Source: an uncultured Thermoleophilia bacterium (GTDB lineage Bacteria; Actinomycetota; Thermoleophilia; UBA2241). Taken from it: 64,000 nucleotides of DNA. The notes under the pieces are model-generated. The model was not told where the DNA came from. It saw nothing but the letters and a program-made list of their open reading frames with translations, and did not search any database. Shown one piece after another: positions 1 through 64,000 of this stretch. The first letter of the stretch is position 1, and each line of letters starts with the position of its first letter. The stretch spans positions 167,950 through 231,949 of the forward strand of contig CAVXJO010000007.1 in the NCBI GenBank assembly GCA_963762125.1, in the 5' to 3' direction. Position numbers and translations under genes: made by a program.

Positions 1-293
1 AAGAAGAAGTACAGCCCGATGCCGTGGATCCACATGCCGGCGGTGACGTAGGCACCGAGTCCGAAGAAGGCGTTTTGGCCGAGGCTGACCTGGCCGGTGT
101 ACCCGCCGATGAGGTTCCAGCCCTGGGCGATGGTCAGGTAGATGCAGGTCAGGAAAACGTAGTAGCCGAAGTACGACACGTCGACGTTGATGACCATCGG
201 GATGAGCGCGAGGACCGCGACGAACGCGATCGCAAGCAGCCAGAGGATCTTCTCTTTACGCGAAAGACCACGGATGTAACCGACAATGGCCAT
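1..293 (-). CDS. livM: Branched-chain amino acid-type ABC transporter permease (LivM-like), N-terminal part; continues beyond the window edge
   Basis: Reverse-strand translation from the ATG at 293-291 reads MAIVGYIRGLSRKEKILWLLAIAFVAVLALIP..YFGYYVFLTCIYLTIAQGWNLIGGYTGQVSLGQNAFFGLGAY, a typical LivM N-terminus. It starts 3 nt after the livH stop, indicating translational coupling. Confidence 0.75.
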   Translation of the reverse strand, partial: MAIVGYIRGLSRKEKILWLLAIAFVAVLALIPMVINVDVSYFGYYVFLTCIYLTIAQGWNLIGGYTGQVSLGQNAFFGLGAYVTAGMWIHGIGLYFF

Positions 294-295
294 GC

Positions 296-1177
296 TCACA
301 CCTTCTTCACGACGGAACGAGCGCCGAACAGCCCCTGAGGCAGGAAGATCAGCACCAGGATGAAGACGGCGTAGGAGATGGCGTCCGACCAGCCGGCACC
401 GACGTAGTACGCCCCCAGACTCTCGATGACGCCGAGCAGCAGGCCCGCCATGAGCGCGCCCCAGACGTTGCCGATGCCGCCGAGGGCGAGCACGACGAGC
501 GCCTTGATGGCGAACACGAAGCCGTAGTTGGGGTCGAAGGAGTAAACGGAGGCCATTACGACCCCCGCAGTGCCGGCCAGGGCGATGCCGATGGCGAAGC
601 TGATCCCCGCGACGAAGTACGAGTTGATCCCCATCAGGCGGGTCGCCTGCATGTCCACCGAGGCTGCGCGGAGGGCGGTGCCGAGGAGCGTGCGCCGCAG
701 GAAGTAGTAGACGGCCGTCGCGGCGACGATGGCGATGACGAGGGCCATCAGGCGGACGAACGAGATGTTGATGGCGCCGAGGTGGAACGTGAGGTCCCCA
801 TAGGAGGTCTTCACGTACCGCGGGTTGGCCGTGAACGCCTTGAGCAGCAGGTTGTCAATCATGTACATAAGCCCGACTGCGAGCAGGAGCGACACGTTCT
901 TGTCCTCGAGTGCCGAGGCCTTCTTGAAGAGCAGGTAGAAGAGCCCGAGACCCACGAGGAGCGAAACCGGGATGACGATGATCGCCGACAGGTACGGGTC
1001 GATGTGCAGGAGTTCGTGCAGCCAGTACACGAGGTAGGCGAAGAGGACGATCATCGTCCCCTGCGCGAGGAAGATGATGCGCATCGTGCCGAAGATCACG
1101 GACAGGCCGATGGCGGCCACGCCGTACATGGTGCCGAAGAGGATGCCGTTGATGATGACCTGAAGGAGGATGCTCAT
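296..1177 (-). CDS. livH: Branched-chain amino acid-type ABC transporter permease (LivH-like)
   Basis: 293 aa polytopic membrane protein with the LivH/HAAT permease signature (…LAQGTMIVLFAYLVYW…, …AGISFAIGIALAGTAGVV…). It overlaps the livF stop by 4 nt. Confidence 0.85.
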   Translation of the reverse strand: MSILLQVIINGILFGTMYGVAAIGLSVIFGTMRIIFLAQGTMIVLFAYLVYWLHELLHIDPYLSAIIVIPVSLLVGLGLFYLLFKKASALEDKNVSLLLAVGLMYMIDNLLLKAFTANPRYVKTSYGDLTFHLGAINISFVRLMALVIAIVAATAVYYFLRRTLLGTALRAASVDMQATRLMGINSYFVAGISFAIGIALAGTAGVVMASVYSFDPNYGFVFAIKALVVLALGGIGNVWGALMAGLLLGVIESLGAYYVGAGWSDAISYAVFILVLIFLPQGLFGARSVVKKV

Positions 1178-1908
1178 ACGACCCGACTCCCACGCTTTCC
1201 GAGGTAGGCTGCGCAGACGTCCTCGTCCGCGAGCAGTTCCTGACCGGTTCCGCTCAGGGCGACACGGCCGTTCTGGAACACATAGCCCCGGTCACAGATG
1301 TTGAGGGCCATGTGGATGTTCTGCTCGACCAGCAGCACCGTGGTGCCCTGGTCGTGGAGGACTCCGATCAGTTCGAAGATCTGCCTGGTGAGCTTCGGGC
1401 TCAGGCCGAGCGACGCCTCGTCGATCATCACGAGGCGGGGCCGCGCCATCACAGCGCGCCCGATCGCGAGCATCTGCTGCTCGCCGCCGCTGAGCAGTCC
1501 GGCCTTTCCGTTCTCGCGGTCCTTGAGCACCGGGAAGAGGCCGTAGACACGCTCCAGCGAGTCCGACAACGCGGCGCGGGCCTTGGGCAGGTACGCGCCG
1601 AGGCGCAGGTTCTCGTAGATGGTCAGATCGGGGAACAAGCGCCTACCCTCGGGCACCTGCACGATGCCGAGCTCGACGCGCTGTTTCATCGAGTACTTCT
1701 GGAGTTCCTGCCCCTCGAACGTGATGCTGCCCTTCGACCGTGGCAGCAGGCCCGAGATGGCGTTGAGCAGGGTGGTCTTGCCGGCGCCGTTGACTCCGAC
1801 GAGCGCAACGATGGTGCCTTCTTCGACCGAGAGCGAGGCCCCTGCGAGAGCGCGCACGTCCCCGTAGGAAACGCTCAGGTCGGTGACTTCAAGCAACTGG
1901 TTCGCCAA
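1174..1908 (-). CDS. livF: ABC transporter ATP-binding protein (LivF-like)
   Basis: Walker A GVNGAGKTT, ABC signature LSGGEQQML, Walker B LVMIDEAS. 244 aa. Confidence 0.88.
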   Translation of the reverse strand: MANQLLEVTDLSVSYGDVRALAGASLSVEEGTIVALVGVNGAGKTTLLNAISGLLPRSKGSITFEGQELQKYSMKQRVELGIVQVPEGRRLFPDLTIYENLRLGAYLPKARAALSDSLERVYGLFPVLKDRENGKAGLLSGGEQQMLAIGRAVMARPRLVMIDEASLGLSPKLTRQIFELIGVLHDQGTTVLLVEQNIHMALNICDRGYVFQNGRVALSGTGQELLADEDVCAAYLGKRGSRVV

Positions 1909-2626
1909 GGTATGCCTCGATTACTCTCGCGTCGCAGGCCACGTCGTCGGGACACGCGTCGGCGATCTTGGCACCGTAGTCCAGGACGCCCACGCGATCA
2001 CAGAAATCGAGCACGGCATCGACCTTGTGCTCGATCCACAGCAGGGAGAACTTGCGCTCCTTCTTGGTCGCCCTGAGAACCTCGAACAAGTGGTCGATCT
2101 CGGTCGCCGTAAGGCCCGCCATCGGCTCGTCCAGCAGGATGAGGCTGGGCATGGAGGCGAGACTCATGGCGATCTCCAGGAGCCGGCGATCGGAGAGCGT
2201 GAGGTGCTTGGTGCTCTCGTGGGCCTTGGTGGACAACTCGACCAGTTCGAGCGCCTCAAGCGTGCGCTCCTTGGGTCCCTGCTCGAGGTGCCTGCCGCCG
2301 TAGACGGCGGCGGTCATCACGTTCTCGTAGGCAGTCATCTTGAGGAACGCGCGCACGAGCTGGTAGGTCCTGGCGATGCCCGCGTGGCAGATCTTGTGGG
2401 GCGCCATGCCGGCGACCTCCCGGCCCTTGAACCTGATGCTCCCGGAGTCCGGGGTGTAGATGGCCGTGACCAGGTTGAACACCGTGGACTTGCCGGCCCC
2501 GTTGGGCCCGATGAGACCGACGATCTCCTCTTCATCCACGCGGAAGTCCAGGTCGATGATCACCCTGAGCCCGCCGAACCGCTTGTTGACGTGGTCCAGG
2601 ACCAGGAGTTCGTCGCCCGCAGCCAC
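1889..2626 (-). CDS. livG: ABC transporter ATP-binding protein (LivG-like)
   Basis: Walker A GPNGAGKST, signature LSDRRLLEIAM, Walker B ILLDEPMAG. 245 aa. It overlaps livF. Confidence 0.88.
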   Translation of the reverse strand: MAAGDELLVLDHVNKRFGGLRVIIDLDFRVDEEEIVGLIGPNGAGKSTVFNLVTAIYTPDSGSIRFKGREVAGMAPHKICHAGIARTYQLVRAFLKMTAYENVMTAAVYGGRHLEQGPKERTLEALELVELSTKAHESTKHLTLSDRRLLEIAMSLASMPSLILLDEPMAGLTATEIDHLFEVLRATKKERKFSLLWIEHKVDAVLDFCDRVGVLDYGAKIADACPDDVACDARVIEAYLGEPVA

Positions 2627-2861
2627 CTTCAGCGCTCCCCACGAAACAGCGGGAGGCTGCTGAGTCTTGCTCGCATTGCACTCATATGCGCTCCATTCTC
2701 AAGACCGGACCCGGGCGCGGGGTGGCGCTTTGGGCCCTTGACCGAGGCCGGTGGCGTGCCCCCTCCCCTCAGGAGAACAGAGGGGGCACGCCCGGCCTTC
2801 TCTCCCCGACGCCGGCGGCGCACTGCAGCCGCCGTCGGGGGTGGTCGTCGCTAGTCTGCCG

Positions 2862-4184
2862 TCAGCGCTGGTCCCACGGTACGAACCACTCCAGCGGCAC
2901 GGACCCGCCCTCGACCGTCGGGACGATCAGGGCGCGCTTCTCGTTGAGCCACTCGTTGCCGACACCCGGCGTCGTGCAGATGCCCTTCGCGTTGAAGGTG
3001 ACGTCGCCCATTGTCGTCGCGGTGAAGGTCTGGCCCCAGACCGCGTCGCGCACGGCGGTCGGGTCGGTCGAGTTGGCGTTGGCGATGGCCTGGAAGAGCA
3101 CCTGCGCCGCAGCGTAGGAGAGGCCGATGCTTACGGAGCTGTCGCCATTGTGGTCGGCCGCGTACTTGTCGCCGAGCTCCTTGGCGCCGGGGTAGCCGAG
3201 GTCCATGTTCCAGAAGCCGTCATGGCCGAGGTAGTTGGCGTCCGCGCCGAGGGCCTGCGGGATCTGGGTCGGCCAGTAGCCCTTCCAGCCGAAGAAGAAC
3301 TTGGGCGAGTAGTTGGCTTCCTTCATCTGCTTGACGAAAGTGACCGCGTCGGCCGGCGAGTTGAAGGCGCAGAGGCCGTCGACGCCGGCATTCTTGAGCT
3401 TGAGGATGGCGGCCGAGAAGTCCTTCCCGCCCGGCGTCATCGCCTGGGTCATGACGAAGTTGAAGCCCTTCGCCTTGGCGGTCGCCTCGACGCCGCCGGC
3501 GAGGCCCTGGCCGTCTGCATTGTCCTCGGTGAACATGCCCCACTTCTTGGGCCACTCGCTCTTCGGCATGGTTGCGACCATGTCGAACGGCACGGCGGCC
3601 GCGATGGCCGGGGTGAAGAACATATCGGCCACGTACTGGTAGTTCTCTTTCTCGATCCAGTCGGCCCAGCTGATGTTCATCATGTAGAAGGCTTTGTACT
3701 TGTCGGCCACTGTCGCTGCGGCCATGTTGATCGGCGTCACCTGGCTCGAGAGGATCAGCTTGAGGCCGTCGATCTTGATGAGCTGCTCCATGGCGGCGGC
3801 GGCCTGGCTCGGGTCGGACTGGTCGTCCGCGTACTTGAGCTCGACCTGGTAGTGCTTGCCGTTCATGAGGATGCCGCCGGCGGCGTTGGTGTCCTTGACC
3901 GCCTGGTCGTACGCCCACTTCTGCTCCGACCCACCCATGGCGCCGTCGCCGGTGGTGGTATTAACGGCGCCGATGGTGATGGTGCCTCCATCGAAGCCTC
4001 CGGTGGCCTGGTCGTTTGTGGTGCTCGACGTGCTACCGCCGGTGGCGCCGCAAGCCGTAAGAGCCACGGCCGCCGCCAGGACCACGAGTAGCACGAGCGC
4101 GAATGCGAGTGCACGCTTTCTTGTCACTGTTTTCCCCCTCGGTGCGGATGCTGGTCGAAAGACGCGAGATCCCGATTCCGGCAC
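2862..4184 (-). CDS. Liv-type (family 4) ABC transporter substrate-binding lipoprotein. The true start is probably internal (a GTG before RKRALAFALVLLVVLAAAVALTAC).
   Basis: Signal peptide plus lipobox LTAC followed by a Gly/Thr-rich linker. The mature domain is a LivK/LivJ-like periplasmic binding fold (…GKHYQVELKYADDQSDP…AAAMEQLI…). It is the first gene of the liv-like operon on the minus strand. Confidence 0.8.
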   Translation of the reverse strand: MPESGSRVFRPASAPRGKTVTRKRALAFALVLLVVLAAAVALTACGATGGSTSSTTNDQATGGFDGGTITIGAVNTTTGDGAMGGSEQKWAYDQAVKDTNAAGGILMNGKHYQVELKYADDQSDPSQAAAAMEQLIKIDGLKLILSSQVTPINMAAATVADKYKAFYMMNISWADWIEKENYQYVADMFFTPAIAAAVPFDMVATMPKSEWPKKWGMFTEDNADGQGLAGGVEATAKAKGFNFVMTQAMTPGGKDFSAAILKLKNAGVDGLCAFNSPADAVTFVKQMKEANYSPKFFFGWKGYWPTQIPQALGADANYLGHDGFWNMDLGYPGAKELGDKYAADHNGDSSVSIGLSYAAAQVLFQAIANANSTDPTAVRDAVWGQTFTATTMGDVTFNAKGICTTPGVGNEWLNEKRALIVPTVEGGSVPLEWFVPWDQR

Positions 4185-4620
4185 GGCCTCCGGACCTCAG
4201 CGTGCCGACTCCCTGCTCAGGGCGAGCCGCGCTTCACGAGCGCGTGATGGCTTGAGCCGCGGCGCACGGCTGGCGCGCCATCGGAAGCCTCGTCACACCG
4301 CCTCCCTCCTGGTTGGATATTGTTCCGTCGGGAGGGCCCCCTGATCGTGCTGCCCTCGCGACCCCGAATCGCCAAACACAAGGAGTGTCCACATATCGAA
4401 CTACGTTATCGCCATGCGAACAATAGAGATGTGGGCCACAATAGGGACGTGCGGAATCCGTGTCAAGGGGCAAATGAAATGCTCATCCCACTTAGGCGCG
4501 AGTGCGAGCCTGAATATGGGAAGTGGCTACCAAACTAGCATGGAGCGGGACTCCGCCCGACGAGCCGCACGTGGGAGAGGAGAGGCCGGTCGACCGTGGC
4601 CGAGCCCAGTGACAGACCAC

Positions 4621-4653
4621 CCGGACGTTCGTACAGTGTCGAAAGACGTCCGG
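4621..4653. promoter_or_regulatory. Perfect 8-bp inverted repeat (CCGGACGT-N17-ACGTCCGG) in the 570-bp intergenic/leader region upstream of the liv-like operon
   Basis: Read directly from the sequence. The locally lower-GC region 4320-4540 probably holds the promoter. Confidence 0.35.
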
Positions 4654-4757
4654 GCCCGGGTGGCACCGGCTGCGAATTGGGAGGCGGCCCGTCGCGGAAC
4701 GGGCGAGAGCCGGGTCAGAAAGAGTTGGCGGGCGCGGAGAGCGCCGCCTGCGCGGCG

Positions 4758-5492
4758 TCACGCGCGCGTACCACAGCAGCCACGATCTGACTCGTGGTTC
4801 GCGTCCCAGTGTTCCTTGGTCACGACGGCGGCGATCGAGACGACGTCGCCCATGACGCTGCGCACGTAGGCGCCGCACGCGCAGACGCCCAGTGTGTACT
4901 CTTCCAGGTCGTAGGCGAGGCCGGTGCGCCGCACCTCGGCGACCTCCGCCCTGAGCACGTCCCGGTCGGTGATGGTCTTGCCGGTCATGCGGATGAGCTC
5001 CTGCGGCAGGATGTCTTCCATCTCAATCGGTGAGAGCGAGGCCAGCAGGGCCTTGCCGTTGGCGCTGCAGTGCAACGGCCCGCGCGTGCCCACGTTGGTG
5101 ATGGCCCGCATCACTCGGCGCGTGACGTACTGGTCGACGAACAGCACCTCGCCCGCATACAGCACCGCCTCTTCGGTGTGCTCGTCGATCTCACGGGCGA
5201 GTTGCTCGAGGAACGGCCGCATGTCGTTGCGGATGTCGCGGGTATTGGCGATGGCAACGCGCATGAGCCCCGGGCCGATCAGGATCCTTCCCGAGGGCAG
5301 CATGCGCACGAAATCCTCGGCGGCGAGCGCCTTGACGAGGCGGTATACCGTCGGGCGAGGGATGTCGCACTGGTCGGCGATCTCCTGCGGGGTCAGGCCC
5401 TCCGAATTGGCGGACAGCGCCCGGAGCAGGCTGGCCACCCGGGCGACCACCTGAATCCCATCCCGGCGCTCCTTCGGCGACGTCTCGATCAT
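4758..5492 (-). CDS. IclR-family transcriptional regulator
   Basis: N-terminal wHTH (LTPQEIADQCDIPRPTVYRLVKALAAEDFV) and a C-terminal IclR effector domain. 244 aa. Confidence 0.88.
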   Translation of the reverse strand: MIETSPKERRDGIQVVARVASLLRALSANSEGLTPQEIADQCDIPRPTVYRLVKALAAEDFVRMLPSGRILIGPGLMRVAIANTRDIRNDMRPFLEQLAREIDEHTEEAVLYAGEVLFVDQYVTRRVMRAITNVGTRGPLHCSANGKALLASLSPIEMEDILPQELIRMTGKTITDRDVLRAEVAEVRRTGLAYDLEEYTLGVCACGAYVRSVMGDVVSIAAVVTKEHWDANHESDRGCCGTRA

Positions 5493-5711
5493 TTCGGCTC
5501 TACCTCACGACGAGACAGCGGCTGCCGATGACCGGCAACCAGGTGACTGTATTTTCGGCTCGCGCCGCGAGCCCGCACACTCCCGGCACGTCACAGATGA
5601 CACCGAACCACGATCGGCGCCGCTCACCCCGGCGCAGGACGATTGCTGTTCGCATCATGGACATGAGTATCACGGTGTGCGCGCGTGTGGCAAGCGACGG
5701 CCGGCACAAAC

Positions 5712-5744
5712 GGGGCGCCGCCGGCCTGAGCCGGGCGGCGCCCC
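5712..5744. terminator. GC-rich hairpin (GGGGCGCCGCCGGCC-tgag-CCGGGCGGCGCCCC)
   Basis: Near-perfect 14-bp stem downstream of the molybdoenzyme small-subunit gene (minus strand). Confidence 0.4.
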
Positions 5745-5838
5745 TCACACGCCTCGCGGCAGCAGAACGCCGCGGGCTGCTGCGGGGATGGAGGGCAGGC
5801 GGGGGGTCGGCCCTCCAGGGGGCCCGCAGCGATCTGGG

Positions 5839-5871
5839 GGCCGGCGCCGCTCGAAAGCGGCGGCGCCGGCC
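5839..5871. terminator. GC-rich hairpin (GGCCGGCGCCGC-tcgaaa-GCGGCGCCGGCC) immediately after the small-subunit stop
   Basis: 12-bp perfect stem. No U-tract, which is typical for high-GC actinobacterial terminators. Confidence 0.45.
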
Positions 5872-5878
5872 GCTTCTC

Positions 5879-6717
5879 CTACGCCTTCTCCAGCACCACC
5901 GTCCCGGCGTTCAGGCTGGCGTCAACCTGCACGGTGAGCTCGGCCGGCTTGTAGCCGTCGGCCTCGATGCGCACGACGTACTCGTGGCCCGGCTCGAGGA
6001 TAGTCGATGGCGACCTCGCCGAACAGGTCGGCGATGCCCTCGGCCGCCGATGGCGCCGTCGCGCAGCACGGTCACCGTCGCGCCGGCTCGGCGCACTCGT
6101 CGCTGTCGCCGAACACGACGCTGGCGCCGACGAACGCCTTCTCCCAGCGGTGCAGGTTCTTGTAGTACACGCGCGGCTTGGTGCCGAGGGAGTCGCGGTA
6201 GCGCTCGAGGCTTCTCCGTGGCGACCAGCGCCTCGATCTCCGCCTCCTCGGCGAGCACGAGCTTGATCGCCTCGGTCGGGCAGACCTGGCTGCAGCGCGT
6301 CTCGGTCCAGCCGTCGTCGAGCAGGTGCGCGCAGCCGGTGCACTTCTGCGCCAGTTCCTTCTCCTCGTTCCAGTAGATGGCCGAGTACGGGCAGCTGGCG
6401 ACGATCTCCTTGCGGCCCTTGGCCTTGACCGGGTCGATGATGACGAGGCCGTCGTCGCGCTTGTACACGGCGCCGTCGGCGGTGAGGCAGGGCGCCTCGT
6501 CGCAGTGCATGCACGGCATGGGCAGGTAGGCGGTCTGCACCAGCGGGTACTGGCCGCGCTCCTTGCGCTTGATGTTCATCCAGCGGTGGCCGTGCCAGGG
6601 CTGGGCCGCCGAATACGGCGGGAACTCGTTGTCGACGAACTCGTCCTTATCTGCCAGGAAGCAGTCGTTGCAGTCGTGACAGCGGGCGACGTCGACGATC
6701 AGGTGCCAGCTCTTCAT
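5879..6717 (-). pseudogene. Molybdoenzyme small (beta) subunit, copy 1: a 3x[4Fe-4S] ferredoxin domain plus a C-terminal beta-barrel domain (pyrogallol transhydroxylase BthL-like). The C-terminal half is disrupted by about 4-5 frameshifts.
   Basis: The N-terminal 180 aa are intact (MKSWHLIVDVARCHDCNDCFL…CMHCDEAPCL…CTGCAHLLDDGWTETRCSQVCPTEAI). The remainder is found piecewise in three frames: …TKPRVYYKNLHRWEKAFVGASVVFGDSDEC…, GATVTVLRDGAIG, …EPGHEYVVRIEADGYKPAELTVQVDASLNAGTVVLEKA. The start ATG overlaps the alpha stop (ATGA). Confidence 0.7.
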
Positions 6718-9318
6718 GAAGCCTCCCCCTCCCACTTCTCGACCTGGATCAGGCAGGAGTTGTTGGACATTGCCTGGGACGTCGGTGTGATCGTCCGCAT
6801 GTTGGTGAGGATGTTGACGCAGCCGGCGATGTCGGTGGACTCTCCAGGCTCGCCGGTCGGCAGGTAGTCGGCGCAGCTCTCGTAGGAGTGAACCGTGCCC
6901 GGCGCCACCCGTTCGGTGAGCTGCGCCGAGAGGATCACGGCGCCGCGGTCGTTGTAGGCGCGGATGAGGTCGCCTTCGGCGATGCCCCGCGCCTTCGCGT
7001 CGACGCTGTTCAGGCGCATGATCCAGTAGCGGTGCCCGTCGTCATGGAGGATGCGGTGCTCCTCCACCTCGTTGAGCCACGTGCCCTTGGAATCGCCCAT
7101 GGTGTGGAAGCTGAAGCGCGGGTGCGGGCTCACCATCTGCAGCGGGTACTTGCCGTACAGCTCGGTGGTGTGGTGCCCCTCCCAGCTGGCGATGAACTGC
7201 GGGCCCATCGCGGGACGCTCGGGGTCGACGACGTCCATCTCGAGGTTCTTGAGCGTCTTGCTCACGAACTCGATCTTGCCCGACGGCGTCTGCAGGCCCT
7301 GGAAGGCGACGGTGTCGCCGGGGCGCGGGCCCCAGTCGGGCGTGTCCCGCTTGCGGCCCTCGGCGAACCAGCGCATGGCCGGCGTGCTCTTGTAGTCGTC
7401 GGGGAACGGCACGACGACGTAGCCCTTCTTCTCGAAACTGCTCCCAGGTGGTGATCTTGGGGAGGTCGGTCGCGTCGAAGTAGGCCTTGCACCAGTCGAG
7501 CTCGTCCATGCCGCCCTCGGTGAAGACGTCGCCCATGCCCATGCGCTCGGCGACGGCGGCGAAGATGTCGTAGTCCGACTTGCTCTCGCCGAGCGGCTCG
7601 ATGCACTTCTTCTGGAAGACGATCACCCGGTGGTTGGTCTGGTTGTGGTTGTCCGGGATGTAGCCCGAGCAGTTGCCGAACTCGCTCATGTCCCAGCGCT
7701 CGAAGTTGGTGCAGGCCGGCAGGATGATGTCGGCGAACTTGGCCTCGCCCTCCATCCAGATGGACTGGTTGACCACCGTGCGCACGCCGCCCTCCCGATA
7801 CGCCTTCACGTAGCGGTTGGTCTGCTGCATGGTGCCGAAGAACGAGCCGCCGTAGCGCCAGTACATGGTGACGAACGGGTAGCCGGGCGCCGGGTACTGG
7901 TACTTCTGCATCTGGCTCTGGATGGACGGGCCGCAGAAGCCCTTGCCGCGCCACTCGAACTTCTCGTGCATCATCGCCTCGGGGATGCGCAGGCGCGGGA
8001 TGGCGATGCCCTCGGTCGAGTCGTGGGCGTTGACCGTGGGGTGCAGCCCGGTGCTATGGGCGAAGATGCGGTACAGCATGCGGTAGCCGGCCGCCGACTT
8101 CTCCGGGTCGCCGGACATGCCGCCCTCGGCGTAGCCGGGGAACACGAACGAGCAGTCTGAGGGCGCGCCCTGCGAGGTGCCCCAGATGTTGACGCCCGGC
8201 TTGCCGTAGCCCTGCATCGCGGCGAGCGCGACCATGGTGCGCGCCCACTCGTTGCCGGTGGCAGAGCGGCAGGCGCCGCCCCAACCGCCGAGGCCGCCGG
8301 CGGCGAGCATGACCTTCTTGGCGCCCCACTCGCGCGCGAGGGCGCGGATCTGCCGGGCTGGGATGCCGGATTCGCGCTCGGCCCACTCCGGCGTCTTGGG
8401 GACGTTGTCGCTCTTGCCGAGGACGTAGTCCTTCCACTCGTCGAACCCGATGGTGCGCTCGGCGACGTACTCCTTGTCGTAGAGGTCCTCGGCGAGCCAT
8501 GTGTGCGCGATGCCGAGGCCGAAGGCGACGTCGGTGCCCAGACGCGGCGCGAACCACTTGTCCGAGAAGAGTTCGGCCGTCGGATTGTAGTAAGGATCGA
8601 CGAACACCATCTTGATGCCGAGTTCCTTCATCCAGTAGCGCCGCGAGGTGCTCTCGAAGGCGGAGTAGATGCCGCCGCCGGTGGACTCAGGGTCGGCCGA
8701 CCAGAAGACGACCATCTCGGTGTGCTTGAGCGCGTCCTCGAGCAAGTCGTACTGCTCGGGGATGCCGAGGCGGTGGCTGTTGCCCCACATCGGCATGGCG
8801 CCCCAATGCCAACCCTCCCAGCTGTCCGGGTTGTGGGCCGTGTGGACCATCCCCATCAGGTTCAGGAAGCGGTAGTAGGCGCTGTGGCGATAGCCGAGGT
8901 TGCCCCAGAGGTGGTGCGAGCTGCAGGTGGTGAGGATCGCGCCGGGCCCGTTCTCGCGCTTCTCCCGGATCATCTCGGTGGTGACCAGATCGAGCGCCTC
9001 GTCCCAGCTGATCTCCTCGTAGCCGGAGATGCCGCGGTTCTGCGGGTTGCGCTCACCCTCCGGGTCCCAGTCCACGCGCTTCAGCGGGTGCAGGATGCGC
9101 TTCGGCGAGTACACCATGGACCGCTGCGCCTGCGCGTGCGGCGAGAGCGTCGTGCGGCGCGGGGGCGTGAACGTCCTGCCCCGCGCCTCGATCACCCAGT
9201 CGCCCTTGTCGTCGTCGGCCAGGTCGATCGGCGTCATGCGGACGATCTTGCCGTCCTCGACGTCGACGAACACCGGGCCGCCGGTGGTGCAGTTTGTGAG
9301 TCGCTGGACTTCGCCCAT
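6714..9318 (-). CDS. Molybdopterin (bis-MGD) oxidoreductase large subunit, copy 1. It is a pyrogallol-phloroglucinol transhydroxylase AthL-like member of the DMSO-reductase family. One frameshift near 7435.
   Basis: About 860 aa when the two ORFs 7042-9318 and 6714-7412 are joined. No N-terminal Cys cluster and no Tat signal. The frames join at …TTWEQF|EKKGYVVVPFPDDYK, where the plus strand reads ctcgaaactg and one base fewer would be in frame (a homopolymer +1). Confidence 0.75.
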
Positions 9319-9509
9319 ACTCGTGTGACCTCGCTTCCCAGGTGCTGCGTGCCGGCCGTACAGGCCGCCCGCGTTCCCCCGAACGCTGATTCATCCGCAT
9401 CGCGGACACGCTCGCCCGCATCATGGGCATCGTATCGTCGTGGGACGGCAAGTCAAGCGCGGCCGCCGCTGCGGCCCGCCGCGCCACATGCGCTACACTG
9501 CATCCTCGC

Positions 9510-10647
9510 CATGGGGCCCCAGCAGACAGACCGGGAACGCGTGCGCATCGGCGTCCTGCTCGCCGGCGGAGAGTCGCGGCGCATGGGCCGCGACAAGCGC
9601 GGACTGCGCCTCGGCGGCGAGACGCTGCTCGCGCGCAACCTCGCCTTTCTGCGCGGCCTCTTCCCGGTGACCGGACTCTCCGTGCGGAGCGCCCTCCAGG
9701 CGCCGGCGGACCTGCCCGAGGACGTCGTCGTGATCCCCGACGAGGTGCCCGGATCGCCGCTCGCCGGCCTCGCGTCGATCCTCGGACGGTTCGACGAACC
9801 CGTCTTCGCCATGGCGGCCGACCTCATCGCACCCGAGCTCGGCGCTGTCGGGCGCGTCCTCGACGCGTTCGACGAGGTGGACGTCGCTCTCCCCGTCGCC
9901 GAAGACCACCTCGAGCCGCTTCACGCCGTGTACGGCCCCGGCTGCCTGCCGCACATGCGCCGGCTGCTCGCCGCCGGCGCGCACAGCATCCTCGACCTCT
10001 TCCCGCTCGTGCGCGTGGCGCGCGTGCCGTTCGCCGACACGGCGCCGTTCTTCAACGTGAACACGCCGGCCGACTGGGTCGAGGCGCAGCGCCGGCTTGG
10101 CGGCGGCGCGGAGCCGGCGCCCGACGAGCGGCCGGCGCGGAACGGCGATGGGCCGGTCGTCCTCGGCATCGTCGGCCGGCCCAACAGCGGCAAGACGACG
10201 CTCATCGAGAAGCTGATCCCCGAGTTCACCCGCCGCGGCCTGCGCGTCGGCGCCGTCAAGCGCGTGGCCAGGTTCGACATCGACATGCCCGGCAAGGACT
10301 CGTGGCGTCACGGGCAGGCCGGCGCCGCCGCCTACACGGTCGCCTCGGCCTCCAAGCTCGCCTTCATCGCGCGCCGCGACGAGGAGGCGACCCTCGAGGA
10401 GATCGTCGCGCGCTACTTCGGTGGCTTCGACGTCGTGGTCTGCGAGGGCTACCGCCGCGAGGCGCCCGACGTCGTCGAGGTGTTCCGCGCGGCCGCCGGC
10501 TATGAGTCGATGGTCTGCGAGCCCGGCGAGCCGTTGGCGCTCGTCACCGACGCCGGCCTCGCGCACCGGCACCGCTTCGGGCTCGACGACGCCGCCGCCC
10601 TGGCGGCGTTCCTCGTCGCGCGTCTCGGCCTCGCCGCGCGCGCGTAG
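9510..10647 (+). CDS. mobA: Fused molybdenum cofactor guanylyltransferase MobA / MobB protein
   Basis: N-terminal domain LLAGGESRRMGRDKRGL (MobA nucleotide-binding motif). C-terminal domain GIVGRPNSGKTTLIEKL…DMPGKDSWRHGQAGAAAY (MobB P-loop). The upstream part of the long ORF is antisense to the neighbouring gene and is not coding. Confidence 0.85.
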
Positions 10648-10673
10648 TCTCCGCCGCCGCGGCGCGCGACCTG

Positions 10674-10997
10674 CTACGCGTCGGTGTCCATGATGTGCTC
10701 GAGCACCTCGAAGTGAGGCATGGAGACGTTGCCCGTCGCCCACTTGATCGCCTCGTGCAGCTCGAGTCCCTCGGCGTGCTCGCGGGCCTGCTGCGCGGTC
10801 TCGAACTCGAGGACGACCCTGATGTCGTTCGGGTCGCCGTCGACGTGCCACACGCGAGCGCCCTTCGACCCGAGGCGCCGACGGCGCTCCTGGTCGTCCA
10901 GGAAGACCTCCTTGAACGTCTCGTAGTCGCCAACGACGTGGTCGATGATCAACAGCGCCATCTCACTGCCTCTCTTTCGCCGGATGAGCGACGTCAC
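10674..10997 (-). CDS. Small conserved hypothetical protein, possibly an alpha+beta barrel of the Dabb/YCII type. The likely start is the internal MALLIIDHV at about 10961.
   Basis: 95-107 aa ORF with protein-like composition (…DYETFKEVFLDDQERRRRLGSKGARVWHVDGDPNDIRVVLEFETAQQAREHAEGLELHEAIKW…). No confident family assignment. Confidence 0.45.
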   Translation of the reverse strand: MTSLIRRKRGSEMALLIIDHVVGDYETFKEVFLDDQERRRRLGSKGARVWHVDGDPNDIRVVLEFETAQQAREHAEGLELHEAIKWATGNVSMPHFEVLEHIMDTDA

Positions 10998-11216
10998 AGT
11001 AGCGAACGTGGTCCGCTGTGAAAAGGGAATGCTGGCGCCGCCGCGGCCGCCGATGGTACCCTCTTCTCGTCCATCTCCAAGCCCTTCGCCCTACGGCAGC
11101 AGCTACGGGCGCTGGGCCGTACCACGGACAGACCGTGGGGCGGCGATGTGTGGTCGCCGTCGTGGGCCCGGGCGGAAACGCCCGGACCTCCCCGTGCTTG
11201 GAAAGGAGCCAGGGAC

Positions 11217-12125
11217 ATGACCATCCCGACCAATGGTGGTCGGGCCGTCGCAGCCGAGCCGACCGGCGAGGTACGCGTGACGACCCTTCCGTCGCACCAC
11301 CCCTCTCGAGGCGCGCAGCGACGTGCCGCCGCCTCCGGCCGCCGCGGCGCGACCGCGCCACCCCGGCGACCGCTCGCGATCGTCGTCGCGCTGCTCGCGG
11401 CGCTGGCGCTCGCGGCCACGGCCTGCGGCACGGCGTCGGACACGACCGCCGGCCGGCCGCGCGAGCTCAGCGTCTTCGCGGCGGCGTCCCTGACCGACGC
11501 CTTCACGCAGCTGGGCAGCGACTTCACCGCCGCCCACCCGGACGTGAGGGTCAGCTTCAACTTCGCCGGCAGCAACGACCTGGTGACGCAACTGCAGCAG
11601 GGAGCGCCGGCGGACGTGCTCGCCACCGCCGACGACGCGAGCATGGAGAAGGCCGGCCGGCTCACCGGCCGGCCGCAGTCGTTCGCGACCAACAAGCTCG
11701 TCGTCGCCGTGGCGCCCGGCGACCCTGAGCACATCGCCGGGCTCGCCGACCTCGCGCGCAAGGACGTCAAGGTCGTGCTGGCTGCCCCGGAGGTGCCCGC
11801 CGGCAAGTACGCCGCGACGGTCCTCGGTGAGGCCGGAGTCAGCGTGGAGCCCGTCTCCCTCGAGGTCTCCGTCAAGGGAGTCGTGACCAAAGTCTCGCTG
11901 GGCGAGGCCGACGCCGGCATCGTCTACGTCACCGACGTCAGCGCCGCCAAGGGCGCGATCGACGCGGTCACCATCCCCGGCGATCAGAACGTGATCGCAA
12001 GCTACCCCATCGCCACGCTGAACAGCAGCCGGAATGCCGACGACGCGAAGGCGTTCATGGACTTCGTGCTGGCGGCCGACGGTCAGAAGGTCCTCGCCGA
12101 CTACGGGTTCCTGCCGGCGCCGTGA
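11217..12125 (+). CDS. modA: Molybdate ABC transporter substrate-binding protein ModA
   Basis: RBS GGAAAGGAG 6 nt upstream of the ATG. Signal peptide with lipobox (LAATACG). ModA-fold motifs (SFNFAGSNDLVTQLQQGAPADVLATAD…GIVYVTDV). Confidence 0.85.
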   Translation: MTIPTNGGRAVAAEPTGEVRVTTLPSHHPSRGAQRRAAASGRRGATAPPRRPLAIVVALLAALALAATACGTASDTTAGRPRELSVFAAASLTDAFTQLGSDFTAAHPDVRVSFNFAGSNDLVTQLQQGAPADVLATADDASMEKAGRLTGRPQSFATNKLVVAVAPGDPEHIAGLADLARKDVKVVLAAPEVPAGKYAATVLGEAGVSVEPVSLEVSVKGVVTKVSLGEADAGIVYVTDVSAAKGAIDAVTIPGDQNVIASYPIATLNSSRNADDAKAFMDFVLAADGQKVLADYGFLPAP

Positions 12126-13066
12126 GCAAGGGCGCCGACAGCGACCCGCGCGCGGACGCGCGCAGGAGAGAACCGGCGGGGAACCTGGCGGTCGTCGCCG
12201 GGGACGCGATCGCCCCCCCGGACCGGCCCGAGCCGGCGCCCTGGTGGGCCCCGGCCCCGGGGGCCCGGCGCGCCTCGCGTCCCGGAGGCGACCGGGCGCC
12301 GCTCGGCTTCGTGCCGCTGGCTGCGGTCGCGGTCGTGTTCCTGACCCTGCCGCTGATCGCCCTGCTCGCGCGCGCACCCTGGCGCAGCCTGCCCGGCGAC
12401 CTGACGGCGCCCGGCGTGCTCACGGCGCTTCGCCTCTCGCTCATCTGCTCGGTCGGCGCGCTCTGCCTGTCGCTCGTGTTCGGCGTGCCGCTCGCCTGGC
12501 TGCTCGCGCGCGTCCCCTTTCGCGGCCGCAACCTGGTGCGCGCCCTGGTGCTCCTGCCCATGGTGCTGCCGCCGGTCGTCGGCGGCGTCGCCCTGCTGCT
12601 CGCTTTCGGCCGCAACGGCCTCGCGGGGCAGTGGTTGGACCGCCTCTTCGGCATCACGCTGCCGTTCTCGACGGCGGGTGCGATGCTCGCCGAGACGTTC
12701 GTCGCCATGCCGTTCCTCGTCATCACCATCGAGGCCGGCATCCGCGCCATGGACCGGCGGTACGAGGACGCCGCCGCGACCCTGGGCGCCGGACGCTGGC
12801 GGACGTTCCGCCTGGTCACCGTGCCGCTGATCGCGCCGGCGCTCGCCGCGGGAAGCGCCCTCTGCTGGGCGCGCGCTCTCGGCGAGTTCGGCGCCACCAT
12901 CACCTTTGCCGGCAACCTGCCGGGGACGACCCAGACGATGCCGCTCGCCGTGTACCTGGCGCTGCAGAACAACGTTGATGCGGCGATCACCCTTAGCCTT
13001 GTCATGCTGGTGATCTCGCTGGCGGTACTCGTCGGTCTGCGGAGCCACTGGTTCCCGTCACGATGA
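12122..13066 (+). CDS. modB: Molybdate ABC transporter permease ModB (the start is probably internal)
   Basis: CysTW/ModB permease with an EAA-like loop (…AGRWRTFRLVTVPLIAPALAAG…). Overlaps the modA stop. Confidence 0.85.
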   Translation: MSKGADSDPRADARRREPAGNLAVVAGDAIAPPDRPEPAPWWAPAPGARRASRPGGDRAPLGFVPLAAVAVVFLTLPLIALLARAPWRSLPGDLTAPGVLTALRLSLICSVGALCLSLVFGVPLAWLLARVPFRGRNLVRALVLLPMVLPPVVGGVALLLAFGRNGLAGQWLDRLFGITLPFSTAGAMLAETFVAMPFLVITIEAGIRAMDRRYEDAAATLGAGRWRTFRLVTVPLIAPALAAGSALCWARALGEFGATITFAGNLPGTTQTMPLAVYLALQNNVDAAITLSLVMLVISLAVLVGLRSHWFPSR

Positions 13067-13100
13067 TGAGACTCACGACACACACCGCCGGAGCACCGGC

Positions 13101-14159
13101 GTGAGCCTTCAGGCCGCCGTCGGCCTGCGCCGGGGCACCCTGGACCTCGACGTCGAGCTGGTCGTCGCGAGCAGCGGAGTCGTGGTGCTGCTGGGACCGA
13201 ACGCGGCGGGTAAGACCACGTTGCTGCGGGCGCTGGCCGGACTCGTGCCGCTGGAGCGCGGCCGGGTGACGCTCGACGACGTCGTCCTCGAGGACCCGGT
13301 GGCGGGCCTGCGCGTACCGACGGAGAGGCGACCGATCGGGGTGGTCTTCCAGGATTACCTGCTGTTCCCACACATGACTGCGCTCGAGAACGTCGCCTTC
13401 GGCCTGCGCTCCCGCGGCGCCGGCCGTGGCGCCGCAAGAGAGAGCGCCCTGGGCATGCTCGAGCGCGTCGGCCTCGCAGATCTGGCCGCAGCGAAGCCGA
13501 GGGCGCTCTCGGGCGGCCAGGCCCAGCGGGTCGCCCTGGCGCGGGCGCTGGCCACCGACCCGCGCCTGCTCCTGCTGGATGAGCCGCTCTCCGCGATGGA
13601 CGCGGGTGCGCGCGCGGAGCTGCGGCGCGGCCTGTCCCGTCACCTCGCCGCCTACGAGGGCACCTGCCTCGTGATCACGCACGACCCCATCGAGGCCATG
13701 ACGCTGGGCGACAAGCTGATCGTCCTCGAGGCCGGCCGCGTGGTGCAGGCGGGCAGCCCGGAAGAGCTCTCGTCTCATCCGCGCTCGCGCTACGTCGCCG
13801 ACCTGCTCGGCCTGAACCTCTACCGCGGCCAGGCCCACGATCGGGCCATCGTGCTTGCCGACGGGCATCGCCTCATCGCCGCCGACCCCATGCCCGACGC
13901 CGGCGACGTGTTCGCCGTCATCCCGCCGCGAGCCGTAGCCCTGCACCGCGTGCTCCCCGAAGGCTCGCCGAGGAACGTCTGGAAGGGCGTCGTCGAGGAT
14001 CTCGACATCGTGGGCAACCATGTGCGCGCGCACGTGGGCGGCGAGCTGCCGATCATCGCCGAGGTGACCCCGGGAGCCGTCGCCTCCATGCGCCTGGACG
14101 ACGGCGGCCCGGTGTTCGTCGCCGTCAAGGCCGTCGAGGTCGAGGTCTACGAGGCGTGA
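13101..14159 (+). CDS. modC: Molybdate ABC transporter ATP-binding protein ModC with a C-terminal TOBE/Mop domain
   Basis: Walker A GPNAAGKTT, signature LSGGQAQRVALARAL, Walker B LLLDEPLSAMD. About 110-aa C-terminal extension typical of ModC. Confidence 0.88.
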   Translation: MSLQAAVGLRRGTLDLDVELVVASSGVVVLLGPNAAGKTTLLRALAGLVPLERGRVTLDDVVLEDPVAGLRVPTERRPIGVVFQDYLLFPHMTALENVAFGLRSRGAGRGAARESALGMLERVGLADLAAAKPRALSGGQAQRVALARALATDPRLLLLDEPLSAMDAGARAELRRGLSRHLAAYEGTCLVITHDPIEAMTLGDKLIVLEAGRVVQAGSPEELSSHPRSRYVADLLGLNLYRGQAHDRAIVLADGHRLIAADPMPDAGDVFAVIPPRAVALHRVLPEGSPRNVWKGVVEDLDIVGNHVRAHVGGELPIIAEVTPGAVASMRLDDGGPVFVAVKAVEVEVYEA

Positions 14160-14202
14160 TCCCGGGTTTCCTCACGGCGGCTTCTTCGTTACGCTCCACG
14201 GC

Positions 14203-14736
14203 ATGAACGAGCATCGCGAGACCATGACCGCGGATAAGCCCGCCCTCGTCGCCATCGTCGGCAAGAGCGACTCCGGCAAGACGACTCTCATTGAGAAGGT
14301 CGTGCCGGAACTCGTCAAGCTCGGCCTGCGCGTCGGGACGGTCAAGCACGACGCGCACTCCTTCGAGATCGACCACCCCGGCAAGGACTCGTGGCGGCAC
14401 GGCCAAGCCGGCGCGGAGGCGTACGTCATCGCCTCTCCGGAGCGTCTCGCCTTCATCACGAAGCTGGACGGCGAGCTCCCGCTCACCGAGATCGTCGGTC
14501 GCTACTACGACGGTTTCGACATCGTCGTCGCCGAGGGCTACAAGCGCACCGCCCCGCACCGCGTCGAGCTCTTCCGCGTGGGCGCCGGCCACACCGAGCC
14601 GCTGTGCGCGCCCGGTGAGGCGATCGCCCTCGTCACCGACGCGGAGCTGCAGCACGAGCACCGCTTCGGCCTCGAGGACGGCGCCGGCCTCGCCGCGTTC
14701 CTCGCCGCCCGCCTCGAGGCCTTGCGCCAGTACTGA
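14203..14736 (+). CDS. mobB: Molybdopterin-guanine dinucleotide biosynthesis adapter MobB (second, stand-alone copy)
   Basis: VAIVGKSDSGKTTLIEKV…HPGKDSWRHGQAGAEAY. Paralogue of the C-terminal domain of the mobAB fusion. Confidence 0.85.
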   Translation: MNEHRETMTADKPALVAIVGKSDSGKTTLIEKVVPELVKLGLRVGTVKHDAHSFEIDHPGKDSWRHGQAGAEAYVIASPERLAFITKLDGELPLTEIVGRYYDGFDIVVAEGYKRTAPHRVELFRVGAGHTEPLCAPGEAIALVTDAELQHEHRFGLEDGAGLAAFLAARLEALRQY

Positions 14737-14998
14737 GCGCGGGGTCGACGAGCCAGCCTCCGGGAGAACGACGCGCCGGCTCGCGCGATCGGGCGCATCG
14801 CCCATCGGCCTCCTGCCGCGGCGCCTCTCTCTCCTCCCCCGGACCCCTCTTCGCGAACGGCGCATGGCGCTTGACTTTGCCCCCCGCAGCGATAGACGAT
14901 GCCCGTGATGCGGTCGAGCTAATCCGCATTGCGGACTACCTTGGAGTCACGCGCGACGGCCATCGCGTCCGGCTCCGCGTCAGCGACCATGGGGAGGT

Positions 14999-17604
14999 GT
15001 GAGTATGGCGGAGGACATGAGCAAGACCGGAGCCTCCGGCGAGACGACGCTGATCAGGGACATCAGCTTCTGCGGCGTCCCGGAGAACGGCTCCAATGCA
15101 TCGATGGTGGACGTGAAGGACGGCAAGATCGTCCGCATCCGCCCGATGCACTATGACTGGAAATACAAGAAGGCGGATCTCAACCCCTGGAAGTTCGAGG
15201 TGCGCGGCAGCACGTTCGAGCCCAGCATGAAGACCCTGATCCCGCCCTACAGCATCGCCTACAAGAAGCGCGTCTACTCGCCCGCCCGCATCCGCTACCC
15301 GATGATGCGCGTGGACTTCGACCCCAACGGCGAGCGCAACCCGCAGAACCGCGGCGTGAGCAAGTTCAAGCGCATCTCCTGGGACAAGGCGCTCGACATC
15401 ATCACCAGCGAGATGAACCGCATCAAGGAGAAGTACGGCCCGACCGCCCTGCTCTACCAGTGCGACCAGCACGGCGAGAACAAGGTCGTGCAGGCCTGCC
15501 ATGGCGCCGGCCGCAAACTGCTCCGCGAGTGGGGCGGCTTCACCCTGCAGATGCGCCAGCCCGACAGCTGGGAAGGCTGGTGGTGGGGCAACAAGCACTT
15601 CTGGGGCTGCGAGCCCGTCGGTCAGGGCCAGCAGAGCAACCTGCTCTGGGACATCTCCAAGAACTCCGAGCTGCTGCTGTTCTGGGGCTGCGACCAGGAG
15701 ACCACCCCGTGGGGCTGGCAGGGCCAGCTCCCGAGCCGCCTGAGCTACTGGTGGAGTGAGATCGGCATCAAGCAGATCTACGTCTGCCCCGACCTCAACT
15801 ACGCCGCCGCCGTGCACGCCGACCGGTGGATCCCGGTGCTCCCCAACACGGACGCCGCGATCTACCTGGCATCATGCACCGTGGTTCAAGGAGGGCACCT
15901 ACGACAAGGAGTACCTCGCCACCCACGCCGTGGGCGTCGACAAGTACGAGGCCTACGTCATGGGCGAAGAGGACGGCGTCGAAGAAGACGCCGGAGTGGG
16001 CGTCGCCCATCTGCGGCGTCCCCGCGCGCGTCATCAAGGCCCTCGCCAAGGAGTGGGCGAGCAAGCGCACGACCGTGGTCATCGGCAACGGCGGCCCCGG
16101 CATCCGCGGCCCCTACGCCACCGAGCCGGCGCGCCTGCAGGGCATCTGCCTCGCCATGCAGGGCCTCGGCAAGCCGGGCCAGAACCAGGCCAAGATGATC
16201 GAGTGGGGCCTGTTCGACAAGCCCGACCAGTACGCCCAGCCCAAGCCGCTGCGCGTGCCGTACCTGCGCAAGCGCCTACACCGGCGGCCACCCGGACGAG
16301 AGCAACCACCCGTCCTTCATCCCCAAGACCTACATCCCCAAGGGCATCCTCGAGGGCGAGTGCGACTGGTGGGGCTGCGAGTCCGAGACCGCCGACCGCG
16401 CCAACCAGTTCGAGCACTACAAGTACCCGGCCGACGGCTGCTCCAAGATCCACATGGTGTGGACCGACTCGCCGAGCTGGATCACCTGCTGGAACGGCTG
16501 GCAACGACTACGTCAAGGCCATGCGCCACCCGGACATCGAGTTCATGTTCGCGCAGCACCCCTGGCTCGAGAACGACTGCCTGATGGCCGACGTCATCCT
16601 CCCCGTGAACACCAAGCTCGAAGAGGACGACATCGCCGGCGACATCTTCAGCGGCCAGTACCAACCTGCTCTATCCCCGAGCACAAGTGCATCGAGCCCC
16701 TCGGCGAGAGCTACAGCGACTACGAGATCGCCGTGCATGATCGCCGAGCGCCTCGGCCTCAAGGAGGAGTACACCGGCGGCAAGACCATGCCCGAGCTCA
16801 TCAAGTACGGGTACGAGACCTCGCGCTGCGAGGACCTCATCACCTGGGAGGAGCTCAACGAGAAGGGCTACTACGCGGTCCCGACGGACGACGATTGGGA
16901 GGACATGCCCGCCGGCTTCTACAACTTCTACAAGGACCCGGAGAAGTATCCGCTGACCACGCCGACGGGCAAGCTCGAGTTCGAGGCGCGGGTCTCTCGA
17001 GCAACTTCCCCAACGACCTCGAGCGGCCGCCGGTACCCAAGTGGGTCGCCCAGGGCATCACCCACGAGGAGACCGTGGGCACCGAGCGCTCCAAGAAGTA
17101 TCCGCTGCTCGTGTGCTCCAACCACCCGCGCTGGAGCGTCCACAGCCAGCACGACGACATCACCTGGCTGCGCGAGATCAAGACCTGCAAGGTCACCGGT
17201 CCCGACGGCTACCAGTACCACCCGATCTGGCTGCACCCCTCCGAGGCCGAGAAGCGCGGCATCAGCACGGCGACATGGTCTAGCATCTTCAACGAGCGCG
17301 GCACCGTGCTCGCCGGCGCCTACATCACCGAGCGCATCATGCCCGGCGTGATCTACATCGACCACGGCGCCAAGTGGGACCCGATCGTCCCCGGCGAGAT
17401 CGACCGCGGCGGCGCGATCAACACCATCGTGCCGCGCGACACCACCTCCAAGAACGCCGTCGGTCACGCCGTGAGCGGCTTCCTCGCCGACATGCGAGAA
17501 GACCGACATGGAAGAGCTGAAGCCAAGTATCCGGAAGCGTTCGAGAAGCCGTTCCACCCGTGTGCCGGTCCCGGCTTGGAAGCCTGCATCTGGGGGAGGG
17601 CGTG
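14999..17604 (+). pseudogene. Molybdopterin oxidoreductase large subunit, copy 2 (AthL-like paralogue, about 55% aa identity to copy 1). Disrupted by at least 8 single-base frameshifts.
   Basis: Homologous segments alternate between all three forward frames: 14999-15890, 15880-15990 (…WFKEGTYDKEYLATHAVGVDKYEAYVMGEEDGV), 15990-16290 (KKTPEWASPICGVPARVIKALAKEW…QNQAKMIEWGLFDKPDQYAQPKPLRVPYL), about 16500-16660, 16740-16990 (…TWEELNEKGYYAVPTDDDWEDMPAGFYNFYKDPEKYPLTTPTGKLEFEA), 17000-17500 (…KWVAQGITHEE…GVIYIDHGAKWDP…). Confidence 0.75.
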
Positions 17605-18435
17605 ATGGGCAAGGTCCTCGTCATCGATCTGAACATCTGCAACGGCTGCTACAACTGCCAGGTGGCCTGCAAGGACGAGCACGTCGCCAACGACTGGTCG
17701 CCCATCGCCAAGCCGCAGCCCGACACAGGGCAGTTCTGGAACAAGGTCACCGACCTCGAGCGCGGCCAGGTGCCCAAGGTCAAGGTCACGTACATGCACA
17801 GCATCTGCCAGCACTGCGACGACGCGCCGTGCATCCCGGCCTGCAACGTCGAGGCGATCTACAAGCCGCGACGACGGGGCCGTGATCATCGACCCGGACA
17901 GGTGCCGCGGCAACCAGCTGTGCCTCGAGGCGTGCCCGTACGAGGACGTCATCTGGTTCAACGACTCGCTGAACATCGCCCAGAAGTGCACGTTCTGCGC
18001 GCACCTCCTGGACGACGGCTGGACCGAGCCGCGCTGCGTGGACGCCTGCCCGACCGGGGCGTTCACGGTTCGGCGACGAGGACGAGCCCGGAGATCAAGG
18101 AGCTCATCGCCAAGGCCGAGCCGCTCAAGCCCGAACTGGCCGTCAAGCCACGCGTCTACTACATCGGCCTGCCCAAGCCGTTCATCGCCGGCGCCGTGTT
18201 CGAGCCCGACGTGGACGAGTGCACCGAGGGCGCCAAGGTCACGGCCATGAGGGTCGGCAACGGCAAGGTCTACGAGGCCGTCACCGACAGCTACGGCGAC
18301 TTCTGGCTCCGCGACGTGGAGCCCGGCGAGTACACCGTGCTCGTCGAGAAGGAGGGCTACCTGCCGCAGAAGATGGGCCCCGTCGACGCCGCAAAGGACA
18401 TCAACGTCGGCGACATCGCCGTGTGGAAGGCCTGA
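17605..18435 (+). pseudogene. Molybdoenzyme small (beta) subunit, copy 2 (3x[4Fe-4S] plus C-terminal beta-barrel domain), with at least 2 frameshifts
   Basis: RBS GGGGGAGGG precedes the ATG. Frame 1 reads MGKVLVIDLNICNGCYNCQVACKDEH…CQHCDDAPCIPACNVEAIYK. Frame 2 (17882-18060) reads …IIDPDRCRGNQLCLEACPYEDVIWF…CTFCAHLLDDGWTEPRCVDACPTGAFTV. Frame 1 then resumes with …EIKELIAKAEPLKPELAVKPRVYYIGLP…EPGEYTVLVEKEGYLPQKMGPVDAAKDINVGDIAVWKA. Confidence 0.75.
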
Positions 18436-18483
18436 GTCAGGCCTGAGCGTCGAGCGCCCAAGGGCGCCTGCGTGCAACAGACC

Positions 18484-18515
18484 GGAGGGGCCGGGCCGCG
18501 AGGCCCGGCCCCTCC
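18484..18515. terminator. GC hairpin GGAGGGGCCGGGCC-gcga-GGCCCGGCCCCTCC downstream of molybdoenzyme copy 2
   Basis: Perfect 14-bp stem, read from the sequence. Confidence 0.45.
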
Positions 18516-18684
18516 CCGTACGGAGGAGCGGGAGAGGCGACGCCCGCACCAGCTTGCCGGCCATCAGTGACGCCTCCGCGCTTGATTACCTCCGGAGCGA
18601 GCCTTACAGTGTGTCTAGAGAGCGCGTCAGCCGCTCCGCGACCCTATCGCGACCGCGTCGCGTTCACGGACAGGAGATTGCGAC

Positions 18685-18894
18685 ATGCCAAACCTCGGCG
18701 CACCAGAACTCATCATCATCGCTCTGGTGATCCTCTTGCTCTTCGGCGCCACCCGCCTTCCCAAGCTGGGCAAGTCGATGGGCCAGAGCATCAAGGGGTT
18801 CAAGGACGGACTCAACGACGCCTCGGAAGACGACGAGATCGTGGACGTCAAGCGCGACGCGACGGCCGACGACAAGGACGCCAAGGCTTCCTGA
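18685..18894 (+). CDS. tatA: Twin-arginine translocase subunit TatA
   Basis: MPNLGAPELIIIALVILLLFGATRLPKLGKSMGQSIKGFK followed by an acidic tail. 69 aa. A perfect IR CGCGAC-cgc-GTCGCG sits just upstream. Confidence 0.9.
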   Translation: MPNLGAPELIIIALVILLLFGATRLPKLGKSMGQSIKGFKDGLNDASEDDEIVDVKRDATADDKDAKAS

Positions 18895-18911
18895 GCGCCA
18901 CCAGAGAACGG

Positions 18912-18947
18912 ACGACGACGGCCCGCCTGCAGGCGGGCCGTCGTCGT
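18912..18947. terminator. Bidirectional terminator hairpin (16-bp perfect stem ACGACGACGGCCCGCC/GGCGGGCCGTCGTCGT) between the convergent tatA and ispF
   Basis: Read from the sequence. Confidence 0.5.
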
Positions 18948-19001
18948 TAACGCTCCTGCAGCCACATCGCCCCACGGTCCGGGCTGGGCCCGCCGCCCGC
19001 G

Positions 19002-19465
19002 TCAGCGACTGAGCAGGCAGACGGCGTGGGCGGCGATACCCTCTCCGCGTCCCTCGAACCCCATGCCCTCGGTGGTCGTGGCCTTGACGCTGACGGCGTC
19101 GCTGGCGACGCCCAGGGCGGCGGACAGGTGCTCACGCATCTCAAGCCGATAGCCGGAGAGCCGCGGCCGCTCACAGACGATGGTCACGTCGACGTTCTCG
19201 ACCTTCCAGCCGGAATTGGCGAGCCAGGCGATCACGCGCTCGAGCAGCGTCATGCTGGAGGCGCCCTCGAAGGCCGGGTCGGTGTCGGGGAACAACTCGC
19301 CGATGTCGCCGAGACCGGCGGCGCCGAGCAGGCCGTCCATCAGCGCGTGGACGGCCACATCGGCGTCCGAGTGCCCAGCGAGTCCCTGCGCGTGGTCGAT
19401 GGGCACACCGCAGAGGACGAGCTCGCGCCCGTCGGCGAAGCGATGCGCGTCGTAGCCGCCGCCGA
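19002..19465 (-). CDS. ispF: 2-C-methyl-D-erythritol 2,4-cyclodiphosphate synthase IspF. The conserved N-terminus lies upstream of the first ATG (19406) and has no canonical in-frame start.
   Basis: …[39 protein letters not shown]… In the same frame, upstream of the MPIDH start, the sequence encodes the essential G-x-D-x-H region, overlapping the ispD stop codon in the +1 frame. Confidence 0.75.
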
Positions 19466-19467
19466 CC

Positions 19468-20244
19468 CTAAACGTCGGTCTCGACCTCCCAGGAGAGCAG
19501 CGCGCCGGCCAGCGGCAGGTCCGCCGGCGTGGTGATCTTGACGTTGGCGGGCGTGGAGGGCACGAGGCTCACGGAGTAGCCGGCGCGCTCCAGAAGCATC
19601 GCGTCGTCGGTCGCGCCGTTGAGTTCGGTGCGCGCGTACACGTCGCGCAGGGCGTCGGCGCGGAACACCTGTGGCGTCTGCGCGGCCCAGAGGCCGGCGC
19701 GGTCCACGGTTCCCGACACCGCGCCGCGCTCACCCTCGCGCTTGAGCGTGTCGCTGACCTCGACCGCCGGCACGGCGCCTTGCGTGCGGCGAAGCGCCCC
19801 GAGGCAGGCCTCGAAGACGTGCTTGGAGAACAGCGGCCTGGCGCCGTCGTGGACGGCGATGACCGCCGCGTCGTCCGGCACCAGGACGAGGCCGGCGCGC
19901 ACAGAATCAGGGCGCGTGGCGCCGCCTTCTGCGACGAGCAGCGGTTTGGCGTCGTCAAAGGCCACGAGTTCGTTGGCGAAACGCACCGTGTGAGACGGGT
20001 GCAGCACGACGACGATGCCGTCCACGCAACTCATGTCGAGCAGGCGGTGCACCGAATGCGAGAGGATCGTCTCGCCGCCGAGCAGCAGAAACTGCTTGGA
20101 CTCCCCATCGGGCAGTCCCATCCGCTGGCTCTCGCCGGCGGCGGCGACGATGACCCAGGTCTCCCCGGCTTGTTGGTCCTCCATGTCCATCCCCTCCCGG
20201 TCAGTCCGCCCGCCGTGGGGCCCTTCGGGCCGGCAGGCGCTCAA
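19468..20244 (-). CDS. ispD: 2-C-methyl-D-erythritol 4-phosphate cytidylyltransferase IspD (likely start MDMEDQQ… at about 20190)
   Basis: WVIVAAAGESQRMG…KQFLLLGGETIL…GATRPDSV. 240-258 aa. Confidence 0.88.
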   Translation of the reverse strand: MSACRPEGPHGGRTDREGMDMEDQQAGETWVIVAAAGESQRMGLPDGESKQFLLLGGETILSHSVHRLLDMSCVDGIVVVLHPSHTVRFANELVAFDDAKPLLVAEGGATRPDSVRAGLVLVPDDAAVIAVHDGARPLFSKHVFEACLGALRRTQGAVPAVEVSDTLKREGERGAVSGTVDRAGLWAAQTPQVFRADALRDVYARTELNGATDDAMLLERAGYSVSLVPSTPANVKITTPADLPLAGALLSWEVETDV

Positions 20245-20277
20245 CAGCGCTCCGTACTCCTCGTGACACGACTAGCC

Positions 20278-21351
20278 CTAGTGCGCAGCCGGCGGTGGAG
20301 CGCTCACGCGGCTGAAGATCATCTTGCCCGAGGGGCTCTGCAGAACGCTGGTCACCTCGGCCTTGACGCGCGAGCCCACCAGGCTGCTGCCCGACTCCAC
20401 GACGATCATGGTGCCGTCGTCGAGATAGCCGACACCCTGGTCGTGCTCGCGCCCTTCTCGCAGGATCTTGACTTCGATGACCTCGCCGGGCAGCACGGCC
20501 GGCTTGACCGAGTTGGCGAGGTCGTTCACGTTGAGCAGCTTGACGCCCTGGATCTCGGCGACCTTCTTGAGCGTGTAGTCGGTGCTGACGATCTGCGCCC
20601 CGGTGTCCTTGGCGAAGCGCACGAGCTTGGCATCGACGGCATCGATGTCCGCGTAGTCGGTGCCGTCGATGGTGACGGCGCCCGAGCTGTTCTGCAGACG
20701 CTTGACGAAGTCGAGTCCGCGGCGGCCGCGCACGCGCTTCTCCGCATCGGCCGAGTCGGCCAGCCGCTGGAGCTCCTCGATGACGAAGCGCGGCACGAGG
20801 AGCTCGCCCTCGACGAAGCCGGTGTCGATGATCTCCAGGATGCGTCCGTCGATGATGGCGCTGGAGTCGAGGAGCTTTGCGGGCGTGAGGCCCGGGATGA
20901 CTTCGAACGCGCCGCGCACACCCAGGAGCCGCAGGATCTCGATGTGCTTCTTGGCGGCAAGATAGGCGGTGAAGTATCCGGCCAGCAGGTAGATAGGCAC
21001 CGTGAGGTACGGACCCACGATGGGGATGCGGACGAGGGCGATGCTGATGAGCGTGGCGATGAAGAGGCCGACCACCACGCCGCCGATGCCGACGACGACC
21101 TCGGCGCCGGTCGCGCGCGCCATGACCTCATCGACGCGGTCGAGGCCGCGGCGCATGAGCCGCGAGATGACGACACCGAGCACATAGCCGAGCCCGAGGC
21201 CGGCGAACGTGAAGACGACCAGCCAGAGGATCTTGCCGTTCTGGTCGAGCGCCGGCGCGAACGTCGACTCGCGGATGCGGGCGGCGAGCTGGTAGCCCGC
21301 CAGGGCGCCCAGCAGGGCGAGCAGCCCGCGGATGGCGGGCTGCAGGACGCC
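20278..21351 (-). CDS. PIN/TRAM-domain membrane protein (YacL-like). The 5' end is uncertain; the long ORF extends to 21465 but overlaps carD.
   Basis: N-terminal TM helices, a PIN-like domain (…LLDSSAIIDGRILEIIDTGF…) and a C-terminal TRAM-like beta-barrel (…GEVIEVKILREGREHDQGVGYLDDGTMIVVE…). It sits in the conserved carD-yacL-ispD-ispF order. Confidence 0.8.
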   Translation of the reverse strand, partial: GVLQPAIRGLLALLGALAGYQLAARIRESTFAPALDQNGKILWLVVFTFAGLGLGYVLGVVISRLMRRGLDRVDEVMARATGAEVVVGIGGVVVGLFIATLISIALVRIPIVGPYLTVPIYLLAGYFTAYLAAKKHIEILRLLGVRGAFEVIPGLTPAKLLDSSAIIDGRILEIIDTGFVEGELLVPRFVIEELQRLADSADAEKRVRGRRGLDFVKRLQNSSGAVTIDGTDYADIDAVDAKLVRFAKDTGAQIVSTDYTLKKVAEIQGVKLLNVNDLANSVKPAVLPGEVIEVKILREGREHDQGVGYLDDGTMIVVESGSSLVGSRVKAEVTSVLQSPSGKMIFSRVSAPPPAAH

Positions 21352-21385
21352 GGCTGGCCGGCGCGGGCGGCCCGCCGGGCCGGGT

Positions 21386-21922
21386 TCAGACGACGGGGGC
21401 GGGCTCTCGGGAGTCGTCGGCAAGAGCGGCTCCGTCCACGTGGATGTCCTCGAGCACGGTCTCAAGGAACGCGTTCGCCTCGTCTTCGTCGAAGTCGCGC
21501 GCGTACATGAGCTCGCTGGCGAGGATCTTCTTGGCCTTGGAGAACATCTGCTTCTCGCCCGTCGACAGCCCCTTGTCGGCGTGGCGGATGGCCAGATTGC
21601 GGACCACTTCGGCGACCTCGAAGATGTCGCCGGTCTTGAGCTTGTCGCGGTTGTGCTTGTAGCGACGGCTCCAGTTCTTGGGCATCTTGGTGGGATCGCC
21701 GCGCAGGACGTCGAGGACCCGTTCGACCACGTCGGATTCGATGACCTTGCGCAGGCCGGCGCGGTCGGCGTTCTCCACGGGGACCATGACGGTCATGTCG
21801 TTGTGCAGGATCTGGATGGTGAGGTAGTCGCGCTGCTGGCCGAGCACTTCCTTCTGCTCGATCTTCATGATCTTGCCAGCCCCGTGGTGCGGGTAGACGA
21901 CCTTGTCTCCGACTGAATACAT
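21386..21922 (-). CDS. carD: CarD-family RNA polymerase-binding transcription factor
   Basis: MYSVGDKVVYPHHGAGKIMKIEQKEVLGQQRDYLTIQ… (RID domain). The C-terminal region is Leu-rich. Confidence 0.88.
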   Translation of the reverse strand: MYSVGDKVVYPHHGAGKIMKIEQKEVLGQQRDYLTIQILHNDMTVMVPVENADRAGLRKVIESDVVERVLDVLRGDPTKMPKNWSRRYKHNRDKLKTGDIFEVAEVVRNLAIRHADKGLSTGEKQMFSKAKKILASELMYARDFDEDEANAFLETVLEDIHVDGAALADDSREPAPVV

Positions 21923-23337
21923 CAAACCCCCCACTCGTCGTTCGTGGCCCCGGAGGCCGACCTGTCCGCGCCCTCGTGCAGGAGGGCGGCGAACGCCCCA
22001 CGCAGATCGGCCGCGCCGGCGGCAGGGCCGCCGGTCTCGCGTGCATCAGCGGCCGGAACGACGATGCGGTCGAAGCCGGCACGACCGGCTTCGGCGACAC
22101 GTCGCTCGCTCTGGCTGCAGGATCGAAGTCCGCCTGTCAGGCTGATCTCCCCGAACACCGCCGCCCCGGCGGGAAGCGGTTGGTCGCGCTGTGCTGAGGC
22201 GACAGCGAGTGCGACTGCGAGGTCCGCCGCGGGCTCGTCGATGCGAATTCCGCCTGCAATTGTAACAAAAATGTCGGAAGTAGACAACTTCAGCCCTGCA
22301 TGCCTCCCGAGGACCGCCACGAGCATGGCCAGGCGGTTGCGGTCGAAGCCGACGGCGACGCGTCGCGGCATGGCCAGCTCGCTCTGGTTCACGAGCGCCT
22401 GTACCTCGACGAGAAAGCAACGCGTGCCCTCGACGGCGACGTGCACGGCGGAGCCGGGGGCAGGCGCCGCCTCGCTCAGGAAGAGAGCCGAAGGGTCGGG
22501 CACCGTCTTGAGGCCCGACCCGGTCATCTCGAAGATGCCGAGCTCGTTGGTGGAGCCGAAGCGGTTCTTGGCCGCGCGCAGCGTGCGGTAGAACCGGTAG
22601 CGGTCGCCCTCGAACTGGAGCACCGTGTCGACCATGTGCTCCAACACCCTGGGGCCGGCGATCGCGCCCTCCTTGGTCACGTGCCCGACCAGGAAGACGG
22701 CGGCGCCGGTATCCTTGGCCAGGCGGAGGAAGCGGCCCGCTGCCTCACGCACCTGGCTCACACTGCCCGGCGCCGACGTGAAGGAATCGCTGTACAGGGT
22801 CTGGACGGAGTCGACGACCACGAGCGCCGGGCGCGCCGCCGCCACCGTCTCGAGAACGAGTTCCAGCTCGGTCTCGGCCAGCACGTCGATGTTGCCGGCG
22901 CCCCTGCAGATGCGCTCGGCGCGCATCTTGACCTGCGCCGCCGATTCCTCGCCGCAGACGAGCAGCGCCGGCCGGTCGGCGGCGACGTTGTCGAGCACCT
23001 GGAGGAGCAGCGTGGACTTGCCGATGCCGGGCTCGCCGCCGACCAGCACGAGCGAGCCCGGGACGATGCCGCCGCCGAGGACGCGGTCGAGCTCGCCGAT
23101 GCCGCTCGAGAACCGCTCGACGGCCGAGGAGACGACCTCGGACAGACGGACGGGGCCGGCGGTTCCTCCGCCGGCCCCGCCTCCACTCTTGACGCCGCGG
23201 CCGCGCCCTTTGGGCGCCGCCGCGACCATTTCTTCGACGAACGAATCCCAGGCGCCGCAGTCCGGGCAGTGGCCGAGCCACTTGGCTTCGCGCCGACCGC
23301 ATTCACCGCACGTGAAGACCGTCTGCGTCTTCGCCAC
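21922..23337 (-). CDS. radA: DNA repair protein RadA (Sms)
   Basis: C4 zinc ribbon (CGECGRREAKWLGHCPDCGAW), RecA-like Walker A GEPGIGKSTLLLQ, KNRFG motif, Lon-like C-terminal domain. 471 aa. Confidence 0.92.
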   Translation of the reverse strand: MAKTQTVFTCGECGRREAKWLGHCPDCGAWDSFVEEMVAAAPKGRGRGVKSGGGAGGGTAGPVRLSEVVSSAVERFSSGIGELDRVLGGGIVPGSLVLVGGEPGIGKSTLLLQVLDNVAADRPALLVCGEESAAQVKMRAERICRGAGNIDVLAETELELVLETVAAARPALVVVDSVQTLYSDSFTSAPGSVSQVREAAGRFLRLAKDTGAAVFLVGHVTKEGAIAGPRVLEHMVDTVLQFEGDRYRFYRTLRAAKNRFGSTNELGIFEMTGSGLKTVPDPSALFLSEAAPAPGSAVHVAVEGTRCFLVEVQALVNQSELAMPRRVAVGFDRNRLAMLVAVLGRHAGLKLSTSDIFVTIAGGIRIDEPAADLAVALAVASAQRDQPLPAGAAVFGEISLTGGLRSCSQSERRVAEAGRAGFDRIVVPAADARETGGPAAGAADLRGAFAALLHEGADRSASGATNDEWGV

Positions 23338-23381
23338 GGTCAGCGGCCTCGGCCGCGGACGCCCGCCGCCGTCACGACCCC

Positions 23382-25949
23382 TCAGGCGCCGGCGGACGCG
23401 CCGCCGGCATCGGGACCTTCGCTCTCGCCGCCGGACGGCGGCCCCGCCGGACCCACGCCCTGCGAGACCGGTTCGTCAAGCCCGACCATCGGCAACTCGA
23501 CACTGCCACCGACGACCTCGCCGTTGACGGTGAGCACGGTGTCCTCGTTCTGCCCGTCGACCAGCACCACGGTGCCCTCGGGGAACGCGCGCTCGAGCAT
23601 CGCGTCGCTGAGCTTGTCCTCGATGTAGCGCTGGATGGCACGGCGCAGCGGACGCGCGCCGAGCATCGGATCGTAGCCCTTCTCGACGAGCACGTCGCGG
23701 CCGGCGTCGGTGAGCTCGATGTCGACGCCGCTCACCTTGAGCTGCTGCCGCAGCCGGTCGATCATCAAGTCCACGATCGCGCCGATCTCCGCGCGCTCCA
23801 GCTTGTGGAAGACGATGACCTCGTCGACGCGGTTCAGGAACTCGGGCTTGAAGACGCGCTTGAGTTCGCCGGTGATGCGGCCCTTCATGTCGTCGTAGGT
23901 CATGCCCTTGCTGGCCGTCTGCGTGAAGCCGAGGGGCGTGTCCTTGGTGATCATGGAGGCGCCGATGTTGCTGGTCATGATGAGGATGGAGTTGCGGAAG
24001 TCCACCGTGCGGCCCTGCGAGTCGGTGAGCCGGCCGTCCTCGAGGATCTGCAGGAGGATGTTGAACACGTCCGGATGCGCCTTCTCTATCTCGTCGAACA
24101 GGATGACGCTATACGGCTTGCGGCGCACGATCTCGGTGAGCTGGCCGCCCTCGTCGTGGCCGACGTAGCCGGGCGGCGAGCCGACGAGGCGGGACACCGA
24201 GTGCTTCTCCATGTACTCGCTCATGTCGATCTGCACCAAGTGTTCCTCGTCGCCGAAGAGGAAGTTCGCCAGCGTGCGGGCGAGCTCCGTCTTCCCGACG
24301 CCCGAAGGGCCGAGGAAGATGAACGAGCCGGTGGGCCGACGCGGGTCCTTGAGCCCGGCGCGGGCGCGGCGGATCGCCTTGCTGACGGCGCGCACGGCAG
24401 GATCCTGTCCGACGAGCCTCACGTGGAGCTCCTCCTCCATACGGAGGAGCTTCTTGCTCTCGGCCTCGGTGATCTTGACCACCGGGATGCCCGTCCACAT
24501 GCTGACGATCTCGGCGATCTCGTCTTCGCCGATGCTGGCGCGCATTCCCTCGTCGCTGGTCTTCCAGGCATCCTCGAGCTCGAGCTTCTTGTGGCTCAAC
24601 TTGCGCTCCTTGTCGCGCAGGTTCGCCGCCTTCTCGAACTCCTGGGCCTCGATCGCAGATTCCTTCTCCTTGCGCACGCCGCTGATCTCTTCCTCGAGCT
24701 CGCGGTAGCTGGGCGGAGCCGTCATCGTGCGGATCCGCATGCGGCTGGCGGCCTCGTCGACGAGGTCGATCGCCTTGTCCGGCAGGAAGCGGTCGCTGAT
24801 GTAGCGGTCGGCGAGCTCGGCCGCCGAGGTGAGCGCCTCGTCGGTGATGCGGATGCGGTGGTGGGCCTCGTAGCGGTCGCGGAGACCTTTGAGGATCTCG
24901 ACGGTCTCCTCGACCGATGGCTCGGCCACCTTGATCTGCTGGAACCGCCGCTCGAGGGCGGCGTCGCGCTCGAGGTACTTGCGGTACTCGTCCATGGTGG
25001 TGGCGCCGACGGTCTGCAGCTCGCCGCGGGCCAGCGCCGGCTTGAGGATACTCGCCGCGTCGATCGCGCCTTCGGCGGCGCCCGCACCGACCAGGTTGTG
25101 GAGCTCGTCGATGAAGAGGATGGTGTCGCCCGTCTCGCGGATCTCCTTCATGACCTTCTTGAGGCGCTCCTCGAACTCGCCGCGGTACTTGCTGCCGGCG
25201 ACGAGCGCCGCAAGGTCGAGCGTCCAGACCTGCTTGCCCTTGAGCAGTTCGGGGACTTCGTGGTTGGCGATGCGCTGGGCGAAGCCCTCGACGATGGCCG
25301 TCTTGCCCACGCCCGGCTCACCGATGAGCACGGGGTTGTTCTTGGTGCGCCGGCTGAGGATCTGCATGACCCGCTCGATCTCGGTCTGCCGGCCGATGCA
25401 CGGGTCGAGCTTGCCCTCTTCGGCGAGCTTCGTGAGGTTGCGGCCGAACTGGTCGAGGACCTTAGCGGCGCGCTTGCTCTCGGAGGCGCCGGAGGCTTGT
25501 GAGCTGCGGCGGCCGGGGCCGCTGAGCGCGCGCATGACTTCGTTGCGGATCTTCTCGGGTTCGGCGTCGAGGTCGAGGAGGATACGCGCAGCCACTCCCT
25601 CGTCCTCGCGCACGAGGCCGAGCAAGATGTGTTCGGTGCCGATGTAGTTGTGGCCGAGACTCAGAGCCTCACGAAGCGCCAGCTCGAGGACCTTTTTGGC
25701 GCGCGGCGTGAAGGGGATCTGGCCCTGCGGTGACTCCTCGCCAGAGCCGACGATGCGGACCACGGCCGCGCGGACCTCCTCGACGGACACTTCGAGCCCG
25801 TCGAGCACGCGCGCGGCCACACCCTCCTCCTCACGGAGCAAGCCGAGCAGCAGGTGCTCGGTGCCGATGTAGTTGTGCTTGAGGGAACGGGCCTCTTCTT
25901 GAGCGAGGACCACGACTTGCCTGGCGCGTTCGGTGAAGCGTTCGAACAT
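23382..25949 (-). CDS. clpC: ATP-dependent Clp protease ATP-binding subunit ClpC
   Basis: Two Clp-N repeats, AAA+ modules ([13 protein letters not shown] and [12 protein letters not shown]), a UVR-like linker and a ClpP-docking loop region. 855 aa, intact. Confidence 0.93.
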
Positions 25950-26170
25950 GCGGCCACTCCTTCACGATACGGAGGCCGCCCGGGTGCTCTGAGGGAACAG
26001 GGACGGCTTCCGGTGCTTGCTCTCAGTCTCCGGGATACCCACTCTCGCCCCGCCGGAGACACGACGTGCTTCTATGGTACCCGATTCACCAGACGACGCG
26101 ACCCGTGGAGCTTGCCCCGCCCGGTATGCTTTGAGTCCTGGCACCGTCCTTCGACGAGAGGAGAGTCGCG

Positions 26171-28328
26171 CATGCGCCGCATCATCACGTGGTCCGTCCG
26201 CGGCAGACACCCCTGGATCGTCCTCGCCATCTGGGTCGTGATCGCCGGCGCCCTCTCCATGGGCCCCAAGATCCAGAGCGTGACCACCAACGACGCCTCC
26301 AAGGGCCTCTCCAACGCCGTCGAGAGCAAGCGCGCCGATGCCCTCCAGCAGCAGTACTTCCCCAACGCCAAGGGCACCCCTGTCATCGTCGTCTACGGCT
26401 CGGACGCGCCGCTCACCGCCGTCGACAAGGCGGCGATCACGCAGGGCGAGGCCTGGCTCAAGAGCGGCGCCGAGCCCATCAACAGCGCCAGCGTCCAGTT
26501 CTCGCCGGACGGCAAGGGGGCGCTCATCTTCGCCAGCCTGAGCGGCAACCCCGGAGATGCAGCCTTCCGCGACTCGGTGCGGGCCATCCGCGACCACTTC
26601 GGCGACACCGTGGGCGGGATGCAGGTTCGGATCACCGGCCCCGGCGGCCTCATCACCGACGTCTACGAGATCTTCCTGAACGCAGACATCAAACTCCTCG
26701 TGGGCACGGTCGTCCTCGTGCTCGTGTTGCTCCTGCTGATCTACCGCTCGCCGGTGCTGCCCTTCGTGCCGCTCATCGCCGTCGGGTTCGGCTACTTCGT
26801 CGCCGGCGGCATCCTCGCGCTCGTCGCCACGGCCACGGGGACGACCCTCTCGGGCCAGGCGACGTCGCTCATGGTCATCTTGCTGTTCGGCGCCGGGACC
26901 GACTACGGACTGCTCCTCATCTCCCGCTACCGCGAGGACCTGCGCCGAGAGGGCGACACTCGCGTCGCCCTCGCCACGGCGCTCGGCGAGACGTGGGAGG
27001 CGATCGCCGCCAGCGGCCTGACGGTGACTCTGGCGGTGCTCACGCTGCTCTTCGCGCAGTACGGCGACTACCGCTCGTTCGCACCCGTGCTCGGCGTCGG
27101 CGTCTTCGTGACCCTCATCGCAGGGCTGACGCTGATGCCGGCGCTGCTCGCGCTGCTCGGCCGGCGAGCCTTCTGGCCGCGGGTGCCGAAGCAGGGGGAG
27201 GAGACCCGCCACCGCTCGTGGGAGCGCGTCGCCGGGTGGGTGGCCGCCGGTCCGCGGCGGGCCGCGACCCTCGTCGCCGCCATCCTCGTCGTCCTGGCGC
27301 TCGGCTGCCTCTTCTACAGTCCGCGTTTCAGCTTCACCGAGGACTTCCTCAAGAACATGCCGTCGAAGCAGGGCTACACGCTGCTGGAGCAGCACTTCCC
27401 CAAGGGCGCCCTGGCGCCGACGACGGTGCTCATCAAGGCGCCGCAGGCGCCGCCCGAGTTCGTCACCGGCATGATCACCGGCGCGCTGAGCAAGAGCCCG
27501 GGCGTCGCCGCCGCCTTCCCCACCGGGACCGCCGACGACGGCAAGCTGCTCAGCTTCCAGGTGATCCTGAAGGGCGACCCGTACTCGAGCCAGGCACTCG
27601 AACAGGTGCGACAACTGCGCACCACGGCGCGCAAGGCCGCGGCCACGGGAGGAGGCGCCGCCCTCGTCGGCGGCCCCACGGCCATCCAGGCGGACACGTG
27701 GGCGCAGAGCAATCGCGACACGATCGTCGTCGCCGTCGCGGCCCTGATCGTGGTGGGCGCGATCCTCACGATCCTGCTGCGCGCCCTCATCGCTCCCCTG
27801 TACCTGCTGCTGACCAACGTCCTCTCGTACCTCGCCGCGCTGGGTGCGACCATCGTCATCACGGAGAAGATCCTGGGGTGGGAGCACATCAGCTACCGCA
27901 TCCCGCTGTATATGTTCATCTTCCTGGTGGCCCTGGGCAGCGACTACAACATCTTCATCACCACACGCATCCGCAGCGAGGCGATGACGCGCGGCCTGCG
28001 GGACGGCGTCGTGAAGGCCCTCTCGGCCACCGGCGGCGTGCTCACCAGCGCAGGCATCATCCTGGCCGGCACGTTTCTGATCCTGCTCTCGCAACCGGTG
28101 AAGGACCTCGCCGAGATCAGCATCGGCGTGGCGCTGGGGGTGCTCATCGACACGTTCCTGGTGCGCACGGCGCTGGTGCCGGGGCTCACGCTGTGGATCG
28201 GCCCGAAGGCCGGCTGGCCGGGGCCGCGGTGGACGAATCGGGGCGCGGCAGGCAAGGCGTCCGCTGCGCGAGCGGACGAGCCACGGCCGTTCGCGGCGGG
28301 AGACGAGTCACTGGGGGACGAGGCCTAG
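26171..28328 (+). CDS. MMPL/RND-superfamily membrane transporter
   Basis: 719 aa: two 6-TM bundles, each preceded by a soluble domain (…LLIYRSPVLPFVPLIAVGFGYFVAGG…, …ALGSDYNIFITTRIRSE…). The longer upstream ORF start is in an unrelated frame. Confidence 0.85.
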
Positions 28329-28389
28329 CGAAAGAGCCGCGGCGAGCGCCCTCAGGGGAGCTCGCTACTCGGCGCCCCCGACGAGTCGG

Positions 28390-29877
28390 CTAGCTGCGCA
28401 GCGCCGGGAAGAGGATGACGTCGCGGATGCTGGGCGCCCCCGTGAGGACCATCACCAGCCGGTCGAGGCCCATGCCGAGGCCGCCGGTCGGCGGCATGCC
28501 GTGCTCCATCGCCTCGAGGAAGTCCTCGTCGAGCCGGTGCGCGGTCTCGTCGCCGTCGGCCAGGTCCTGCATCTGCTGCATGAACCGCTCGCGCTGATCG
28601 TCGGGGTCGTTGAGCTCGCTGAACGCGTTGCTCAGCTCCATGCCGGCGATGAAGCCCTCGAACCGCTCGACGAAGCGCGGGTCGTGCGGCGTCTTCTTGG
28701 CGAACGGGCTGGTCTCGAGCGGGTGCTCGGTGATGAACACCGGCTGGATGAGCTTGGGCTCGACGCACTCGCTGAACAGGTCGTCGACCTGGGCGCCCCA
28801 GGCAGGGGCGAGCGGCACGACGTCCTCGAGCCCCTTCTCCTTGATGCGCTCCTGCAGATCGCCCACTGTGCGCGCGTCGTCGGCGCCGATGTCGATACCG
28901 GTCTCGCTCTCGATGGCCCTGCGCATGGTCAGTCGGGGCCACGGCGGCGTGAGATCGATCTCGTGCTCGCGGAAGGTGACCTTGATGGCGCCGACGGCGC
29001 GAGCCGCCTCGGCGGTCATCTCCTCGACCATAGTCATGACGTGGTTGTAGTCGACGTAGGCCTCGTAGGTCTCGAGCATCGTGAACTCGGGATTGTGCTT
29101 GAAGCTCACGCCCTCGTTGCGGAAGTCCTTGCCGATCTCGTAGACGCGATCGATGCCGCCGATGATGCAGCGCTTGAGGTACAACTCGGTGGCGATGCGC
29201 AGGTAGAGGTCGCGGTCAAGCTCGTTGTGGTGCGTGATGAACGGCTTGGCAAGGGCGCCGCCGTAGAGCGGCTGGAGCACCGGCGTCTCGACCTCGATGA
29301 AGCCGCGATCGTCCAGGAACCTGCGGATCGCGGCGACGATCCGGGCGCGCTTGACGAAGATCTCGCGCGAGTCGTCGTTGGCGGCGAGGTCGAGATAGCG
29401 CTTGCGGTAGCGGGTCTCGACGTTGGTGAGCCCGTGGTACTTCTCGGGCATCGGGCGCAGCGACTTGCTGAGCAGCTGCCACGACGATACGCGCAGGCTG
29501 AGTTCGCCGCGCCGCGTGCGCATCACCGTGCCCTCAGCGCCGACGAAGTCGCCGAGGTCGATGTGCTCGAGCGCGGCGTAGCGCCCGTCGCCGAGGGCGT
29601 CGAGCTGGCAGAAGAGCTGGAGCTCGCCGCTCAGGTCCTTGAGGACGACGAAGGTGAGCTTGCCGTGCACGCGGCGCGCGACGACGCGGCCGGCGATGCG
29701 GCGCACGTCGGGAGAGTCCTGTCCGGACTCGAGAGAATCGTAGGCAGCCTGCAGCGACCCGATCTCGTCGCGCGGCTGGTACTGGGTGGGATACGCTCCC
29801 CCGGCCTCTCGCCAGGCGGCAAGCCGGTCACGCCGTTCGGCGAAGACGTCGCCGTGCTCAGCGTGCTGCTCGTCCAC
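28390..29877 (-). CDS. lysS: Lysine--tRNA ligase (class II)
   Basis: OB-fold anticodon-binding N-domain. Class II motifs (…FRNEG…, …GGLGMGLDRLVMVLTG…). 495 aa. Confidence 0.93.
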   Translation of the reverse strand: MDEQHAEHGDVFAERRDRLAAWREAGGAYPTQYQPRDEIGSLQAAYDSLESGQDSPDVRRIAGRVVARRVHGKLTFVVLKDLSGELQLFCQLDALGDGRYAALEHIDLGDFVGAEGTVMRTRRGELSLRVSSWQLLSKSLRPMPEKYHGLTNVETRYRKRYLDLAANDDSREIFVKRARIVAAIRRFLDDRGFIEVETPVLQPLYGGALAKPFITHHNELDRDLYLRIATELYLKRCIIGGIDRVYEIGKDFRNEGVSFKHNPEFTMLETYEAYVDYNHVMTMVEEMTAEAARAVGAIKVTFREHEIDLTPPWPRLTMRRAIESETGIDIGADDARTVGDLQERIKEKGLEDVVPLAPAWGAQVDDLFSECVEPKLIQPVFITEHPLETSPFAKKTPHDPRFVERFEGFIAGMELSNAFSELNDPDDQRERFMQQMQDLADGDETAHRLDEDFLEAMEHGMPPTGGLGMGLDRLVMVLTGAPSIRDVILFPALRS

Positions 29878-29885
29878 GGCGGGAG

Positions 29886-30365
29886 TCAGGCCTTCTCTAT
29901 GGCCAGGACCTTGAACTTCTTGGAGCCCTGGGGCACGACGACGGAGACCTTGTCGCCGGGCTTGTGACCAAGGATGGCGCGGCCGACCGGCGACTCGTTG
30001 GACAGCTTGTGCGCCCCCGGGTCGGCCTCGGCCGAACCCACGATCGCGTACTGGACCACGTCGCCCCGCTTCATGTCCTGCAATGTGACCTTGGTGCCGA
30101 CGCCGACGACGTCGGTGGTGATGCTGTCGGAGTCGATGACGATGGCACTGCGCAGGCGCTCCTCGAGCGCGTAGATGCGGGCCTCGAGCATCGCCTGCTC
30201 GTTCTTGGCGTCGTCGTACTCAGAGTTCTCGGAGATGTCGCCGAAGTCGCGGGAGGCACGGATACGCTCGGCTACCTCATCACGTTTGACGGACGAGAGA
30301 TACTCGATCTCCTCCTTGAGGCGCTGGAAGCCCTCAGGCGTGAGGATGATCTCGCGGTCGACCAC
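29886..30365 (-). CDS. greA: Transcription elongation factor GreA (GTG start preceded by RBS GAGGAGGA)
   Basis: VVDREIILTPEGFQRLKEEIEYL…(coiled-coil)…ISENSEYDDAKNEQ… plus an FKBP-like C-terminal domain. Confidence 0.88.
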   Translation of the reverse strand: MVDREIILTPEGFQRLKEEIEYLSSVKRDEVAERIRASRDFGDISENSEYDDAKNEQAMLEARIYALEERLRSAIVIDSDSITTDVVGVGTKVTLQDMKRGDVVQYAIVGSAEADPGAHKLSNESPVGRAILGHKPGDKVSVVVPQGSKKFKVLAIEKA

Positions 30366-30557
30366 TGATTCCTCCTCTTCAACGCGGCAACGCGGCCCCG
30401 TGCGGAGCCGCGTGCCGAAGTGGCGAGCAAGTATAGGGCATGCCCCGCATTTGCGCAAACGGAGCGTGATCGCCGTCGACACAGGCTCCAAAGGACACGC
30501 TCGCGTGGCCCCAAGCGCGGGCTCACAGAGACTGTGCGCCAGGCCGCGGAAGGCGCC

Positions 30558-31538
30558 TCAAAGGCCGAGCAGCGAGCGGATCTCGGCCTCGTCCCTCGCC
30601 CGCATCAGCTCCAGCGACAGCGGCTTGTCAAGGACGCCGTGGCGACGGAACCTGGGCCAGAACTGGCGGAGGTGGCCGACGGCCCGGCCACCCAGATCGG
30701 CGATCGCCTCGGCCGCGAAGCGGCGGACCTCGACGAGCTTGTCGGCGGGCGCCGGCTCGGCCGCTCCCAGCACCTGCGCGAAGAGCCACGGAGCCCCCAC
30801 CGCGCCGCGGGCGAGCATCACCGCCGCGGCGCCGCCGCCGAGAAGCCGCAGCGCCGCCTCCCTGCCGTCCACGTCGCCGGAGGCGATCACGGGGACGTCC
30901 AGTCCGGCGGCGAGCGCGAACGTCACCGCGTGGTCGGCACGGCCGCGGTAGAGCTGCGCCGCGGTGCGCGGGTGGATGCAGACGGCGGCTGCGCCGGCGG
31001 CGACGAGCCGGGGCGCCGCCAGGCGCCCGAGCTCGTCGCCGTCCCGCAGCCCCGCACGGATCTTCACGGTCACGGGCACGCCGCGCCCCGGCGCGGCGTC
31101 CGCAACCGCCTGCACGACGGCGGCGACGATGCCAGCGGCGCGGCCGGGCTCGGCGAGCAGCGCCGCGCCGGCGCCGGTCTTGACGACCTTGCGTACGGGG
31201 CAGGCCATGTTGACATCGACGAGGTCGGCGCCGGCGGCCACCGCCCGACCGGCGGCATCGGCCAGCACGTCGGCGTCGGCGCCGAACAGCTGGAAGCCGA
31301 GCGGATGCTCGTCCTCCCCGTGGGCGAAGTAGTCGAGCGTGCGCCGGTTGCCGTAGTGCACGCCGTAGGCCGAGATCATCTCGGTGAACACGAGGCCGGC
31401 TCCCCAGCGGCGCACGCTGCGCCGGAACGACGACGTGGTGAGGCCGGCCATGGGCGCCATGATGAGCCGCCGGTCCAGGGTAAGACCGCCCACGGCGAGC
31501 GGCCGAAGGAGCGGGTCGGAAGCGACCACGCCCGTCAC
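30558..31538 (-). CDS. dus: tRNA-dihydrouridine synthase
   Basis: LIMAPMAGLTTSSFRR…DVNMACPVRKV…TVKIRAG… TIM-barrel Dus motifs. 326 aa. Confidence 0.88.
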   Translation of the reverse strand: MTGVVASDPLLRPLAVGGLTLDRRLIMAPMAGLTTSSFRRSVRRWGAGLVFTEMISAYGVHYGNRRTLDYFAHGEDEHPLGFQLFGADADVLADAAGRAVAAGADLVDVNMACPVRKVVKTGAGAALLAEPGRAAGIVAAVVQAVADAAPGRGVPVTVKIRAGLRDGDELGRLAAPRLVAAGAAAVCIHPRTAAQLYRGRADHAVTFALAAGLDVPVIASGDVDGREAALRLLGGGAAAVMLARGAVGAPWLFAQVLGAAEPAPADKLVEVRRFAAEAIADLGGRAVGHLRQFWPRFRRHGVLDKPLSLELMRARDEAEIRSLLGL

Positions 31539-31548
31539 GCCCGTCGCT

Positions 31549-32327
31549 TCAGCCCCGCTGCTGGCGCCGCATCACGATCTCGATGCCGCGCAGCGTGAGG
31601 AACGGATCGACCTTCTCGATGACGTCGGTGTGCCGCGCGATCATCTCGGCGAGTCCGCCGGTGGCGATCACAGGGCACTGCACGCCCAGCTCGGCCCAGA
31701 TGGCGTGCACGACGCCCTCGACCTCGCCGGCGAAGCCGTACACCGCGCCGGACTGGAGAGCCTCGGTGGTCGACTTGCCGATCGCGTGCTCGGGCTCGAT
31801 CAGCTCGACTTTGATGAGCTTGGCCGCCCGAGTGGTGAGCGCCTCAAGGGAGACCTCGATGCCGGGAGCGATGGCGCCCCCGAGGTAGTCGCCCTCTGCG
31901 GAGATGACATCGAAGGTGGTGGCCGTGCCGTAGTCGGCGACGATGCACGGCCCGCCGTACGTCTCGAACGCGGCCACAGCGTTGACGATTCGGTCGGCGC
32001 CGACCTCGGCCGGGTTGCGCGTCTTGATGCGCATGCCGGTGCGCGCGCCGGGGCCGACGACGAAGGCCGGGATGCCGAGGTGCTTCTCGCACATCTCCTC
32101 CCACTGCTGCGTGAGCCTGGGCACCACGGAGGCGACGCCGACCTCGTCCACCACTTCCGCGAGCCGGCGGCCCTGCAGGGAGAAGAGCCCCTGGAGCATC
32201 CCCGCGATCTCGTCGCTGGTGCGGTGCCGCACCGTGGCCATGCGCCATTCGTCGACCACGCCGCCGCCGTCCACGACTCCGAGGTGCGTCTGCGTGTTCC
32301 CGACGTCGACCACGAGCAGCACGGTCA
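31549..32327 (-). CDS. coaX: Type III pantothenate kinase CoaX (GTG start after GGAGG)
   Basis: VLLVVDVGNTQTHLGVV…GPCIVADYGTATTFDVIS…GGAIAPG… The long ORF upstream of the GTG is non-coding overlap with nadC. Confidence 0.88.
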
Positions 32328-33167
32328 GACCTCCAGGTCGAGGGCCAAGTCGATCCAGGGCGCGCGCGTGGTGAGCGCACCGACTGAGATGACGTCCACC
32401 CCTGCCTCGGCGAGCTCGCGCACGCGCCCGAGCTGTACGCCGCCGGAGACTTCGAGCACGGCGCGGCTGGCGACCCGTTCGACAGCCCACCGAATCGTAG
32501 CCGTGTCCATGTTGTCGAGCAGCACGATGGTGGCGCCGCAGGCGAGCGCCTCGTCCAACTGCTCCAGCGTGTCGACCTCGACCTCGAGCCCGTGCAGGTG
32601 CGCCACGCCGGCGCGCACCAGCGCCGTCGCGGCGGCGACGCCGCCGGCCGCGGCGATGTGGTTGTCCTTGATCATGGCGCCGTCGAAGAGGCCGAAGCGG
32701 TGCGGCGTCCCTCCCCCGTGCACCACGGCCTGCTTCTCGAGAGCGCGCAGGCCTGGCGTGGTCTTGCGCGTGGCGGCGATACGCGCCGGCGTGCCGGTCG
32801 TCTCGGCCACGAATGTCGCCGTCAGGGTCGCGACTCCGCTCAGCCGGCAGAGGAAGTTGAGCGCCGTGCGCTCGGCGGCGAGGATCGCCGCCAGCGGGCC
32901 GCGCAACTCGGCGATCACGTCGCCGGCGGAGAAGAGCTCGCCGTCGAGCAGGACGACCTCCACACTGAGCGCGGGATCGACCTGGCGCGCCGTCTCCTCG
33001 AGTGCGGCCACGCCCGACAGCACCCCAGCCTCGCGCGCGATCACGCGGGCGACGCCATCGCCGCTGAAGACCGACCCGGTGAGATCGCCGTAGCCGCCGA
33101 GGTCTTCGCGCAGCGCGCGCCGGACGGCCGTGCGCGCGGCCTGCCGGTACCCGCGCTCGCTCACCGC
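32325..33167 (-). CDS. nadC: Nicotinate-nucleotide pyrophosphorylase (quinolinate phosphoribosyltransferase) NadC. The start is approximate.
   Basis: …ALREDLGGYGDLTG…AGVLSGV…LLDNMDTATI… NadC/ModD fold. Confidence 0.85.
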   Translation of the reverse strand, partial: AVSERGYRQAARTAVRRALREDLGGYGDLTGSVFSGDGVARVIAREAGVLSGVAALEETARQVDPALSVEVVLLDGELFSAGDVIAELRGPLAAILAAERTALNFLCRLSGVATLTATFVAETTGTPARIAATRKTTPGLRALEKQAVVHGGGTPHRFGLFDGAMIKDNHIAAAGGVAAATALVRAGVAHLHGLEVEVDTLEQLDEALACGATIVLLDNMDTATIRWAVERVASRAVLEVSGGVQLGRVRELAEAGVDVISVGALTTRAPWIDLALDLEV

Positions 33168-34801
33168 GCGCCCCGCGAGCCCGGGCCACCGGCACGGTCC
33201 TGCGCCGGCAGCCGCAGGGTGATGTGCCGCCGCCACTCGGCGTCGTCCACCGCCGGGAAGTCGTCGCGCAGGTGCACCCCGCGCGACTCCTCGCGCAGCA
33301 GCGCGCACTTGGCGATCTGTGTCCCCAGCGTGAGCATGTTGAGCACCTCGTACTCGGCCTCACCCAGCTGCGAGAAGCGCAGCTCCGACGTAAGGCCGTT
33401 CAGCTCGTCCAGCGCCGCCTGCAGTTCAACCTGGCGGCGCAGCACGCCGACCTTGTGCTGCATGATGTCGGTGAGGCGCCGGCGCGCACCCGCGACGTCG
33501 CTGTCCCCGTCGCTCGGCTCGCCCTCGGGGATGTCGAAACTGAGACGGCGCACGTCCTCCCCCAGCTTGCCGATGTAGCGGTCAAGATCGCGGACGACGC
33601 GGTCTGAGAACACCAGGCCTTCCAGCAACGAGTTGCTGGCGAGCCGGTTGGCGCCGTGCACGCCGGTGCTCGCCACCTCGCCGCTGGCGTAGAGGCCCGG
33701 GACCGTGGTGCGGCCCCACACGTCGGTGACCACGCCGCCGATGAAGTAGTGGCACACGGGGGCGACGGGGATGAGCTGCGTCGCCAGATCGAGGCCGTGG
33801 TCGCGCAACCCGGCGGTGACGCGCGGAAAGCGCTCCTGCAGCCATGCCGACTCGAGGTGCGTGGCGTCGAGGTAGACGTGCTCCGAGCCCTCCCGGCGCA
33901 TCTCGGCGACCATGCCGCGCACGACGATGTCGCGCGAAGCCAGCTCGGCGCGCGGGTCGTAGGCGCTCATGAAGCGCTCGCCGGCGGCGTTGCGCAGATA
34001 GGCGCCCTCGCCGCGGAGCGCCTCGGTGATGAGCTGGACGGTCTGCTGCCCGGGCACGGCCAAGCCCGTGGGGTGGAACTGCACGAACTCGAGGTCGCGG
34101 ATGGCGGCGCCGGCACGGTAGGCCATGGCGACGCCGTCGCCGGTCGCGACCGGCGGGTTGGTCGTGCGCCCGTACACCTGACCGGCGCCCCCGGTGGCGA
34201 GCACGGTCACCATGGCGACGTTGAGCGTGAGCCCCCCGTCGGCGAGGTTCAGAGTGAGCGCGCCGACGCAGCGGCCGTCCACCGTGAGCAGGTCGATGAC
34301 GAACTCATCCTCGTACAGCTGCACCCGGCTGCCGACGCGGGCCGCCTCGGCGAGGGCGCTCGAGACCTCGCTGCCGGTGGCGTCGCCGCCGGCGTGCACG
34401 ATGCGCGGCAGCGAGTGCGCGCCCTCACGCCCAAGCACGATCTGCCCGTCGACCTTGTCGAACCGCGGGCAGATCTCCATGAGCTCGCGCACGCGGTCCG
34501 GGCCCTCGCTCACCAGCACCCGGACCGCCTCCTCGTCGCAGAGGCCGGCGCCGGCCAGAACGGTGTCCTCGAAGTGGAGCTCCGGTGAGTCCTTCTCGCC
34601 GATGGCGGCGGCGATGCCGCCCTGAGCGAGAAACGTCGTCGTCTCCTCGAAGGTGGACTTGGTGAGGAGCCCGACACGCCAGCGACGGGCCGCGCCGATA
34701 GCGGCGGTAAGGCCGGCGATGCCGCCGCCGAGCACGAGAACGTCGAAGCTTCGCCGGTGCAGCGGCTCACCGGAGCGGACCGCTACGTAGGGACGGGTCA
34801 T
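33161..34801 (-). CDS. nadB: L-aspartate oxidase NadB
   Basis: FAD-binding VLVLGGGIAGLTAA. Fumarate reductase/succinate dehydrogenase flavoprotein fold (…HPTGL…, …GLYASGEVASTGVHGANRLASNSLLE…). 546 aa. Confidence 0.9.
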   Translation of the reverse strand: MTRPYVAVRSGEPLHRRSFDVLVLGGGIAGLTAAIGAARRWRVGLLTKSTFEETTTFLAQGGIAAAIGEKDSPELHFEDTVLAGAGLCDEEAVRVLVSEGPDRVRELMEICPRFDKVDGQIVLGREGAHSLPRIVHAGGDATGSEVSSALAEAARVGSRVQLYEDEFVIDLLTVDGRCVGALTLNLADGGLTLNVAMVTVLATGGAGQVYGRTTNPPVATGDGVAMAYRAGAAIRDLEFVQFHPTGLAVPGQQTVQLITEALRGEGAYLRNAAGERFMSAYDPRAELASRDIVVRGMVAEMRREGSEHVYLDATHLESAWLQERFPRVTAGLRDHGLDLATQLIPVAPVCHYFIGGVVTDVWGRTTVPGLYASGEVASTGVHGANRLASNSLLEGLVFSDRVVRDLDRYIGKLGEDVRRLSFDIPEGEPSDGDSDVAGARRRLTDIMQHKVGVLRRQVELQAALDELNGLTSELRFSQLGEAEYEVLNMLTLGTQIAKCALLREESRGVHLRDDFPAVDDAEWRRHITLRLPAQDRAGGPGSRGAR

Positions 34802-34839
34802 GGCTCCCCCGTCAGCGCCGGCTCGTGATCAGTCACCGC

Positions 34840-35325
34840 TCACCCTTCCGTGGCGTCGTACAACCTCACCTGCTGGGTGCGGGTGGTCGCCCGGCCCAGC
34901 CCGGCGACGTCCATGTCCGGCATGCCCTTCGCGTGCTCCCAGACCTCGGCGAGCGGCACGAGCACGAACGCTCGCTTGACCATTCGCGGGTGCGGGAGCG
35001 TGAGCTCAGGATCGTCGGACTCGGCGTCTTGGAAGAGCAGTATATCGATATCGAGCGTACGCGGGCCAAAGCGCAGCTCGCGCACGCGGCCGTGCTCGCG
35101 CTCGATGCGCTGGCACTCACGCAGCAGGTCGAGCGGCTGCAGGGCCGTCTCCAGGCAGACCACCTGGTTGAGGAAGGTGTCCTGGTCCGGCAGGTCCTGC
35201 GGCGCCGTCTCGTAGATGCGGGAAGCGGCGACGATGGTGGTCGCGGGCAGCGCCGCAAGAGCCTCGCGCGCAGCGCCGAGGTACGCCGTCCGGTCGCCGA
35301 GGTTGGAGCCGAGCGACACGAAGAC
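34840..35325 (-). CDS. folK: 6-hydroxymethyl-7,8-dihydropterin pyrophosphokinase FolK (the start is approximate; the ORF continues to 35517)
   Basis: …VFVSLGSNLGDR…GPRTLDIDILLF…HPRM… HPPK motifs. Confidence 0.85.
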   Translation of the reverse strand, partial: VFVSLGSNLGDRTAYLGAAREALAALPATTIVAASRIYETAPQDLPDQDTFLNQVVCLETALQPLDLLRECQRIEREHGRVRELRFGPRTLDIDILLFQDAESDDPELTLPHPRMVKRAFVLVPLAEVWEHAKGMPDMDVAGLGRATTRTQQVRLYDATEG

Positions 35326-35396
35326 GCGACTCCCCGGCGAGGCAGGGAGCGGCGCCCCTGCGGTGCCCCGCTCGATAGCTTGCCCACGACGGCCGG

Positions 35397-35762
35397 TCAC
35401 GAGGTCCGCACCACCTCGACGCGCGCCGCGTGGATCGGCAGGGACACCGGCGGCGCGATCTTGCTTACCGCGACCTCGACCAGCACCGGGTCGAACTCGT
35501 CCCAGAGGCCGTCGCACAGGACGGTGGCGAGGCGCTCGAGGAGGTTGAATTCGCCGTTCTCCACCACGCCGCGCACGTGGTTCACGATGCGGCTGTAGTT
35601 GACCGTGTCCTCCAGGTCGTCGCTCTGGCCGGCGCCTCGCGCCTGCGGGTCGAGGCGCACGTCGATCGCCAGTGTCTGGCCGATGGCCCGTTCTTCCGCG
35701 GTCACGCCGCAGCGCCCCCGCAGCTGGATGCCCTCAAGGATGATCGACAGAGTTCGCGTCAT
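35397..35762 (-). CDS. folB: Dihydroneopterin aldolase FolB
   Basis: 121 aa. …GVTAEERAIGQTLAIDVRL…DTVNYSRI… FolB fold. Confidence 0.85.
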   Translation of the reverse strand: MTRTLSIILEGIQLRGRCGVTAEERAIGQTLAIDVRLDPQARGAGQSDDLEDTVNYSRIVNHVRGVVENGEFNLLERLATVLCDGLWDEFDPVLVEVAVSKIAPPVSLPIHAARVEVVRTS

Positions 35763-35796
35763 GGTGCGGCCTCCTTGCCTCGCGACCGGCAGCCGG

Positions 35797-36639
35797 TCAG
35801 GGAACAGTGACGCCCTCGCGCACGGCGAGCGCGACCCGCAGCGCTTCGAAGTTGGGTTTGACGTCGTGGACGCGGAAGATGTGCGCGCCGGCGAGATAGC
35901 CGATCACGGTCGTCGCCACCGTACCGGTCACACGGTCGGCGGGCTCGACGCCGAGGATCGCACCGAGGAAGCGCTTGCGTGAGGCGCCCAGCACGACCGG
36001 ACGGCCGAGCTCGGTGAAGCGCGCGAGACCGTCGAGGAGCGCGAGGTTGTGGGCGACGGTCTTGCCGAAGCCGACCCCGGGGTCGACCATGATCTGTTCC
36101 TCGCGCACGCCGTGGGCGAGCGCGAAGCTCATGCGCTCCTCGAGAAAGTGCAGCACGTCGTCGACGACGTCGTCGTAGCGCGGGTCGTCCTGCATCGTCT
36201 TGGGCTGCCCCTTCATGTGCATCAGGCACACGGGGCAGCCTGCCTCGGCGACCACGCCGGCCATCTCGTCGTCGAAGCGCAGAGCGCTCACGTCGTTGAT
36301 GATGTTCGCCCCCGCGGCGAGCGCTCGTCGGGCGACCTCCGCCTTCATCGTGTCGACCGAGATCGGCACACCGACGCTGCCGGCGAGCGCCTCGACCACC
36401 GGCAGCACGCGGCGCAGCTCCTCGCGCGCAGGGACCGTCTCGGACCCCGGCCGCGTGGATTCGCCGCCGATGTCGACGATGGCGGCGCCCTCCCGCACGA
36501 GCGTGAGGGCCTGCTCGAGCGCGGCGTCGGCGGCGAGGAACCGGCCGCCGTCGGAGAAGGAGTCGGGCGTGACGTTGACCACGCCCATGATGGCCGGAAA
36601 CGGCAGGTCCAGTGCGAACGTCGGCGCGACCGGCAGCAT
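35797..36639 (-). CDS. folP: Dihydropteroate synthase FolP
   Basis: IMGVVNVTPDSFSDGG…GAAIVDIGGESTRPG…INDVSALR… pterin-binding TIM barrel. Confidence 0.9.
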   Translation of the reverse strand: MLPVAPTFALDLPFPAIMGVVNVTPDSFSDGGRFLAADAALEQALTLVREGAAIVDIGGESTRPGSETVPAREELRRVLPVVEALAGSVGVPISVDTMKAEVARRALAAGANIINDVSALRFDDEMAGVVAEAGCPVCLMHMKGQPKTMQDDPRYDDVVDDVLHFLEERMSFALAHGVREEQIMVDPGVGFGKTVAHNLALLDGLARFTELGRPVVLGASRKRFLGAILGVEPADRVTGTVATTVIGYLAGAHIFRVHDVKPNFEALRVALAVREGVTVP

Positions 36640-36650
36640 GGCTGGCCGGG

Positions 36651-37220
36651 TCAGTGCGGCGCGTTGATGAGGGCGAACACCTCGGCGCGCGTGGCCTCGT
36701 TGGTCTGGATGAGCCCGCGCACGGCGCTGGTGACGGTCTTGGCGCCCGGCGTGCGCACGCCGCGCATGCTCATGCAGAGATGCTCGGCCTCGATGAGCAC
36801 GAGCGCGCCGGTCGGCTGCAGGGACAGCTCGATGGCGTCGGCGACCTCGCTCGTGATCCGCTCCTGCAACTGCGGACGCGCTGCGACCTGGCGCACGACG
36901 CGCGCCAGCTTGCTCAGCCCGGCGATGTGGCCGTGGTTGCTGGGAATGTAGGCGACGTGAGCGCGCCCGTGGAACGGCAGCAGATGGTGCTCGCAGATCG
37001 AGTAGAAGTCGATGTCCTTGATGAGCACCATCTCGCGATGGTGGTCTCCCGGGATCGCCCCGAGCAACTCCGCCGGGTCCGGCGCGCCGATTCCGGAGAA
37101 GATGTCAACGTACATGTCGGCGACGCGCTGCGGGGTCTTCTGCAGCCCGGGACGGTCCGGGTCCTCGCCGATGCCCTCGAGGATGAGGCGAACACCGGCC
37201 TTTATCTTATCGCTGTCCAC
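36651..37220 (-). CDS. folE: GTP cyclohydrolase I FolE (the start is approximate)
   Basis: …[19 protein letters not shown]…LSKLARVV… including the catalytic CEHH motif. Confidence 0.88.
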
Positions 37221-37248
37221 GTGCTGGGAAGAGGGCCGCCGAAGGCGG

Positions 37249-39450
37249 TCAGGTCGCCTCGGGATTGACCGGGTTGACGTGCGCCGGCTTGGGCACCGGC
37301 GGCTGCTTGGCGCGCTGGCGCTTCTCAAGCTCCGGCGGCGGGCCCTGACGGCGTGCCGCCTCCTTCGCGTCCCGCTCGCGGAACACTTCGTCCTCGGGCA
37401 GGCCGTCGACGAGCGCCTGGAACTCGTGCGCCTCGATCGTCTCGCGCGTGATCAGGATCTTGCTCACGCGGTCGAGGATCTCGCGCTTCTCGACGAGCAG
37501 GTCCTTGGCGCGCTGGTGCGCCTCCTCGATGATGCGCCGGATCTCGTCGTCGATCTGCTTGGCGATCTCCTCCGAGTAGTCGGCCTGTTGCTGGAACTCG
37601 CGCCCCAGGAAGGGCATCGACTGGTCGTGGCCGAGGGTGCGCGGCCCGAGCTCCTCGCTCATGCCGTAGCGCATGATCATCTGCTTGGCGGTGCCGGTCG
37701 CCTTCTCGAGGTCGTTGGCGGCGCCGGTGGTGATCTCGCCGAAGACGACCTCCTCGGCGGCGCGCCCGCCGAGCGTCATCGAGAGCGTGTCCATGAGCTC
37801 CTGCTTGGTGGTCAGGAACTTGTCCTCGGTGGGCAGCGAGATCGTGTAGCCCAGCGCCTGGCCGCGGCTGACCACGGAGATCTTGTGCACCGGGTCGGTG
37901 AACTCGAGGAAGTGGCCCACGAGGGCGTGGCCCATCTCGTGGTAGGCGGTGATCGCCTTCTCCTTCTCGCTGATGATGCGCGTCTTCTTCTCCGGTCCCG
38001 CGAGCACGCGCATGATGCCCTCTTCGAGCTCGCTCATGCCGATCAGCTTCTTGCCGTGGCGGGCGGCCAGCAGGGCCGCCTCGTTGACCAGGTTGGCGAG
38101 GTCGGCGCCGGTGAAGCCGGGCGTCTGCGCGGCCAGGGCGTCGAGGTCGATGTCCTTGTCGATGGGCTTGCCGCGTGAGTGCACCTCGAGGATCAGCTTG
38201 CGCCCCGGGCGGTCGGGGCGGTCGACGACGATCTGGCGGTCGAAGCGTCCCGGGCGCAGCAGCGCCGGGTCGAGGATGTCGGGGCGGTTGGTGGCGGCGA
38301 TGAGGATGATGTTGTCCTTCATCTCGAAGCCGTCCATCTCCACGAGCAGCTGGTTGAGCGTCTGCTCGCGCTCGTCGTGGCCGCCGCCGAGGCCGGCGCC
38401 GCGGTGGCGGCCGACGGCGTCGATCTCGTCCACGAAGATGATGCAGGGCGCGTTCTGCTTCGCCTGCTCGAACAGGTCGCGCACGCGCGAGGCGCCCACG
38501 CCCACGAACATCTCCACGAAGTCGGAGCCGCTGATACTGAAGAAGGGCACCCCCGCCTCGCCGGCCACGGCGCGCGCCAGCAGCGTCTTGCCCGTGCCCG
38601 GCGGGCCGTAGAGCAGCACCCCCTTGGGGATGCGCGCCCCCAGCTGCTGGAACTTCTTCGGGTTCTCGAGGAACTCCTTGATCTCGTGCAGCTCCTCGAC
38701 CGCCTCGTCGGCGCCGGCCACGTCCTTGAAGGTCACCTTGGGCGCGTCCACGCTGACGCGCTTGGCGCGGCTCTTGCCGAAGCTCATCACCTTGGAGCCG
38801 CCGCCCTGCATCTGGTTCATCATGAAGAACCAGAATCCGAGGATCAGCAGGATGGGCAAGATCGTGAACAGGGCGCTCGTCCACCACGCCGACTTGGGAC
38901 TCGTGGCATTGTAGGCGACGTTGTACTGGTTCAGGAACGCCGTAGTCGCCGCTGGGTCGGTGTAGGCGACGGAGTAGGCCTCCTGCTTGCCGTTGACCGG
39001 CTTGAGCGTGACCTCCATCGTCTGGTCCTTGACGTTGAGCACGACAGAATCGACCCTGCCGTTGACGACGTCGTTGGCAAAGCTCGGTTGGACCTGATCG
39101 GCAGCGGGCGGACTCACCGTGCCCGAGGACACCGTGAGGTCGGGATTGTCCGTCTTGATCTGCGGGGGCTGCAGCGCCATGTCCGTGATTCCCGTCACGT
39201 AGTACTGCAGCCCGCCGATCTCAGTCACCTTGGCCACCGTGGGGTCGCCGGTGTCGAAGACCACCGTCTGGACGACCCCGTTCTGGAGGTCGCTCTGCAT
39301 CACCGTCTGTGTGGTGACGAACGGCGCGGAATAGATGGCCTTGGGCGTGGTGTTGGCCTTGTTGCCCGAGATGACCCACTCGATGAACATCGCCACGATG
39401 ATGACGATGAGAATGGGGAACAGCGCACTGCGGATGAATCTGCTCACGGT
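37249..39450 (-). CDS. ftsH: ATP-dependent zinc metalloprotease FtsH (the start is approximate)
   Basis: Two TM helices flank an extracytoplasmic domain of about 200 aa. AAA+ module ([19 protein letters not shown]) with second region of homology. Zinc-binding motif HEMGHAL. Intact. Confidence 0.92.
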
Positions 39451-39544
39451 GACCCTTCTCGACGGGTGCGGACCCCGGGGGCCGACTCGAGACCTCGATG
39501 TGCCTGCAAATCGACCGTCCGGTGACGGTAACATACCCTCCCGA

Positions 39545-40111
39545 CTACAGCAAAGAACCCGCCTGGTCGACGATCTCGGCGGCGGCCTCAGGGGTCAGGA
39601 CTCCTATGTAGTCTAGCGTGCGGAAGCGATCGGCGAGGTCGAGGCCGTAGCCGACCACGAACTTGTCGGGGATCTCGAAGCCGACGTAGCGGCACGGGAT
39701 CTCCGTACGCCGCCGCGACGGCTTGGTGAGGAGCGCACAGATCTCCAGGGACGCCGGCTTGCGGCTGCGCAGGTTCTTGAGCAGGTAGCTCAGCGTGAGC
39801 CCGGAGTCGATGATGTCCTCGACGATGAGCACGTCCCTGCCGGCGATCTCCAGGTCCAGGTCCTTGAGGATGCGCACCACGCCCGACGAGTCGGTCGACG
39901 AGCCGTAACTCGAGACCGCCATGAAGTCGAGCGCCACCGGCACGTCGATGCGCCGCGCCAGGTCGGCCATGAAGAAGACGGCACCTTTGAGCACGCCGAC
40001 GAGGAGCAGTTCTCTACCCTCGTAGTCGCGGGTGATCTCGACGGCCAGCTCGTCCACACGGGAGGCCAGAGCCTCGCGGTCGACGAGTACCTCAGCGATC
40101 GGCACGTTCAC
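39545..40111 (-). CDS. hpt: Hypoxanthine-guanine phosphoribosyltransferase
   Basis: PRPP-binding motif [15 protein letters not shown]. 188 aa. Confidence 0.9.
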
Positions 40112-41548
40112 GTTCCCTCCTGGACGACGTGCAGTGTCAGAGCACTACTCTGGGCCACCCGGAAGGCCTGCGCAACCCTGCCGGGCCCGGCGCCCAGCCA
40201 GGCGGCGCGGCCGTCGACGTCGAGCAGCGGCGCCAGCGGGCGCTGCTCGGCGGGAACCCGCGCCGCCGCCAAGTAGCGGGCGACCGTGGTCTCGCCGTCC
40301 AGCCCGAGCGGGGCGAAGCGCTCGCCGCGGCGCGCGTGCCGCAGCGTCACGCGCCGCGGCGCGGCCGCTCAGACCGGCGAACGCCGCGCCGGCGAGCGCG
40401 GCCTCGCGGTCGAAGGCCGCGCCCGGACGAAGACGCAACCGCCAGACGCGAGCACAGAACTCCACCGCCAGGCCGGCCTCGCCGGCGGCCGCGAGAGCCG
40501 CCCCGTCCACGACCGCCTGCGGGCACACGTGGGCCGCGCCGACGGCGCGGATGCGCAACGCGCCGCGGCCGCGTACACCCTCGAGGCCGCGCCCGAGGCT
40601 CACCCGGCCGGCGTCATCGACGCGCTCCGCGAGACGCAGAAGCGCCTCGACGATCCGGCGCTCGACCAGCGCCTCCCCGCCCATCGCCTCCCGCACAAGG
40701 TCGTGCAGCACGAGCGCACGCAGGGCCGGTGGCTCGGCGGCCAGCGCGGTGAGGTCGACGACCACGAGGTCGCCCGCGCCGGGCGGCCGCACCACGCGCT
40801 CGCGGGCTCCGGCGGCGACGGCCGCCAGCACGTCGGCCTCAGCCGCCGCCTGCTCCGCCGCCGCCGCGAGCGTCTCGGCGAGACGCGGGTTCAGCGCCTC
40901 GAGCCGCGGCAGCACCTCGAGGCGCAGCACGTTACGCGCGTAGTGAGGCGCGGTGTTGGTCACGTCCTCACCGTACTCGACGCCGGCCGCGCGGCAGTAC
41001 TCTCTGATCTCGGCCGCCCCCAGGCCCAGGAGCGGCCGCGCCAGGTCCCCGTCCCGCGGCCGCATGCCGGCCAAGCCGCGTGGCGAGGCGTACTTCGTCA
41101 GCCGGTACAGGATCGTCTCCGCCTGGTCGTCGCGGTTGTGCGCCGTGGCGACGACGCCGTAGCCGTGTTCGACCGCGAGCTGCCGAGCGAGACCGTATCG
41201 CTGCTCCCGGGCGCGCGCCTGAAAATCGCGACCGGCGAGCCGGCCACCCAGGCGCTCCACATGCAGAGGGAGGCCGGTCTCGCGGCACGCACGCTCGACG
41301 ATCCGTCTGTCACGGTCGGAGTCGGCGCCGCGCAGGCCGTAGTCCACGTGCAGCGCGGCCAGGCGCAGACCGAGGCTCAAGCGCCGGTCGGCAGCGCGTA
41401 CGAGAGACAGCAAGGCCATGGAGTCGGCCCCCCCAGAGAGCAGCAGCAGGACGTGCTCGCCCGGGCGCAGTGCGCCGGTAACGGAGATCGCTTCGGCGAC
41501 GCGGCGCTGGAGTCGGAGACATGCGGCAGGGAGACGCACTCCGTCTAC
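40108..41548 (-). CDS. tilS: tRNA(Ile)-lysidine synthetase TilS, with one frameshift near 40350
   Basis: PP-loop LLLLSGGADSMAL in the main frame. The conserved C-terminal box RRGERFAPLG…VP…LDVDGRAAWLG is read in another frame (ORF 40108-40350). The start codon is approximate (GTG). Confidence 0.75.
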
Positions 41549-41805
41549 CCCGGAAGCGCCACGACGCGGTCGGCGCGGCGGCTCGCCCCGACACGTCCGT
41601 CGTGCTCGGCACGCGGCTCGCCCGCGCGGGTGAGCGGGAGAACGTTGTGTCGCGCCTCGCCGTCTCCGGGCACGGTGCTGACGACCGGCAGGACGGTCAT
41701 GACTGCCTCCTTGACGCGGCTCGACCGGGCACGCACAAAGGGATGTGCGGAGCATAGCAGACGGTCCGCCGGGCCCTCTCGAAGCTGCGAGAGGAGGTGC
41801 GGCGT

Positions 41806-42546
41806 CTACCCCGCCGCCTCTCCCGGGCCTTCGACCTTGTCGCGCTGACCCGCCTTCACCTCGAGCAGGTAGCGGTACGCCAGTCCACCGACGACGCCAC
41901 CGACGATCGGGAAGACGATGAACACCCACAGCTGGCTGAGAGCCCAGCCACCGACAAAGAGCGCCGGGGCGAGCGAGCGGGCCGGGTTCACTGAGGTGTT
42001 GTCCACCGGGATGCTGATCAGGTGGATGAGCGTCAGCGTCAGGCCGATGGCCAGCGGCGCCAGACCCGCGGGCGCTCTTCTGTCGGTCACCCCGTGGATC
42101 ACCAGCAGGAAGGCGAAGGTGAGGAGCAGTTCGATGACGATCGCCGCCGCGAGCGAGTACCCCGCCGGCGAGTGATCGCCGTAGCCGTTGGCGGCGAAGC
42201 CGTCCGCAAGGCTGAAACCTGCCTTGCCCGAGGCGATCACGTAGAGGACCGCCGACGCGCAGATGGCGCCGATCACCTGGGCGACGATGTAGATCGCGAC
42301 CTTGCCGCCGGGAAACCGCCCGCCGGCCCAGAGGCCGAGAGTGATCGCCGGGTTGAAATGGGCGCCCGAGATATGGCCGACGGCGTAGGCCATGGTCACG
42401 ACGGTAAGACCGAAGGCCAAGGCGACGCCCATCCAGCCGATCCCGCTGTTCCCAACGGAAGCCGCAAGGACCGCGGCGCCGGTCCCGCCGAAGACGAGCC
42501 AGAAGGTGCCGAAGAACTCGGCGATCGCGGCTTTGCCGGTATTCAT
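41806..42546 (-). CDS. aqpZ: Aquaporin Z / MIP-family channel
   Basis: Two NPA boxes ([14 protein letters not shown] and SVNPARSL). 246 aa from the internal start [15 protein letters not shown]. Confidence 0.88.
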
Positions 42547-42661
42547 GTGCCACCACCACGAGAGTTTCCACTGTCGAGGCGGTGGATACCCGCTGGCCGC
42601 TATTCCTATCCTGTGGCTGAGTCGCCTGGCGAACGGCCGTGCCGGCAGGCGCAGCGGCAAC

Positions 42662-42686
42662 AAAAAAAGGCGCCCGAACGGGCGCC
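42662..42686 (-). terminator. Rho-independent terminator of the tRNA gene (GGCGCCCGTTCGGGCGCC followed by TTTTTTT on the minus strand)
   Basis: 7-bp GC stem plus a U7 tract, read from the sequence. Confidence 0.7.
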
Positions 42687-42697
42687 CAGGAAGGTGA

Positions 42698-42774
<77 letters not shown>

Positions 42775-42865
42775 ACGTTGGACGACAGATTGTATACGTA
42801 GTGACGGTCGAATGTAAAGTACCCGGCAGGGACTCCGCTCACGCGCGACGTAAAGAGCAGGCGAG

Positions 42866-43993
42866 ATGTTCCGATACACTTCTGCGACGATGGTCCGACT
42901 CGGGGCGACAAGCAGGCGGCATTGGACGCTGGCGGCGATACTCGCGGCCGGCTTCTTCCTGTCGCTGCTGGCGTCGTGCCTGCTCGCGACGGCGCTTCTT
43001 CCCGCCGCCTGTCCGGCCTCGCCTACATCCGTCGATGACCTTCGCGCCCAGGCGCGCAGCGTTCGCCGTGACGTATCGCGTCTCGACCGTCGCGCCGAGG
43101 TGCTCACCGAGAAGTACAATGTCGCGCGCGCGGCGCTCGACGCCGTCAACGTGCGCCTGCAGGCGGCGCGGCGCGATCTCGAACGCTCGCAGGTCCAACT
43201 GGACGCCGCGCAGGCGCTGCGCGGCGCGCGGCTCGCGGCCATGTACAAGAGCGACACCTACAGCGTGCTCGACGTCATCTTCAATCTGAGCGACATCGGC
43301 GAGGCCGGTACGCAGCTCGGCTACTTCCGCTCCATCGACGAGGCGGACCAGGAGACCGTCACCCGCATCGCCGAGATGGAGCGGCAGATCGGGTCACTCG
43401 CGCGCCAGATCGACAAGGACCGCGCCGATGCGCTGGGTCGCGAGATGGACCTGCGCGACCAGCAGGTGGCGATCGAGGACGAGCTCGCTGCGCGCGAGAC
43501 ACTCCTTGCCGACCTCGACGCGCGCGTCAAGAAGATCCTCGCACAGCAGGCGCAACTGGACGCAGCGGCCTCGGCGCGCCTGGCCAAAGCCGCCGGCGTC
43601 GACCTTGCCACGGTCTCCGGCACGCCGGCGCAGATCGCCGTCGTCAAGGAGACGATGAGGTACCTCGGCATCCCCTACGTGTGGGCCGGCGCCACGCCCT
43701 CGGGCGGCTTCGACTGCTCGGGCCTCGTCCTCTTCGTCTACGCCAAGTTCGAGATCGAGTTCCCGCACGGAGCCACCATGCAGGCGCATATGGGCGATCC
43801 CGTGTCGCCGTCGCAGGCCCAGCCGGCAGACCTCGTCTTCTTCGGGACCCCGGCTTTCTACCACCACGTGGGCATCTACATCGGCAACGGCCTCTTCATC
43901 GAAGCGCCGCACACCGGCGACGTCGTCAAGGTGAGCAGACTGGCGGGCCGCGGCTGCTCCCTCATCTGCCGCTACCCCATAGGACTGCGCTGA
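42866..43993 (+). CDS. Secreted NlpC/P60 peptidoglycan endopeptidase with an N-terminal coiled-coil domain (RipA-like)
   Basis: Signal/TM region, a long Arg/Ala/Leu heptad region, and a C-terminal NlpC/P60 domain (…GIPYVWAGATPSGGFDCSGLVLFVY…HHVGIYIGNG… with Cys-His catalytic residues). Confidence 0.85.
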   Translation: MFRYTSATMVRLGATSRRHWTLAAILAAGFFLSLLASCLLATALLPAACPASPTSVDDLRAQARSVRRDVSRLDRRAEVLTEKYNVARAALDAVNVRLQAARRDLERSQVQLDAAQALRGARLAAMYKSDTYSVLDVIFNLSDIGEAGTQLGYFRSIDEADQETVTRIAEMERQIGSLARQIDKDRADALGREMDLRDQQVAIEDELAARETLLADLDARVKKILAQQAQLDAAASARLAKAAGVDLATVSGTPAQIAVVKETMRYLGIPYVWAGATPSGGFDCSGLVLFVYAKFEIEFPHGATMQAHMGDPVSPSQAQPADLVFFGTPAFYHHVGIYIGNGLFIEAPHTGDVVKVSRLAGRGCSLICRYPIGLR

Positions 43994-44064
43994 CCCTGCC
44001 CGTCCCACGCCATCCGCGCGCCGGCGCACTGTCGCCGTCGCCTCCGGCGCGGTAGACTGCCGTC

Positions 44065-44436
44065 ATGCCTTGGTACGTACTGCTCATCGTCGCGCTCGCC
44101 AGCTTGGCGGTCATCCTCGGCGCGCTCGCGTCCGTCGGCCTCAAGGGGTGGCGGCTCGCCAAGCACGGCATGGCCGTCTCGAGGCGCCTCACCCCGCTCG
44201 TCGACGGTCTGAGCCGCAGGGCGGACGAGATCTCGGCGGCGGCGGAGCGCCTCTCCGCCGATGGCGAACAACTCACCGTGAGCATCTCGAGACTGCAGGT
44301 CTCTCTGGCCCGGATGCAGGTGCTGACCGACACCATCGGCGAGGCGATGGAGCCGTTCCTCCTCCTCACTGGGTGGCTGTCCGGCGACCGCGGCTACAAC
44401 GACTGGCGCCGCTGGAGCAGCACACGCCCACGCTGA
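44065..44436 (+). CDS. Small membrane-anchored hypothetical protein
   Basis: One N-terminal TM helix (WYVLLIVALASLAVILGALASVGL) followed by a helical domain. 123 aa. No family assignment. Confidence 0.5.
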   Translation: MPWYVLLIVALASLAVILGALASVGLKGWRLAKHGMAVSRRLTPLVDGLSRRADEISAAAERLSADGEQLTVSISRLQVSLARMQVLTDTIGEAMEPFLLLTGWLSGDRGYNDWRRWSSTRPR

Positions 44437-44452
44437 GCGGCTCGCGTTCTGA

Positions 44453-44503
44453 ACACGGACGGGCCCGGGACCCTCTCTGCGAGCGTCCCGGGCCCGTCCG
44501 TGT
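44453..44503. terminator. Perfect 19-bp inverted repeat (ACACGGACGGGCCCGGGAC-N13-GTCCCGGGCCCGTCCGTGT) between convergent genes
   Basis: Read from the sequence. Probably a bidirectional terminator. Confidence 0.5.
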
Positions 44504-44515
44504 GTGCCGCTCTCC

Positions 44516-46261
44516 TCACTGCTCGAGCGGCGGCAGCTCCGCCCAGCCACGAATCGTGTAGTAGTCCTGGAGCATGGCGGCCATCTCCTCCTGCGGGAAG
44601 GTGAGCCCCTCCTCGTCCTCCATGGGCTTCTCGGTGACCCAGTCCGGCAGCTTCTCCGACTCCCGGCCGATGCCCCGCGCGGCGTTGAAGTCGTGCGTCA
44701 TCGTGGTGATGCGGTTGGCGATGCGATGCAGGTCCTCTTCGGTGTAGTCCGTACCGATGACCGCGTTGACGACCGCTGTGATGTAGGGCCACTGCACCAG
44801 GTCGCGGTAGAAGCGGCAGTAGACCAGGGTGTCCATGATCGTGAGGCGGTCTTCCCAGTCGCAGTAGATCGCGGCCTTGCCCTCGATCTCGCCGTAGGGA
44901 GTGACGCCCAGCAGCTCGGGCTTGTACATGGTGGCGCGCAGGTGGCAGGCGCCGCGCGGCGTGGTGGCGAAGCCGAGGCCCATGCCCTTCATCTTGCGCG
45001 GCTCGTAGCCGGCCGGGGCCATGCCCTTGGCGTGCACGGCCACGTCTTCGAGGCCGTACTCCTTGGCGACGGCGAGAAGGCCCTCGGCCCAGAGGTCGCC
45101 GATGCCTTCGCGCAGGCAGAGCTTCTCGAGGAAGGCGGCGACGCCGTCCGGGTCGTTCCAGCCGAGCTGGTCCTCGATGAGACCACGCTGGCTGCACTCG
45201 ATGGCCAGCGCGCACAGGTTGCCCGCGTCCATGGTGTCGACGCCGAGGCGGTCGCAGATGTCGTTGAGCCACATGATCTCAGCGAAGTCGTCGATCTCGC
45301 AGAGGCCGCCGAACACGTAGGCGGTCTCGTACTCGGGGCCCTCGACGACGAGCCCTTCGTGGCGGCCCTTGAAGACGGTGTTGCGCTTGACGCACTTGAA
45401 GACGCAGGGCGGGCACGTGTGGTGGACGGTGCCGTGCTCGGCGAGCATGGTCTCGACGGTGATGCGCTCGAAGTTCTCCAGCGTGCCCTTGCGCCAGTAG
45501 CGCGTCGGGAACGCGTTCACGCCGTTCATGATGCGCACCATGTTGAGCGTGCCGCCACGCTGGTAGGCGGCGACGCCGGGGTCGTCCTTGGTGCGCTCGA
45601 TGAGGTCGCGCACGACCGCCTTGAAGTCATCGGGACGCGCGACGTCGACCTTCTTCTCGCCGTGCCAGACGATGCCCTTTAGGTTCTTGGAGCCATACAC
45701 CGCACCCGGGCCGCCGCGCCCGAGCTGGTGCCAGTAGTTGTTGTTGACGCAGGCGAAGCGCACGAGCTTCTCGCCGGCGGGGCCGATCACGCAGGCCTGA
45801 GCCTTGGGATGCGGCGTGCGCGCGAGGATCTCGTCCTCGGCCTTGAACGCGTCCAAGCCCCACAGGTCCGAGGCGTCGTGGAAGGCCACGCCCGCTTCGC
45901 TGACCTCCAGATACACGGGCGCGTCGGCCTTGCCCTCCACGATCACGACGCGGTAGCCGGTGCGCGCGAACTGGGGCGTGAGGTTGCCGCCCGAGTAACA
46001 CTCACCGTAGCCGCCGGTGAGCGGTGAGGAGAAGTAGACGGCGTAGCGATTGCTGCCCAGCATGGTGGTCCCGCCCATCGGACCGACGACGAAGATGAGC
46101 TTGTTCCCGGGGCTCAGCGGATCGACCTCCGGGCCGATCTCTTCGCAGAGGTAGTGCGTGCCGATGCCCTTGGCCCCGATGAACTCCTTGGTCAGCCGCT
46201 CAGGAATGGTCTCCTCTGAGGATGTGCGGGTGGTGAGGTCGATGCGTAGAAGGTCGCCCAT
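44516..46261 (-). CDS. Aldehyde:ferredoxin oxidoreductase (AOR family; tungsto-/molybdopterin enzyme)
   Basis: 582 aa from MGDLLRIDLTT… AOR N-terminal domain. [4Fe-4S] ligand motif CPPCVFKC (CxxCxxxC). Conserved C-terminal AOR domains (…GLGFATTPRGACHLRA…). Confidence 0.85.
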   Translation of the reverse strand: MGDLLRIDLTTRTSSEETIPERLTKEFIGAKGIGTHYLCEEIGPEVDPLSPGNKLIFVVGPMGGTTMLGSNRYAVYFSSPLTGGYGECYSGGNLTPQFARTGYRVVIVEGKADAPVYLEVSEAGVAFHDASDLWGLDAFKAEDEILARTPHPKAQACVIGPAGEKLVRFACVNNNYWHQLGRGGPGAVYGSKNLKGIVWHGEKKVDVARPDDFKAVVRDLIERTKDDPGVAAYQRGGTLNMVRIMNGVNAFPTRYWRKGTLENFERITVETMLAEHGTVHHTCPPCVFKCVKRNTVFKGRHEGLVVEGPEYETAYVFGGLCEIDDFAEIMWLNDICDRLGVDTMDAGNLCALAIECSQRGLIEDQLGWNDPDGVAAFLEKLCLREGIGDLWAEGLLAVAKEYGLEDVAVHAKGMAPAGYEPRKMKGMGLGFATTPRGACHLRATMYKPELLGVTPYGEIEGKAAIYCDWEDRLTIMDTLVYCRFYRDLVQWPYITAVVNAVIGTDYTEEDLHRIANRITTMTHDFNAARGIGRESEKLPDWVTEKPMEDEEGLTFPQEEMAAMLQDYYTIRGWAELPPLEQ

Positions 46262-46373
46262 TCGTGCTCCTTTGTGCCGTGAAAGCCGCATCCCGGCCCT
46301 CCCCCCGCTGCGCCGCGGCCACCCTGGCCGGCGGAGCCCACCCTGGCGAGGTGCACGAGCACCTCGAACGGAA

Positions 46374-46409
46374 GGAGCCGCGTTCGGACGTGCGTCCGAA
46401 CGCGGCTCC
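46374..46409. terminator. Hairpin (about 15-17-bp stem, GGAGCCGCGTTCGGACG/CGTCCGAACGCGGCTCC) downstream of ald
   Basis: Read from the sequence. A second 9-bp-stem hairpin lies at 46427-46451. Confidence 0.45.
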
Positions 46410-46465
46410 ATTCAATCAGCTACCGGCCGCCGCGGCCAAGTGCCGCGGCGGAGCGGGATGCCGTC

Positions 46466-47587
<1,122 letters not shown>

Positions 47588-47629
47588 GACTCCTCCTCGC
47601 TCCATCCCATGGTTGGGCTCAAAACTCGG

Positions 47630-47785
47630 ATGTGCACACACATGTGCACGATTCGGCAGTCTACCAACATCCCAGCGCGCAGAAAACCCCAAAACGCAAG
47701 AAAACCGCCCAGTAGTGAACGGGTCGGGGGCCAACGATTCCGTAGGTTCCGATATCACGCTGCGATTCTTCGATATTGCGATATC
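47630..47785. promoter_or_regulatory. Divergent promoter region between ald and the beta-lactamase-like gene, carrying clustered palindromes: two GTGCAC (47632-37, 47644-49) and three GATATC/GATATT (47751-56, 47772-77, 47780-85)
   Basis: Read from the sequence. The region is locally AT-richer than the surroundings. These are candidate operator sites. Confidence 0.4.
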
Positions 47786-47890
47786 AGATGGACCGTGCGT
47801 GCCGACCGCAGGGGTCGCGCGTGAGGTCTGGCCCATACCAGCATCGCTCGTATATCGTAGGCCGGGGTCACCGATGGGGGGTGCCGGCGT

Positions 47891-48901
47891 ATGAGCGATC
47901 CGAGGGACGTCCACGACCGCCTCGCGGCGGTGACCGCGCGCCTGGGAGGTACGCTCGGGGTCGCCGCCCGCAACCTGGCGAGCGGCGCAGAGGTCCACGT
48001 CGCCGCCGACGAGCTCTTCCCCATGGCGAGCTGCTTCAAGATCCCCGTCATGGTGGAGGTCATGCGGCAGGTCGACGCCGGCGAACTCCACCTCGACGAC
48101 CGGCTCACGCTGACCGAGGCCGACAAGAGCCCGGGCAGCACGCTGATCCACTGCCACCATGGCCTGCGTCCCAGCGTGCGCGACCTCCTCTACCTGATGA
48201 TCACTTTGAGCGACAACACCGCGACCGACATGCTCTGGCGGCTCGTCGGTCTGCGGAGCGTGAACGAGACCATGCGGCGACTGTGCCTGGAGACGATCGA
48301 CTGCCGTATCCCCAACCGCGAGTACTTCCTCATCGAGTGCGGCGCGGGCGACGAATGGGCCGGGCTGAGCGGCCGGGAGATCGTCACGCACTGGCAGGAG
48401 ATCGAGGCGAGCGGAGGGTACGAGGAGGCGCTCCGCCTCGTGCTCGAGGAGAACGCGCGCCTCAGCGGCGCCGGTTTCCAGCACCTGTACCAGCGCCGCT
48501 GGGGGCGCGACGAATCGCGCGGCTACGAGGACTCGTTCGTCGTCGACCAGGCGCTCGACAACAGGTGCTCGCCACGTGACATGGCGAGACTCCTCGCGAT
48601 GCTCGCCCAGAATCGCTGCGCCTCCGCGCCGTCTTGCCGGCTCATGCTCGAGGTGATGACGCAGCAGGAGTGGCGCGAGAAGATCCCGGCCGGCCTCCCG
48701 CAGGGACTGAGGGTGGCCAACAAGACCGGCGGCGTGAGCGGCACCAGCAACGACGCCGCGATCGTCTTTACGCCAACCGGGGCACCTGTGGTCATGGTCG
48801 TTTTCTGGAAGAGCCTGGATCAGCAGGCGAAAGAATGCGCCGACGAGGCGATCGCCGCGGTCGCCGGGCTGCTCTACGAGCACGTCGGGGAGCCGGCATG
48901 A
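47891..48901 (+). CDS. Class A beta-lactamase-fold serine hydrolase with no signal peptide (predicted cytoplasmic)
   Basis: All class A catalytic motifs are present: S-x-x-K (MASCFK), SDN (ITLSDNTATD), KTG (ANKTGGVSG). The N-terminus MSDPRDVHDRLAAV… has no signal sequence. Confidence 0.8.
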   Translation: MSDPRDVHDRLAAVTARLGGTLGVAARNLASGAEVHVAADELFPMASCFKIPVMVEVMRQVDAGELHLDDRLTLTEADKSPGSTLIHCHHGLRPSVRDLLYLMITLSDNTATDMLWRLVGLRSVNETMRRLCLETIDCRIPNREYFLIECGAGDEWAGLSGREIVTHWQEIEASGGYEEALRLVLEENARLSGAGFQHLYQRRWGRDESRGYEDSFVVDQALDNRCSPRDMARLLAMLAQNRCASAPSCRLMLEVMTQQEWREKIPAGLPQGLRVANKTGGVSGTSNDAAIVFTPTGAPVVMVVFWKSLDQQAKECADEAIAAVAGLLYEHVGEPA

Positions 48902-49635
48902 AGGTCTCCGGCGCGAGGGTGCTCGTGGTCGGCGGCATCCGCCGCCTCGGCGGCGCCGTCGCGCTCGACTTGGCCGGCCATGGCGCCGCTGTCGTTGTTT
49001 CGACGCGCGCGCGCACGCGTGCGGCGGACGACCAGGTGGCGGCGCTGACCGCCGCCGGAGCGCAGGCCGCCGCGCTTGTCGAGGGCGACGTCGGACGCGC
49101 CGCGGGTGCGGCAAGCCTCGTCGCCGCGGCCGCGGCGGCCCTCGGCGGGCTCGACGCACTGGTCTACGCGGCCAGCGGCCCGTTCGTGCCCCAGCCGCCG
49201 CAGGCGATCGACGAGGAGGCGTGGGACGCCTCGATGGACACGATCGCCAAGGGCTTCTTCTTCAGTGCCTGCGCCGCCCACGAACGCCTCTCTCAGGGCG
49301 GCGCGATCGTGGCTCTCACCGACTATCTCGGGCTGCAACCCTGGGCCACGTTCGCCGCGCACGGCGCGGCCAAGGCGGCCGAGATCCATCTGGTCAAGGA
49401 GCTCGCACGCGCGTGGGCGCCCGACGGCGTGCGCGTCTGCGGCGTCGCGCCGGGCCCGGTGGACCTCGAGGACGACGAGCACCGGGCCGCCACCCTCCGC
49501 GCCGCCGCCAGAGTGGCGACCGAGCGGCTCGTCGCGCCGGCCGACATCGGCGCCGCCGTGCGCTTCTGCCTGGAGACGGAGGGCGTCACGGGCGTCAACG
49601 TCGCCGTCGACAACGGCTCGCTGGTCATGGCGTGA
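48898..49635 (+). CDS. Short-chain dehydrogenase/reductase (SDR), translationally coupled to the upstream gene (ATGA overlap)
   Basis: Rossmann VLVVGGIRRLGGAVA. The catalytic Y-x-x-x-K is probably AHGAAKAAE in degenerate form. 245 aa. Confidence 0.75.
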   Translation: MKVSGARVLVVGGIRRLGGAVALDLAGHGAAVVVSTRARTRAADDQVAALTAAGAQAAALVEGDVGRAAGAASLVAAAAAALGGLDALVYAASGPFVPQPPQAIDEEAWDASMDTIAKGFFFSACAAHERLSQGGAIVALTDYLGLQPWATFAAHGAAKAAEIHLVKELARAWAPDGVRVCGVAPGPVDLEDDEHRAATLRAAARVATERLVAPADIGAAVRFCLETEGVTGVNVAVDNGSLVMA

Positions 49636-49691
49636 GGTGAGCCGCGCCGAGCGGCGCGGCAGAAGAAGGCGCGGCGACGCCGGCCGAAGCG

Positions 49692-51341
49692 TCAGGCGGG
49701 TGTCGGCTTGCCCTTCTTGGACTGGTCGATGAGCTCCTTGGCTTTGAGCGCCAGCCAGAACTCCATGCGATCCTGAGACTGGTCGAGGTCGCGGCCGGTG
49801 ATCTCCTCGACGCGCTTCATGCGATAGCGCAGCGTGTGGCGGTGCACGTACAGCTTCTCGGCGGCGTCGCCCCAGTGGCCATTGGCCTCGAGGAAGCAGG
49901 CGAGGCTCTTGACCAGGTCGCTGGAGTTCTGTTCGTCGTACTCCTGGAGCTTGCCGAGGACGCTGTCGTAGAAGACCTCGAGCGACAGTGTGTCCTGCAG
50001 GCCAAGCAGCAGCCCGTAGGAGCCGAGATCGTCGAAGCTGGCGATGACGCGGGGCTCGCCCTTGAGCTTGCGGATCTTGATGGCGTAGCTGGCCTCGTAG
50101 TAGCTCTGACGGAGGTCGATGAGCTGCCGGTGCGGCCGGCCGATGCCGACGGAGACGGAGATCTCCGGCAACATCTCCGCGATGACGGCCTGCAGCTCCC
50201 CGGCCATCCTGATGATCTCCTCGGTGTCCCGCTTGCCCGGCTGCACCAGGATGACGACGGAGTCACTGCGCGACGCGCTGATGCAGAGCACGTCGCGTCG
50301 CGCCATGAACTCGTCCACGGTCCAGTGCAGGCGCTCCTTGATGTCCTGGGTGGCGGCCTCGGTGCGTTGTGCCGCCCCCTCGCCCTCGAGTACGTCGATG
50401 TCGACGAGCACGATGAGGTGCGGCGACTGCGGCTCGAGCCCGAAGAACGCGAGCCGCCGCGCGATCTCCTCCTCGTAGAGGTCGCTGGCGATGAGCTCGT
50501 CGAAGAAGTCGCCGGCGAGGCGCTTCTCCGTCTCGGCCACGGCCTTCTTCTTGACCAGCTCCAGCGCAGTCACCGTGACCACGTTGTGGAGGATGATGCG
50601 GTCGTACTCGCTGAAGTCGCCGCTGTCTTTGACGACGGCGAGGAAGGCGCCGATGCGGTGTGAGGCGACCACCGGGTAGACCTGTACGCCGGAGCCCACG
50701 CCGTCCATGCTGAGGGCGAAGTTCTGGCGGTCGGCGCGGCGGTCGCTGATGAGCCCCCACAGGTCGGCGACAAGCTCGGCGCCCAACTGGCGACGGTAGG
50801 CTGCCTCACAGAGCACCACGCCGTGGAAGTCGAAGAGGACGGCGGAGCAGCCGACGAGGGCCGAGAGCGTGGAGAGGATAGCCTCGAGGCCCTTCTCCTC
50901 CAGCACGATCTTGGTGAGCTTCTCGTGAACCGCGAGACTGCGCTGCAGCAGAGAGTACTGCTCGTTGACGATCTTGGAGGCCACGGCCTCGGTGATGGCG
51001 ATGAACGGCACGTGGTACGGCACCTCGAACAGCGGGAACCCGTACTCCTCGGCGACCCCGACGAGAGCGGGTGGTACCTTGTCGAAGCTGAAGCCGGTGC
51101 CGAACCCGAGGCCGGAGATGTTGTGGTCGATGAGGCGCTTGATCTGCGCCACCTGCTGCGCCTCGTCGCCGACGAAGCTGTAGCCCGTGGTGAGCAGCAG
51201 CTCGCCGCCCTTGAGCCACTTCGTGGGATCGGGGACCTCGGTGATGTGGACCCAGCGCACCGGGTTACTCGTGGACTTGTGTCCGGCCAGCAGACGCAGG
51301 TTCAACTCAGAGATCTCCAAGATGTCCTGCACGGTGATCAT
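49692..51341 (-). CDS. PucR-family transcriptional regulator
   Basis: N-terminal PucR-type domain (MITVQDILEISELNLRLLAGH…WVHITE…), GGDEF-like middle region, C-terminal HTH (LYVHRHTLRYRMKRVEEITGRDL). Confidence 0.85.
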   Translation of the reverse strand: MITVQDILEISELNLRLLAGHKSTSNPVRWVHITEVPDPTKWLKGGELLLTTGYSFVGDEAQQVAQIKRLIDHNISGLGFGTGFSFDKVPPALVGVAEEYGFPLFEVPYHVPFIAITEAVASKIVNEQYSLLQRSLAVHEKLTKIVLEEKGLEAILSTLSALVGCSAVLFDFHGVVLCEAAYRRQLGAELVADLWGLISDRRADRQNFALSMDGVGSGVQVYPVVASHRIGAFLAVVKDSGDFSEYDRIILHNVVTVTALELVKKKAVAETEKRLAGDFFDELIASDLYEEEIARRLAFFGLEPQSPHLIVLVDIDVLEGEGAAQRTEAATQDIKERLHWTVDEFMARRDVLCISASRSDSVVILVQPGKRDTEEIIRMAGELQAVIAEMLPEISVSVGIGRPHRQLIDLRQSYYEASYAIKIRKLKGEPRVIASFDDLGSYGLLLGLQDTLSLEVFYDSVLGKLQEYDEQNSSDLVKSLACFLEANGHWGDAAEKLYVHRHTLRYRMKRVEEITGRDLDQSQDRMEFWLALKAKELIDQSKKGKPTPA

Positions 51342-51447
51342 CGCCGGGATTCTACACGATGTCCAAGTACAGCGCGAGGGCGCGCGACCTCGGGACGAGG
51401 GGGCCTTTATACGTTCTGGCAGTCTGCAGGCGCCGGCGGCAGCGCCG

Positions 51448-53097
51448 CTACCGGCGCCGCAGAACCTGCCCGGGCAGCGCCGCGGTAGGCTCGCCCTCCT
51501 CGAGCACGGGCACACCGTTCACCAGGACCCAGTCGATGCCCTCCGGGGCCGCGTGCGGGATGTTCTCGAACGGGAACGAGTGCGGGTAGAGGTTCGTGGC
51601 CCGGTCACGCACACGGTCGAGGTCGAAGACCACGAGGTCGGCCTTGAGACCGGGGCGCAGCGCGCCACGGTCGAGGAGAAGGAAGCGCTGCGCCGGGAAG
51701 GAGGTCATCTTGCGGATGGCCTCCTCGAGGCGCAGCACCGGCTCGTCGCGCACGTAGCGCTCGAGCACGCCCGGGTACTCGCCGTAGCTGCACGGCCAGT
51801 ACAACGAGGCATCGTCGCTCTGGCCGGCCGGCGACATGACCAGCCCGTCAGACGAGATCATCGCGAGCGGGCTCTGCAGCAGGGCGCGGATGTTCTTCTC
51901 CTCGATGTAGTCGAAGAGGCCGATGATGTCGTCGTCCTCCTCGACGATGAGGTCGAGGAAGGTGTCGAAGCCGTCGGCGCCGCGCTCGGCGGCGATGTCG
52001 GCGACGGAGCGGCCGCGGAGTTCCGGATGGCGGCCGGCGTGGAACACGACCACGCGGTCGAAGCGGCCGTGACGGACCACGCCCGCGTAGCCGGCGCCCG
52101 GCAGCGTGTCCTCGAGCACCTCGCGTCTCAGCAGGGCGCGCCCTTCCGGGTCCGACAGCAGGAAGATCAACGCGTCGTGGTCAAGGTCGAGCACAGGCTG
52201 CGGCAGCGCCCGCGAGAGGCGCGGCGCGAGGTCGGTGTGCACGTCGTTGTCGGTGCTGGCGTCGAGCCCGGCGCGGCGAGCGTCCTCGATCAGCGCCAGG
52301 TTCGCCGACGCGTCCTCGGGAGCGCCCCACTTGGGCGCGTTGTGCGAGACCTCTACGGGGCAGCCGGAGGCGCGCCCGAGCTCGAGCGCCTCGGTGACCG
52401 CGGCGAGGATGGTCTCACGCTCGCCGCGGACGTGCGAGGTGTAGATGCCCTGGTGGCGGGCGACCACCTTGCACAGCCGCAAGAGCTCGTCCGTGGTCGC
52501 GAAGCACCCCGGCGGGTAGACGAGGCCGCTCGAAAGCCCGTGCGCGCCGGCGCGCAGGGAGGCGTCGAGCAGGCGCTCCATGCGCACCAGTTCGCGCTCG
52601 GTCACCGCTCGCTCCGCGAAGCCGACGACGGCGAGCCGCAGCGCCCCGTGGCCGACGAGCGGCGCGATGTTGATCGCGTGGCCGCCGCGCCGCAGAGCCG
52701 CGAGGTACTGGCCGAAGGTGCGCCAGTCCCAGGCCACGGTGTCGAGGCCCCAGGCGTAGTGCGCCCAGTTCTGGATGGCGTCGTCGCGGTGGGCCGCCGT
52801 CAGCGGAGCCGCCGACATGCCGCAGTTGCCGGTGACATGAGTCGTGACGCCCTGGCGCAGCGCCGTCTCTGCTTCCGGGTACAGCAGGATGGAAAGGTCC
52901 GAGTGCGTGTGCGGGTCGATGAAGCCGGGCGTGACGTAGCGGTCGCCGGCGTCGACGACACGCCGGCCGCGCAGCGTCCCCGGCGCGCCGATCGCCGCGA
53001 TACGCTCGCCGCGCACCGCGATGTCGCCGCGGTACCAGGGGTTGCCGCAGCCGTCGACGAGGCGCCCCCCGGCGACGACGAGGTCGTGGATCGTCAA
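51448..53097 (-). CDS. N-acyl-D-amino-acid deacylase (D-aminoacylase), amidohydrolase superfamily
   Basis: Small N-terminal beta domain (DLVVAGGRLVDGCG…GDIAVRGERIAAIG) and metal-binding TIM barrel (…GFIDPHTHSD…). 549 aa, similar to D-aminoacylases throughout. Confidence 0.8.
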   Translation of the reverse strand: MTIHDLVVAGGRLVDGCGNPWYRGDIAVRGERIAAIGAPGTLRGRRVVDAGDRYVTPGFIDPHTHSDLSILLYPEAETALRQGVTTHVTGNCGMSAAPLTAAHRDDAIQNWAHYAWGLDTVAWDWRTFGQYLAALRRGGHAINIAPLVGHGALRLAVVGFAERAVTERELVRMERLLDASLRAGAHGLSSGLVYPPGCFATTDELLRLCKVVARHQGIYTSHVRGERETILAAVTEALELGRASGCPVEVSHNAPKWGAPEDASANLALIEDARRAGLDASTDNDVHTDLAPRLSRALPQPVLDLDHDALIFLLSDPEGRALLRREVLEDTLPGAGYAGVVRHGRFDRVVVFHAGRHPELRGRSVADIAAERGADGFDTFLDLIVEEDDDIIGLFDYIEEKNIRALLQSPLAMISSDGLVMSPAGQSDDASLYWPCSYGEYPGVLERYVRDEPVLRLEEAIRKMTSFPAQRFLLLDRGALRPGLKADLVVFDLDRVRDRATNLYPHSFPFENIPHAAPEGIDWVLVNGVPVLEEGEPTAALPGQVLRRR

Positions 53098-54197
53098 CCC
53101 TCCCCCATCTCGAACGTCTCGTAAGGGTTCTCGCAGGGGGGACCGGCACAGGCATACATGCGGCGCTCATCGAGGTCGCAGATGATGCTTCCGACGGTCA
53201 TTCCTTGATCCGCCGGCGCCTCGTCTGAGTTGGGATGCCCGCAGATGCACTGGTCGCGCGACGGTTCGTGCGTGCGGAGGACCCGGGCGACGAGGTCCAC
53301 CGGGTCCTCAGCGACAGCGAGGCCCTCCGCGAGCATCCGTTCGGCGGTCGAGAGACGCACGACCGACTCCTCCGCGGCGCGCCCCTCGTAGGGCTGCATC
53401 TCCGGGGAGACGTAGTGGTTCGAGTGCGCCATGAACCCTGCTTGGGTGTGGTCCATGAGGGCGTGCGCGTTCGCCGACGTCTCGAGGTCCCAGAGGCGGC
53501 CGGCCGTGTCGGCAAGGAACTGGTTGGTGCCGCGGGCGCGGGCGGCGAGCAGGCCCTGGCCCCACGCCTCCTCCATCGTCCGCGCTTCGAGGGCCGCGCG
53601 GCGCACGAAGACGTTGGGCACGCCGATGCGATTGTCGTTGGAGTGCACCGAGTTGCTGACGTTGCCGATGCCGTGGCTGTTCATGCCCAACATCAGCAGG
53701 TACGGCGCCCCGGCGAGGCCCATGATCCGGGTGCCGTCCGGTCCGGTGAGATCGAAGAGGACGTTGTTGACGGCGTCGATGACGTACCAGTCCATGTTGT
53801 GCCCCACGATGTGGCGTCCGCCTGAAGCAACGGCGACGGCCGTGCAGTGATCGCCCGACCGTGGCGATCCCGACGGCGTAGAGACGGCCGGCTCCTCGGC
53901 GGTGAACTCCTCGCCGCAGTTCAGTACCAGCAGTCGGGACATGGGCACGTCGGCGCCTTCAGCCAGACCCTCCAGTTCCTCGACCTGGCCGGGCAGCCAG
54001 CGGCGCGCCTGCGCGGCGTAGGAGAGCGCCTCCCGCTCGGCCGCGGCGAAGGACAAGCGGCCGCCGGTCATGGACATGAAGTTCTCACGGAAGAAGGCGA
54101 CCGAGGCCAGGACCTGCTCGCGCGCCGCCTCTCCGACGGCGCGACCGAGTTCCCGGTACGTGCCCCTCGCCTGAACGTGCACGAACGCGATACCCAT
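53094..54197 (-). CDS. C45-family peptidase / acyl-CoA:6-aminopenicillanic-acid acyltransferase-like Ntn hydrolase
   Basis: 367 aa. …RSGDHCTAVAV… is the putative self-processing site exposing an N-terminal Cys. Overall AAT/C45 topology. Overlaps the D-aminoacylase stop. Confidence 0.7.
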   Translation of the reverse strand: MGIAFVHVQARGTYRELGRAVGEAAREQVLASVAFFRENFMSMTGGRLSFAAAEREALSYAAQARRWLPGQVEELEGLAEGADVPMSRLLVLNCGEEFTAEEPAVSTPSGSPRSGDHCTAVAVASGGRHIVGHNMDWYVIDAVNNVLFDLTGPDGTRIMGLAGAPYLLMLGMNSHGIGNVSNSVHSNDNRIGVPNVFVRRAALEARTMEEAWGQGLLAARARGTNQFLADTAGRLWDLETSANAHALMDHTQAGFMAHSNHYVSPEMQPYEGRAAEESVVRLSTAERMLAEGLAVAEDPVDLVARVLRTHEPSRDQCICGHPNSDEAPADQGMTVGSIICDLDERRMYACAGPPCENPYETFEMGEG

Positions 54198-54206
54198 ACG
54201 GCCAGT

Positions 54207-55682
54207 CTACAGCCCGAGCACGCGGCGCGGGTCGGGGTGGCCAGTCAGTCCGAGCTCAGCGGCGCAGCGGGCGATGAGGGCGACGAGCTCGTCGAGCACG
54301 TCGTCCGGGAGGCCGACCGGCTCGCGGTCGGCGAGCTCGGCCGCCTTGTCCGTGGCGAGGTCGACGAGGCCCGCGCGCCCGGAGGCGAGCCAGTCGCCGA
54401 GTCCGCCGCGATAGCTGAGCAGGGGGCTGACGAACTCGCTGCGGATGTAGCGCCGCGTGTGCTTCGTGCCGAGGAACCCGCGCCCGGAGAGCACGCCGTC
54501 GACCATCGCGTCCACGTCGAGCGCGTCGATGTCCCACGGGCGCGGCGTGAGGGCGTAGCGCACGTTGTTGAGTACTTCGTCGTCGATGACGAGCGCCTCG
54601 AGGCAGCTGGCCACGCCGGCCTGGATCTCACCGACGCCGGAGAGCAGGCGCGGCTTGGGCGCCAAGCCCAGCAGGGCGTTGATCGAGCGCTCGTAGCCGA
54701 ACTGCGCGTCGACGACTTTGCTGTCGCTGCAGGGCCCGTAACAGTCGCAGGCAAGGCCGCAGCGACGCGCCAGAAGCACCGCCGCCGCCGAGGCGACGCC
54801 CGTCTCCGGCGTGCCGCTGACCACCACGCCGCTGCGCGGGTCCACGGCGCTGAGACGCGGCCCATAGTAGACCGGCGTGCCCGCCGCCGCGGCTTGGGTG
54901 AGCACGACTCCGGCGAGCACCTCGGCGTGCTGCTGCGCGAGCGCCGCCGACAGAGCGCCGGGCGCCGTGGTGGCGGCGGCAGGGCAGGGCAGGATCTCGA
55001 CGGCCACGCCTCCGCGGCGTGCCTGAGACGTGAGTGCATCCGAGACGTCGCCGCCGAGGATCAGCGGGCTCACCGGAGAGAAGGCGAGGTCGATCGCATA
55101 CACGCCGTCCGCGCCGTCCGCGCCGGTCACCGCCTGCGCCATCTGCTGCAGGTACTGCGCCTGGAACGGATAGGAGATGCCGGGGCCGCCGATGGCCTTG
55201 TCGGTCTCGTAGGCGAGGATCAAGAACGAGTACAGCGGCTCGAGCAGATCGGGCACGTCCTCGGGCTGCCAGAGGGAGGTGACCTGCTCCTGGTGCACGA
55301 GGTTGTGCATGATCCTGGTCGCGAGCACCTGGTCACGCAGCGTCGCCCTGCGCCCCGCTCCCGTGCGCGGGTCGCTGACGTCGCGGGCGCCGCCCATGTT
55401 GTGGACGTAGGTCACGCCCGGGTCCGGATCCATGGCGAGTGAACGCTCGGGATCGCGCGCCGCGAGCACGTACTCGCGCGGACAGGCGGCGAGGGCGTCC
55501 GCCACAGCCTGCGGCGGCACGGTCAGGCGGTCCTCCCCGGCGGGACGACAGCCCGCCGCGACCAGCAGGTCCCGCGCGGCGGGCGACTCCACCCGCACGC
55601 CGGCCCGCTCCAGCAGGCCCAGCGCGGCGAGATGCATCGCCTCGATCGCTTCGTCGGGCCAGACGGCGGCGGGCTCGATCAT
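54207..55682 (-). CDS. MttB-superfamily (trimethylamine methyltransferase-like) non-pyrrolysine methyltransferase. It probably demethylates a quaternary or tertiary amine such as a betaine.
   Basis: 491 aa uninterrupted TIM-barrel MttB fold with no in-frame amber codon, so not Pyl-dependent. It overlaps the SBP gene stop. Confidence 0.75.
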   Translation of the reverse strand: MIEPAAVWPDEAIEAMHLAALGLLERAGVRVESPAARDLLVAAGCRPAGEDRLTVPPQAVADALAACPREYVLAARDPERSLAMDPDPGVTYVHNMGGARDVSDPRTGAGRRATLRDQVLATRIMHNLVHQEQVTSLWQPEDVPDLLEPLYSFLILAYETDKAIGGPGISYPFQAQYLQQMAQAVTGADGADGVYAIDLAFSPVSPLILGGDVSDALTSQARRGGVAVEILPCPAAATTAPGALSAALAQQHAEVLAGVVLTQAAAAGTPVYYGPRLSAVDPRSGVVVSGTPETGVASAAAVLLARRCGLACDCYGPCSDSKVVDAQFGYERSINALLGLAPKPRLLSGVGEIQAGVASCLEALVIDDEVLNNVRYALTPRPWDIDALDVDAMVDGVLSGRGFLGTKHTRRYIRSEFVSPLLSYRGGLGDWLASGRAGLVDLATDKAAELADREPVGLPDDVLDELVALIARCAAELGLTGHPDPRRVLGL

Positions 55683-57559
55683 GTGGCGTCATCCTTCCGG
55701 GTCGGTCGTGCCTCGTGCTTCGTCACGTGTCCGCCGCCGCCCTCTGATCGCCGGCGCAGGAGAGCAAAGATCAGCGCGCCGGCGGCGATGAGCGCGGCGA
55801 TCACCAGCCACACCCAGACCCTGGACGCCTCCGGCGCCGGCAGTGAGGCGCCCAGCGGACGGAGCTTGATGTACGTCGTGCGCAGCTGGTTCCAGAAGGG
55901 GGCGCGGGCGCCGGCCGGCGCAAGCGCGTACCCCGTCCAGGTCTCGGTGCGGAAGGACTGCAGGTTGGCCTTGTACCACAAGACGATGGACGGATCGTCG
56001 CGATAGAGGACCTTCTGCATCGCGTCGACGAGCTCCTTCCGCCTCGCGCCGTCCTCCGGCGCCGCGGGGTCGAGAGCCTCGGCCTGCAACTCGTAGAGGC
56101 GGTCGTACACGAGGTCGGAGTACCGGGTGTCGCTCCAGTCCATGATCTGCCCGGTCGTGAACGTGCTGAGGATGAAGCCGGGGTCGACGTCGCCGCCCCA
56201 GCTCCAGATGAACAGGTCGTCATCGGCACGGTGATAGATGTCGTCGCTGATATCCGCGGTGCTCTTGACCTCGAGTCGCAGCCTGATGCCGATGTCCCTG
56301 CACCAGCGCACGATCATGCGCGCGGCCGCCTGGTCCTCCGGGTGCTCGGACGGCGCCGCGATGCGGAAGGAGAGCTCCTCCCCGCCGTCGTCCTCTCGCA
56401 CCCCGTCCGCGTCGCCGTCGGTGTAACCGGCGTCTTCGAGGATCTGCTTTGCCCGTTGCGGGTCATACCGGTACTGCGCCGCCTCCGGCACGTCCCAGCG
56501 CCAGCCGCTCTGCGCGGGCGAGAGCAGTGAGGACCCGGGGACGGCCTGCGCGGCCATGACCGTCTCGGCGAGCTTCTTCGTGTCGATGGCCCAGTGCACC
56601 GCCCGGCGGATGGAGGGATCCAGCAGGAGCGGGTTCCCCTTGCTCCTCGGGCTGTGCCAACAGTTGAAGCCGAGCTCGTGGAATCCGATGGCGGGAACGG
56701 CCACCGTGGTGACTCCGGGAATCGCCGCCACGGCGTCGGCGGAGGCGGGTGGATAGTCGCTGATCGCGTCCAGCGCTCCGGACCGGTAGTCTCGCAGCAT
56801 CACCTCCGGGTCCTGCTCGACGACGAACGTCAGTTCGTCGAGCGAGGGACGGCCGCCGAGCGCGGAGGGATAGTCCTGGTTCGCCTCGAGCCGCACGAAC
56901 CGGCCCCTTTGCATCGTCGTGACGCGGAAGGGTCCGGACCCGACGAAGGGCTCGTTGTCGAACCACTTGAGCTCGTCGGGCCGCACCGTCTTCCAGATGT
57001 GCTCGGGAAGGATCGGGATCGCGACGCCGAGCATGTCCGCCTTGGGGCGCCGCGTCGTGATCATCACCGTGGCGTCGTCGGACGCCTCGACACGACTCAC
57101 GCCGGTAAGGTAGTGGCTGTAGACGGGCTCTTGCGAGTCGCGGATCAGGTTGTACGTGAATGCGACGTCGCGCGCCGTGAGCGGCTCGCCGTCCTGCCAC
57201 GTCATGCCCTCCCGGATGTGGAACGTCCAGACCAGGCCATCATCTGAGAGCTCCCAGCTGGCGGCGATGTCGGGCGCCGGGCGGTAATCGGAGTCGAACC
57301 AGGTGAGGTAGTCGTAGCCCAGCAGGAAGCACTCCCGAGACACGGGACTCCAGGCGCTGAACGGGTTCAACCCGTCGCTTGGCTGGCCGACGCCGATGCG
57401 GTACTCGACCGGCGCCGGCGACGGCGAGGCTGAGGCGGGAGCGGGCGGAGCGAGCGCCAGAGCGGCGACCAGGGTCAGCAACAGGAGGGCGCAGGCCGCG
57501 CTGCTCCGCGCAGGCGCGGCTCCAGCGTCACTGCGTCTCATCTCCCGGCTCCTTCGCAT
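55679..57559 (-). CDS. ABC transporter substrate-binding protein, family 5 (peptide/opine/nickel type), with an N-terminal signal peptide and an unusual C-terminal transmembrane anchor
   Basis: SBP_bac_5 fold (…ASWELSDDGLVWTFHIREGMTWQDGEPLTARDV…). C-terminus …SRVWVWLVIAALIAAGALIFALLRRRSEGGGGH…. Confidence 0.8.
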   Translation of the reverse strand: MRRSREMRRSDAGAAPARSSAACALLLLTLVAALALAPPAPASASPSPAPVEYRIGVGQPSDGLNPFSAWSPVSRECFLLGYDYLTWFDSDYRPAPDIAASWELSDDGLVWTFHIREGMTWQDGEPLTARDVAFTYNLIRDSQEPVYSHYLTGVSRVEASDDATVMITTRRPKADMLGVAIPILPEHIWKTVRPDELKWFDNEPFVGSGPFRVTTMQRGRFVRLEANQDYPSALGGRPSLDELTFVVEQDPEVMLRDYRSGALDAISDYPPASADAVAAIPGVTTVAVPAIGFHELGFNCWHSPRSKGNPLLLDPSIRRAVHWAIDTKKLAETVMAAQAVPGSSLLSPAQSGWRWDVPEAAQYRYDPQRAKQILEDAGYTDGDADGVREDDGGEELSFRIAAPSEHPEDQAAARMIVRWCRDIGIRLRLEVKSTADISDDIYHRADDDLFIWSWGGDVDPGFILSTFTTGQIMDWSDTRYSDLVYDRLYELQAEALDPAAPEDGARRKELVDAMQKVLYRDDPSIVLWYKANLQSFRTETWTGYALAPAGARAPFWNQLRTTYIKLRPLGASLPAPEASRVWVWLVIAALIAAGALIFALLRRRSEGGGGHVTKHEARPTRKDDAT

Positions 57560-57628
57560 GCTCGAACGTGGGCCGGCCGGGGCGGTGAGCGCCTTGCTGC
57601 CTCACCGCCCCGGCCAGCCGCTCCTCCG

Positions 57629-58672
57629 CTACTTGATCCTGATACAGGCGGCGTAGTGGTCACCGCCGATGTGGACGTCCTCGGGATCGATCTGCTTACA
57701 GTCGTCGATCGCCTCCGGGCAGCGCGGGTGGAAGCGGCAACCAGTGGGGATGTCGACCGGGTTCGGGGTCTCCCCCTTGAGGATGACGTGCTCGCGCCGG
57801 GCCAGCGGGTCGGGCACGGGGATGACGCTGATCAGCGCCTTGGTATAGGGGTGCTGGGGGTTGGCGACTACCTCTTCGGTGTCGCCGATCTCGACGATGC
57901 GGCCAAGGTACATCACGGCGATCCGGTCGCTGATCACCCAGGCCAGCGAGAGGTCGTGGGTGATGAAGATGTAGGTGACGCCAAGCTTCTCCTTCTCCTC
58001 CACCATCAGCTTGAGGATGTCGTTGCGGATCGAGACGTCGAGCGAGGCGACCGGCTCGTCGGCGACGATCACGTCCGGGTCGAGCACCGTGGCGCCGGCG
58101 ATGCAGACACGCTGCCGCTGCCCGCCGCTGAGCTCGTGCGGGTAGCGGTACAGATACTCGATCGCCGGCCTGAGGCCGGCCTCGTTGATGGCGGTGATGA
58201 CCTTCTCTTCCTTCTCGCGCTCGCTCGAGCAGATGTTGTTGACCTCGAGGGGCTCGGCGACGATGTCGAAGATCGTCTGCTTGGGATTGATCGAGTTGTA
58301 GGGGTCCTGGAAGATGATCTGCGCCTTCCTGCGGTAGGCGCGCAGCTCCCTGCCGCTGAACTGCTGCACCGGCTTGCCCTTGTAGAGGATCTCGCCGCCG
58401 GTGGCTTCTTCCAGGCGCAGCAGGGTGCGGCCCGTGGTCGTCTTGCCGCAGCCGGACTCCCCGACCAGGGCGATGATCTCGCCCTTCTTGATCTGGAAGC
58501 TGATGTGGTCGACCGCCTTCACGAACTGCTTCTCGCTCGACACCATGCTCTTGAAGAAGCCCTGGTGAATGGGGAAGTAGACCTCCAGGTCCCTGATGTC
58601 GAAGAGGACGTCGCCGGTCTCGGGGGCGAGCTTGAGGTCCGGGCGTTCCGTTTGCTCCGTGGCCATCGTCAC
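57629..58672 (-). CDS. Oligopeptide/dipeptide ABC transporter ATP-binding protein (OppF/DppF-like)
   Basis: Walker A GESGCGKTT, signature LSGGQRQRVCIA, C-terminal oligopeptide-ATPase domain (…CRFHPRCPEAIDDC…). Confidence 0.88.
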   Translation of the reverse strand: MTMATEQTERPDLKLAPETGDVLFDIRDLEVYFPIHQGFFKSMVSSEKQFVKAVDHISFQIKKGEIIALVGESGCGKTTTGRTLLRLEEATGGEILYKGKPVQQFSGRELRAYRRKAQIIFQDPYNSINPKQTIFDIVAEPLEVNNICSSEREKEEKVITAINEAGLRPAIEYLYRYPHELSGGQRQRVCIAGATVLDPDVIVADEPVASLDVSIRNDILKLMVEEKEKLGVTYIFITHDLSLAWVISDRIAVMYLGRIVEIGDTEEVVANPQHPYTKALISVIPVPDPLARREHVILKGETPNPVDIPTGCRFHPRCPEAIDDCKQIDPEDVHIGGDHYAACIRIK

Positions 58673-59754
58673 ACCCCCTTCAAGTGCGGTGTAGCCCCGC
58701 CCGCCTCAACGAAAGCGTCATCACGCCGGGCCTTCGCGTGGACGCAGCGCACGAAGTGCCCGCGCTCCACCTCGGTGAGGCCGGGGTGCTCCGTCTTGCA
58801 GCTCTCGATCCTCACATCGCAGCGCGGCTCGAAGGCGCAGCCCGCGGGCGGGTTGATGAGGTTGGGCGGGTCGCCCTTGATCGAACTCACCATCTCGCGC
58901 TTCTCGTGGATGTTGGGGAACGCCTTGATCAGCTGGCGCGTGTAGGGGTGCGTGGCGTTGTTGAAGATGTCGGCGGTACTGCCGCTCTCGACCACCTCGC
59001 CGGCGTACATGACGACGCCCTTGTCGCAGGTCTCGGCCATGACCGAGAGGTCGTGGCTGATGAGGATGAACGACAGATCGAGCTCCTTGCGCAAACGCCC
59101 GATGAGCTCGAGGATCTGCGCCTGCACCATGACGTCGAGCGCCGTGGTGGGCTCGTCGCCGATGACCAGCTTGGGGTTGCAGGCCAGGGCCATGGCGATC
59201 ATGGCGCGCTGGCGCATGCCGCCGGAGAGCTGGTGCGGGAAGTCCATGACGCGCTTAGGGTTGATGCCCACAAGGTCGAAGAGCTCGCGCGCGCGCACCA
59301 TCGCCTGCTTCTCGCTGAGTCCCTCGTGCAGCTGGATGGGCTCGGCGATCTGCTTGCCCGTCTCCTTGACCGGGTTGAGCGCGTTCATCGCCCCCTGGAA
59401 GATGATGCTGATCTCCTTCCAGCGGATCTTACTCATGCCGAACTCGGTGCGCTTGACGAGGTTGCGGCCGTCGAACAGGATGTCGCCGCTGACGATGCGG
59501 CCGTTCTCGGGCAGCAGCTTGAGCAGGCTCAGCGCCGCGGTCGTCTTGCCGCAGCCGGACTCACCGGCGAGGCCCAGGCTCTCGCCGGGCTTGACCTGGA
59601 AGGAGACGTCCTGCACGGCCTTGACGTCGCCGATGCCGAGCTTGAAGTAGGTGGTCAGGTTGCGTACGTCGAGCAGACCTTCGTGCTCGATGCGCTCGGT
59701 CGCCTTCTTCTCGGGGCCGGCCTTGCCCTTGGCCTTGGGGGCGGTGGTCGCCAT
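58669..59754 (-). CDS. Oligopeptide/dipeptide ABC transporter ATP-binding protein (OppD/DppD-like)
   Basis: Walker A GESGCGKTT, signature LSGGMRQRAMIAMAL, C-terminal …CAFEPRCDVRIESC…. Confidence 0.88.
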   Translation of the reverse strand: MATTAPKAKGKAGPEKKATERIEHEGLLDVRNLTTYFKLGIGDVKAVQDVSFQVKPGESLGLAGESGCGKTTAALSLLKLLPENGRIVSGDILFDGRNLVKRTEFGMSKIRWKEISIIFQGAMNALNPVKETGKQIAEPIQLHEGLSEKQAMVRARELFDLVGINPKRVMDFPHQLSGGMRQRAMIAMALACNPKLVIGDEPTTALDVMVQAQILELIGRLRKELDLSFILISHDLSVMAETCDKGVVMYAGEVVESGSTADIFNNATHPYTRQLIKAFPNIHEKREMVSSIKGDPPNLINPPAGCAFEPRCDVRIESCKTEHPGLTEVERGHFVRCVHAKARRDDAFVEAGGATPHLKGV

Positions 59755-61295
59755 CAGTCCTCCCCCTTGTCGTCGTCTGCTATGTGGCCGCCGACCCAGC
59801 CGCCACCCTCGGGGCGGCCGATGGAGCCGCCGGCCGGCTTGTCGAAGTCGGGCATGGCGTCGTCGGTCTGCTGGCCCGGCGTGAACATGCCGGCGCTGCC
59901 GCCGAGGCCGGCGCCGCCGGCCACGGCGATCGCCGGCTCGCCGCGAGCCGTGAACCGGCTCTCAGTGCTGCTGTCCTCACGCTTGCGCAGCTTGGGATCG
60001 AGCACCTCGTCGTAGGCCGTGCCGATGAAGGTGAAGGCGAGGACGACGAGGATGATGGCGATGCCCGGCGGCAGCAGGTACCACCAGGCCGGCAGACCGG
60101 CGGCGCCGTTCACCCACGCGTAGTGGAGCATGGTGCCCCAGCTGAAGTTGAGCGGGTCGCCGAGGCCCAGGAACGAGAGCGTCGTCTCCGAGAGGATGGC
60201 GATGGCCACGACGAGCACCAGATTGGCGAAGATGAGCGGCATCACGTTGGGCAGCACGTGCTTGGTCATGGTGTGCCGGTTGCTGGACCCGATCGCCTTG
60301 GCGCGCTCGATGAAGCTCAGCTCGCGCACGCGCAGCACGTCCGAACGTATGACTCGTGCCGTGCCCGGCCAGCTGGTGATGCCGATGATGAGGATGATCA
60401 TCCAGTAGTTCTGACCCCAAGCGGCGGCGAGCACCATCGCGAGCGGCAGCCATGGGATGACCAGGAACGCGTCTGTTAAGCGCATCCACCCCTCGCCTTG
60501 CCAGCCTCCGTAGAAACCGGCGGCGATGCCGATACCGGCGCCGAGGACGGTGGACATGAAGGCGGCCAAGAGGCCGACCATGAGCGAGATACGTGCGCTC
60601 CAGATGAACTGGGCGAGCACGCTCTGCCCCACCTGATCGGTACCGAACCAGTTGTAATAAGACAGGGTCGGCGGGTGATACGGGCCGTAGAGCTCGCCCG
60701 TGGCCGGATCCTTGATCTGCGCGTTGGGATCGAGCAGTGCGTGGTCGGCCAGGAACGGAGCCAGAAGCGCCATGAGCATGAAGACGACGAGGATGCCCAG
60801 ACCGACCATGCCCTGCCAGTTGGCGCGGTACAGCCTCCACACCTGATGCGTGTTCCAGGTGGTGAGCTCCGCCCGCTCCGGGTTGCCCGCGGCCCAGAAC
60901 CAGGCACAGGCGCCGCCAAGGACGACGGCCACCGTCTGCAGGGCCCAGTTGTAGGAGATCTCGTTGACGCTGCCCGACCAGCCTCCAGCTCCACTGGCGC
61001 CGGCAAGGTAGCCCCAGACGAAGAACACGACGGCCTCCGCGACGAGAAGCAGGTTCATGACCTTGGCCTTGGCCCTGCGAAGGAGCCCGATCGCCCCGCC
61101 AAGGAGACAGAGGAGGCCGACCAGGATCAGCGCCCATGCCGGGTAGGCGCCGACACTTGCGGAGAAGAAGCCCTTGATCACCTCGGAAAGGCCGCTGGCG
61201 AGGGGCACCGTCTTCGGATACGTGAGCAGCTCGAGGACGACCCAGACGACGATCGTCCAGAAGATCACCCAGTTCCGGAAACGACGGGGGATCAT
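59754..61295 (-). CDS. ABC transporter permease (OppC/DppC-like) with an N-terminal multi-TM extension of about 140 aa and a Gly/Asp-rich C-terminal tail
   Basis: Core BPD_transp_1 permease (…SWPGTARVIRSDVLRVRELSFIERAKAIG…). Extra N-terminal hydrophobic segments. The low-complexity C-terminus ends …GGHIADDDKGED. Confidence 0.8.
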   Translation of the reverse strand: MIPRRFRNWVIFWTIVVWVVLELLTYPKTVPLASGLSEVIKGFFSASVGAYPAWALILVGLLCLLGGAIGLLRRAKAKVMNLLLVAEAVVFFVWGYLAGASGAGGWSGSVNEISYNWALQTVAVVLGGACAWFWAAGNPERAELTTWNTHQVWRLYRANWQGMVGLGILVVFMLMALLAPFLADHALLDPNAQIKDPATGELYGPYHPPTLSYYNWFGTDQVGQSVLAQFIWSARISLMVGLLAAFMSTVLGAGIGIAAGFYGGWQGEGWMRLTDAFLVIPWLPLAMVLAAAWGQNYWMIILIIGITSWPGTARVIRSDVLRVRELSFIERAKAIGSSNRHTMTKHVLPNVMPLIFANLVLVVAIAILSETTLSFLGLGDPLNFSWGTMLHYAWVNGAAGLPAWWYLLPPGIAIILVVLAFTFIGTAYDEVLDPKLRKREDSSTESRFTARGEPAIAVAGGAGLGGSAGMFTPGQQTDDAMPDFDKPAGGSIGRPEGGGWVGGHIADDDKGED

Positions 61296-62260
61296 GCCTG
61301 CACCCTTGGGTCGAGGTAGTAGTACATGATGTCGGCGATGAGGTTGGCGACGATCACGGCGATGCTGGCGATGAGGAACACCAACTGCATGACCGGGTAG
61401 TCGCGCTTCTGCATGGAGTCGAAGGACAACAGCCCGAGTCCGGGCCAGTTGAACACGGCCTCCGCCAGGATCGCACCCGACATCACGAAGCCGAGGTTCA
61501 TCATCACGATGGTCACCGTCGGCAGCATCGCGTTGGGCACCACGTGGCGCCAGAGGACAGCGTTCTCGCTGAGGCCTTTGGCGCGAGCGGTGAGCGCGAA
61601 GTCCTCCTTCATGACACCGGTGATGGAACTGCGCATGATGAGGTGGTACTCACCCACGTAGGCGATGGCGAAGGTGAACGCCGGCAGGAACAGGTGCTTC
61701 ATCAGCGACTGGAAGGAGGCGAAGCCGGTGAGGTCCGCGCCGGGCTCCGCCATGCGGCCTGTGGGGAACCAGCGCAGCTTGGTGGAGAACAGCATGATCA
61801 TCAAGAGGCCGAACCAGAACGTGGGCATGGCGTATAGGACCATCCCTAAGTTCGTCGACACCACGTCGTAGGTGCCGTTCCGTCTCCACCCGGCGAACAC
61901 CCCCATGATCATGCCGACCACAGTGGCGAAGACGGTGCCCACCCCCACGAGCAGGACGGTAGGCCAGATGCGTTCTGCGACCACTTCGGTGACCGGGCGC
62001 TTCTCGGAGAAGGAGAGGCCGAACTTACCCTGCACCGTGTCGCGCCAGTAGTAGATGAACTGCTGCCACATCGGCTTATCGAGGTTGAAGGTCTTGCGCT
62101 GACGCTCGATGACCGACGGGTCGGTCTTCCCCTTGGGGAGAAGGAGCCGGGCGGGGTCGCCCGGGAGGATGCGGAAGAGCGCGAAGTTGAACGAAGCCAC
62201 GAGGACGATCGTGAGTATCGCGTTCAGCACCTTGCGAATGAAGTAGCGTCGTTTGTCCAC
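61292..62260 (-). CDS. ABC transporter permease (OppB/DppB-like)
   Basis: 322 aa, 6 TM, conserved loop …LTARAKGLSENAVLWRHVVPNAM…. Confidence 0.88.
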   Translation of the reverse strand: MDKRRYFIRKVLNAILTIVLVASFNFALFRILPGDPARLLLPKGKTDPSVIERQRKTFNLDKPMWQQFIYYWRDTVQGKFGLSFSEKRPVTEVVAERIWPTVLLVGVGTVFATVVGMIMGVFAGWRRNGTYDVVSTNLGMVLYAMPTFWFGLLMIMLFSTKLRWFPTGRMAEPGADLTGFASFQSLMKHLFLPAFTFAIAYVGEYHLIMRSSITGVMKEDFALTARAKGLSENAVLWRHVVPNAMLPTVTIVMMNLGFVMSGAILAEAVFNWPGLGLLSFDSMQKRDYPVMQLVFLIASIAVIVANLIADIMYYYLDPRVQA

Positions 62261-62581
62261 TGCCCTGCGGGTCGCCGAGCGCTCGGACCAGACCGCCGGC
62301 GGACCCTTGCCTCCTTCTCACATCCGTGGTTGCCGGACCCCTGACACTTGCTGTGCTGCCACTGTGGTGGAGGACCCGCGATGGGGCCTTGAGGATTTAG
62401 ACGACGCGAGGGCAAGGTTCCGTCGACCGCGCCGAGGATCGGCGGCCGTGCCGGTGACGACGGGCCTGGGTGACGAGCGTCTCGCCGTGTGCAACCCCCC
62501 TGCCGGCCCGGAGGCCCGCGGAGCGCAGGGCCGGGCTAGGACGTCATCGTAGACTCCGCGCGGAGGCGCGGCAAGGCGCGG

Positions 62582-63694
62582 CTAAGCCCCCGGCAGACGC
62601 GCCTCGCGCCCAGCTCGCCGCAAGGCGCCGACCAGGCGGTCCAGCGGCAGCTCGTACGCCATGTTGCCGCCGCGGCCGATCGTGGTGGTCGCGGCGGTGA
62701 GCGCGTTGCAGACGCTCTCCGCTGTGGCGTCGACCGCCGCCTCGAAGAGCTCCGTCATGCGGTCATTGGAGACGCTGGTGAGGACGAGCGGCTCGTCCGC
62801 TTGTCGCGGCACCCGATAGGCGGTGGAGAAGGCGAGCATGATCTCGCCGCTGCCGTCCGAAGCGTAGGAGCCGGTCGCAGCCAAGCCAAGCGCACAGCGC
62901 TTGGCCATGCGCTCGCACTGCCGCGCACTGAGCGGCGCGTCGGTCGCAAGAACGACGATGCAGGAGCCCTCGCGGTTCTCCAGCGGCATGAGGTCGGTGA
63001 TCTCCCGGCCCACCGGCACGCCGTCGACGCTGAGGCGGTGACGCACGCCGAAGTTGGTCAGCGCCAGCACGCCGACGGTCCAGGAGCGCCCATGGGCGGA
63101 GACGAGCCGAGATGAGGTACCGATGCCGGCCTTGAAGTCGAAGCACGTCATACCGGTACCGGCGCCGACGCATCCTTCAGCCACCGGCCCGTCGGAGGCG
63201 CCGTCGAGTGCGGCGCGCACGTGCTCATCCTTGACGTGCATGCCGCGCAGGTCGTTGAGGAACCCGTCGTCGCACTCGCCGACGACCGGCATGACCGCGT
63301 CCTCGACGCCGGCGAGCGGCTCGCGCTCCATGAGCCAGCGCACCGCGGCGTCGTAGACGGCGCCGGCGCTCTGCGAGTTGGTGAGCAGGACCGGCGTCTC
63401 CAGCAGGCCCCACTCGCGCACGGCGCTGATGCCGATGAGTTCGCCGACGCCGTTGGCCGCATACGCGCCGCCCACGACGCGCTGGTGCCAGAGGTCGTCT
63501 CCGTGCGGAAGGATCGCGGTGACGCCCGTGCGGGCGGGCCCGCTGCCGCACGGCAGCTCGGGCCCGCCCCACGAGACGGTGCAGTGGCCGACGCGCACAC
63601 CCGGCACATCGGTGATCGCATTGAGCGGTCCGGCCGGCAGCCTGCCGACGGCGACACCGAGGTCGCGCAGGCGGCAGCGCTCCGGCGCCGTCAC
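62582..63694 (-). CDS. P1/S58-family self-processing aminopeptidase (DmpA-like; L-aminopeptidase/D-Ala-esterase-amidase family)
   Basis: 370 aa. DmpA/OAT Ntn fold with a Gly-Ser processing region (…GAGTGMTCFDFKAGIGTSS…). Confidence 0.75.
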   Translation of the reverse strand: MTAPERCRLRDLGVAVGRLPAGPLNAITDVPGVRVGHCTVSWGGPELPCGSGPARTGVTAILPHGDDLWHQRVVGGAYAANGVGELIGISAVREWGLLETPVLLTNSQSAGAVYDAAVRWLMEREPLAGVEDAVMPVVGECDDGFLNDLRGMHVKDEHVRAALDGASDGPVAEGCVGAGTGMTCFDFKAGIGTSSRLVSAHGRSWTVGVLALTNFGVRHRLSVDGVPVGREITDLMPLENREGSCIVVLATDAPLSARQCERMAKRCALGLAATGSYASDGSGEIMLAFSTAYRVPRQADEPLVLTSVSNDRMTELFEAAVDATAESVCNALTAATTTIGRGGNMAYELPLDRLVGALRRAGREARLPGA

Positions 63695-63698
63695 GCGG

Positions 63699-64000
63699 TT
63701 ACTCCAGCATGCCGGCGCGGTGAGCCGTGAGGTAGCCGCCGCAGAAGTTGTCTTCGCCGCGCAACGCCTCGATGGCCTTGATCGTGGCTATCATCTGCTT
63801 GTTGCGCACGTCGAGGACGGCCCCATCGATGCCCAGGCCCGCGCACATCGCGACGAAAGTGCGGTTGAGCAGCGGACGATTCGGCAGACCGAAGCTCACG
63901 TTACTGAGGCCGCCGGTGGTGCGTACGGGAAGCTGCTCCTTGACCATCTTGAGGGTCTGCATGGTGACTGCGGCAGCCTGACCGTCGGCGGACACCGAGA
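63699..64000 (-). CDS. 3' portion of a pterin-binding methyltransferase (MtrH / methylcobalamin:THF methyltransferase MtgA-like); continues beyond the window
   Basis: The C-terminal peptide …LKMVKEQLPVRTTGGLSNVSFGLPNRPLLNRTFVAMCAGLGIDGAVLDVRN… matches the pterin-binding TIM barrel of MtrH/AcsE/MetH-type methyltransferases. Confidence 0.65.
   Translation of the reverse strand, partial: SVSADGQAAAVTMQTLKMVKEQLPVRTTGGLSNVSFGLPNRPLLNRTFVAMCAGLGIDGAVLDVRNKQMIATIKAIEALRGEDNFCGGYLTAHRAGMLE

Follow-up and report, generated by a model that had tools for sequence, protein, structure and literature searches.

Are the densely packed breaks in the reading frames of two molybdoenzyme operons of an uncultured Thermoleophilia bacterium mutations of the organism, or did they arise when its sequence was put together? 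The question is raised by a 64,000-nt stretch of a 425-kb contig from a metagenome-assembled genome (MAG), here called the window, which is predicted to encode two alpha/beta pairs resembling pyrogallol transhydroxylase (AthL-like). On the minus strand lie the molybdopterin subunit alpha1 (6714-9318; 867 aa once a single extra base is dropped) and the 4Fe-4S subunit beta1 (5879-6717; Pfam Fer4_11), the 3' part of which is broken by three insertion events. The second pair, on the plus strand, consists of the molybdopterin subunit alpha2 (15005-17605; 865 aa when corrected), which carries 13 indels, and of beta2 (17605-18435), a 4Fe-4S subunit homologous to beta1 with three insertions. The start codon of each beta gene overlaps the stop codon of its own alpha gene (ATGA). 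Alpha1 and the corrected alpha2 contain the Pfam domains PF21423, PF00384 and PF01568, and residues 1-865 of alpha1 match residues 1-870 of the pyrogallol hydroxytransferase large subunit (PDB 4v4c_A) over the full length (1216 bits). The AthL-specific first domain, the molybdopterin domains and the 4Fe-4S beta subunit following each alpha subunit are shared with AthL/BthL of Pelobacter acidigallici (PDB 4v4c). Unlike in that system, however, two divergent paralogous pairs share a cluster with mobA-mobB, modABC and mobB, and alpha2 differs from AthL in its longer N-terminus and a weaker score of the first domain. The genes between the two pairs (9511-14736, plus strand) encode, according to Pfam, a MobA-MobB fusion, ModA, ModB, ModC and MobB, all intact, and a small minus-strand ORF (10674-10961) is found among them.

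The frame breaks are genuinely present in the assembled sequence. A codon-usage Viterbi decoder applied across the whole window, alongside GC3 frame plots, revealed that the frame switches repeatedly on the same strand, in the absence of stop codons, at 5883-9294 (minus strand) and 15003-18432 (plus strand). Alignments with 7-10 orthologous loci and with L079, the closest relative, placed each event to the base and yielded 20 private indels of 1-2 nt within 6.9 kb: one in alpha1, three in beta1, 13 in alpha2 and three in beta2. The beta1 events form a first patch (6041-6212) of private insertions, 4 nt altogether (1 nt at 6041, 2 nt at 6085-6086 and 1 nt at 6212), which are absent from 10 orthologous loci and fall in a stretch with a high degree of polymorphism among the relatives. 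The sole break of alpha1 is a single extra A at 7435 (AA to AAA on the plus strand), where the decoder also changes frame (7435/7436); it is the surplus base that had been read in cagtttcgag. The second patch (15870-18086) holds 16 private 1-nt indels in 2.2 kb, 11 insertions and five deletions. In alpha2 there are deletions after 15870, 15881, 16988, 17263 and 17521, and insertions at 15982, 16273, 16496, 16659, 16673, 16735, 17281 and 17494; beta2 has insertions at 17866, 18065 and 18086.

These 20 events, out of 22 candidates in the window, occupy 12% of the coding DNA (rate ratio 72-fold, binomial p = 9e-17). The initial annotation had pointed to extreme clustering on the basis of about 16 frame changes, and the clustering proves stronger than that. 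Its count of about five events in beta1 was too high and that of at least eight in alpha2 too low. The intact intervening genes served as an internal control: the decoder found no frame switches in the six genes at 9511-14736, and alignment of the intervening coding sequence with L079 revealed no frame-breaking gaps.

One explanation is that the pathway became dispensable in the population and that both AthL-like operons have very recently turned into genuine pseudogenes through an accumulation of frame-breaking mutations. Both of the functionally linked operons have been struck, whereas the intervening genes for the cofactor and for transport, which serve other Mo/W enzymes too, have been spared. 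In addition, the entire Mo cluster upstream of tatA is missing from the relative L078 (88% identical), where a transposase is found instead; loss of the pathway thus does occur in the clade, which makes real inactivation conceivable. The alpha2 and beta2 genes of L079, an independent assembly, are also broken and carry four private indels of their own. Nevertheless, comparison with close relatives, which had been proposed as a check, speaks against decay. All 20 events are missing from the 7-10 orthologous loci, none is common to L079 (approximately 95% identity, in two aligned blocks spanning window positions 12682-24966), and the alpha1 and alpha2 ORFs are uninterrupted in the relatives.

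Decaying pseudogenes of reductive genomes such as that of Mycobacterium leprae show relaxed constraint, stop codons, a deletion bias and disruptions common to close relatives. The window resembles them only in that the frames of genes intact in relatives are disrupted at several points, and the other traits are not seen here. The corrected alpha2 is free of internal stops over its 865 aa and 95% identical to L008 at the amino acid level. Its dN/dS against the relatives, another of the proposed checks, is 0.15-0.21, within the 0.09-0.27 of intact orthologue pairs, and neither this ratio nor the codon positions of the differences gave a sign of relaxed selection in alpha2. On the branch specific to the window there are 30 substitutions (7, 6 and 17 at codon positions 1, 2 and 3), to be compared with 20-70 in six intact relatives and 0 in L008; neither nonsense codons nor a lineage-specific excess of substitutions accompanies the indels in alpha2. 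Of the mismatches between the window and L079 in alpha2/beta2, 30-33% concern codon positions 1 and 2 (in alpha2 approximately 70% are at the third position). In the flanking intact genes this share is similar, 18-25%, and neutral decay would be expected to give about 67%. Divergence from L079 is 2.6-3.2% in alpha2/beta2 against 4.1-4.8% in the flanks.

The kinds of change are equally hard to reconcile with decay. In bacterial mutation, substitutions far outnumber indels, and in pseudogenes the indels are mostly deletions and bear the marks of slippage. Between the window and L079, however, alpha2/beta2 display approximately 20 indels, counted over both assemblies, per 101 substitutions, as against about one frame-breaking indel (in radA of L079) per approximately 320 substitutions in the flanking coding DNA. 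Insertion events outnumber deletions 15 to five, and nine of the 14 single-base insertions add a base that differs from both neighbours, i.e., they are untemplated. The view that the events are indels in short homopolymers was not borne out for most of them: only five of the 14 repeat an adjacent base, and no run is longer than 3. A basecalling error at homopolymers or methylation motifs was likewise rejected as the main cause, since most events lie outside runs and no common motif was found. Moreover, the indels sit at sites that are polymorphic among relatives and some of them appear to merge two alleles, neither of which is predicted by neutral decay. Taken together, pseudogenisation, one of the readings initially offered, is considered unlikely.

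If the indels were nevertheless real, they would suggest an unknown and highly local insertional mutation process. Targeted or transcription-associated insertional mutagenesis might, for instance, have struck the two separate operons of the pathway within a short time and silenced the AthL-like enzymes through mostly untemplated insertions without substitutions, sparing the intervening genes, which we regard as very unlikely. Still less credible, in our opinion, is a biologically hypermutable or recoded locus, subject to targeted indel mutagenesis, phase variation or programmed frameshifting, although hypermutability had been entertained at the outset. The clustering is indeed extremely non-random, and the net frame is regained by the end of both alpha2 (+8, -5) and beta2 (+3). 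Such restoration has, however, a chance of approximately 1 in 9 for two genes, and it fails in alpha1 (+1) and beta1 (+4). The 20 indel contexts contain no repeat tracts, slippery heptamers or common motif. No conserved slippery shift site was found for programmed ribosomal frameshifting; the orthologues are single ORFs, and because relatives encode the same proteins in a single frame, the sites are without conservation. To our knowledge, twenty different recoding sites across four genes have no precedent. An equally dense patch of the same type is furthermore present in unrelated genes of another assembly, L065, where 17 single-base insertions (13 of them non-duplicating) and two deletions fall within 4.5 kb of three unrelated genes.

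The sites of the indels tend to vary among the relatives: local polymorphism is twofold at them (p approximately 0.001). Five of the 15 insertions produce superstrings of two alleles that relatives carry, namely those at 15982, 16273, 16659 and 17494 and the 2-nt insertion of beta1 at 6085-6086. At 17494, for example, ATC and TGC are found in relatives and ATGC in the window, and at 16659 TAC and ACC correspond to TACC. A sliding nearest-relative analysis along alpha2 gave no clear mosaic, L008 being the closest nearly throughout.

Judged from these comparisons, the 20 indels are very probably a technical artefact of the assembled consensus and not mutations of the organism. The arguments are that they are private, that the corrected gene shows no sign of relaxed selection, that their spectrum is non-biological, that they fall at polymorphic sites and partly merge alleles, and that a patch of the same type occurs elsewhere. 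A localised error of assembly or polishing was among the first suggestions, and its placement at paralogous loci is the part of it that has to be given up. If, in assembly or polishing, reads had been mis-mapped between the two paralogous loci of the genome itself or the loci had been collapsed, this would agree with both loci being affected and with their arrangement as inverted copies of one type of operon. The two copies, however, share 67-75% DNA identity over short segments, too low for long reads to mis-map, and the merged alleles match orthologues of other species and not the other paralogue. In the same cluster, mobB (14238-14716) and the MobB domain of the MobA-MobB fusion (10152-10627) are 72% similar and yet clean. 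Collapse of the paralogues thus appears highly improbable.

A consensus artefact would be in line with the way in which genomes of this clade have been obtained. Flye-style "contig_N" records and MFD Nanopore MAGs make up the closest relatives, and the source contig is most probably, like nearly all of them, a Nanopore-only metaFlye + Medaka assembly. The MFD MAGs are Nanopore-only, and their mmlong2 workflow consists of Flye followed by one round of Medaka (PMC12313526). In 40 MFD Nanopore MAG loci, homology-verified frameshifts amount to 1.0-1.1 per 10 kb, and in 33 short-read loci with the same gene neighbourhoods to 0.08-0.23 per 10 kb. These counts, from tblastn chaining, serve for comparison between technologies only, as the method recovers five of the 20 events in the window; it undercounts dense patches because gapped HSPs cross out-of-frame, stop-free stretches in high-GC DNA. 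Clusters indicated by the decoder in L044 (18.0-20.0 kb) and L040 had no covering homologues and were left out of the evidence.

Residual indel errors of Nanopore-only MAGs offer one parallel. The nearest relatives of the window belong to this class, and so does L065, whose patch is as dense as those of the window and dominated by insertions; the four private indels of L079 in alpha2/beta2 also fit such behaviour. Classic Nanopore errors, in contrast, take the form of deletions within long homopolymers or at methylation motifs and are spread genome-wide, whereas here mostly non-homopolymer insertions are concentrated in 2-kb patches. Another likeness is offered by collapsed long-read assemblies, in which nearby allelic variants lead to wrong read alignments and to INDEL errors that break ORFs, and in which phasing or correction recovers full-length genes (Cosentino et al., 2021; PMC8445201). 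In both cases 1-nt indels at polymorphic sites break ORFs, and here some of them are merges of two alleles. The published case concerns alleles of a diploid eukaryote, sequenced with PacBio and proven at the read level; in the window, the presumed haplotypes would be orthologues of different co-occurring bacterial populations in a soil metagenome, compared at the level of assembled sequence.

Mixed reads of co-occurring populations are somewhat favoured as the proximate cause. The AthL-like operons are the stretches of the locus most conserved between related populations, several of which share soil samples, and reads of other populations could be recruited to them while the contig was being assembled or polished. 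The consensus caller would then meet alleles differing at neighbouring positions; emission of both alleles would leave a 1-nt insertion and emission of neither a 1-nt deletion. Indeed, the alpha and beta genes are 88-95% identical at the DNA level to those of other species, against 78-88% for most of the flanks, and co-occurring related populations, whose orthologues are 90-96% identical in these genes, are a likelier source of foreign reads than the paralogue. Thermoleophilia MAGs with alpha/beta genes also occur together in the same sample, L004, L034 and L046 in MFD00032 and L008 and L017 in MFD02979. Across the MFD loci, AthL genes have 1.11 frameshifts per 10 kb and other genes 1.01, so AthL genes are not more prone to frameshifts there, and high conservation by itself need not lead to a patch. 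Although equally conserved, the first 860 nt of alpha2 and the greater part of alpha1 are clean too. Low effective coverage, i.e., a local loss of usable coverage, is a doubtful but possible alternative as the proximate cause of the artefact.

In terms of biology, the organism itself most likely has intact AthL-like operons, and its real genes would be expected to be functional. In public long-read MAGs, patches of this kind make catabolic genes that are conserved and probably highly expressed look like pseudogenes, and they fragment genes in protein databases; for soil Thermoleophilia they would introduce a bias into pseudogene counts, pangenome analyses and metabolic reconstructions. They may be flagged without reads as private, insertion-biased, non-slippage indels at sites polymorphic among relatives, in genes with normal codon-position statistics.

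Beyond the two operons, the decoder indicated one unexplained frame break in approximately 50 kb of coding DNA. It lies in tilS on the minus strand (40340-40370, at approximately 40353) and was located by the decoder together with three-frame translation. The initial annotation had counted about two background frameshifts, in tilS and ispF, of which that in tilS stands. The +1 junction between the ispD stop and ispF also recurs in two relatives and in 17 mostly short-read metagenome contigs and is therefore not an error.

The window has a G+C content of approximately 68-70% and a sharp frame signal in GC3 frame plots and ORF tables. Two divergent operons, pointing outward from a central gene block, encode the AthL-like (pyrogallol-transhydroxylase-like) molybdoenzyme subunit pairs: alpha1 (6714-9318) and beta1 (5879-6717) on the minus strand, alpha2 (15005-17605) and beta2 (17605-18435) on the plus strand. 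Each alpha gene combines an AthL-like first domain with molybdopterin oxidoreductase and dinucleotide-binding domains, each beta gene encodes a 4Fe-4S protein, and in both operons the alpha stop is overlapped by the beta start. Alpha1 matches 4v4c_A, the solved large subunit of pyrogallol hydroxytransferase, over its full length, and as judged from sequence the two operons add new members to the AthL-like molybdoenzyme family. The central block comprises a MobA-MobB fusion, a small ORF, ModA, ModB, ModC and MobB, and the cluster is flanked by an IclR regulator and TatA. The two MobB copies (10152-10627 and 14238-14716; approximately 72% DNA identity), one free-standing and the other fused to MobA, are both intact. 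Just 3' of tatA, between the convergent tatA and ispF, lies a perfect 36-nt GC-rich palindrome (GACGACGACGGCCCGCCTGCAGGCGGGCCGTCGTCG...; 18912-18947), which is probably a bidirectional terminator.

Stop-free same-strand frame switches were located in the window with a seven-state codon-usage Viterbi decoder trained on its clean long ORFs, and they occurred only in the two operons and at approximately 40353 in tilS. Alignment against 7-10 orthologous loci placed the breaks to the base: 13 events in alpha2, three in beta2, three (4 nt) in beta1 and one in alpha1, all private to the window. The 16 events in alpha2/beta2 were all confirmed by alignment with the closest relative, L079 (ena:ERZ25039495:contig_16852), which was found via its identical TatA and is approximately 95% identical to the window over two aligned blocks spanning 12682-24966. 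Since 20 of the 22 candidate events lie inside 12% of the coding DNA (72-fold excess, p = 9e-17), the clustering of frameshifts described in the initial annotation is confirmed, and its count of about 16 was if anything low.

Very probably, the cluster is a consensus indel artefact of a known category and not a biological feature. The indels are read as errors because four independent lines of evidence agree: absence of relaxed selection, a wrong indel spectrum, polymorphism at the affected sites and recurrence within an assembly class. Once the indels are removed, alpha2 encodes 865 amino acids uninterrupted by any stop and shares 95% identity with its orthologue; its dN/dS is 0.15-0.21 vs. 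0.09-0.27 for intact orthologue pairs. The branch of the window carries 30 substitutions, those of six intact relatives 20-70 and that of the related locus L008 none. Divergence from L079 is lower in alpha2/beta2 than in the intact neighbouring genes, and third codon positions hold approximately 70% of the alpha2/beta2 differences, as in ModBC, RadA and ClpC. None of these measures showed a trace of relaxed selection on the corrected genes. Real, very recent inactivation of the AthL-like operons is improbable given that corrected alpha2/beta2 are constrained like their intact neighbours, although pathway loss does occur in the clade. The 88% identical relative L078 (ena:ERZ25039500:contig_15643) has the tatA-ispF-ispD-...-radA-clpC order of the window; upstream of tatA (3400-6000) it carries a DDE transposase, IclR, an amidohydrolase and an ABC transporter and lacks the molybdoenzyme/mod/mob cluster, the presence of which is therefore variable in the clade.

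Relative to L079, alpha2/beta2 contain approximately 20 indels per 101 substitutions vs. approximately one per 320 in the flanking coding DNA. The former ratio is far beyond bacterial mutation output. The events comprise 15 insertions and five deletions, and the initial suggestion that they lie in short homopolymers holds for five of the 14 single-base insertions; the other nine do not duplicate a neighbouring base. Such an insertion-heavy, non-duplicating spectrum is wrong for natural indels. No motif common to the contexts of the 20 events was found, and genuine hypermutation or recoding has a very low probability. Polymorphism among the relatives is 2-fold enriched locally at the indel sites (p ~0.001), and five of the insertions spell out exactly two alleles of relatives merged into one longer string, for example ATC and TGC giving ATGC at 17494 and TAC and ACC giving TACC at 16659.

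Other assemblies show the same behaviour. Homology-verified frameshifts number 1.0-1.1 per 10 kb in 40 loci from Nanopore metagenome-assembled genomes (MAGs) vs. 0.08-0.23 in 33 short-read loci, and in the Nanopore loci the rate is equal in AthL-like and other genes. One of them, L065 (MFD05942.bin.2.329), carries approximately 17 single-base insertions, 13 of which do not duplicate a neighbour, and two deletions in 4.5 kb (within 17000-21900). This patch has the signature seen in the window, and it affects three unrelated genes, which encode an MDH-like protein, an OYE/dienoyl-CoA-reductase-like flavoprotein and an AMP-dependent ligase and are each intact in locus L039. L079 itself has private 1-nt indels, four in alpha2/beta2 and one in radA (window equivalents 15867, 16996, 17002, 18248 and 22834), and its alpha2 is called as two fragments of 256 and 556 amino acids. 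Dense indel patches thus belong to an assembly class rather than to AthL-like genes.

The loci retrieved with alpha1 are nearly all from uncultured Thermoleophilia/Actinomycetota MAGs sharing synteny with the window, many of them from the Microflora Danica (MFD) long-read project. The relatives' pipeline was Nanopore-only, with Flye assembly followed by one round of Medaka polishing (PMC12313526), and the contig of the window presumably has the same origin. Between species, no part of the locus is better conserved than the alpha/beta genes (88-95% DNA identity vs. 78-88% for most flanks). GC3 of the AthL-like genes (5879-9318 and 15005-18435) is 0.95-1.0 and their synonymous divergence between species is low (dS ~0.1), which suggests either that high expression has imposed a strong codon bias or that lineages have exchanged these genes recently. 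The same samples yielded several Thermoleophilia populations with alpha/beta genes. From this conservation, the GC3 near 1.0 and the co-sampled populations we infer that reads of other populations may have entered the pile-up over the alpha/beta stretches, where the consensus caller would have resolved neighbouring allelic differences as 1-nt insertions or deletions. Such 1-nt failure has a documented precedent in the long-read assembly of a eukaryote whose alleles were collapsed (PMC8445201), whereas the alleles here would be presumed orthologues of co-sampled bacterial populations. Mis-mapping between the two paralogous loci, one of the initial suggestions, is an unlikely source of error, since their identity is no higher than 67-75%. 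A local drop in usable coverage is a less probable technical alternative to mixed reads. Against an artefact stand the lack of breaks in stretches of alpha1 and alpha2 that are conserved to the same degree, a nearest-relative scan that gave no mosaic, and AthL genes in MFD loci that are generally no more error-prone than others. The cluster serves as a warning on pseudogene calls in long-read MAGs, and its signature could be used for read-free detection of such patches.

The ispF frameshift, initially counted as background error, does not belong there: the same ispD/ispF junction is present in L079 (6715-6845), L078 (6690-6822) and 17 metagenome contigs (L080-L096), and by this comparison it is not an assembly error. 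At the junction (19440-19480, minus strand) ispD ends in ...WEVETDV and a TAG stop (19468-19470), and the +1 frame continues as IspF with T-F-R-V-G-G-G-Y-D-A-H-R-F; no ATG, GTG or TTG precedes its essential zinc-binding N-terminal motif. GACGT[T/A]TAGGGT is conserved in the two relatives and the 17 mostly short-read contigs, and in-frame ispD-ispF fusion, allowed by the search pattern, was found in none of the hits. Candidate explanations are prfB-like +1 frameshifting at GUU/GUA-UAG-G, yielding an IspDF fusion, and non-canonical initiation at an ACG lying 9 nt 3' of a conserved GGGAGG. None of the top matches of a literature search linked ispD/ispF with frameshifting, and the junction may reflect conserved recoding or initiation at a non-canonical start.

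Apart from the operon events, one frame break in the window is unexplained, the single switch inside tilS (approximately 40340-40370, minus strand). It lies 5' of hpt and ftsH, where the DNA is very GC-rich. A 51-nt intergenic inverted repeat, 90% self-complementary (44453-44503), lies upstream of an aldehyde:ferredoxin oxidoreductase gene (44519-46261, minus strand).

Follow-up and report, generated by a model that had tools for sequence, protein, structure and literature searches.

A Conserved Locus in Uncultured Thermoleophilia Joins an MttB-Family Protein to an Opp/Dpp-Type Importer and Amide Hydrolases: a Candidate Uptake-and-Demethylation System

Among the closest described counterparts of the locus reported here is the glycine betaine:tetrahydrofolate (THF) methyltransferase system of Desulfitobacterium hafniense, composed of MtgB, MtgC, and MtgA (DSY3156/3155/3157) together with RamA (DSY3152). 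Ruegeria pomeroyi MtgBCD likewise demethylates glycine betaine, with MtgC and MtgD common to a split methionine synthase; in this non-methanogen, the genes for the MttB-family MT1, its corrinoid protein, MT2, and RamA/DUF1638 are scattered over separate loci (PMC12478193). Eubacterium limosum MtpB, MtcB, MtyB, and MthB, the enzymes for proline betaine, carnitine, gamma-butyrobetaine, and phosphocholine, belong to one superfamily with the protein described below, and in each the TIM-barrel pocket is adapted to another quaternary amine. All retain Arg312 for the acidic group of the substrate, a carboxylate-binding residue conserved in all characterized members (PMC13080624), and every characterized MttB-family member is a demethylase. 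None of the E. limosum enzymes is reported beside C45, S58, or D-aminoacylase-type hydrolases or Opp-type importers. Indeed, a literature search found no published description of the gene combination presented here, as the sequence-only reading of this DNA had supposed.

The window, which is the whole 64,000-nucleotide stretch of DNA analyzed, carries all cluster genes on its minus strand between 49692 and 64000. ORF calls, Pfam, and NCBIfam recovered every gene that the sequence-only reading had named, each in its place, and added an overlooked SDR gene. The minus-strand set comprises the 3' end of a MeTr-type gene, an S58/DmpA gene, a five-gene Opp/Dpp-type ABC importer, "MtxB", C45, an amidohydrolase, and PucR:

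63699..64000, minus strand, Pterin_bind methyltransferase (putative MT2), last 99 codons and the stop, truncated at the edge of the window
62582..63694, minus strand, peptidase S58 (DmpA/BapA family) Ntn aminopeptidase/amidase (PF03576, 385 bits)
62261..62581, minus strand, intergenic region of 321 nt with a Shine-Dalgarno-like element and a hairpin
61292..62260, minus strand, OppB/DppB-type ABC permease, PermB (PF19300 + PF00528)
59754..61295, minus strand, OppC/DppC-type ABC permease, PermC (PF12911 + PF00528, from residue 150 onward)
58669..59754, minus strand, OppD-type ABC ATPase (PF00005 + PF08352)
57629..58672, minus strand, OppF-type ABC ATPase (PF00005 + PF08352)
55679..57559, minus strand, family-5 solute-binding protein (SBP), SBP_bac_5 (PF00496, 259 bits)
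54207..55682, minus strand, non-pyrrolysine MttB-superfamily protein ("MtxB"), putative MT1 (PF06253, 216 bits)
53094..54197, minus strand, C45/AAT autoproteolytic Ntn hydrolase/acyltransferase (PF03417; NF040521, 183.6 versus cutoff 85)
51448..53097, minus strand, D-aminoacylase-like amidohydrolase, Amidohydro_3 (PDB 1m7j, 9e-72)
49692..51347, minus strand, PucR-family transcription regulator (PF07905, PF17853 [GGDEF_2], PF13556 [HTH_30])
48898..49635, plus strand, SDR oxidoreductase (PRK09135, 132 bits, below cutoff 288)
47891..48901, plus strand, cytoplasmic class-A beta-lactamase-fold serine hydrolase (NF033103, 158 bits, below cutoff 200)

Most cluster junctions overlap by 1 to 4 nt. Four-nucleotide overlaps occur at PermB/PermC, between the two ATPases, and at SBP/MttB and C45/amidohydrolase, PermC and the ATPase next to it overlap by 1 nt, and spacers of 4 and 9 nt lie at PterinMT/DmpA and MttB/C45. 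Only DmpA/PermB, ATPase/SBP, and amidohydrolase/PucR are set farther apart, by 321, 69, and 100 nt, respectively. The genes make up a conserved unit with translational coupling, and dN/dS is 0.07 to 0.35 across all of them. In alignments, the last ~65 nt of the 321-nt region carry a clade-conserved Shine-Dalgarno-like GAAGGAGG and then a covarying hairpin immediately 5' of the permease start codon. Pairing in the closing stem of the hairpin amounts to 88%, with 10 compensatory cells, a value reached by 0 of 500 shuffles (slid controls, 29 to 64%), and an Rfam search gave no match.

The MttB homolog has no in-frame stop, and its Cys318 aligns with the pyrrolysine of PDB 7xcl. Its score against TIGR02369 is 241, below the cutoff of 525, its PDB matches include MttB 7xcl (6e-40) and MtgB 9yce (3e-38), and its dN/dS of 0.12 to 0.23 indicates purifying selection. 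Only some one-quarter to one-third of its residues are identical to those of MtgB, none of them the glycine-betaine-binding Y97, R312, H348, or F356, and the protein is therefore not a known betaine enzyme. Asp313, invariant across its clade, replaces Arg312; Asp or Asn occupies this site in the window protein and most of the nearest 50%-identity cluster representatives. We regard the homolog as a putative substrate:corrinoid methyltransferase (MT1) of the Asp type, for which methyl transfer is an extrapolation, because the Asp/Asn-type group has no characterized member.

As in D. hafniense, the genes for a non-pyrrolysine MT1 of the MttB family and a pterin-binding methyl-corrinoid:THF MT2 stand together. 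The folds are common to both systems (MT1, PDB 9yce/2qne, 3e-38; MT2, MeTr-type relatives), as is, presumably, the two-step methyl transfer. Unlike its D. hafniense counterpart, with its intact pocket, the cluster MT1 is encoded within the operon of an Opp-type importer, together with three amide hydrolases and another regulator, and neither a corrinoid protein nor RamA adjoins it.

Glycine betaine, proline betaine, and carnitine had been put forward as candidate substrates, and ordinary demethylation of one of these or of gamma-butyrobetaine, with the adjoining hydrolases irrelevant, would suit an MT1 plus MT2 architecture like that of MtgB/MtgA. We consider this very improbable. The Arg312 shared by MtgB, MtpB, MtcB, MtyB, and MthB is lost together with the other three pocket residues, identity to MtgB is low (~25 to 30%), and the transporter is of the Opp/Dpp type rather than the betaine OpuA/BCCT type. 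In close relatives, the genes upstream include an aldehyde dehydrogenase, which would suit such a pathway, but it falls below every NCBIfam equivalog cutoff. Proline dehydrogenase follows S58 in two relatives (L164 and L166), and PucR-type regulators control proline utilization in Bacillus and mycobacteria; both would also fit a known betaine.

The pterin enzyme had been labeled MtrH/MtgA-like, and the MtrH part of that label gives way to an assignment as MeTr/AcsE type (PF00809). The fragment in the window has a frame-2 translation ending ...GGLSNVSFGLPNRP...AHRAGMLE and stop. Its full-length orthologs (267 amino acids; L005, 1108-1908) score 288 against NF005719 (cutoff 259); among solved structures, they best match MeTr 2yci/2e7f and D. 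hafniense 4o0q. Beyond the window, close relatives carry the rest of the pterin methyltransferase gene, a 74-amino-acid ORF, the aldehyde dehydrogenase, PHP phosphatase, and GroEL. The corrinoid protein and RamA-type activator that had been envisaged past the end of the window did not appear there: a motif regex, which does detect outgroup corrinoid genes, and tblastn with five genuine corrinoid proteins found neither in the 64-kb window nor within 10 kb in about 75 orthologous loci, bar one fragment. That fragment, at a contig edge in a Thermoleophilia relative (L064), encodes the C terminus of a corrinoid protein of the MtxC type and lies immediately 5' of the permease gene.

Such consistent absence, with MT1 and MT2 always together, raises the possibility that the MttB homolog uses no dedicated corrinoid protein, relying with the adjacent MeTr-like enzyme on free cobamide or on a MetH-type B12 domain that is shared, or that its role is not methyl transfer. 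We know of no role for a MeTr-type MT2 (MeTr/AcsE, MtgA) that lacks a corrinoid methyl carrier. This argues against such an arrangement, as do the L064 fragment and the MtxC-type corrinoid proteins adjoining the sister subfamily, and we hold it to be distinctly unlikely, even though the MttB homolog keeps none of the known substrate-binding residues, recombinant MtgB and MtgA are active with free cobalamin in vitro (PMC13080624), and R. pomeroyi MtgC is common to methionine synthesis (PMC12478193). A corrinoid partner encoded elsewhere has precedent in the separate MtgB/C/D/RamA loci of R. pomeroyi (PMC12478193) and in the dispersed partner genes of Methanolobus vulcani (Table S2 of PMC10805028). 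Unlike in R. pomeroyi, MT2 lies inside the cluster and the corrinoid carrier is the only part missing; the substrate pocket differs, and the host is an actinobacterium.

The importer had been called peptide type. A complete Opp/Dpp-type set is indeed present, but the peptide ligand does not follow, since mannosides or oligosaccharides are the ligands of the best solved SBP relatives (Thermotoga 4pft and 1vr5); "peptide-type" would here be only a transporter family name. The OppC/DppC-type permease has an N-terminal extension of ~140 amino acids and a Gly-rich tail, and dN/dS of the OppB/DppB-type permease is 0.07 to 0.17. The SBP has a signal peptide at one end and a C-terminal membrane anchor, and its gene, translationally coupled by its overlap to that of the MttB homolog, is the fastest evolving of the cluster (dN/dS, 0.35), showing 50 to 70% identity where neighboring genes show 80 to 95%.

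The hydrolases strongly match D-aminoacylase (Alcaligenes 1m7j), 3gip, and DmpA/BapA, with metal-ligand and nucleophile motifs intact. S58 (2drh, 1e-92; DmpA 1b65, 1.5e-71; BapA 3n2w) has at residue 243 the EG|S motif for self-cleavage and a dN/dS of 0.15 to 0.24, and Cys118 is the candidate nucleophile of C45. The amidohydrolase, which also matches N-acyl-D-Glu deacylase 3gip, shows HxH 63/65, C92, H222, H252, and D417, an insertion of ~50 amino acids, and an NCBIfam score of 146 against a cutoff of 340. Family names and adjacency suggest D-stereospecificity, a property not readable from sequence in a 1m7j/3gip family that also includes carbohydrate de-N-acetylases (9kb3).

The cluster is kept in about 60 uncultured Thermoleophilia genomes of the GTDB order UBA2241. 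Among 33 close loci, the pterin methyltransferase, PucR, and SDR genes are found in all, the ABC importer, C45, and S58 in 32, the amidohydrolase in 31, and the beta-lactamase-fold gene in 29. Divergent Actinomycetota loci (n = 10; 55 to 70% identity) hold C45 and PucR in all 10, the ABC importer in 10-11, pterin methyltransferase and SDR in 9, the beta-lactamase-fold gene in 2, and the amidohydrolase in only 1; S58, amidohydrolase, beta-lactamase-fold, and aldehyde dehydrogenase genes are lost among these relatives. The core is thus the methyltransferase pair, the ABC importer, C45, the hydrolase that accompanies the MttB homolog most constantly, and PucR, while the amidohydrolase and S58 (absent from L063 and L065 to L067) are accessory. 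Minimal loci retain SBP and MttB (L042, PterinMT-SBP-MttB-PucR; L162, ABC-SBP-MttB alone), and L016 and L018 have a second SBP plus MttB cassette. Part of this conservation is phylogenetic inertia, because synteny also spans an unrelated alanine dehydrogenase and AOR. The host is an uncultured soil and wetland actinobacterium, and its AOR suggests an anaerobe. Bog-752, the genus from which L078 comes, figures among those with the most active mtxB expression at Stordalen Mire in a report that screened bacteria for mtxB only and did not single out the ortholog in question.

The far-reaching synteny, in a class where gene order is generally stable, would also suit two unrelated neighbors, namely, peptide (possibly D-amino-acid) salvage genes (ABC, S58, C45, amidohydrolase, and beta-lactamase fold) and a separate MttB/MeTr pair for another compound with an importer of its own. 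Hydrolase presence varies among loci, the 321-nt gap parts PterinMT-S58 from the remaining genes, and Chloroflexota MttB orthologs (62 to 68% identity) are solitary, without any of the partners. We nevertheless judge two separate functions unlikely. The MttB gene sits tightly between SBP and C45, the SBP-MttB pair persists in the minimal loci, and the same association recurs in unrelated lineages. In the sister MtxB subfamily, taken as an outgroup (34 loci, each 8 kb or longer, on unrelated metagenome contigs), Opp-type ABC genes are present in ~19 loci, C45 in 5, the amidohydrolase family in 3, and MeTr-like MT2 in 3. Four have a gene for a true MtxC corrinoid protein, and the loci with corrinoid genes are of the Asn type, not the Asp type. 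Amidohydrolase homologs with 58 to 59% identity lie beside MtxB in L083, L115, and L122, and C45 directly precedes MtxB in L083 and L122. L083 holds a corrinoid protein, three MttB paralogs, two C45 genes, an amidohydrolase, and an ABC importer; L122 also carries a D-Ser-dehydratase-like gene, and an S9 peptidase (L114) or M20 peptidase (L100) is found beside MtxB elsewhere. Recurrence in other gene orders argues that the linkage is functional.

PucR, which had been placed just upstream, is instead the last gene on the minus strand, 3' of the operon. A conserved TGTAGAAT box lies ~7 nt 5' of its ATG in the upstream alignment, and its dN/dS is 0.07 to 0.14; by family name and adjacency, it may control the cluster. 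The beta-lactamase-fold gene is present, and its product, cytoplasmic as had been proposed, lacks a signal peptide, but the gene lies on the opposite strand, in a two-gene unit with the SDR gene (ATGA overlap) that is convergent with PucR. SxxK (S47), SDN (S107), and KTG (K278) are intact in the protein, and an ExxLN motif was not found. The gene is peripheral, being confined to close relatives apart from the 2 divergent loci. The best NCBIfam match of the SDR is pteridine reductase PRK09135, and its PDB matches are generic SDRs.

On balance, we lean toward a catabolic uptake-and-demethylation locus. The Opp/Dpp-type importer, with its SBP coupled to the MttB homolog, would take up a methylammonium compound, other than the acidic betaines known so far, that probably has an amide linkage (peptide-like or N-acylated). 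C45 would cut amide bonds, freeing the methylated amine or processing the remainder, and S58/DmpA and the D-aminoacylase-like amidohydrolase may contribute the same cleavage in many lineages. MT1 would methylate a Co(I) corrinoid protein, from which MT2 would move the methyl group on to THF. The genes for this carrier and its reductive activase would lie at other sites of the genome, as in R. pomeroyi and M. vulcani, and the adjoining PucR-family protein is the presumed activator. MeTr and MtgD-type enzymes are reversible, so that methyl-THF could in principle feed a corrinoid and the MttB homolog to methylate an amine; such a biosynthetic direction seems exceedingly improbable for genes surrounded by an importer with its SBP, several hydrolases, and a catabolic-type PucR, with no biosynthetic genes present and only demethylases among characterized relatives.

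The sequence-only reading had predicted import and stepwise dismantling of a methylated or D-amino-acid-containing compound. A fixed pathway using every hydrolase is not supported, as several are dispensable in divergent relatives. In light of the recurrence in unrelated lineages, with corrinoid proteins and a D-Ser-dehydratase-like gene, the best reading is import, dismantling, and corrinoid/THF-dependent demethylation of a conjugated methylated amine. If this reading is true, it points to a substrate class so far undescribed for this enzyme family.

The region from 49692 to 64000 of the window (G+C content, about 68%) holds eleven minus-strand genes, all co-oriented, and Pfam and NCBIfam profiles recovered every gene family that the sequence-only reading had named. 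The arrangement needs some correction. The PucR-family regulator, placed "just upstream" in that reading, is actually downstream of the operon as the last gene on the minus strand. The class-A beta-lactamase-fold gene is present, but it sits on the other strand, where it overlaps an SDR gene that had been missed.

Genes of the cluster and the adjacent pair (positions in the window)
63699-64000, minus strand: pterin-binding methyltransferase (PterinMT), last 99 codons
62582-63694, minus strand: S58/DmpA hydrolase
61292-62260, minus strand: first Opp/Dpp-type permease
59754-61295, minus strand: second Opp/Dpp-type permease (OppC-type)
58669-59754, minus strand: first ABC ATPase
57629-58672, minus strand: second ABC ATPase
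55679-57559, minus strand: family-5 binding protein
54207-55682, minus strand: MttB-family protein
53094-54197, minus strand: C45 hydrolase
51448-53097, minus strand: D-aminoacylase-like amidohydrolase
49692-51347, minus strand: PucR-family regulator
48898-49635, strand opposite to the cluster: SDR gene
47891-48901, strand opposite to the cluster: class-A beta-lactamase-fold gene

Four of the junctions in the cluster are 4-nt overlaps and one is a 1-nt overlap, with one spacer each of 4 and 9 nt. Larger gaps are confined to three places, namely, 321 nt after the S58 gene, 69 nt after the second ATPase gene, and 100 nt before the PucR gene, with which the beta-lactamase-fold and SDR pair is convergent. 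The OppC-type permease is extended at its N terminus by a membrane region of about 140 amino acids and ends in a Gly-rich tail, and the binding protein has, besides its signal peptide, a hydrophobic anchor near the C terminus with a charged tail behind it.

The MttB homologue belongs to the MttB superfamily, matching PF06253 at 216.4 bits (cutoff, 25) over residues 3 to 478 of 491. Its reading frame is uninterrupted, and it has Cys318 at the place taken by residue X (Pyl) in 7xcl, making it a non-pyrrolysine member. It is not a trimethylamine methyltransferase proper, given a TIGR02369 score of 240.7 bits against a cutoff of 525 and the lack of Pyl. In the glycine betaine methyltransferase MtgB, the substrate-binding residues are Y97, R312, H348, and F356, and Arg312 is reported to be conserved across MtgB, MtpB, MtcB, MtyB, and MthB, forming a salt bridge to the acidic group (PMC13080624). 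The MttB homologue keeps none of the four substrate-contacting residues, which rejects an MtgB identity. R312 is replaced by D313 and F356 by Gly in both pairwise HMMER and MAFFT alignments, while H348 becomes Ser (pairwise HMMER) or a gap (MAFFT) and Y97 becomes Met (pairwise) or Gly (MAFFT). The placement of Asp313 is anchored on the motif DSKxVDAQxGYE in an ungapped block, and the residue is invariant among 16 clade members. When about 130 cluster representatives were aligned, the residue seen most often at the Arg312 position was Asp (or Asn), and the combination of Arg and His348 marked MtgB-like sequences only. Because Asp313 takes the place of Arg312 and Arg with His348 is confined to MtgB-like sequences, the protein is, judged by these positions, an "MtxB" of uncharacterized type, the label that surveys give to remaining MttB homologues with no substrate assigned. 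Glycine betaine, proline betaine, and carnitine, all candidates of the sequence-only reading, are rejected as substrates on the replacement of Arg312 by Asp. The other pocket residues (Met/Gly, Ser/gap, and Gly) could be compatible with a larger or non-acidic substrate. The representative search returned a narrow clade of about five full-length 50%-identity clusters at 44 to 54% identity, after which identity dropped to 37% or less. All cluster genes are under purifying selection, with dN/dS values of 0.07 to 0.27 (0.35 for the binding protein), so the MttB homologue is not a decaying gene.

The three hydrolases of the cluster (C45, S58, and amidohydrolase) all have intact catalytic motifs. 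The C45 protein scored 183.6 against the peptidase C45 profile NF040521 (cutoff, 85), and motif inspection points to Cys118 as the candidate nucleophile, within the putative self-cleavage site GDHC/TAV; the site was placed there by analogy with Gly102-Cys103 of AAT. The S58 protein matched PF03576 at 385 bits and the DmpA structure 1b65 at 1.5e-71, with a self-cleavage/nucleophile motif, REG/SCIVVLATDAPL, at residue 243. In the amidohydrolase the metal and catalytic residues (HxH, Cys, two His, and Asp) are all present and 1m7j was matched at 9e-72, but PRK09061 (NCBIfam) gave 146 against a cutoff of 340, and carbohydrate de-N-acetylases share its family. The PucR protein has an N-terminal PucR domain, a GGDEF-like domain, and a C-terminal HTH_30 domain, all above cutoffs. 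On the opposite strand, the beta-lactamase-fold protein has the SxxK, SDN, and KTG motifs but no ExxLN (Glu166) motif, scores 158 against a cutoff of 200 for NF033103, and is without a signal peptide; it is thus not a class A beta-lactamase proper. A pteridine or dihydrofolate reductase assignment for the SDR is not supported, the best NCBIfam match being a pteridine reductase far under cutoff and the PDB matches generic. Its VGGIRRLG sequence resembles TGxxxRxG, a FolM/PTR1 signature, and serves as a lead only.

In a three-component corrinoid methyltransferase system (MtxB/MtxC/MtxA, with RamA), the substrate:corrinoid methyltransferase (MT1, here putatively the MttB homologue) calls on a pterin-binding MT2 and a corrinoid protein. 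An MT2 is encoded with MT1, since a Pterin_bind gene is found in 33/33 close and 9/10 divergent Actinomycetota loci; full-length orthologues pass NCBIfam NF005719, and their nearest solved relatives are MeTr/AcsE and a D. hafniense O-demethylase MT2. The sequence-only reading had suggested looking for the corrinoid partner past 64 kb. Neither a motif regular expression nor tblastn found a cognate corrinoid protein in the window or within 10 kb in orthologous loci, with one exception. The B12-binding motif had no match in the window or the first 80 loci (78 genome-scan loci and two contigs); the same search recovers genuine corrinoid proteins on other contigs, which indicates that it works. Similarly, when five of these genuine corrinoid proteins were used as tblastn queries on the window and on every locus, the only match was in L064, a thermoleophilian locus. 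There, the contig edge (first ~103 to 108 nt) encodes the last 34 residues of a corrinoid protein of the MtxC type (GAPPTRAGADESGADGYAEDALVAGAAAKRLVGAE, then stop), at 68% identity and E = 4e-6, and the orthologous permease gene lies 370 nt downstream of the fragment's end. This fragment is the sole corrinoid gene seen in the cluster in this clade. The relatives of L064 showed no second one; what they carry upstream is S58, ProDH, or BNR genes. Neither a corrinoid protein nor RamA turned up when the other open reading frames of the window were scanned with Pfam. A large open reading frame upstream of PterinMT in divergent relatives was considered as a corrinoid or RamA candidate and proved to be a GAF-GGDEF-HD-GYP signaling protein. 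The lack of a nearby partner was the first half of an outcome that the sequence-only reading put forward as refuting, the other half being an inactive MttB homologue. It is formally what we found, but it is not decisive in our analysis, because the partners are dispersed in other organisms: MtgB, MtgC, MtgD, and RamA lie at separate loci in Ruegeria pomeroyi (PMC12478193), and MtgA and the activase are far from MtgB/C in Methanolobus vulcani (PMC10805028).

A scan with one genome per species yielded 78 loci, each from an uncultured genome. The majority belong to Thermoleophilia or "Actinomycetota" (MttB identity, 61 to 93%), and about 15 of the 78 are Chloroflexota-type (Chloroflexia and Limnocylindrales; 62 to 68%). 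One, L034, is the type genome of the GTDB order UBA2241, and L078 belongs to the genus Bog-752 of the same order. Gene content beyond the window was read from these orthologous loci. In close relatives, position 64000 is followed by the rest of a 267-amino-acid methyltransferase, a 74-amino-acid Arg-rich open reading frame, an aldehyde dehydrogenase that passes no NCBIfam equivalog cutoff, a PHP phosphatase, and GroEL. The Arg-rich frame (L002, 2706-2930, and orthologues) is conserved between the aldehyde dehydrogenase and the methyltransferase and has no family match.

Gene presence in loci with full flanks (close, MttB identity of at least 70%, n = 33; divergent, Actinomycetota at 55 to 70%, n = 10)
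PterinMT: close 33/33; divergent 9/10
PucR: close 33/33; divergent 10/10
SDR: close 33/33; divergent 9/10
ABC importer: close 32/33; divergent 10 to 11 (table n = 10)
C45: close 32/33; divergent 10/10
S58: close 32/33; divergent 6/10
Amidohydrolase: close 31/33; divergent 1/10
Beta-lactamase-fold: close 29/33; divergent 2/10
Aldehyde dehydrogenase: close 21/33; divergent 0/10

The binding protein is the fastest-evolving gene of the cluster and is relocated in some loci. Reduced or altered versions were also seen: L042 has PterinMT, the binding protein, MttB, and PucR only; L162 has the ABC importer, binding protein, and MttB alone; and in L062 a creatininase-family gene occupies the amidohydrolase slot. 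In L016 (11536-15832) and L018, a second binding protein (~40% identity) and an MttB paralogue (54%) lie between the amidohydrolase and PucR, which suggests modular binding protein-MtxB cassettes sharing one permease/ATPase set. In two relatives, L164 (1162-2139) and L166 (1230-2207), the end of S58 overlaps a gene for proline dehydrogenase (PF01619, 98.8 bits) that lies ahead of the ABC, binding protein, and MttB genes, a hint that the pathway may yield proline or an imino acid related to it. In MFD-named MAG loci such as L001/L003, L005, and L051, the S58, permease, binding protein, and PterinMT genes look frameshift-split; since neighboring genomes carry intact copies, errors of assembly are a more probable cause than pseudogene formation.

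Alanine dehydrogenase and AOR genes are also syntenic with the cluster, so conservation within the class would by itself say little. The decisive comparison is with the nearest outgroup MtxB subfamily, whose proteins are 33 to 39% identical to the window protein. Metagenomes were scanned with a 6-sequence alignment, an 18-sequence alignment being too diverse, and 34 loci of at least 8 kb were analyzed. Opp/Dpp-type importers lie near MtxB in about 19 of them, C45 genes in 5, amidohydrolases 58 to 59% identical to that of the window in 3, a MeTr-like MT2 in 3, S58 in 1, and true corrinoid proteins in 4. L083 encodes C45, amidohydrolase, two MttB proteins, and a corrinoid protein on one strand and AsnC, C45, MtxB, SBP5 (a family-5 binding protein), and permeases on the other. 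In L122, C45, a D-serine-dehydratase-like gene, and amidohydrolase stand opposite C45-MtxB-SBP5-permease; an S9 peptidase precedes MtxB in L114, and an M20 peptidase follows it in L100. Because gene order in these loci differs from that in the window, the link between this kind of MttB homologue, Opp-type uptake, and amide hydrolases is a functional one and not inertia, and in outgroup lineages it is tied to corrinoid proteins.

No cobalamin, THF, or glycine riboswitch was found in the cluster or the 321-nt gap, and a scan for promoters and terminators gave sites no more numerous than in shuffled sequence. Conserved boxes do occur upstream of PterinMT, the first permease gene (PermB), PucR, and the beta-lactamase-fold gene; no common motif that could be a shared PucR operator was evident among them by eye. 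About 45 nt upstream of the pterin methyltransferase is a conserved TATACT box. At 62261-62330 (minus strand), a clade-wide Shine-Dalgarno-like GAAGGAGG lies about 50 nt before the permease GTG start (62260) and is followed by a hairpin with a covarying closing stem (GGGUC/GACCC, GGGCU/AGCCC, GGGCC/GGCCC, and GGACC/GGUCC) and no Rfam match; the element could be a structured SD-to-start spacer or a regulatory leader. The pattern upstream of PucR (window 51348-51470, minus strand) was read in orthologous loci, not base by base in the window. In close relatives an extended -10-like box, TGTAGAAT, is conserved about 7 nt before the start codon, which suggests a leaderless PucR mRNA, and a GTACAA...TGTAC inverted repeat flanking the -35 region may be an auto-operator.

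According to Pfam scans, the first 44 kb of the window contain housekeeping genes plus a molybdate/tungstate block. The housekeeping genes at 19005-44000 (ispF/ispD, carD, radA, clpC, mmpL, lysS, greA, dus, nadC/nadB, folB, folE, ftsH, and hpt, along with a MIP channel, an NlpC/P60 gene, and a tRNA at 42701-42774 on the minus strand) are unrelated to the cluster. At 11063-11221 (plus strand), a Moco/tungsten-cofactor riboswitch (57 bits; cutoff, 36) lies ahead of a molybdate/tungstate-type ABC importer (SBP_bac_11, permease, and ATPase with a TOBE domain) and MobB. Two pyrogallol-hydroxytransferase-like molybdopterin oxidoreductases flank this block (surroundings, 7045-16195), and a gene for an AOR-family tungsten enzyme is at 44516-46261.

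The cluster is a variant of corrinoid-dependent methyltransferase systems. What the data show is its gene content, coupling, conservation, and cross-lineage recurrence; each biochemical step of its pathway we infer. The Opp-type importer would take up a methylammonium compound, probably amide-linked, and C45, in many lineages together with S58 and the D-aminoacylase-like enzyme, would cleave the amide. MtxB would then demethylate the substrate, handing the methyl group to a Co(I) corrinoid protein whose gene lies elsewhere, and the MeTr-type enzyme would pass it on to tetrahydrofolate, with PucR acting as an activator. The import, dismantling, and demethylation of the sequence-only reading are partly supported by these data, and the proposal is sharpened by the exclusion of the known betaines. 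The Asp/Asn-type MttB branch includes many of the nearest cluster representatives and is without a characterized member. Tentatively, and with the odds rather against it, we propose that this branch demethylates methylammonium groups on amide-linked conjugates that are imported by Opp-type systems and trimmed by dedicated Ntn- or metallo-amidases, the corrinoid carrier in Thermoleophilia being shared or encoded elsewhere. Conjugates of this sort might be small peptides with amino acids trimethylated at the N terminus or on a side chain, head groups of N-acylated trimethyl-ornithine or -lysine, or betaine amides; to name any of these as the substrate is speculation. Amino acids as end products are hinted at by the proline dehydrogenase of L164/L166 and the D-Ser-dehydratase-like gene of L122.

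No description of the cluster emerged from literature searches, whether on the gene combination or on Thermoleophilia with MttB, in agreement with the initial impression that it is not a described pathway. A Stordalen Mire study placed Bog-752 among the most active bacterial mtxB expressers; mtxB was the only gene for which it screened bacteria, and it did not assign a substrate. There are thousands of non-pyrrolysine MttB homologues but five known substrates, all acidic quaternary amines. The cluster offers a testable handle on an uncharacterized MttB branch, with a matched binding protein and a small set of amide hydrolases constraining the chemistry, and the pocket change from Arg to Asp/Asn leads one to expect a substrate that is non-acidic or conjugated. 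Metagenomes of Danish soil and sediment, and thawing permafrost peat, contain the carriers in abundance, and surveys there already list them as "methylotrophs" whose substrate has yet to be named. For that reason, naming the compound would fill a gap in the picture of C1 and nitrogen cycling in soils and wetlands and of how methanogenic precursors are competed for.
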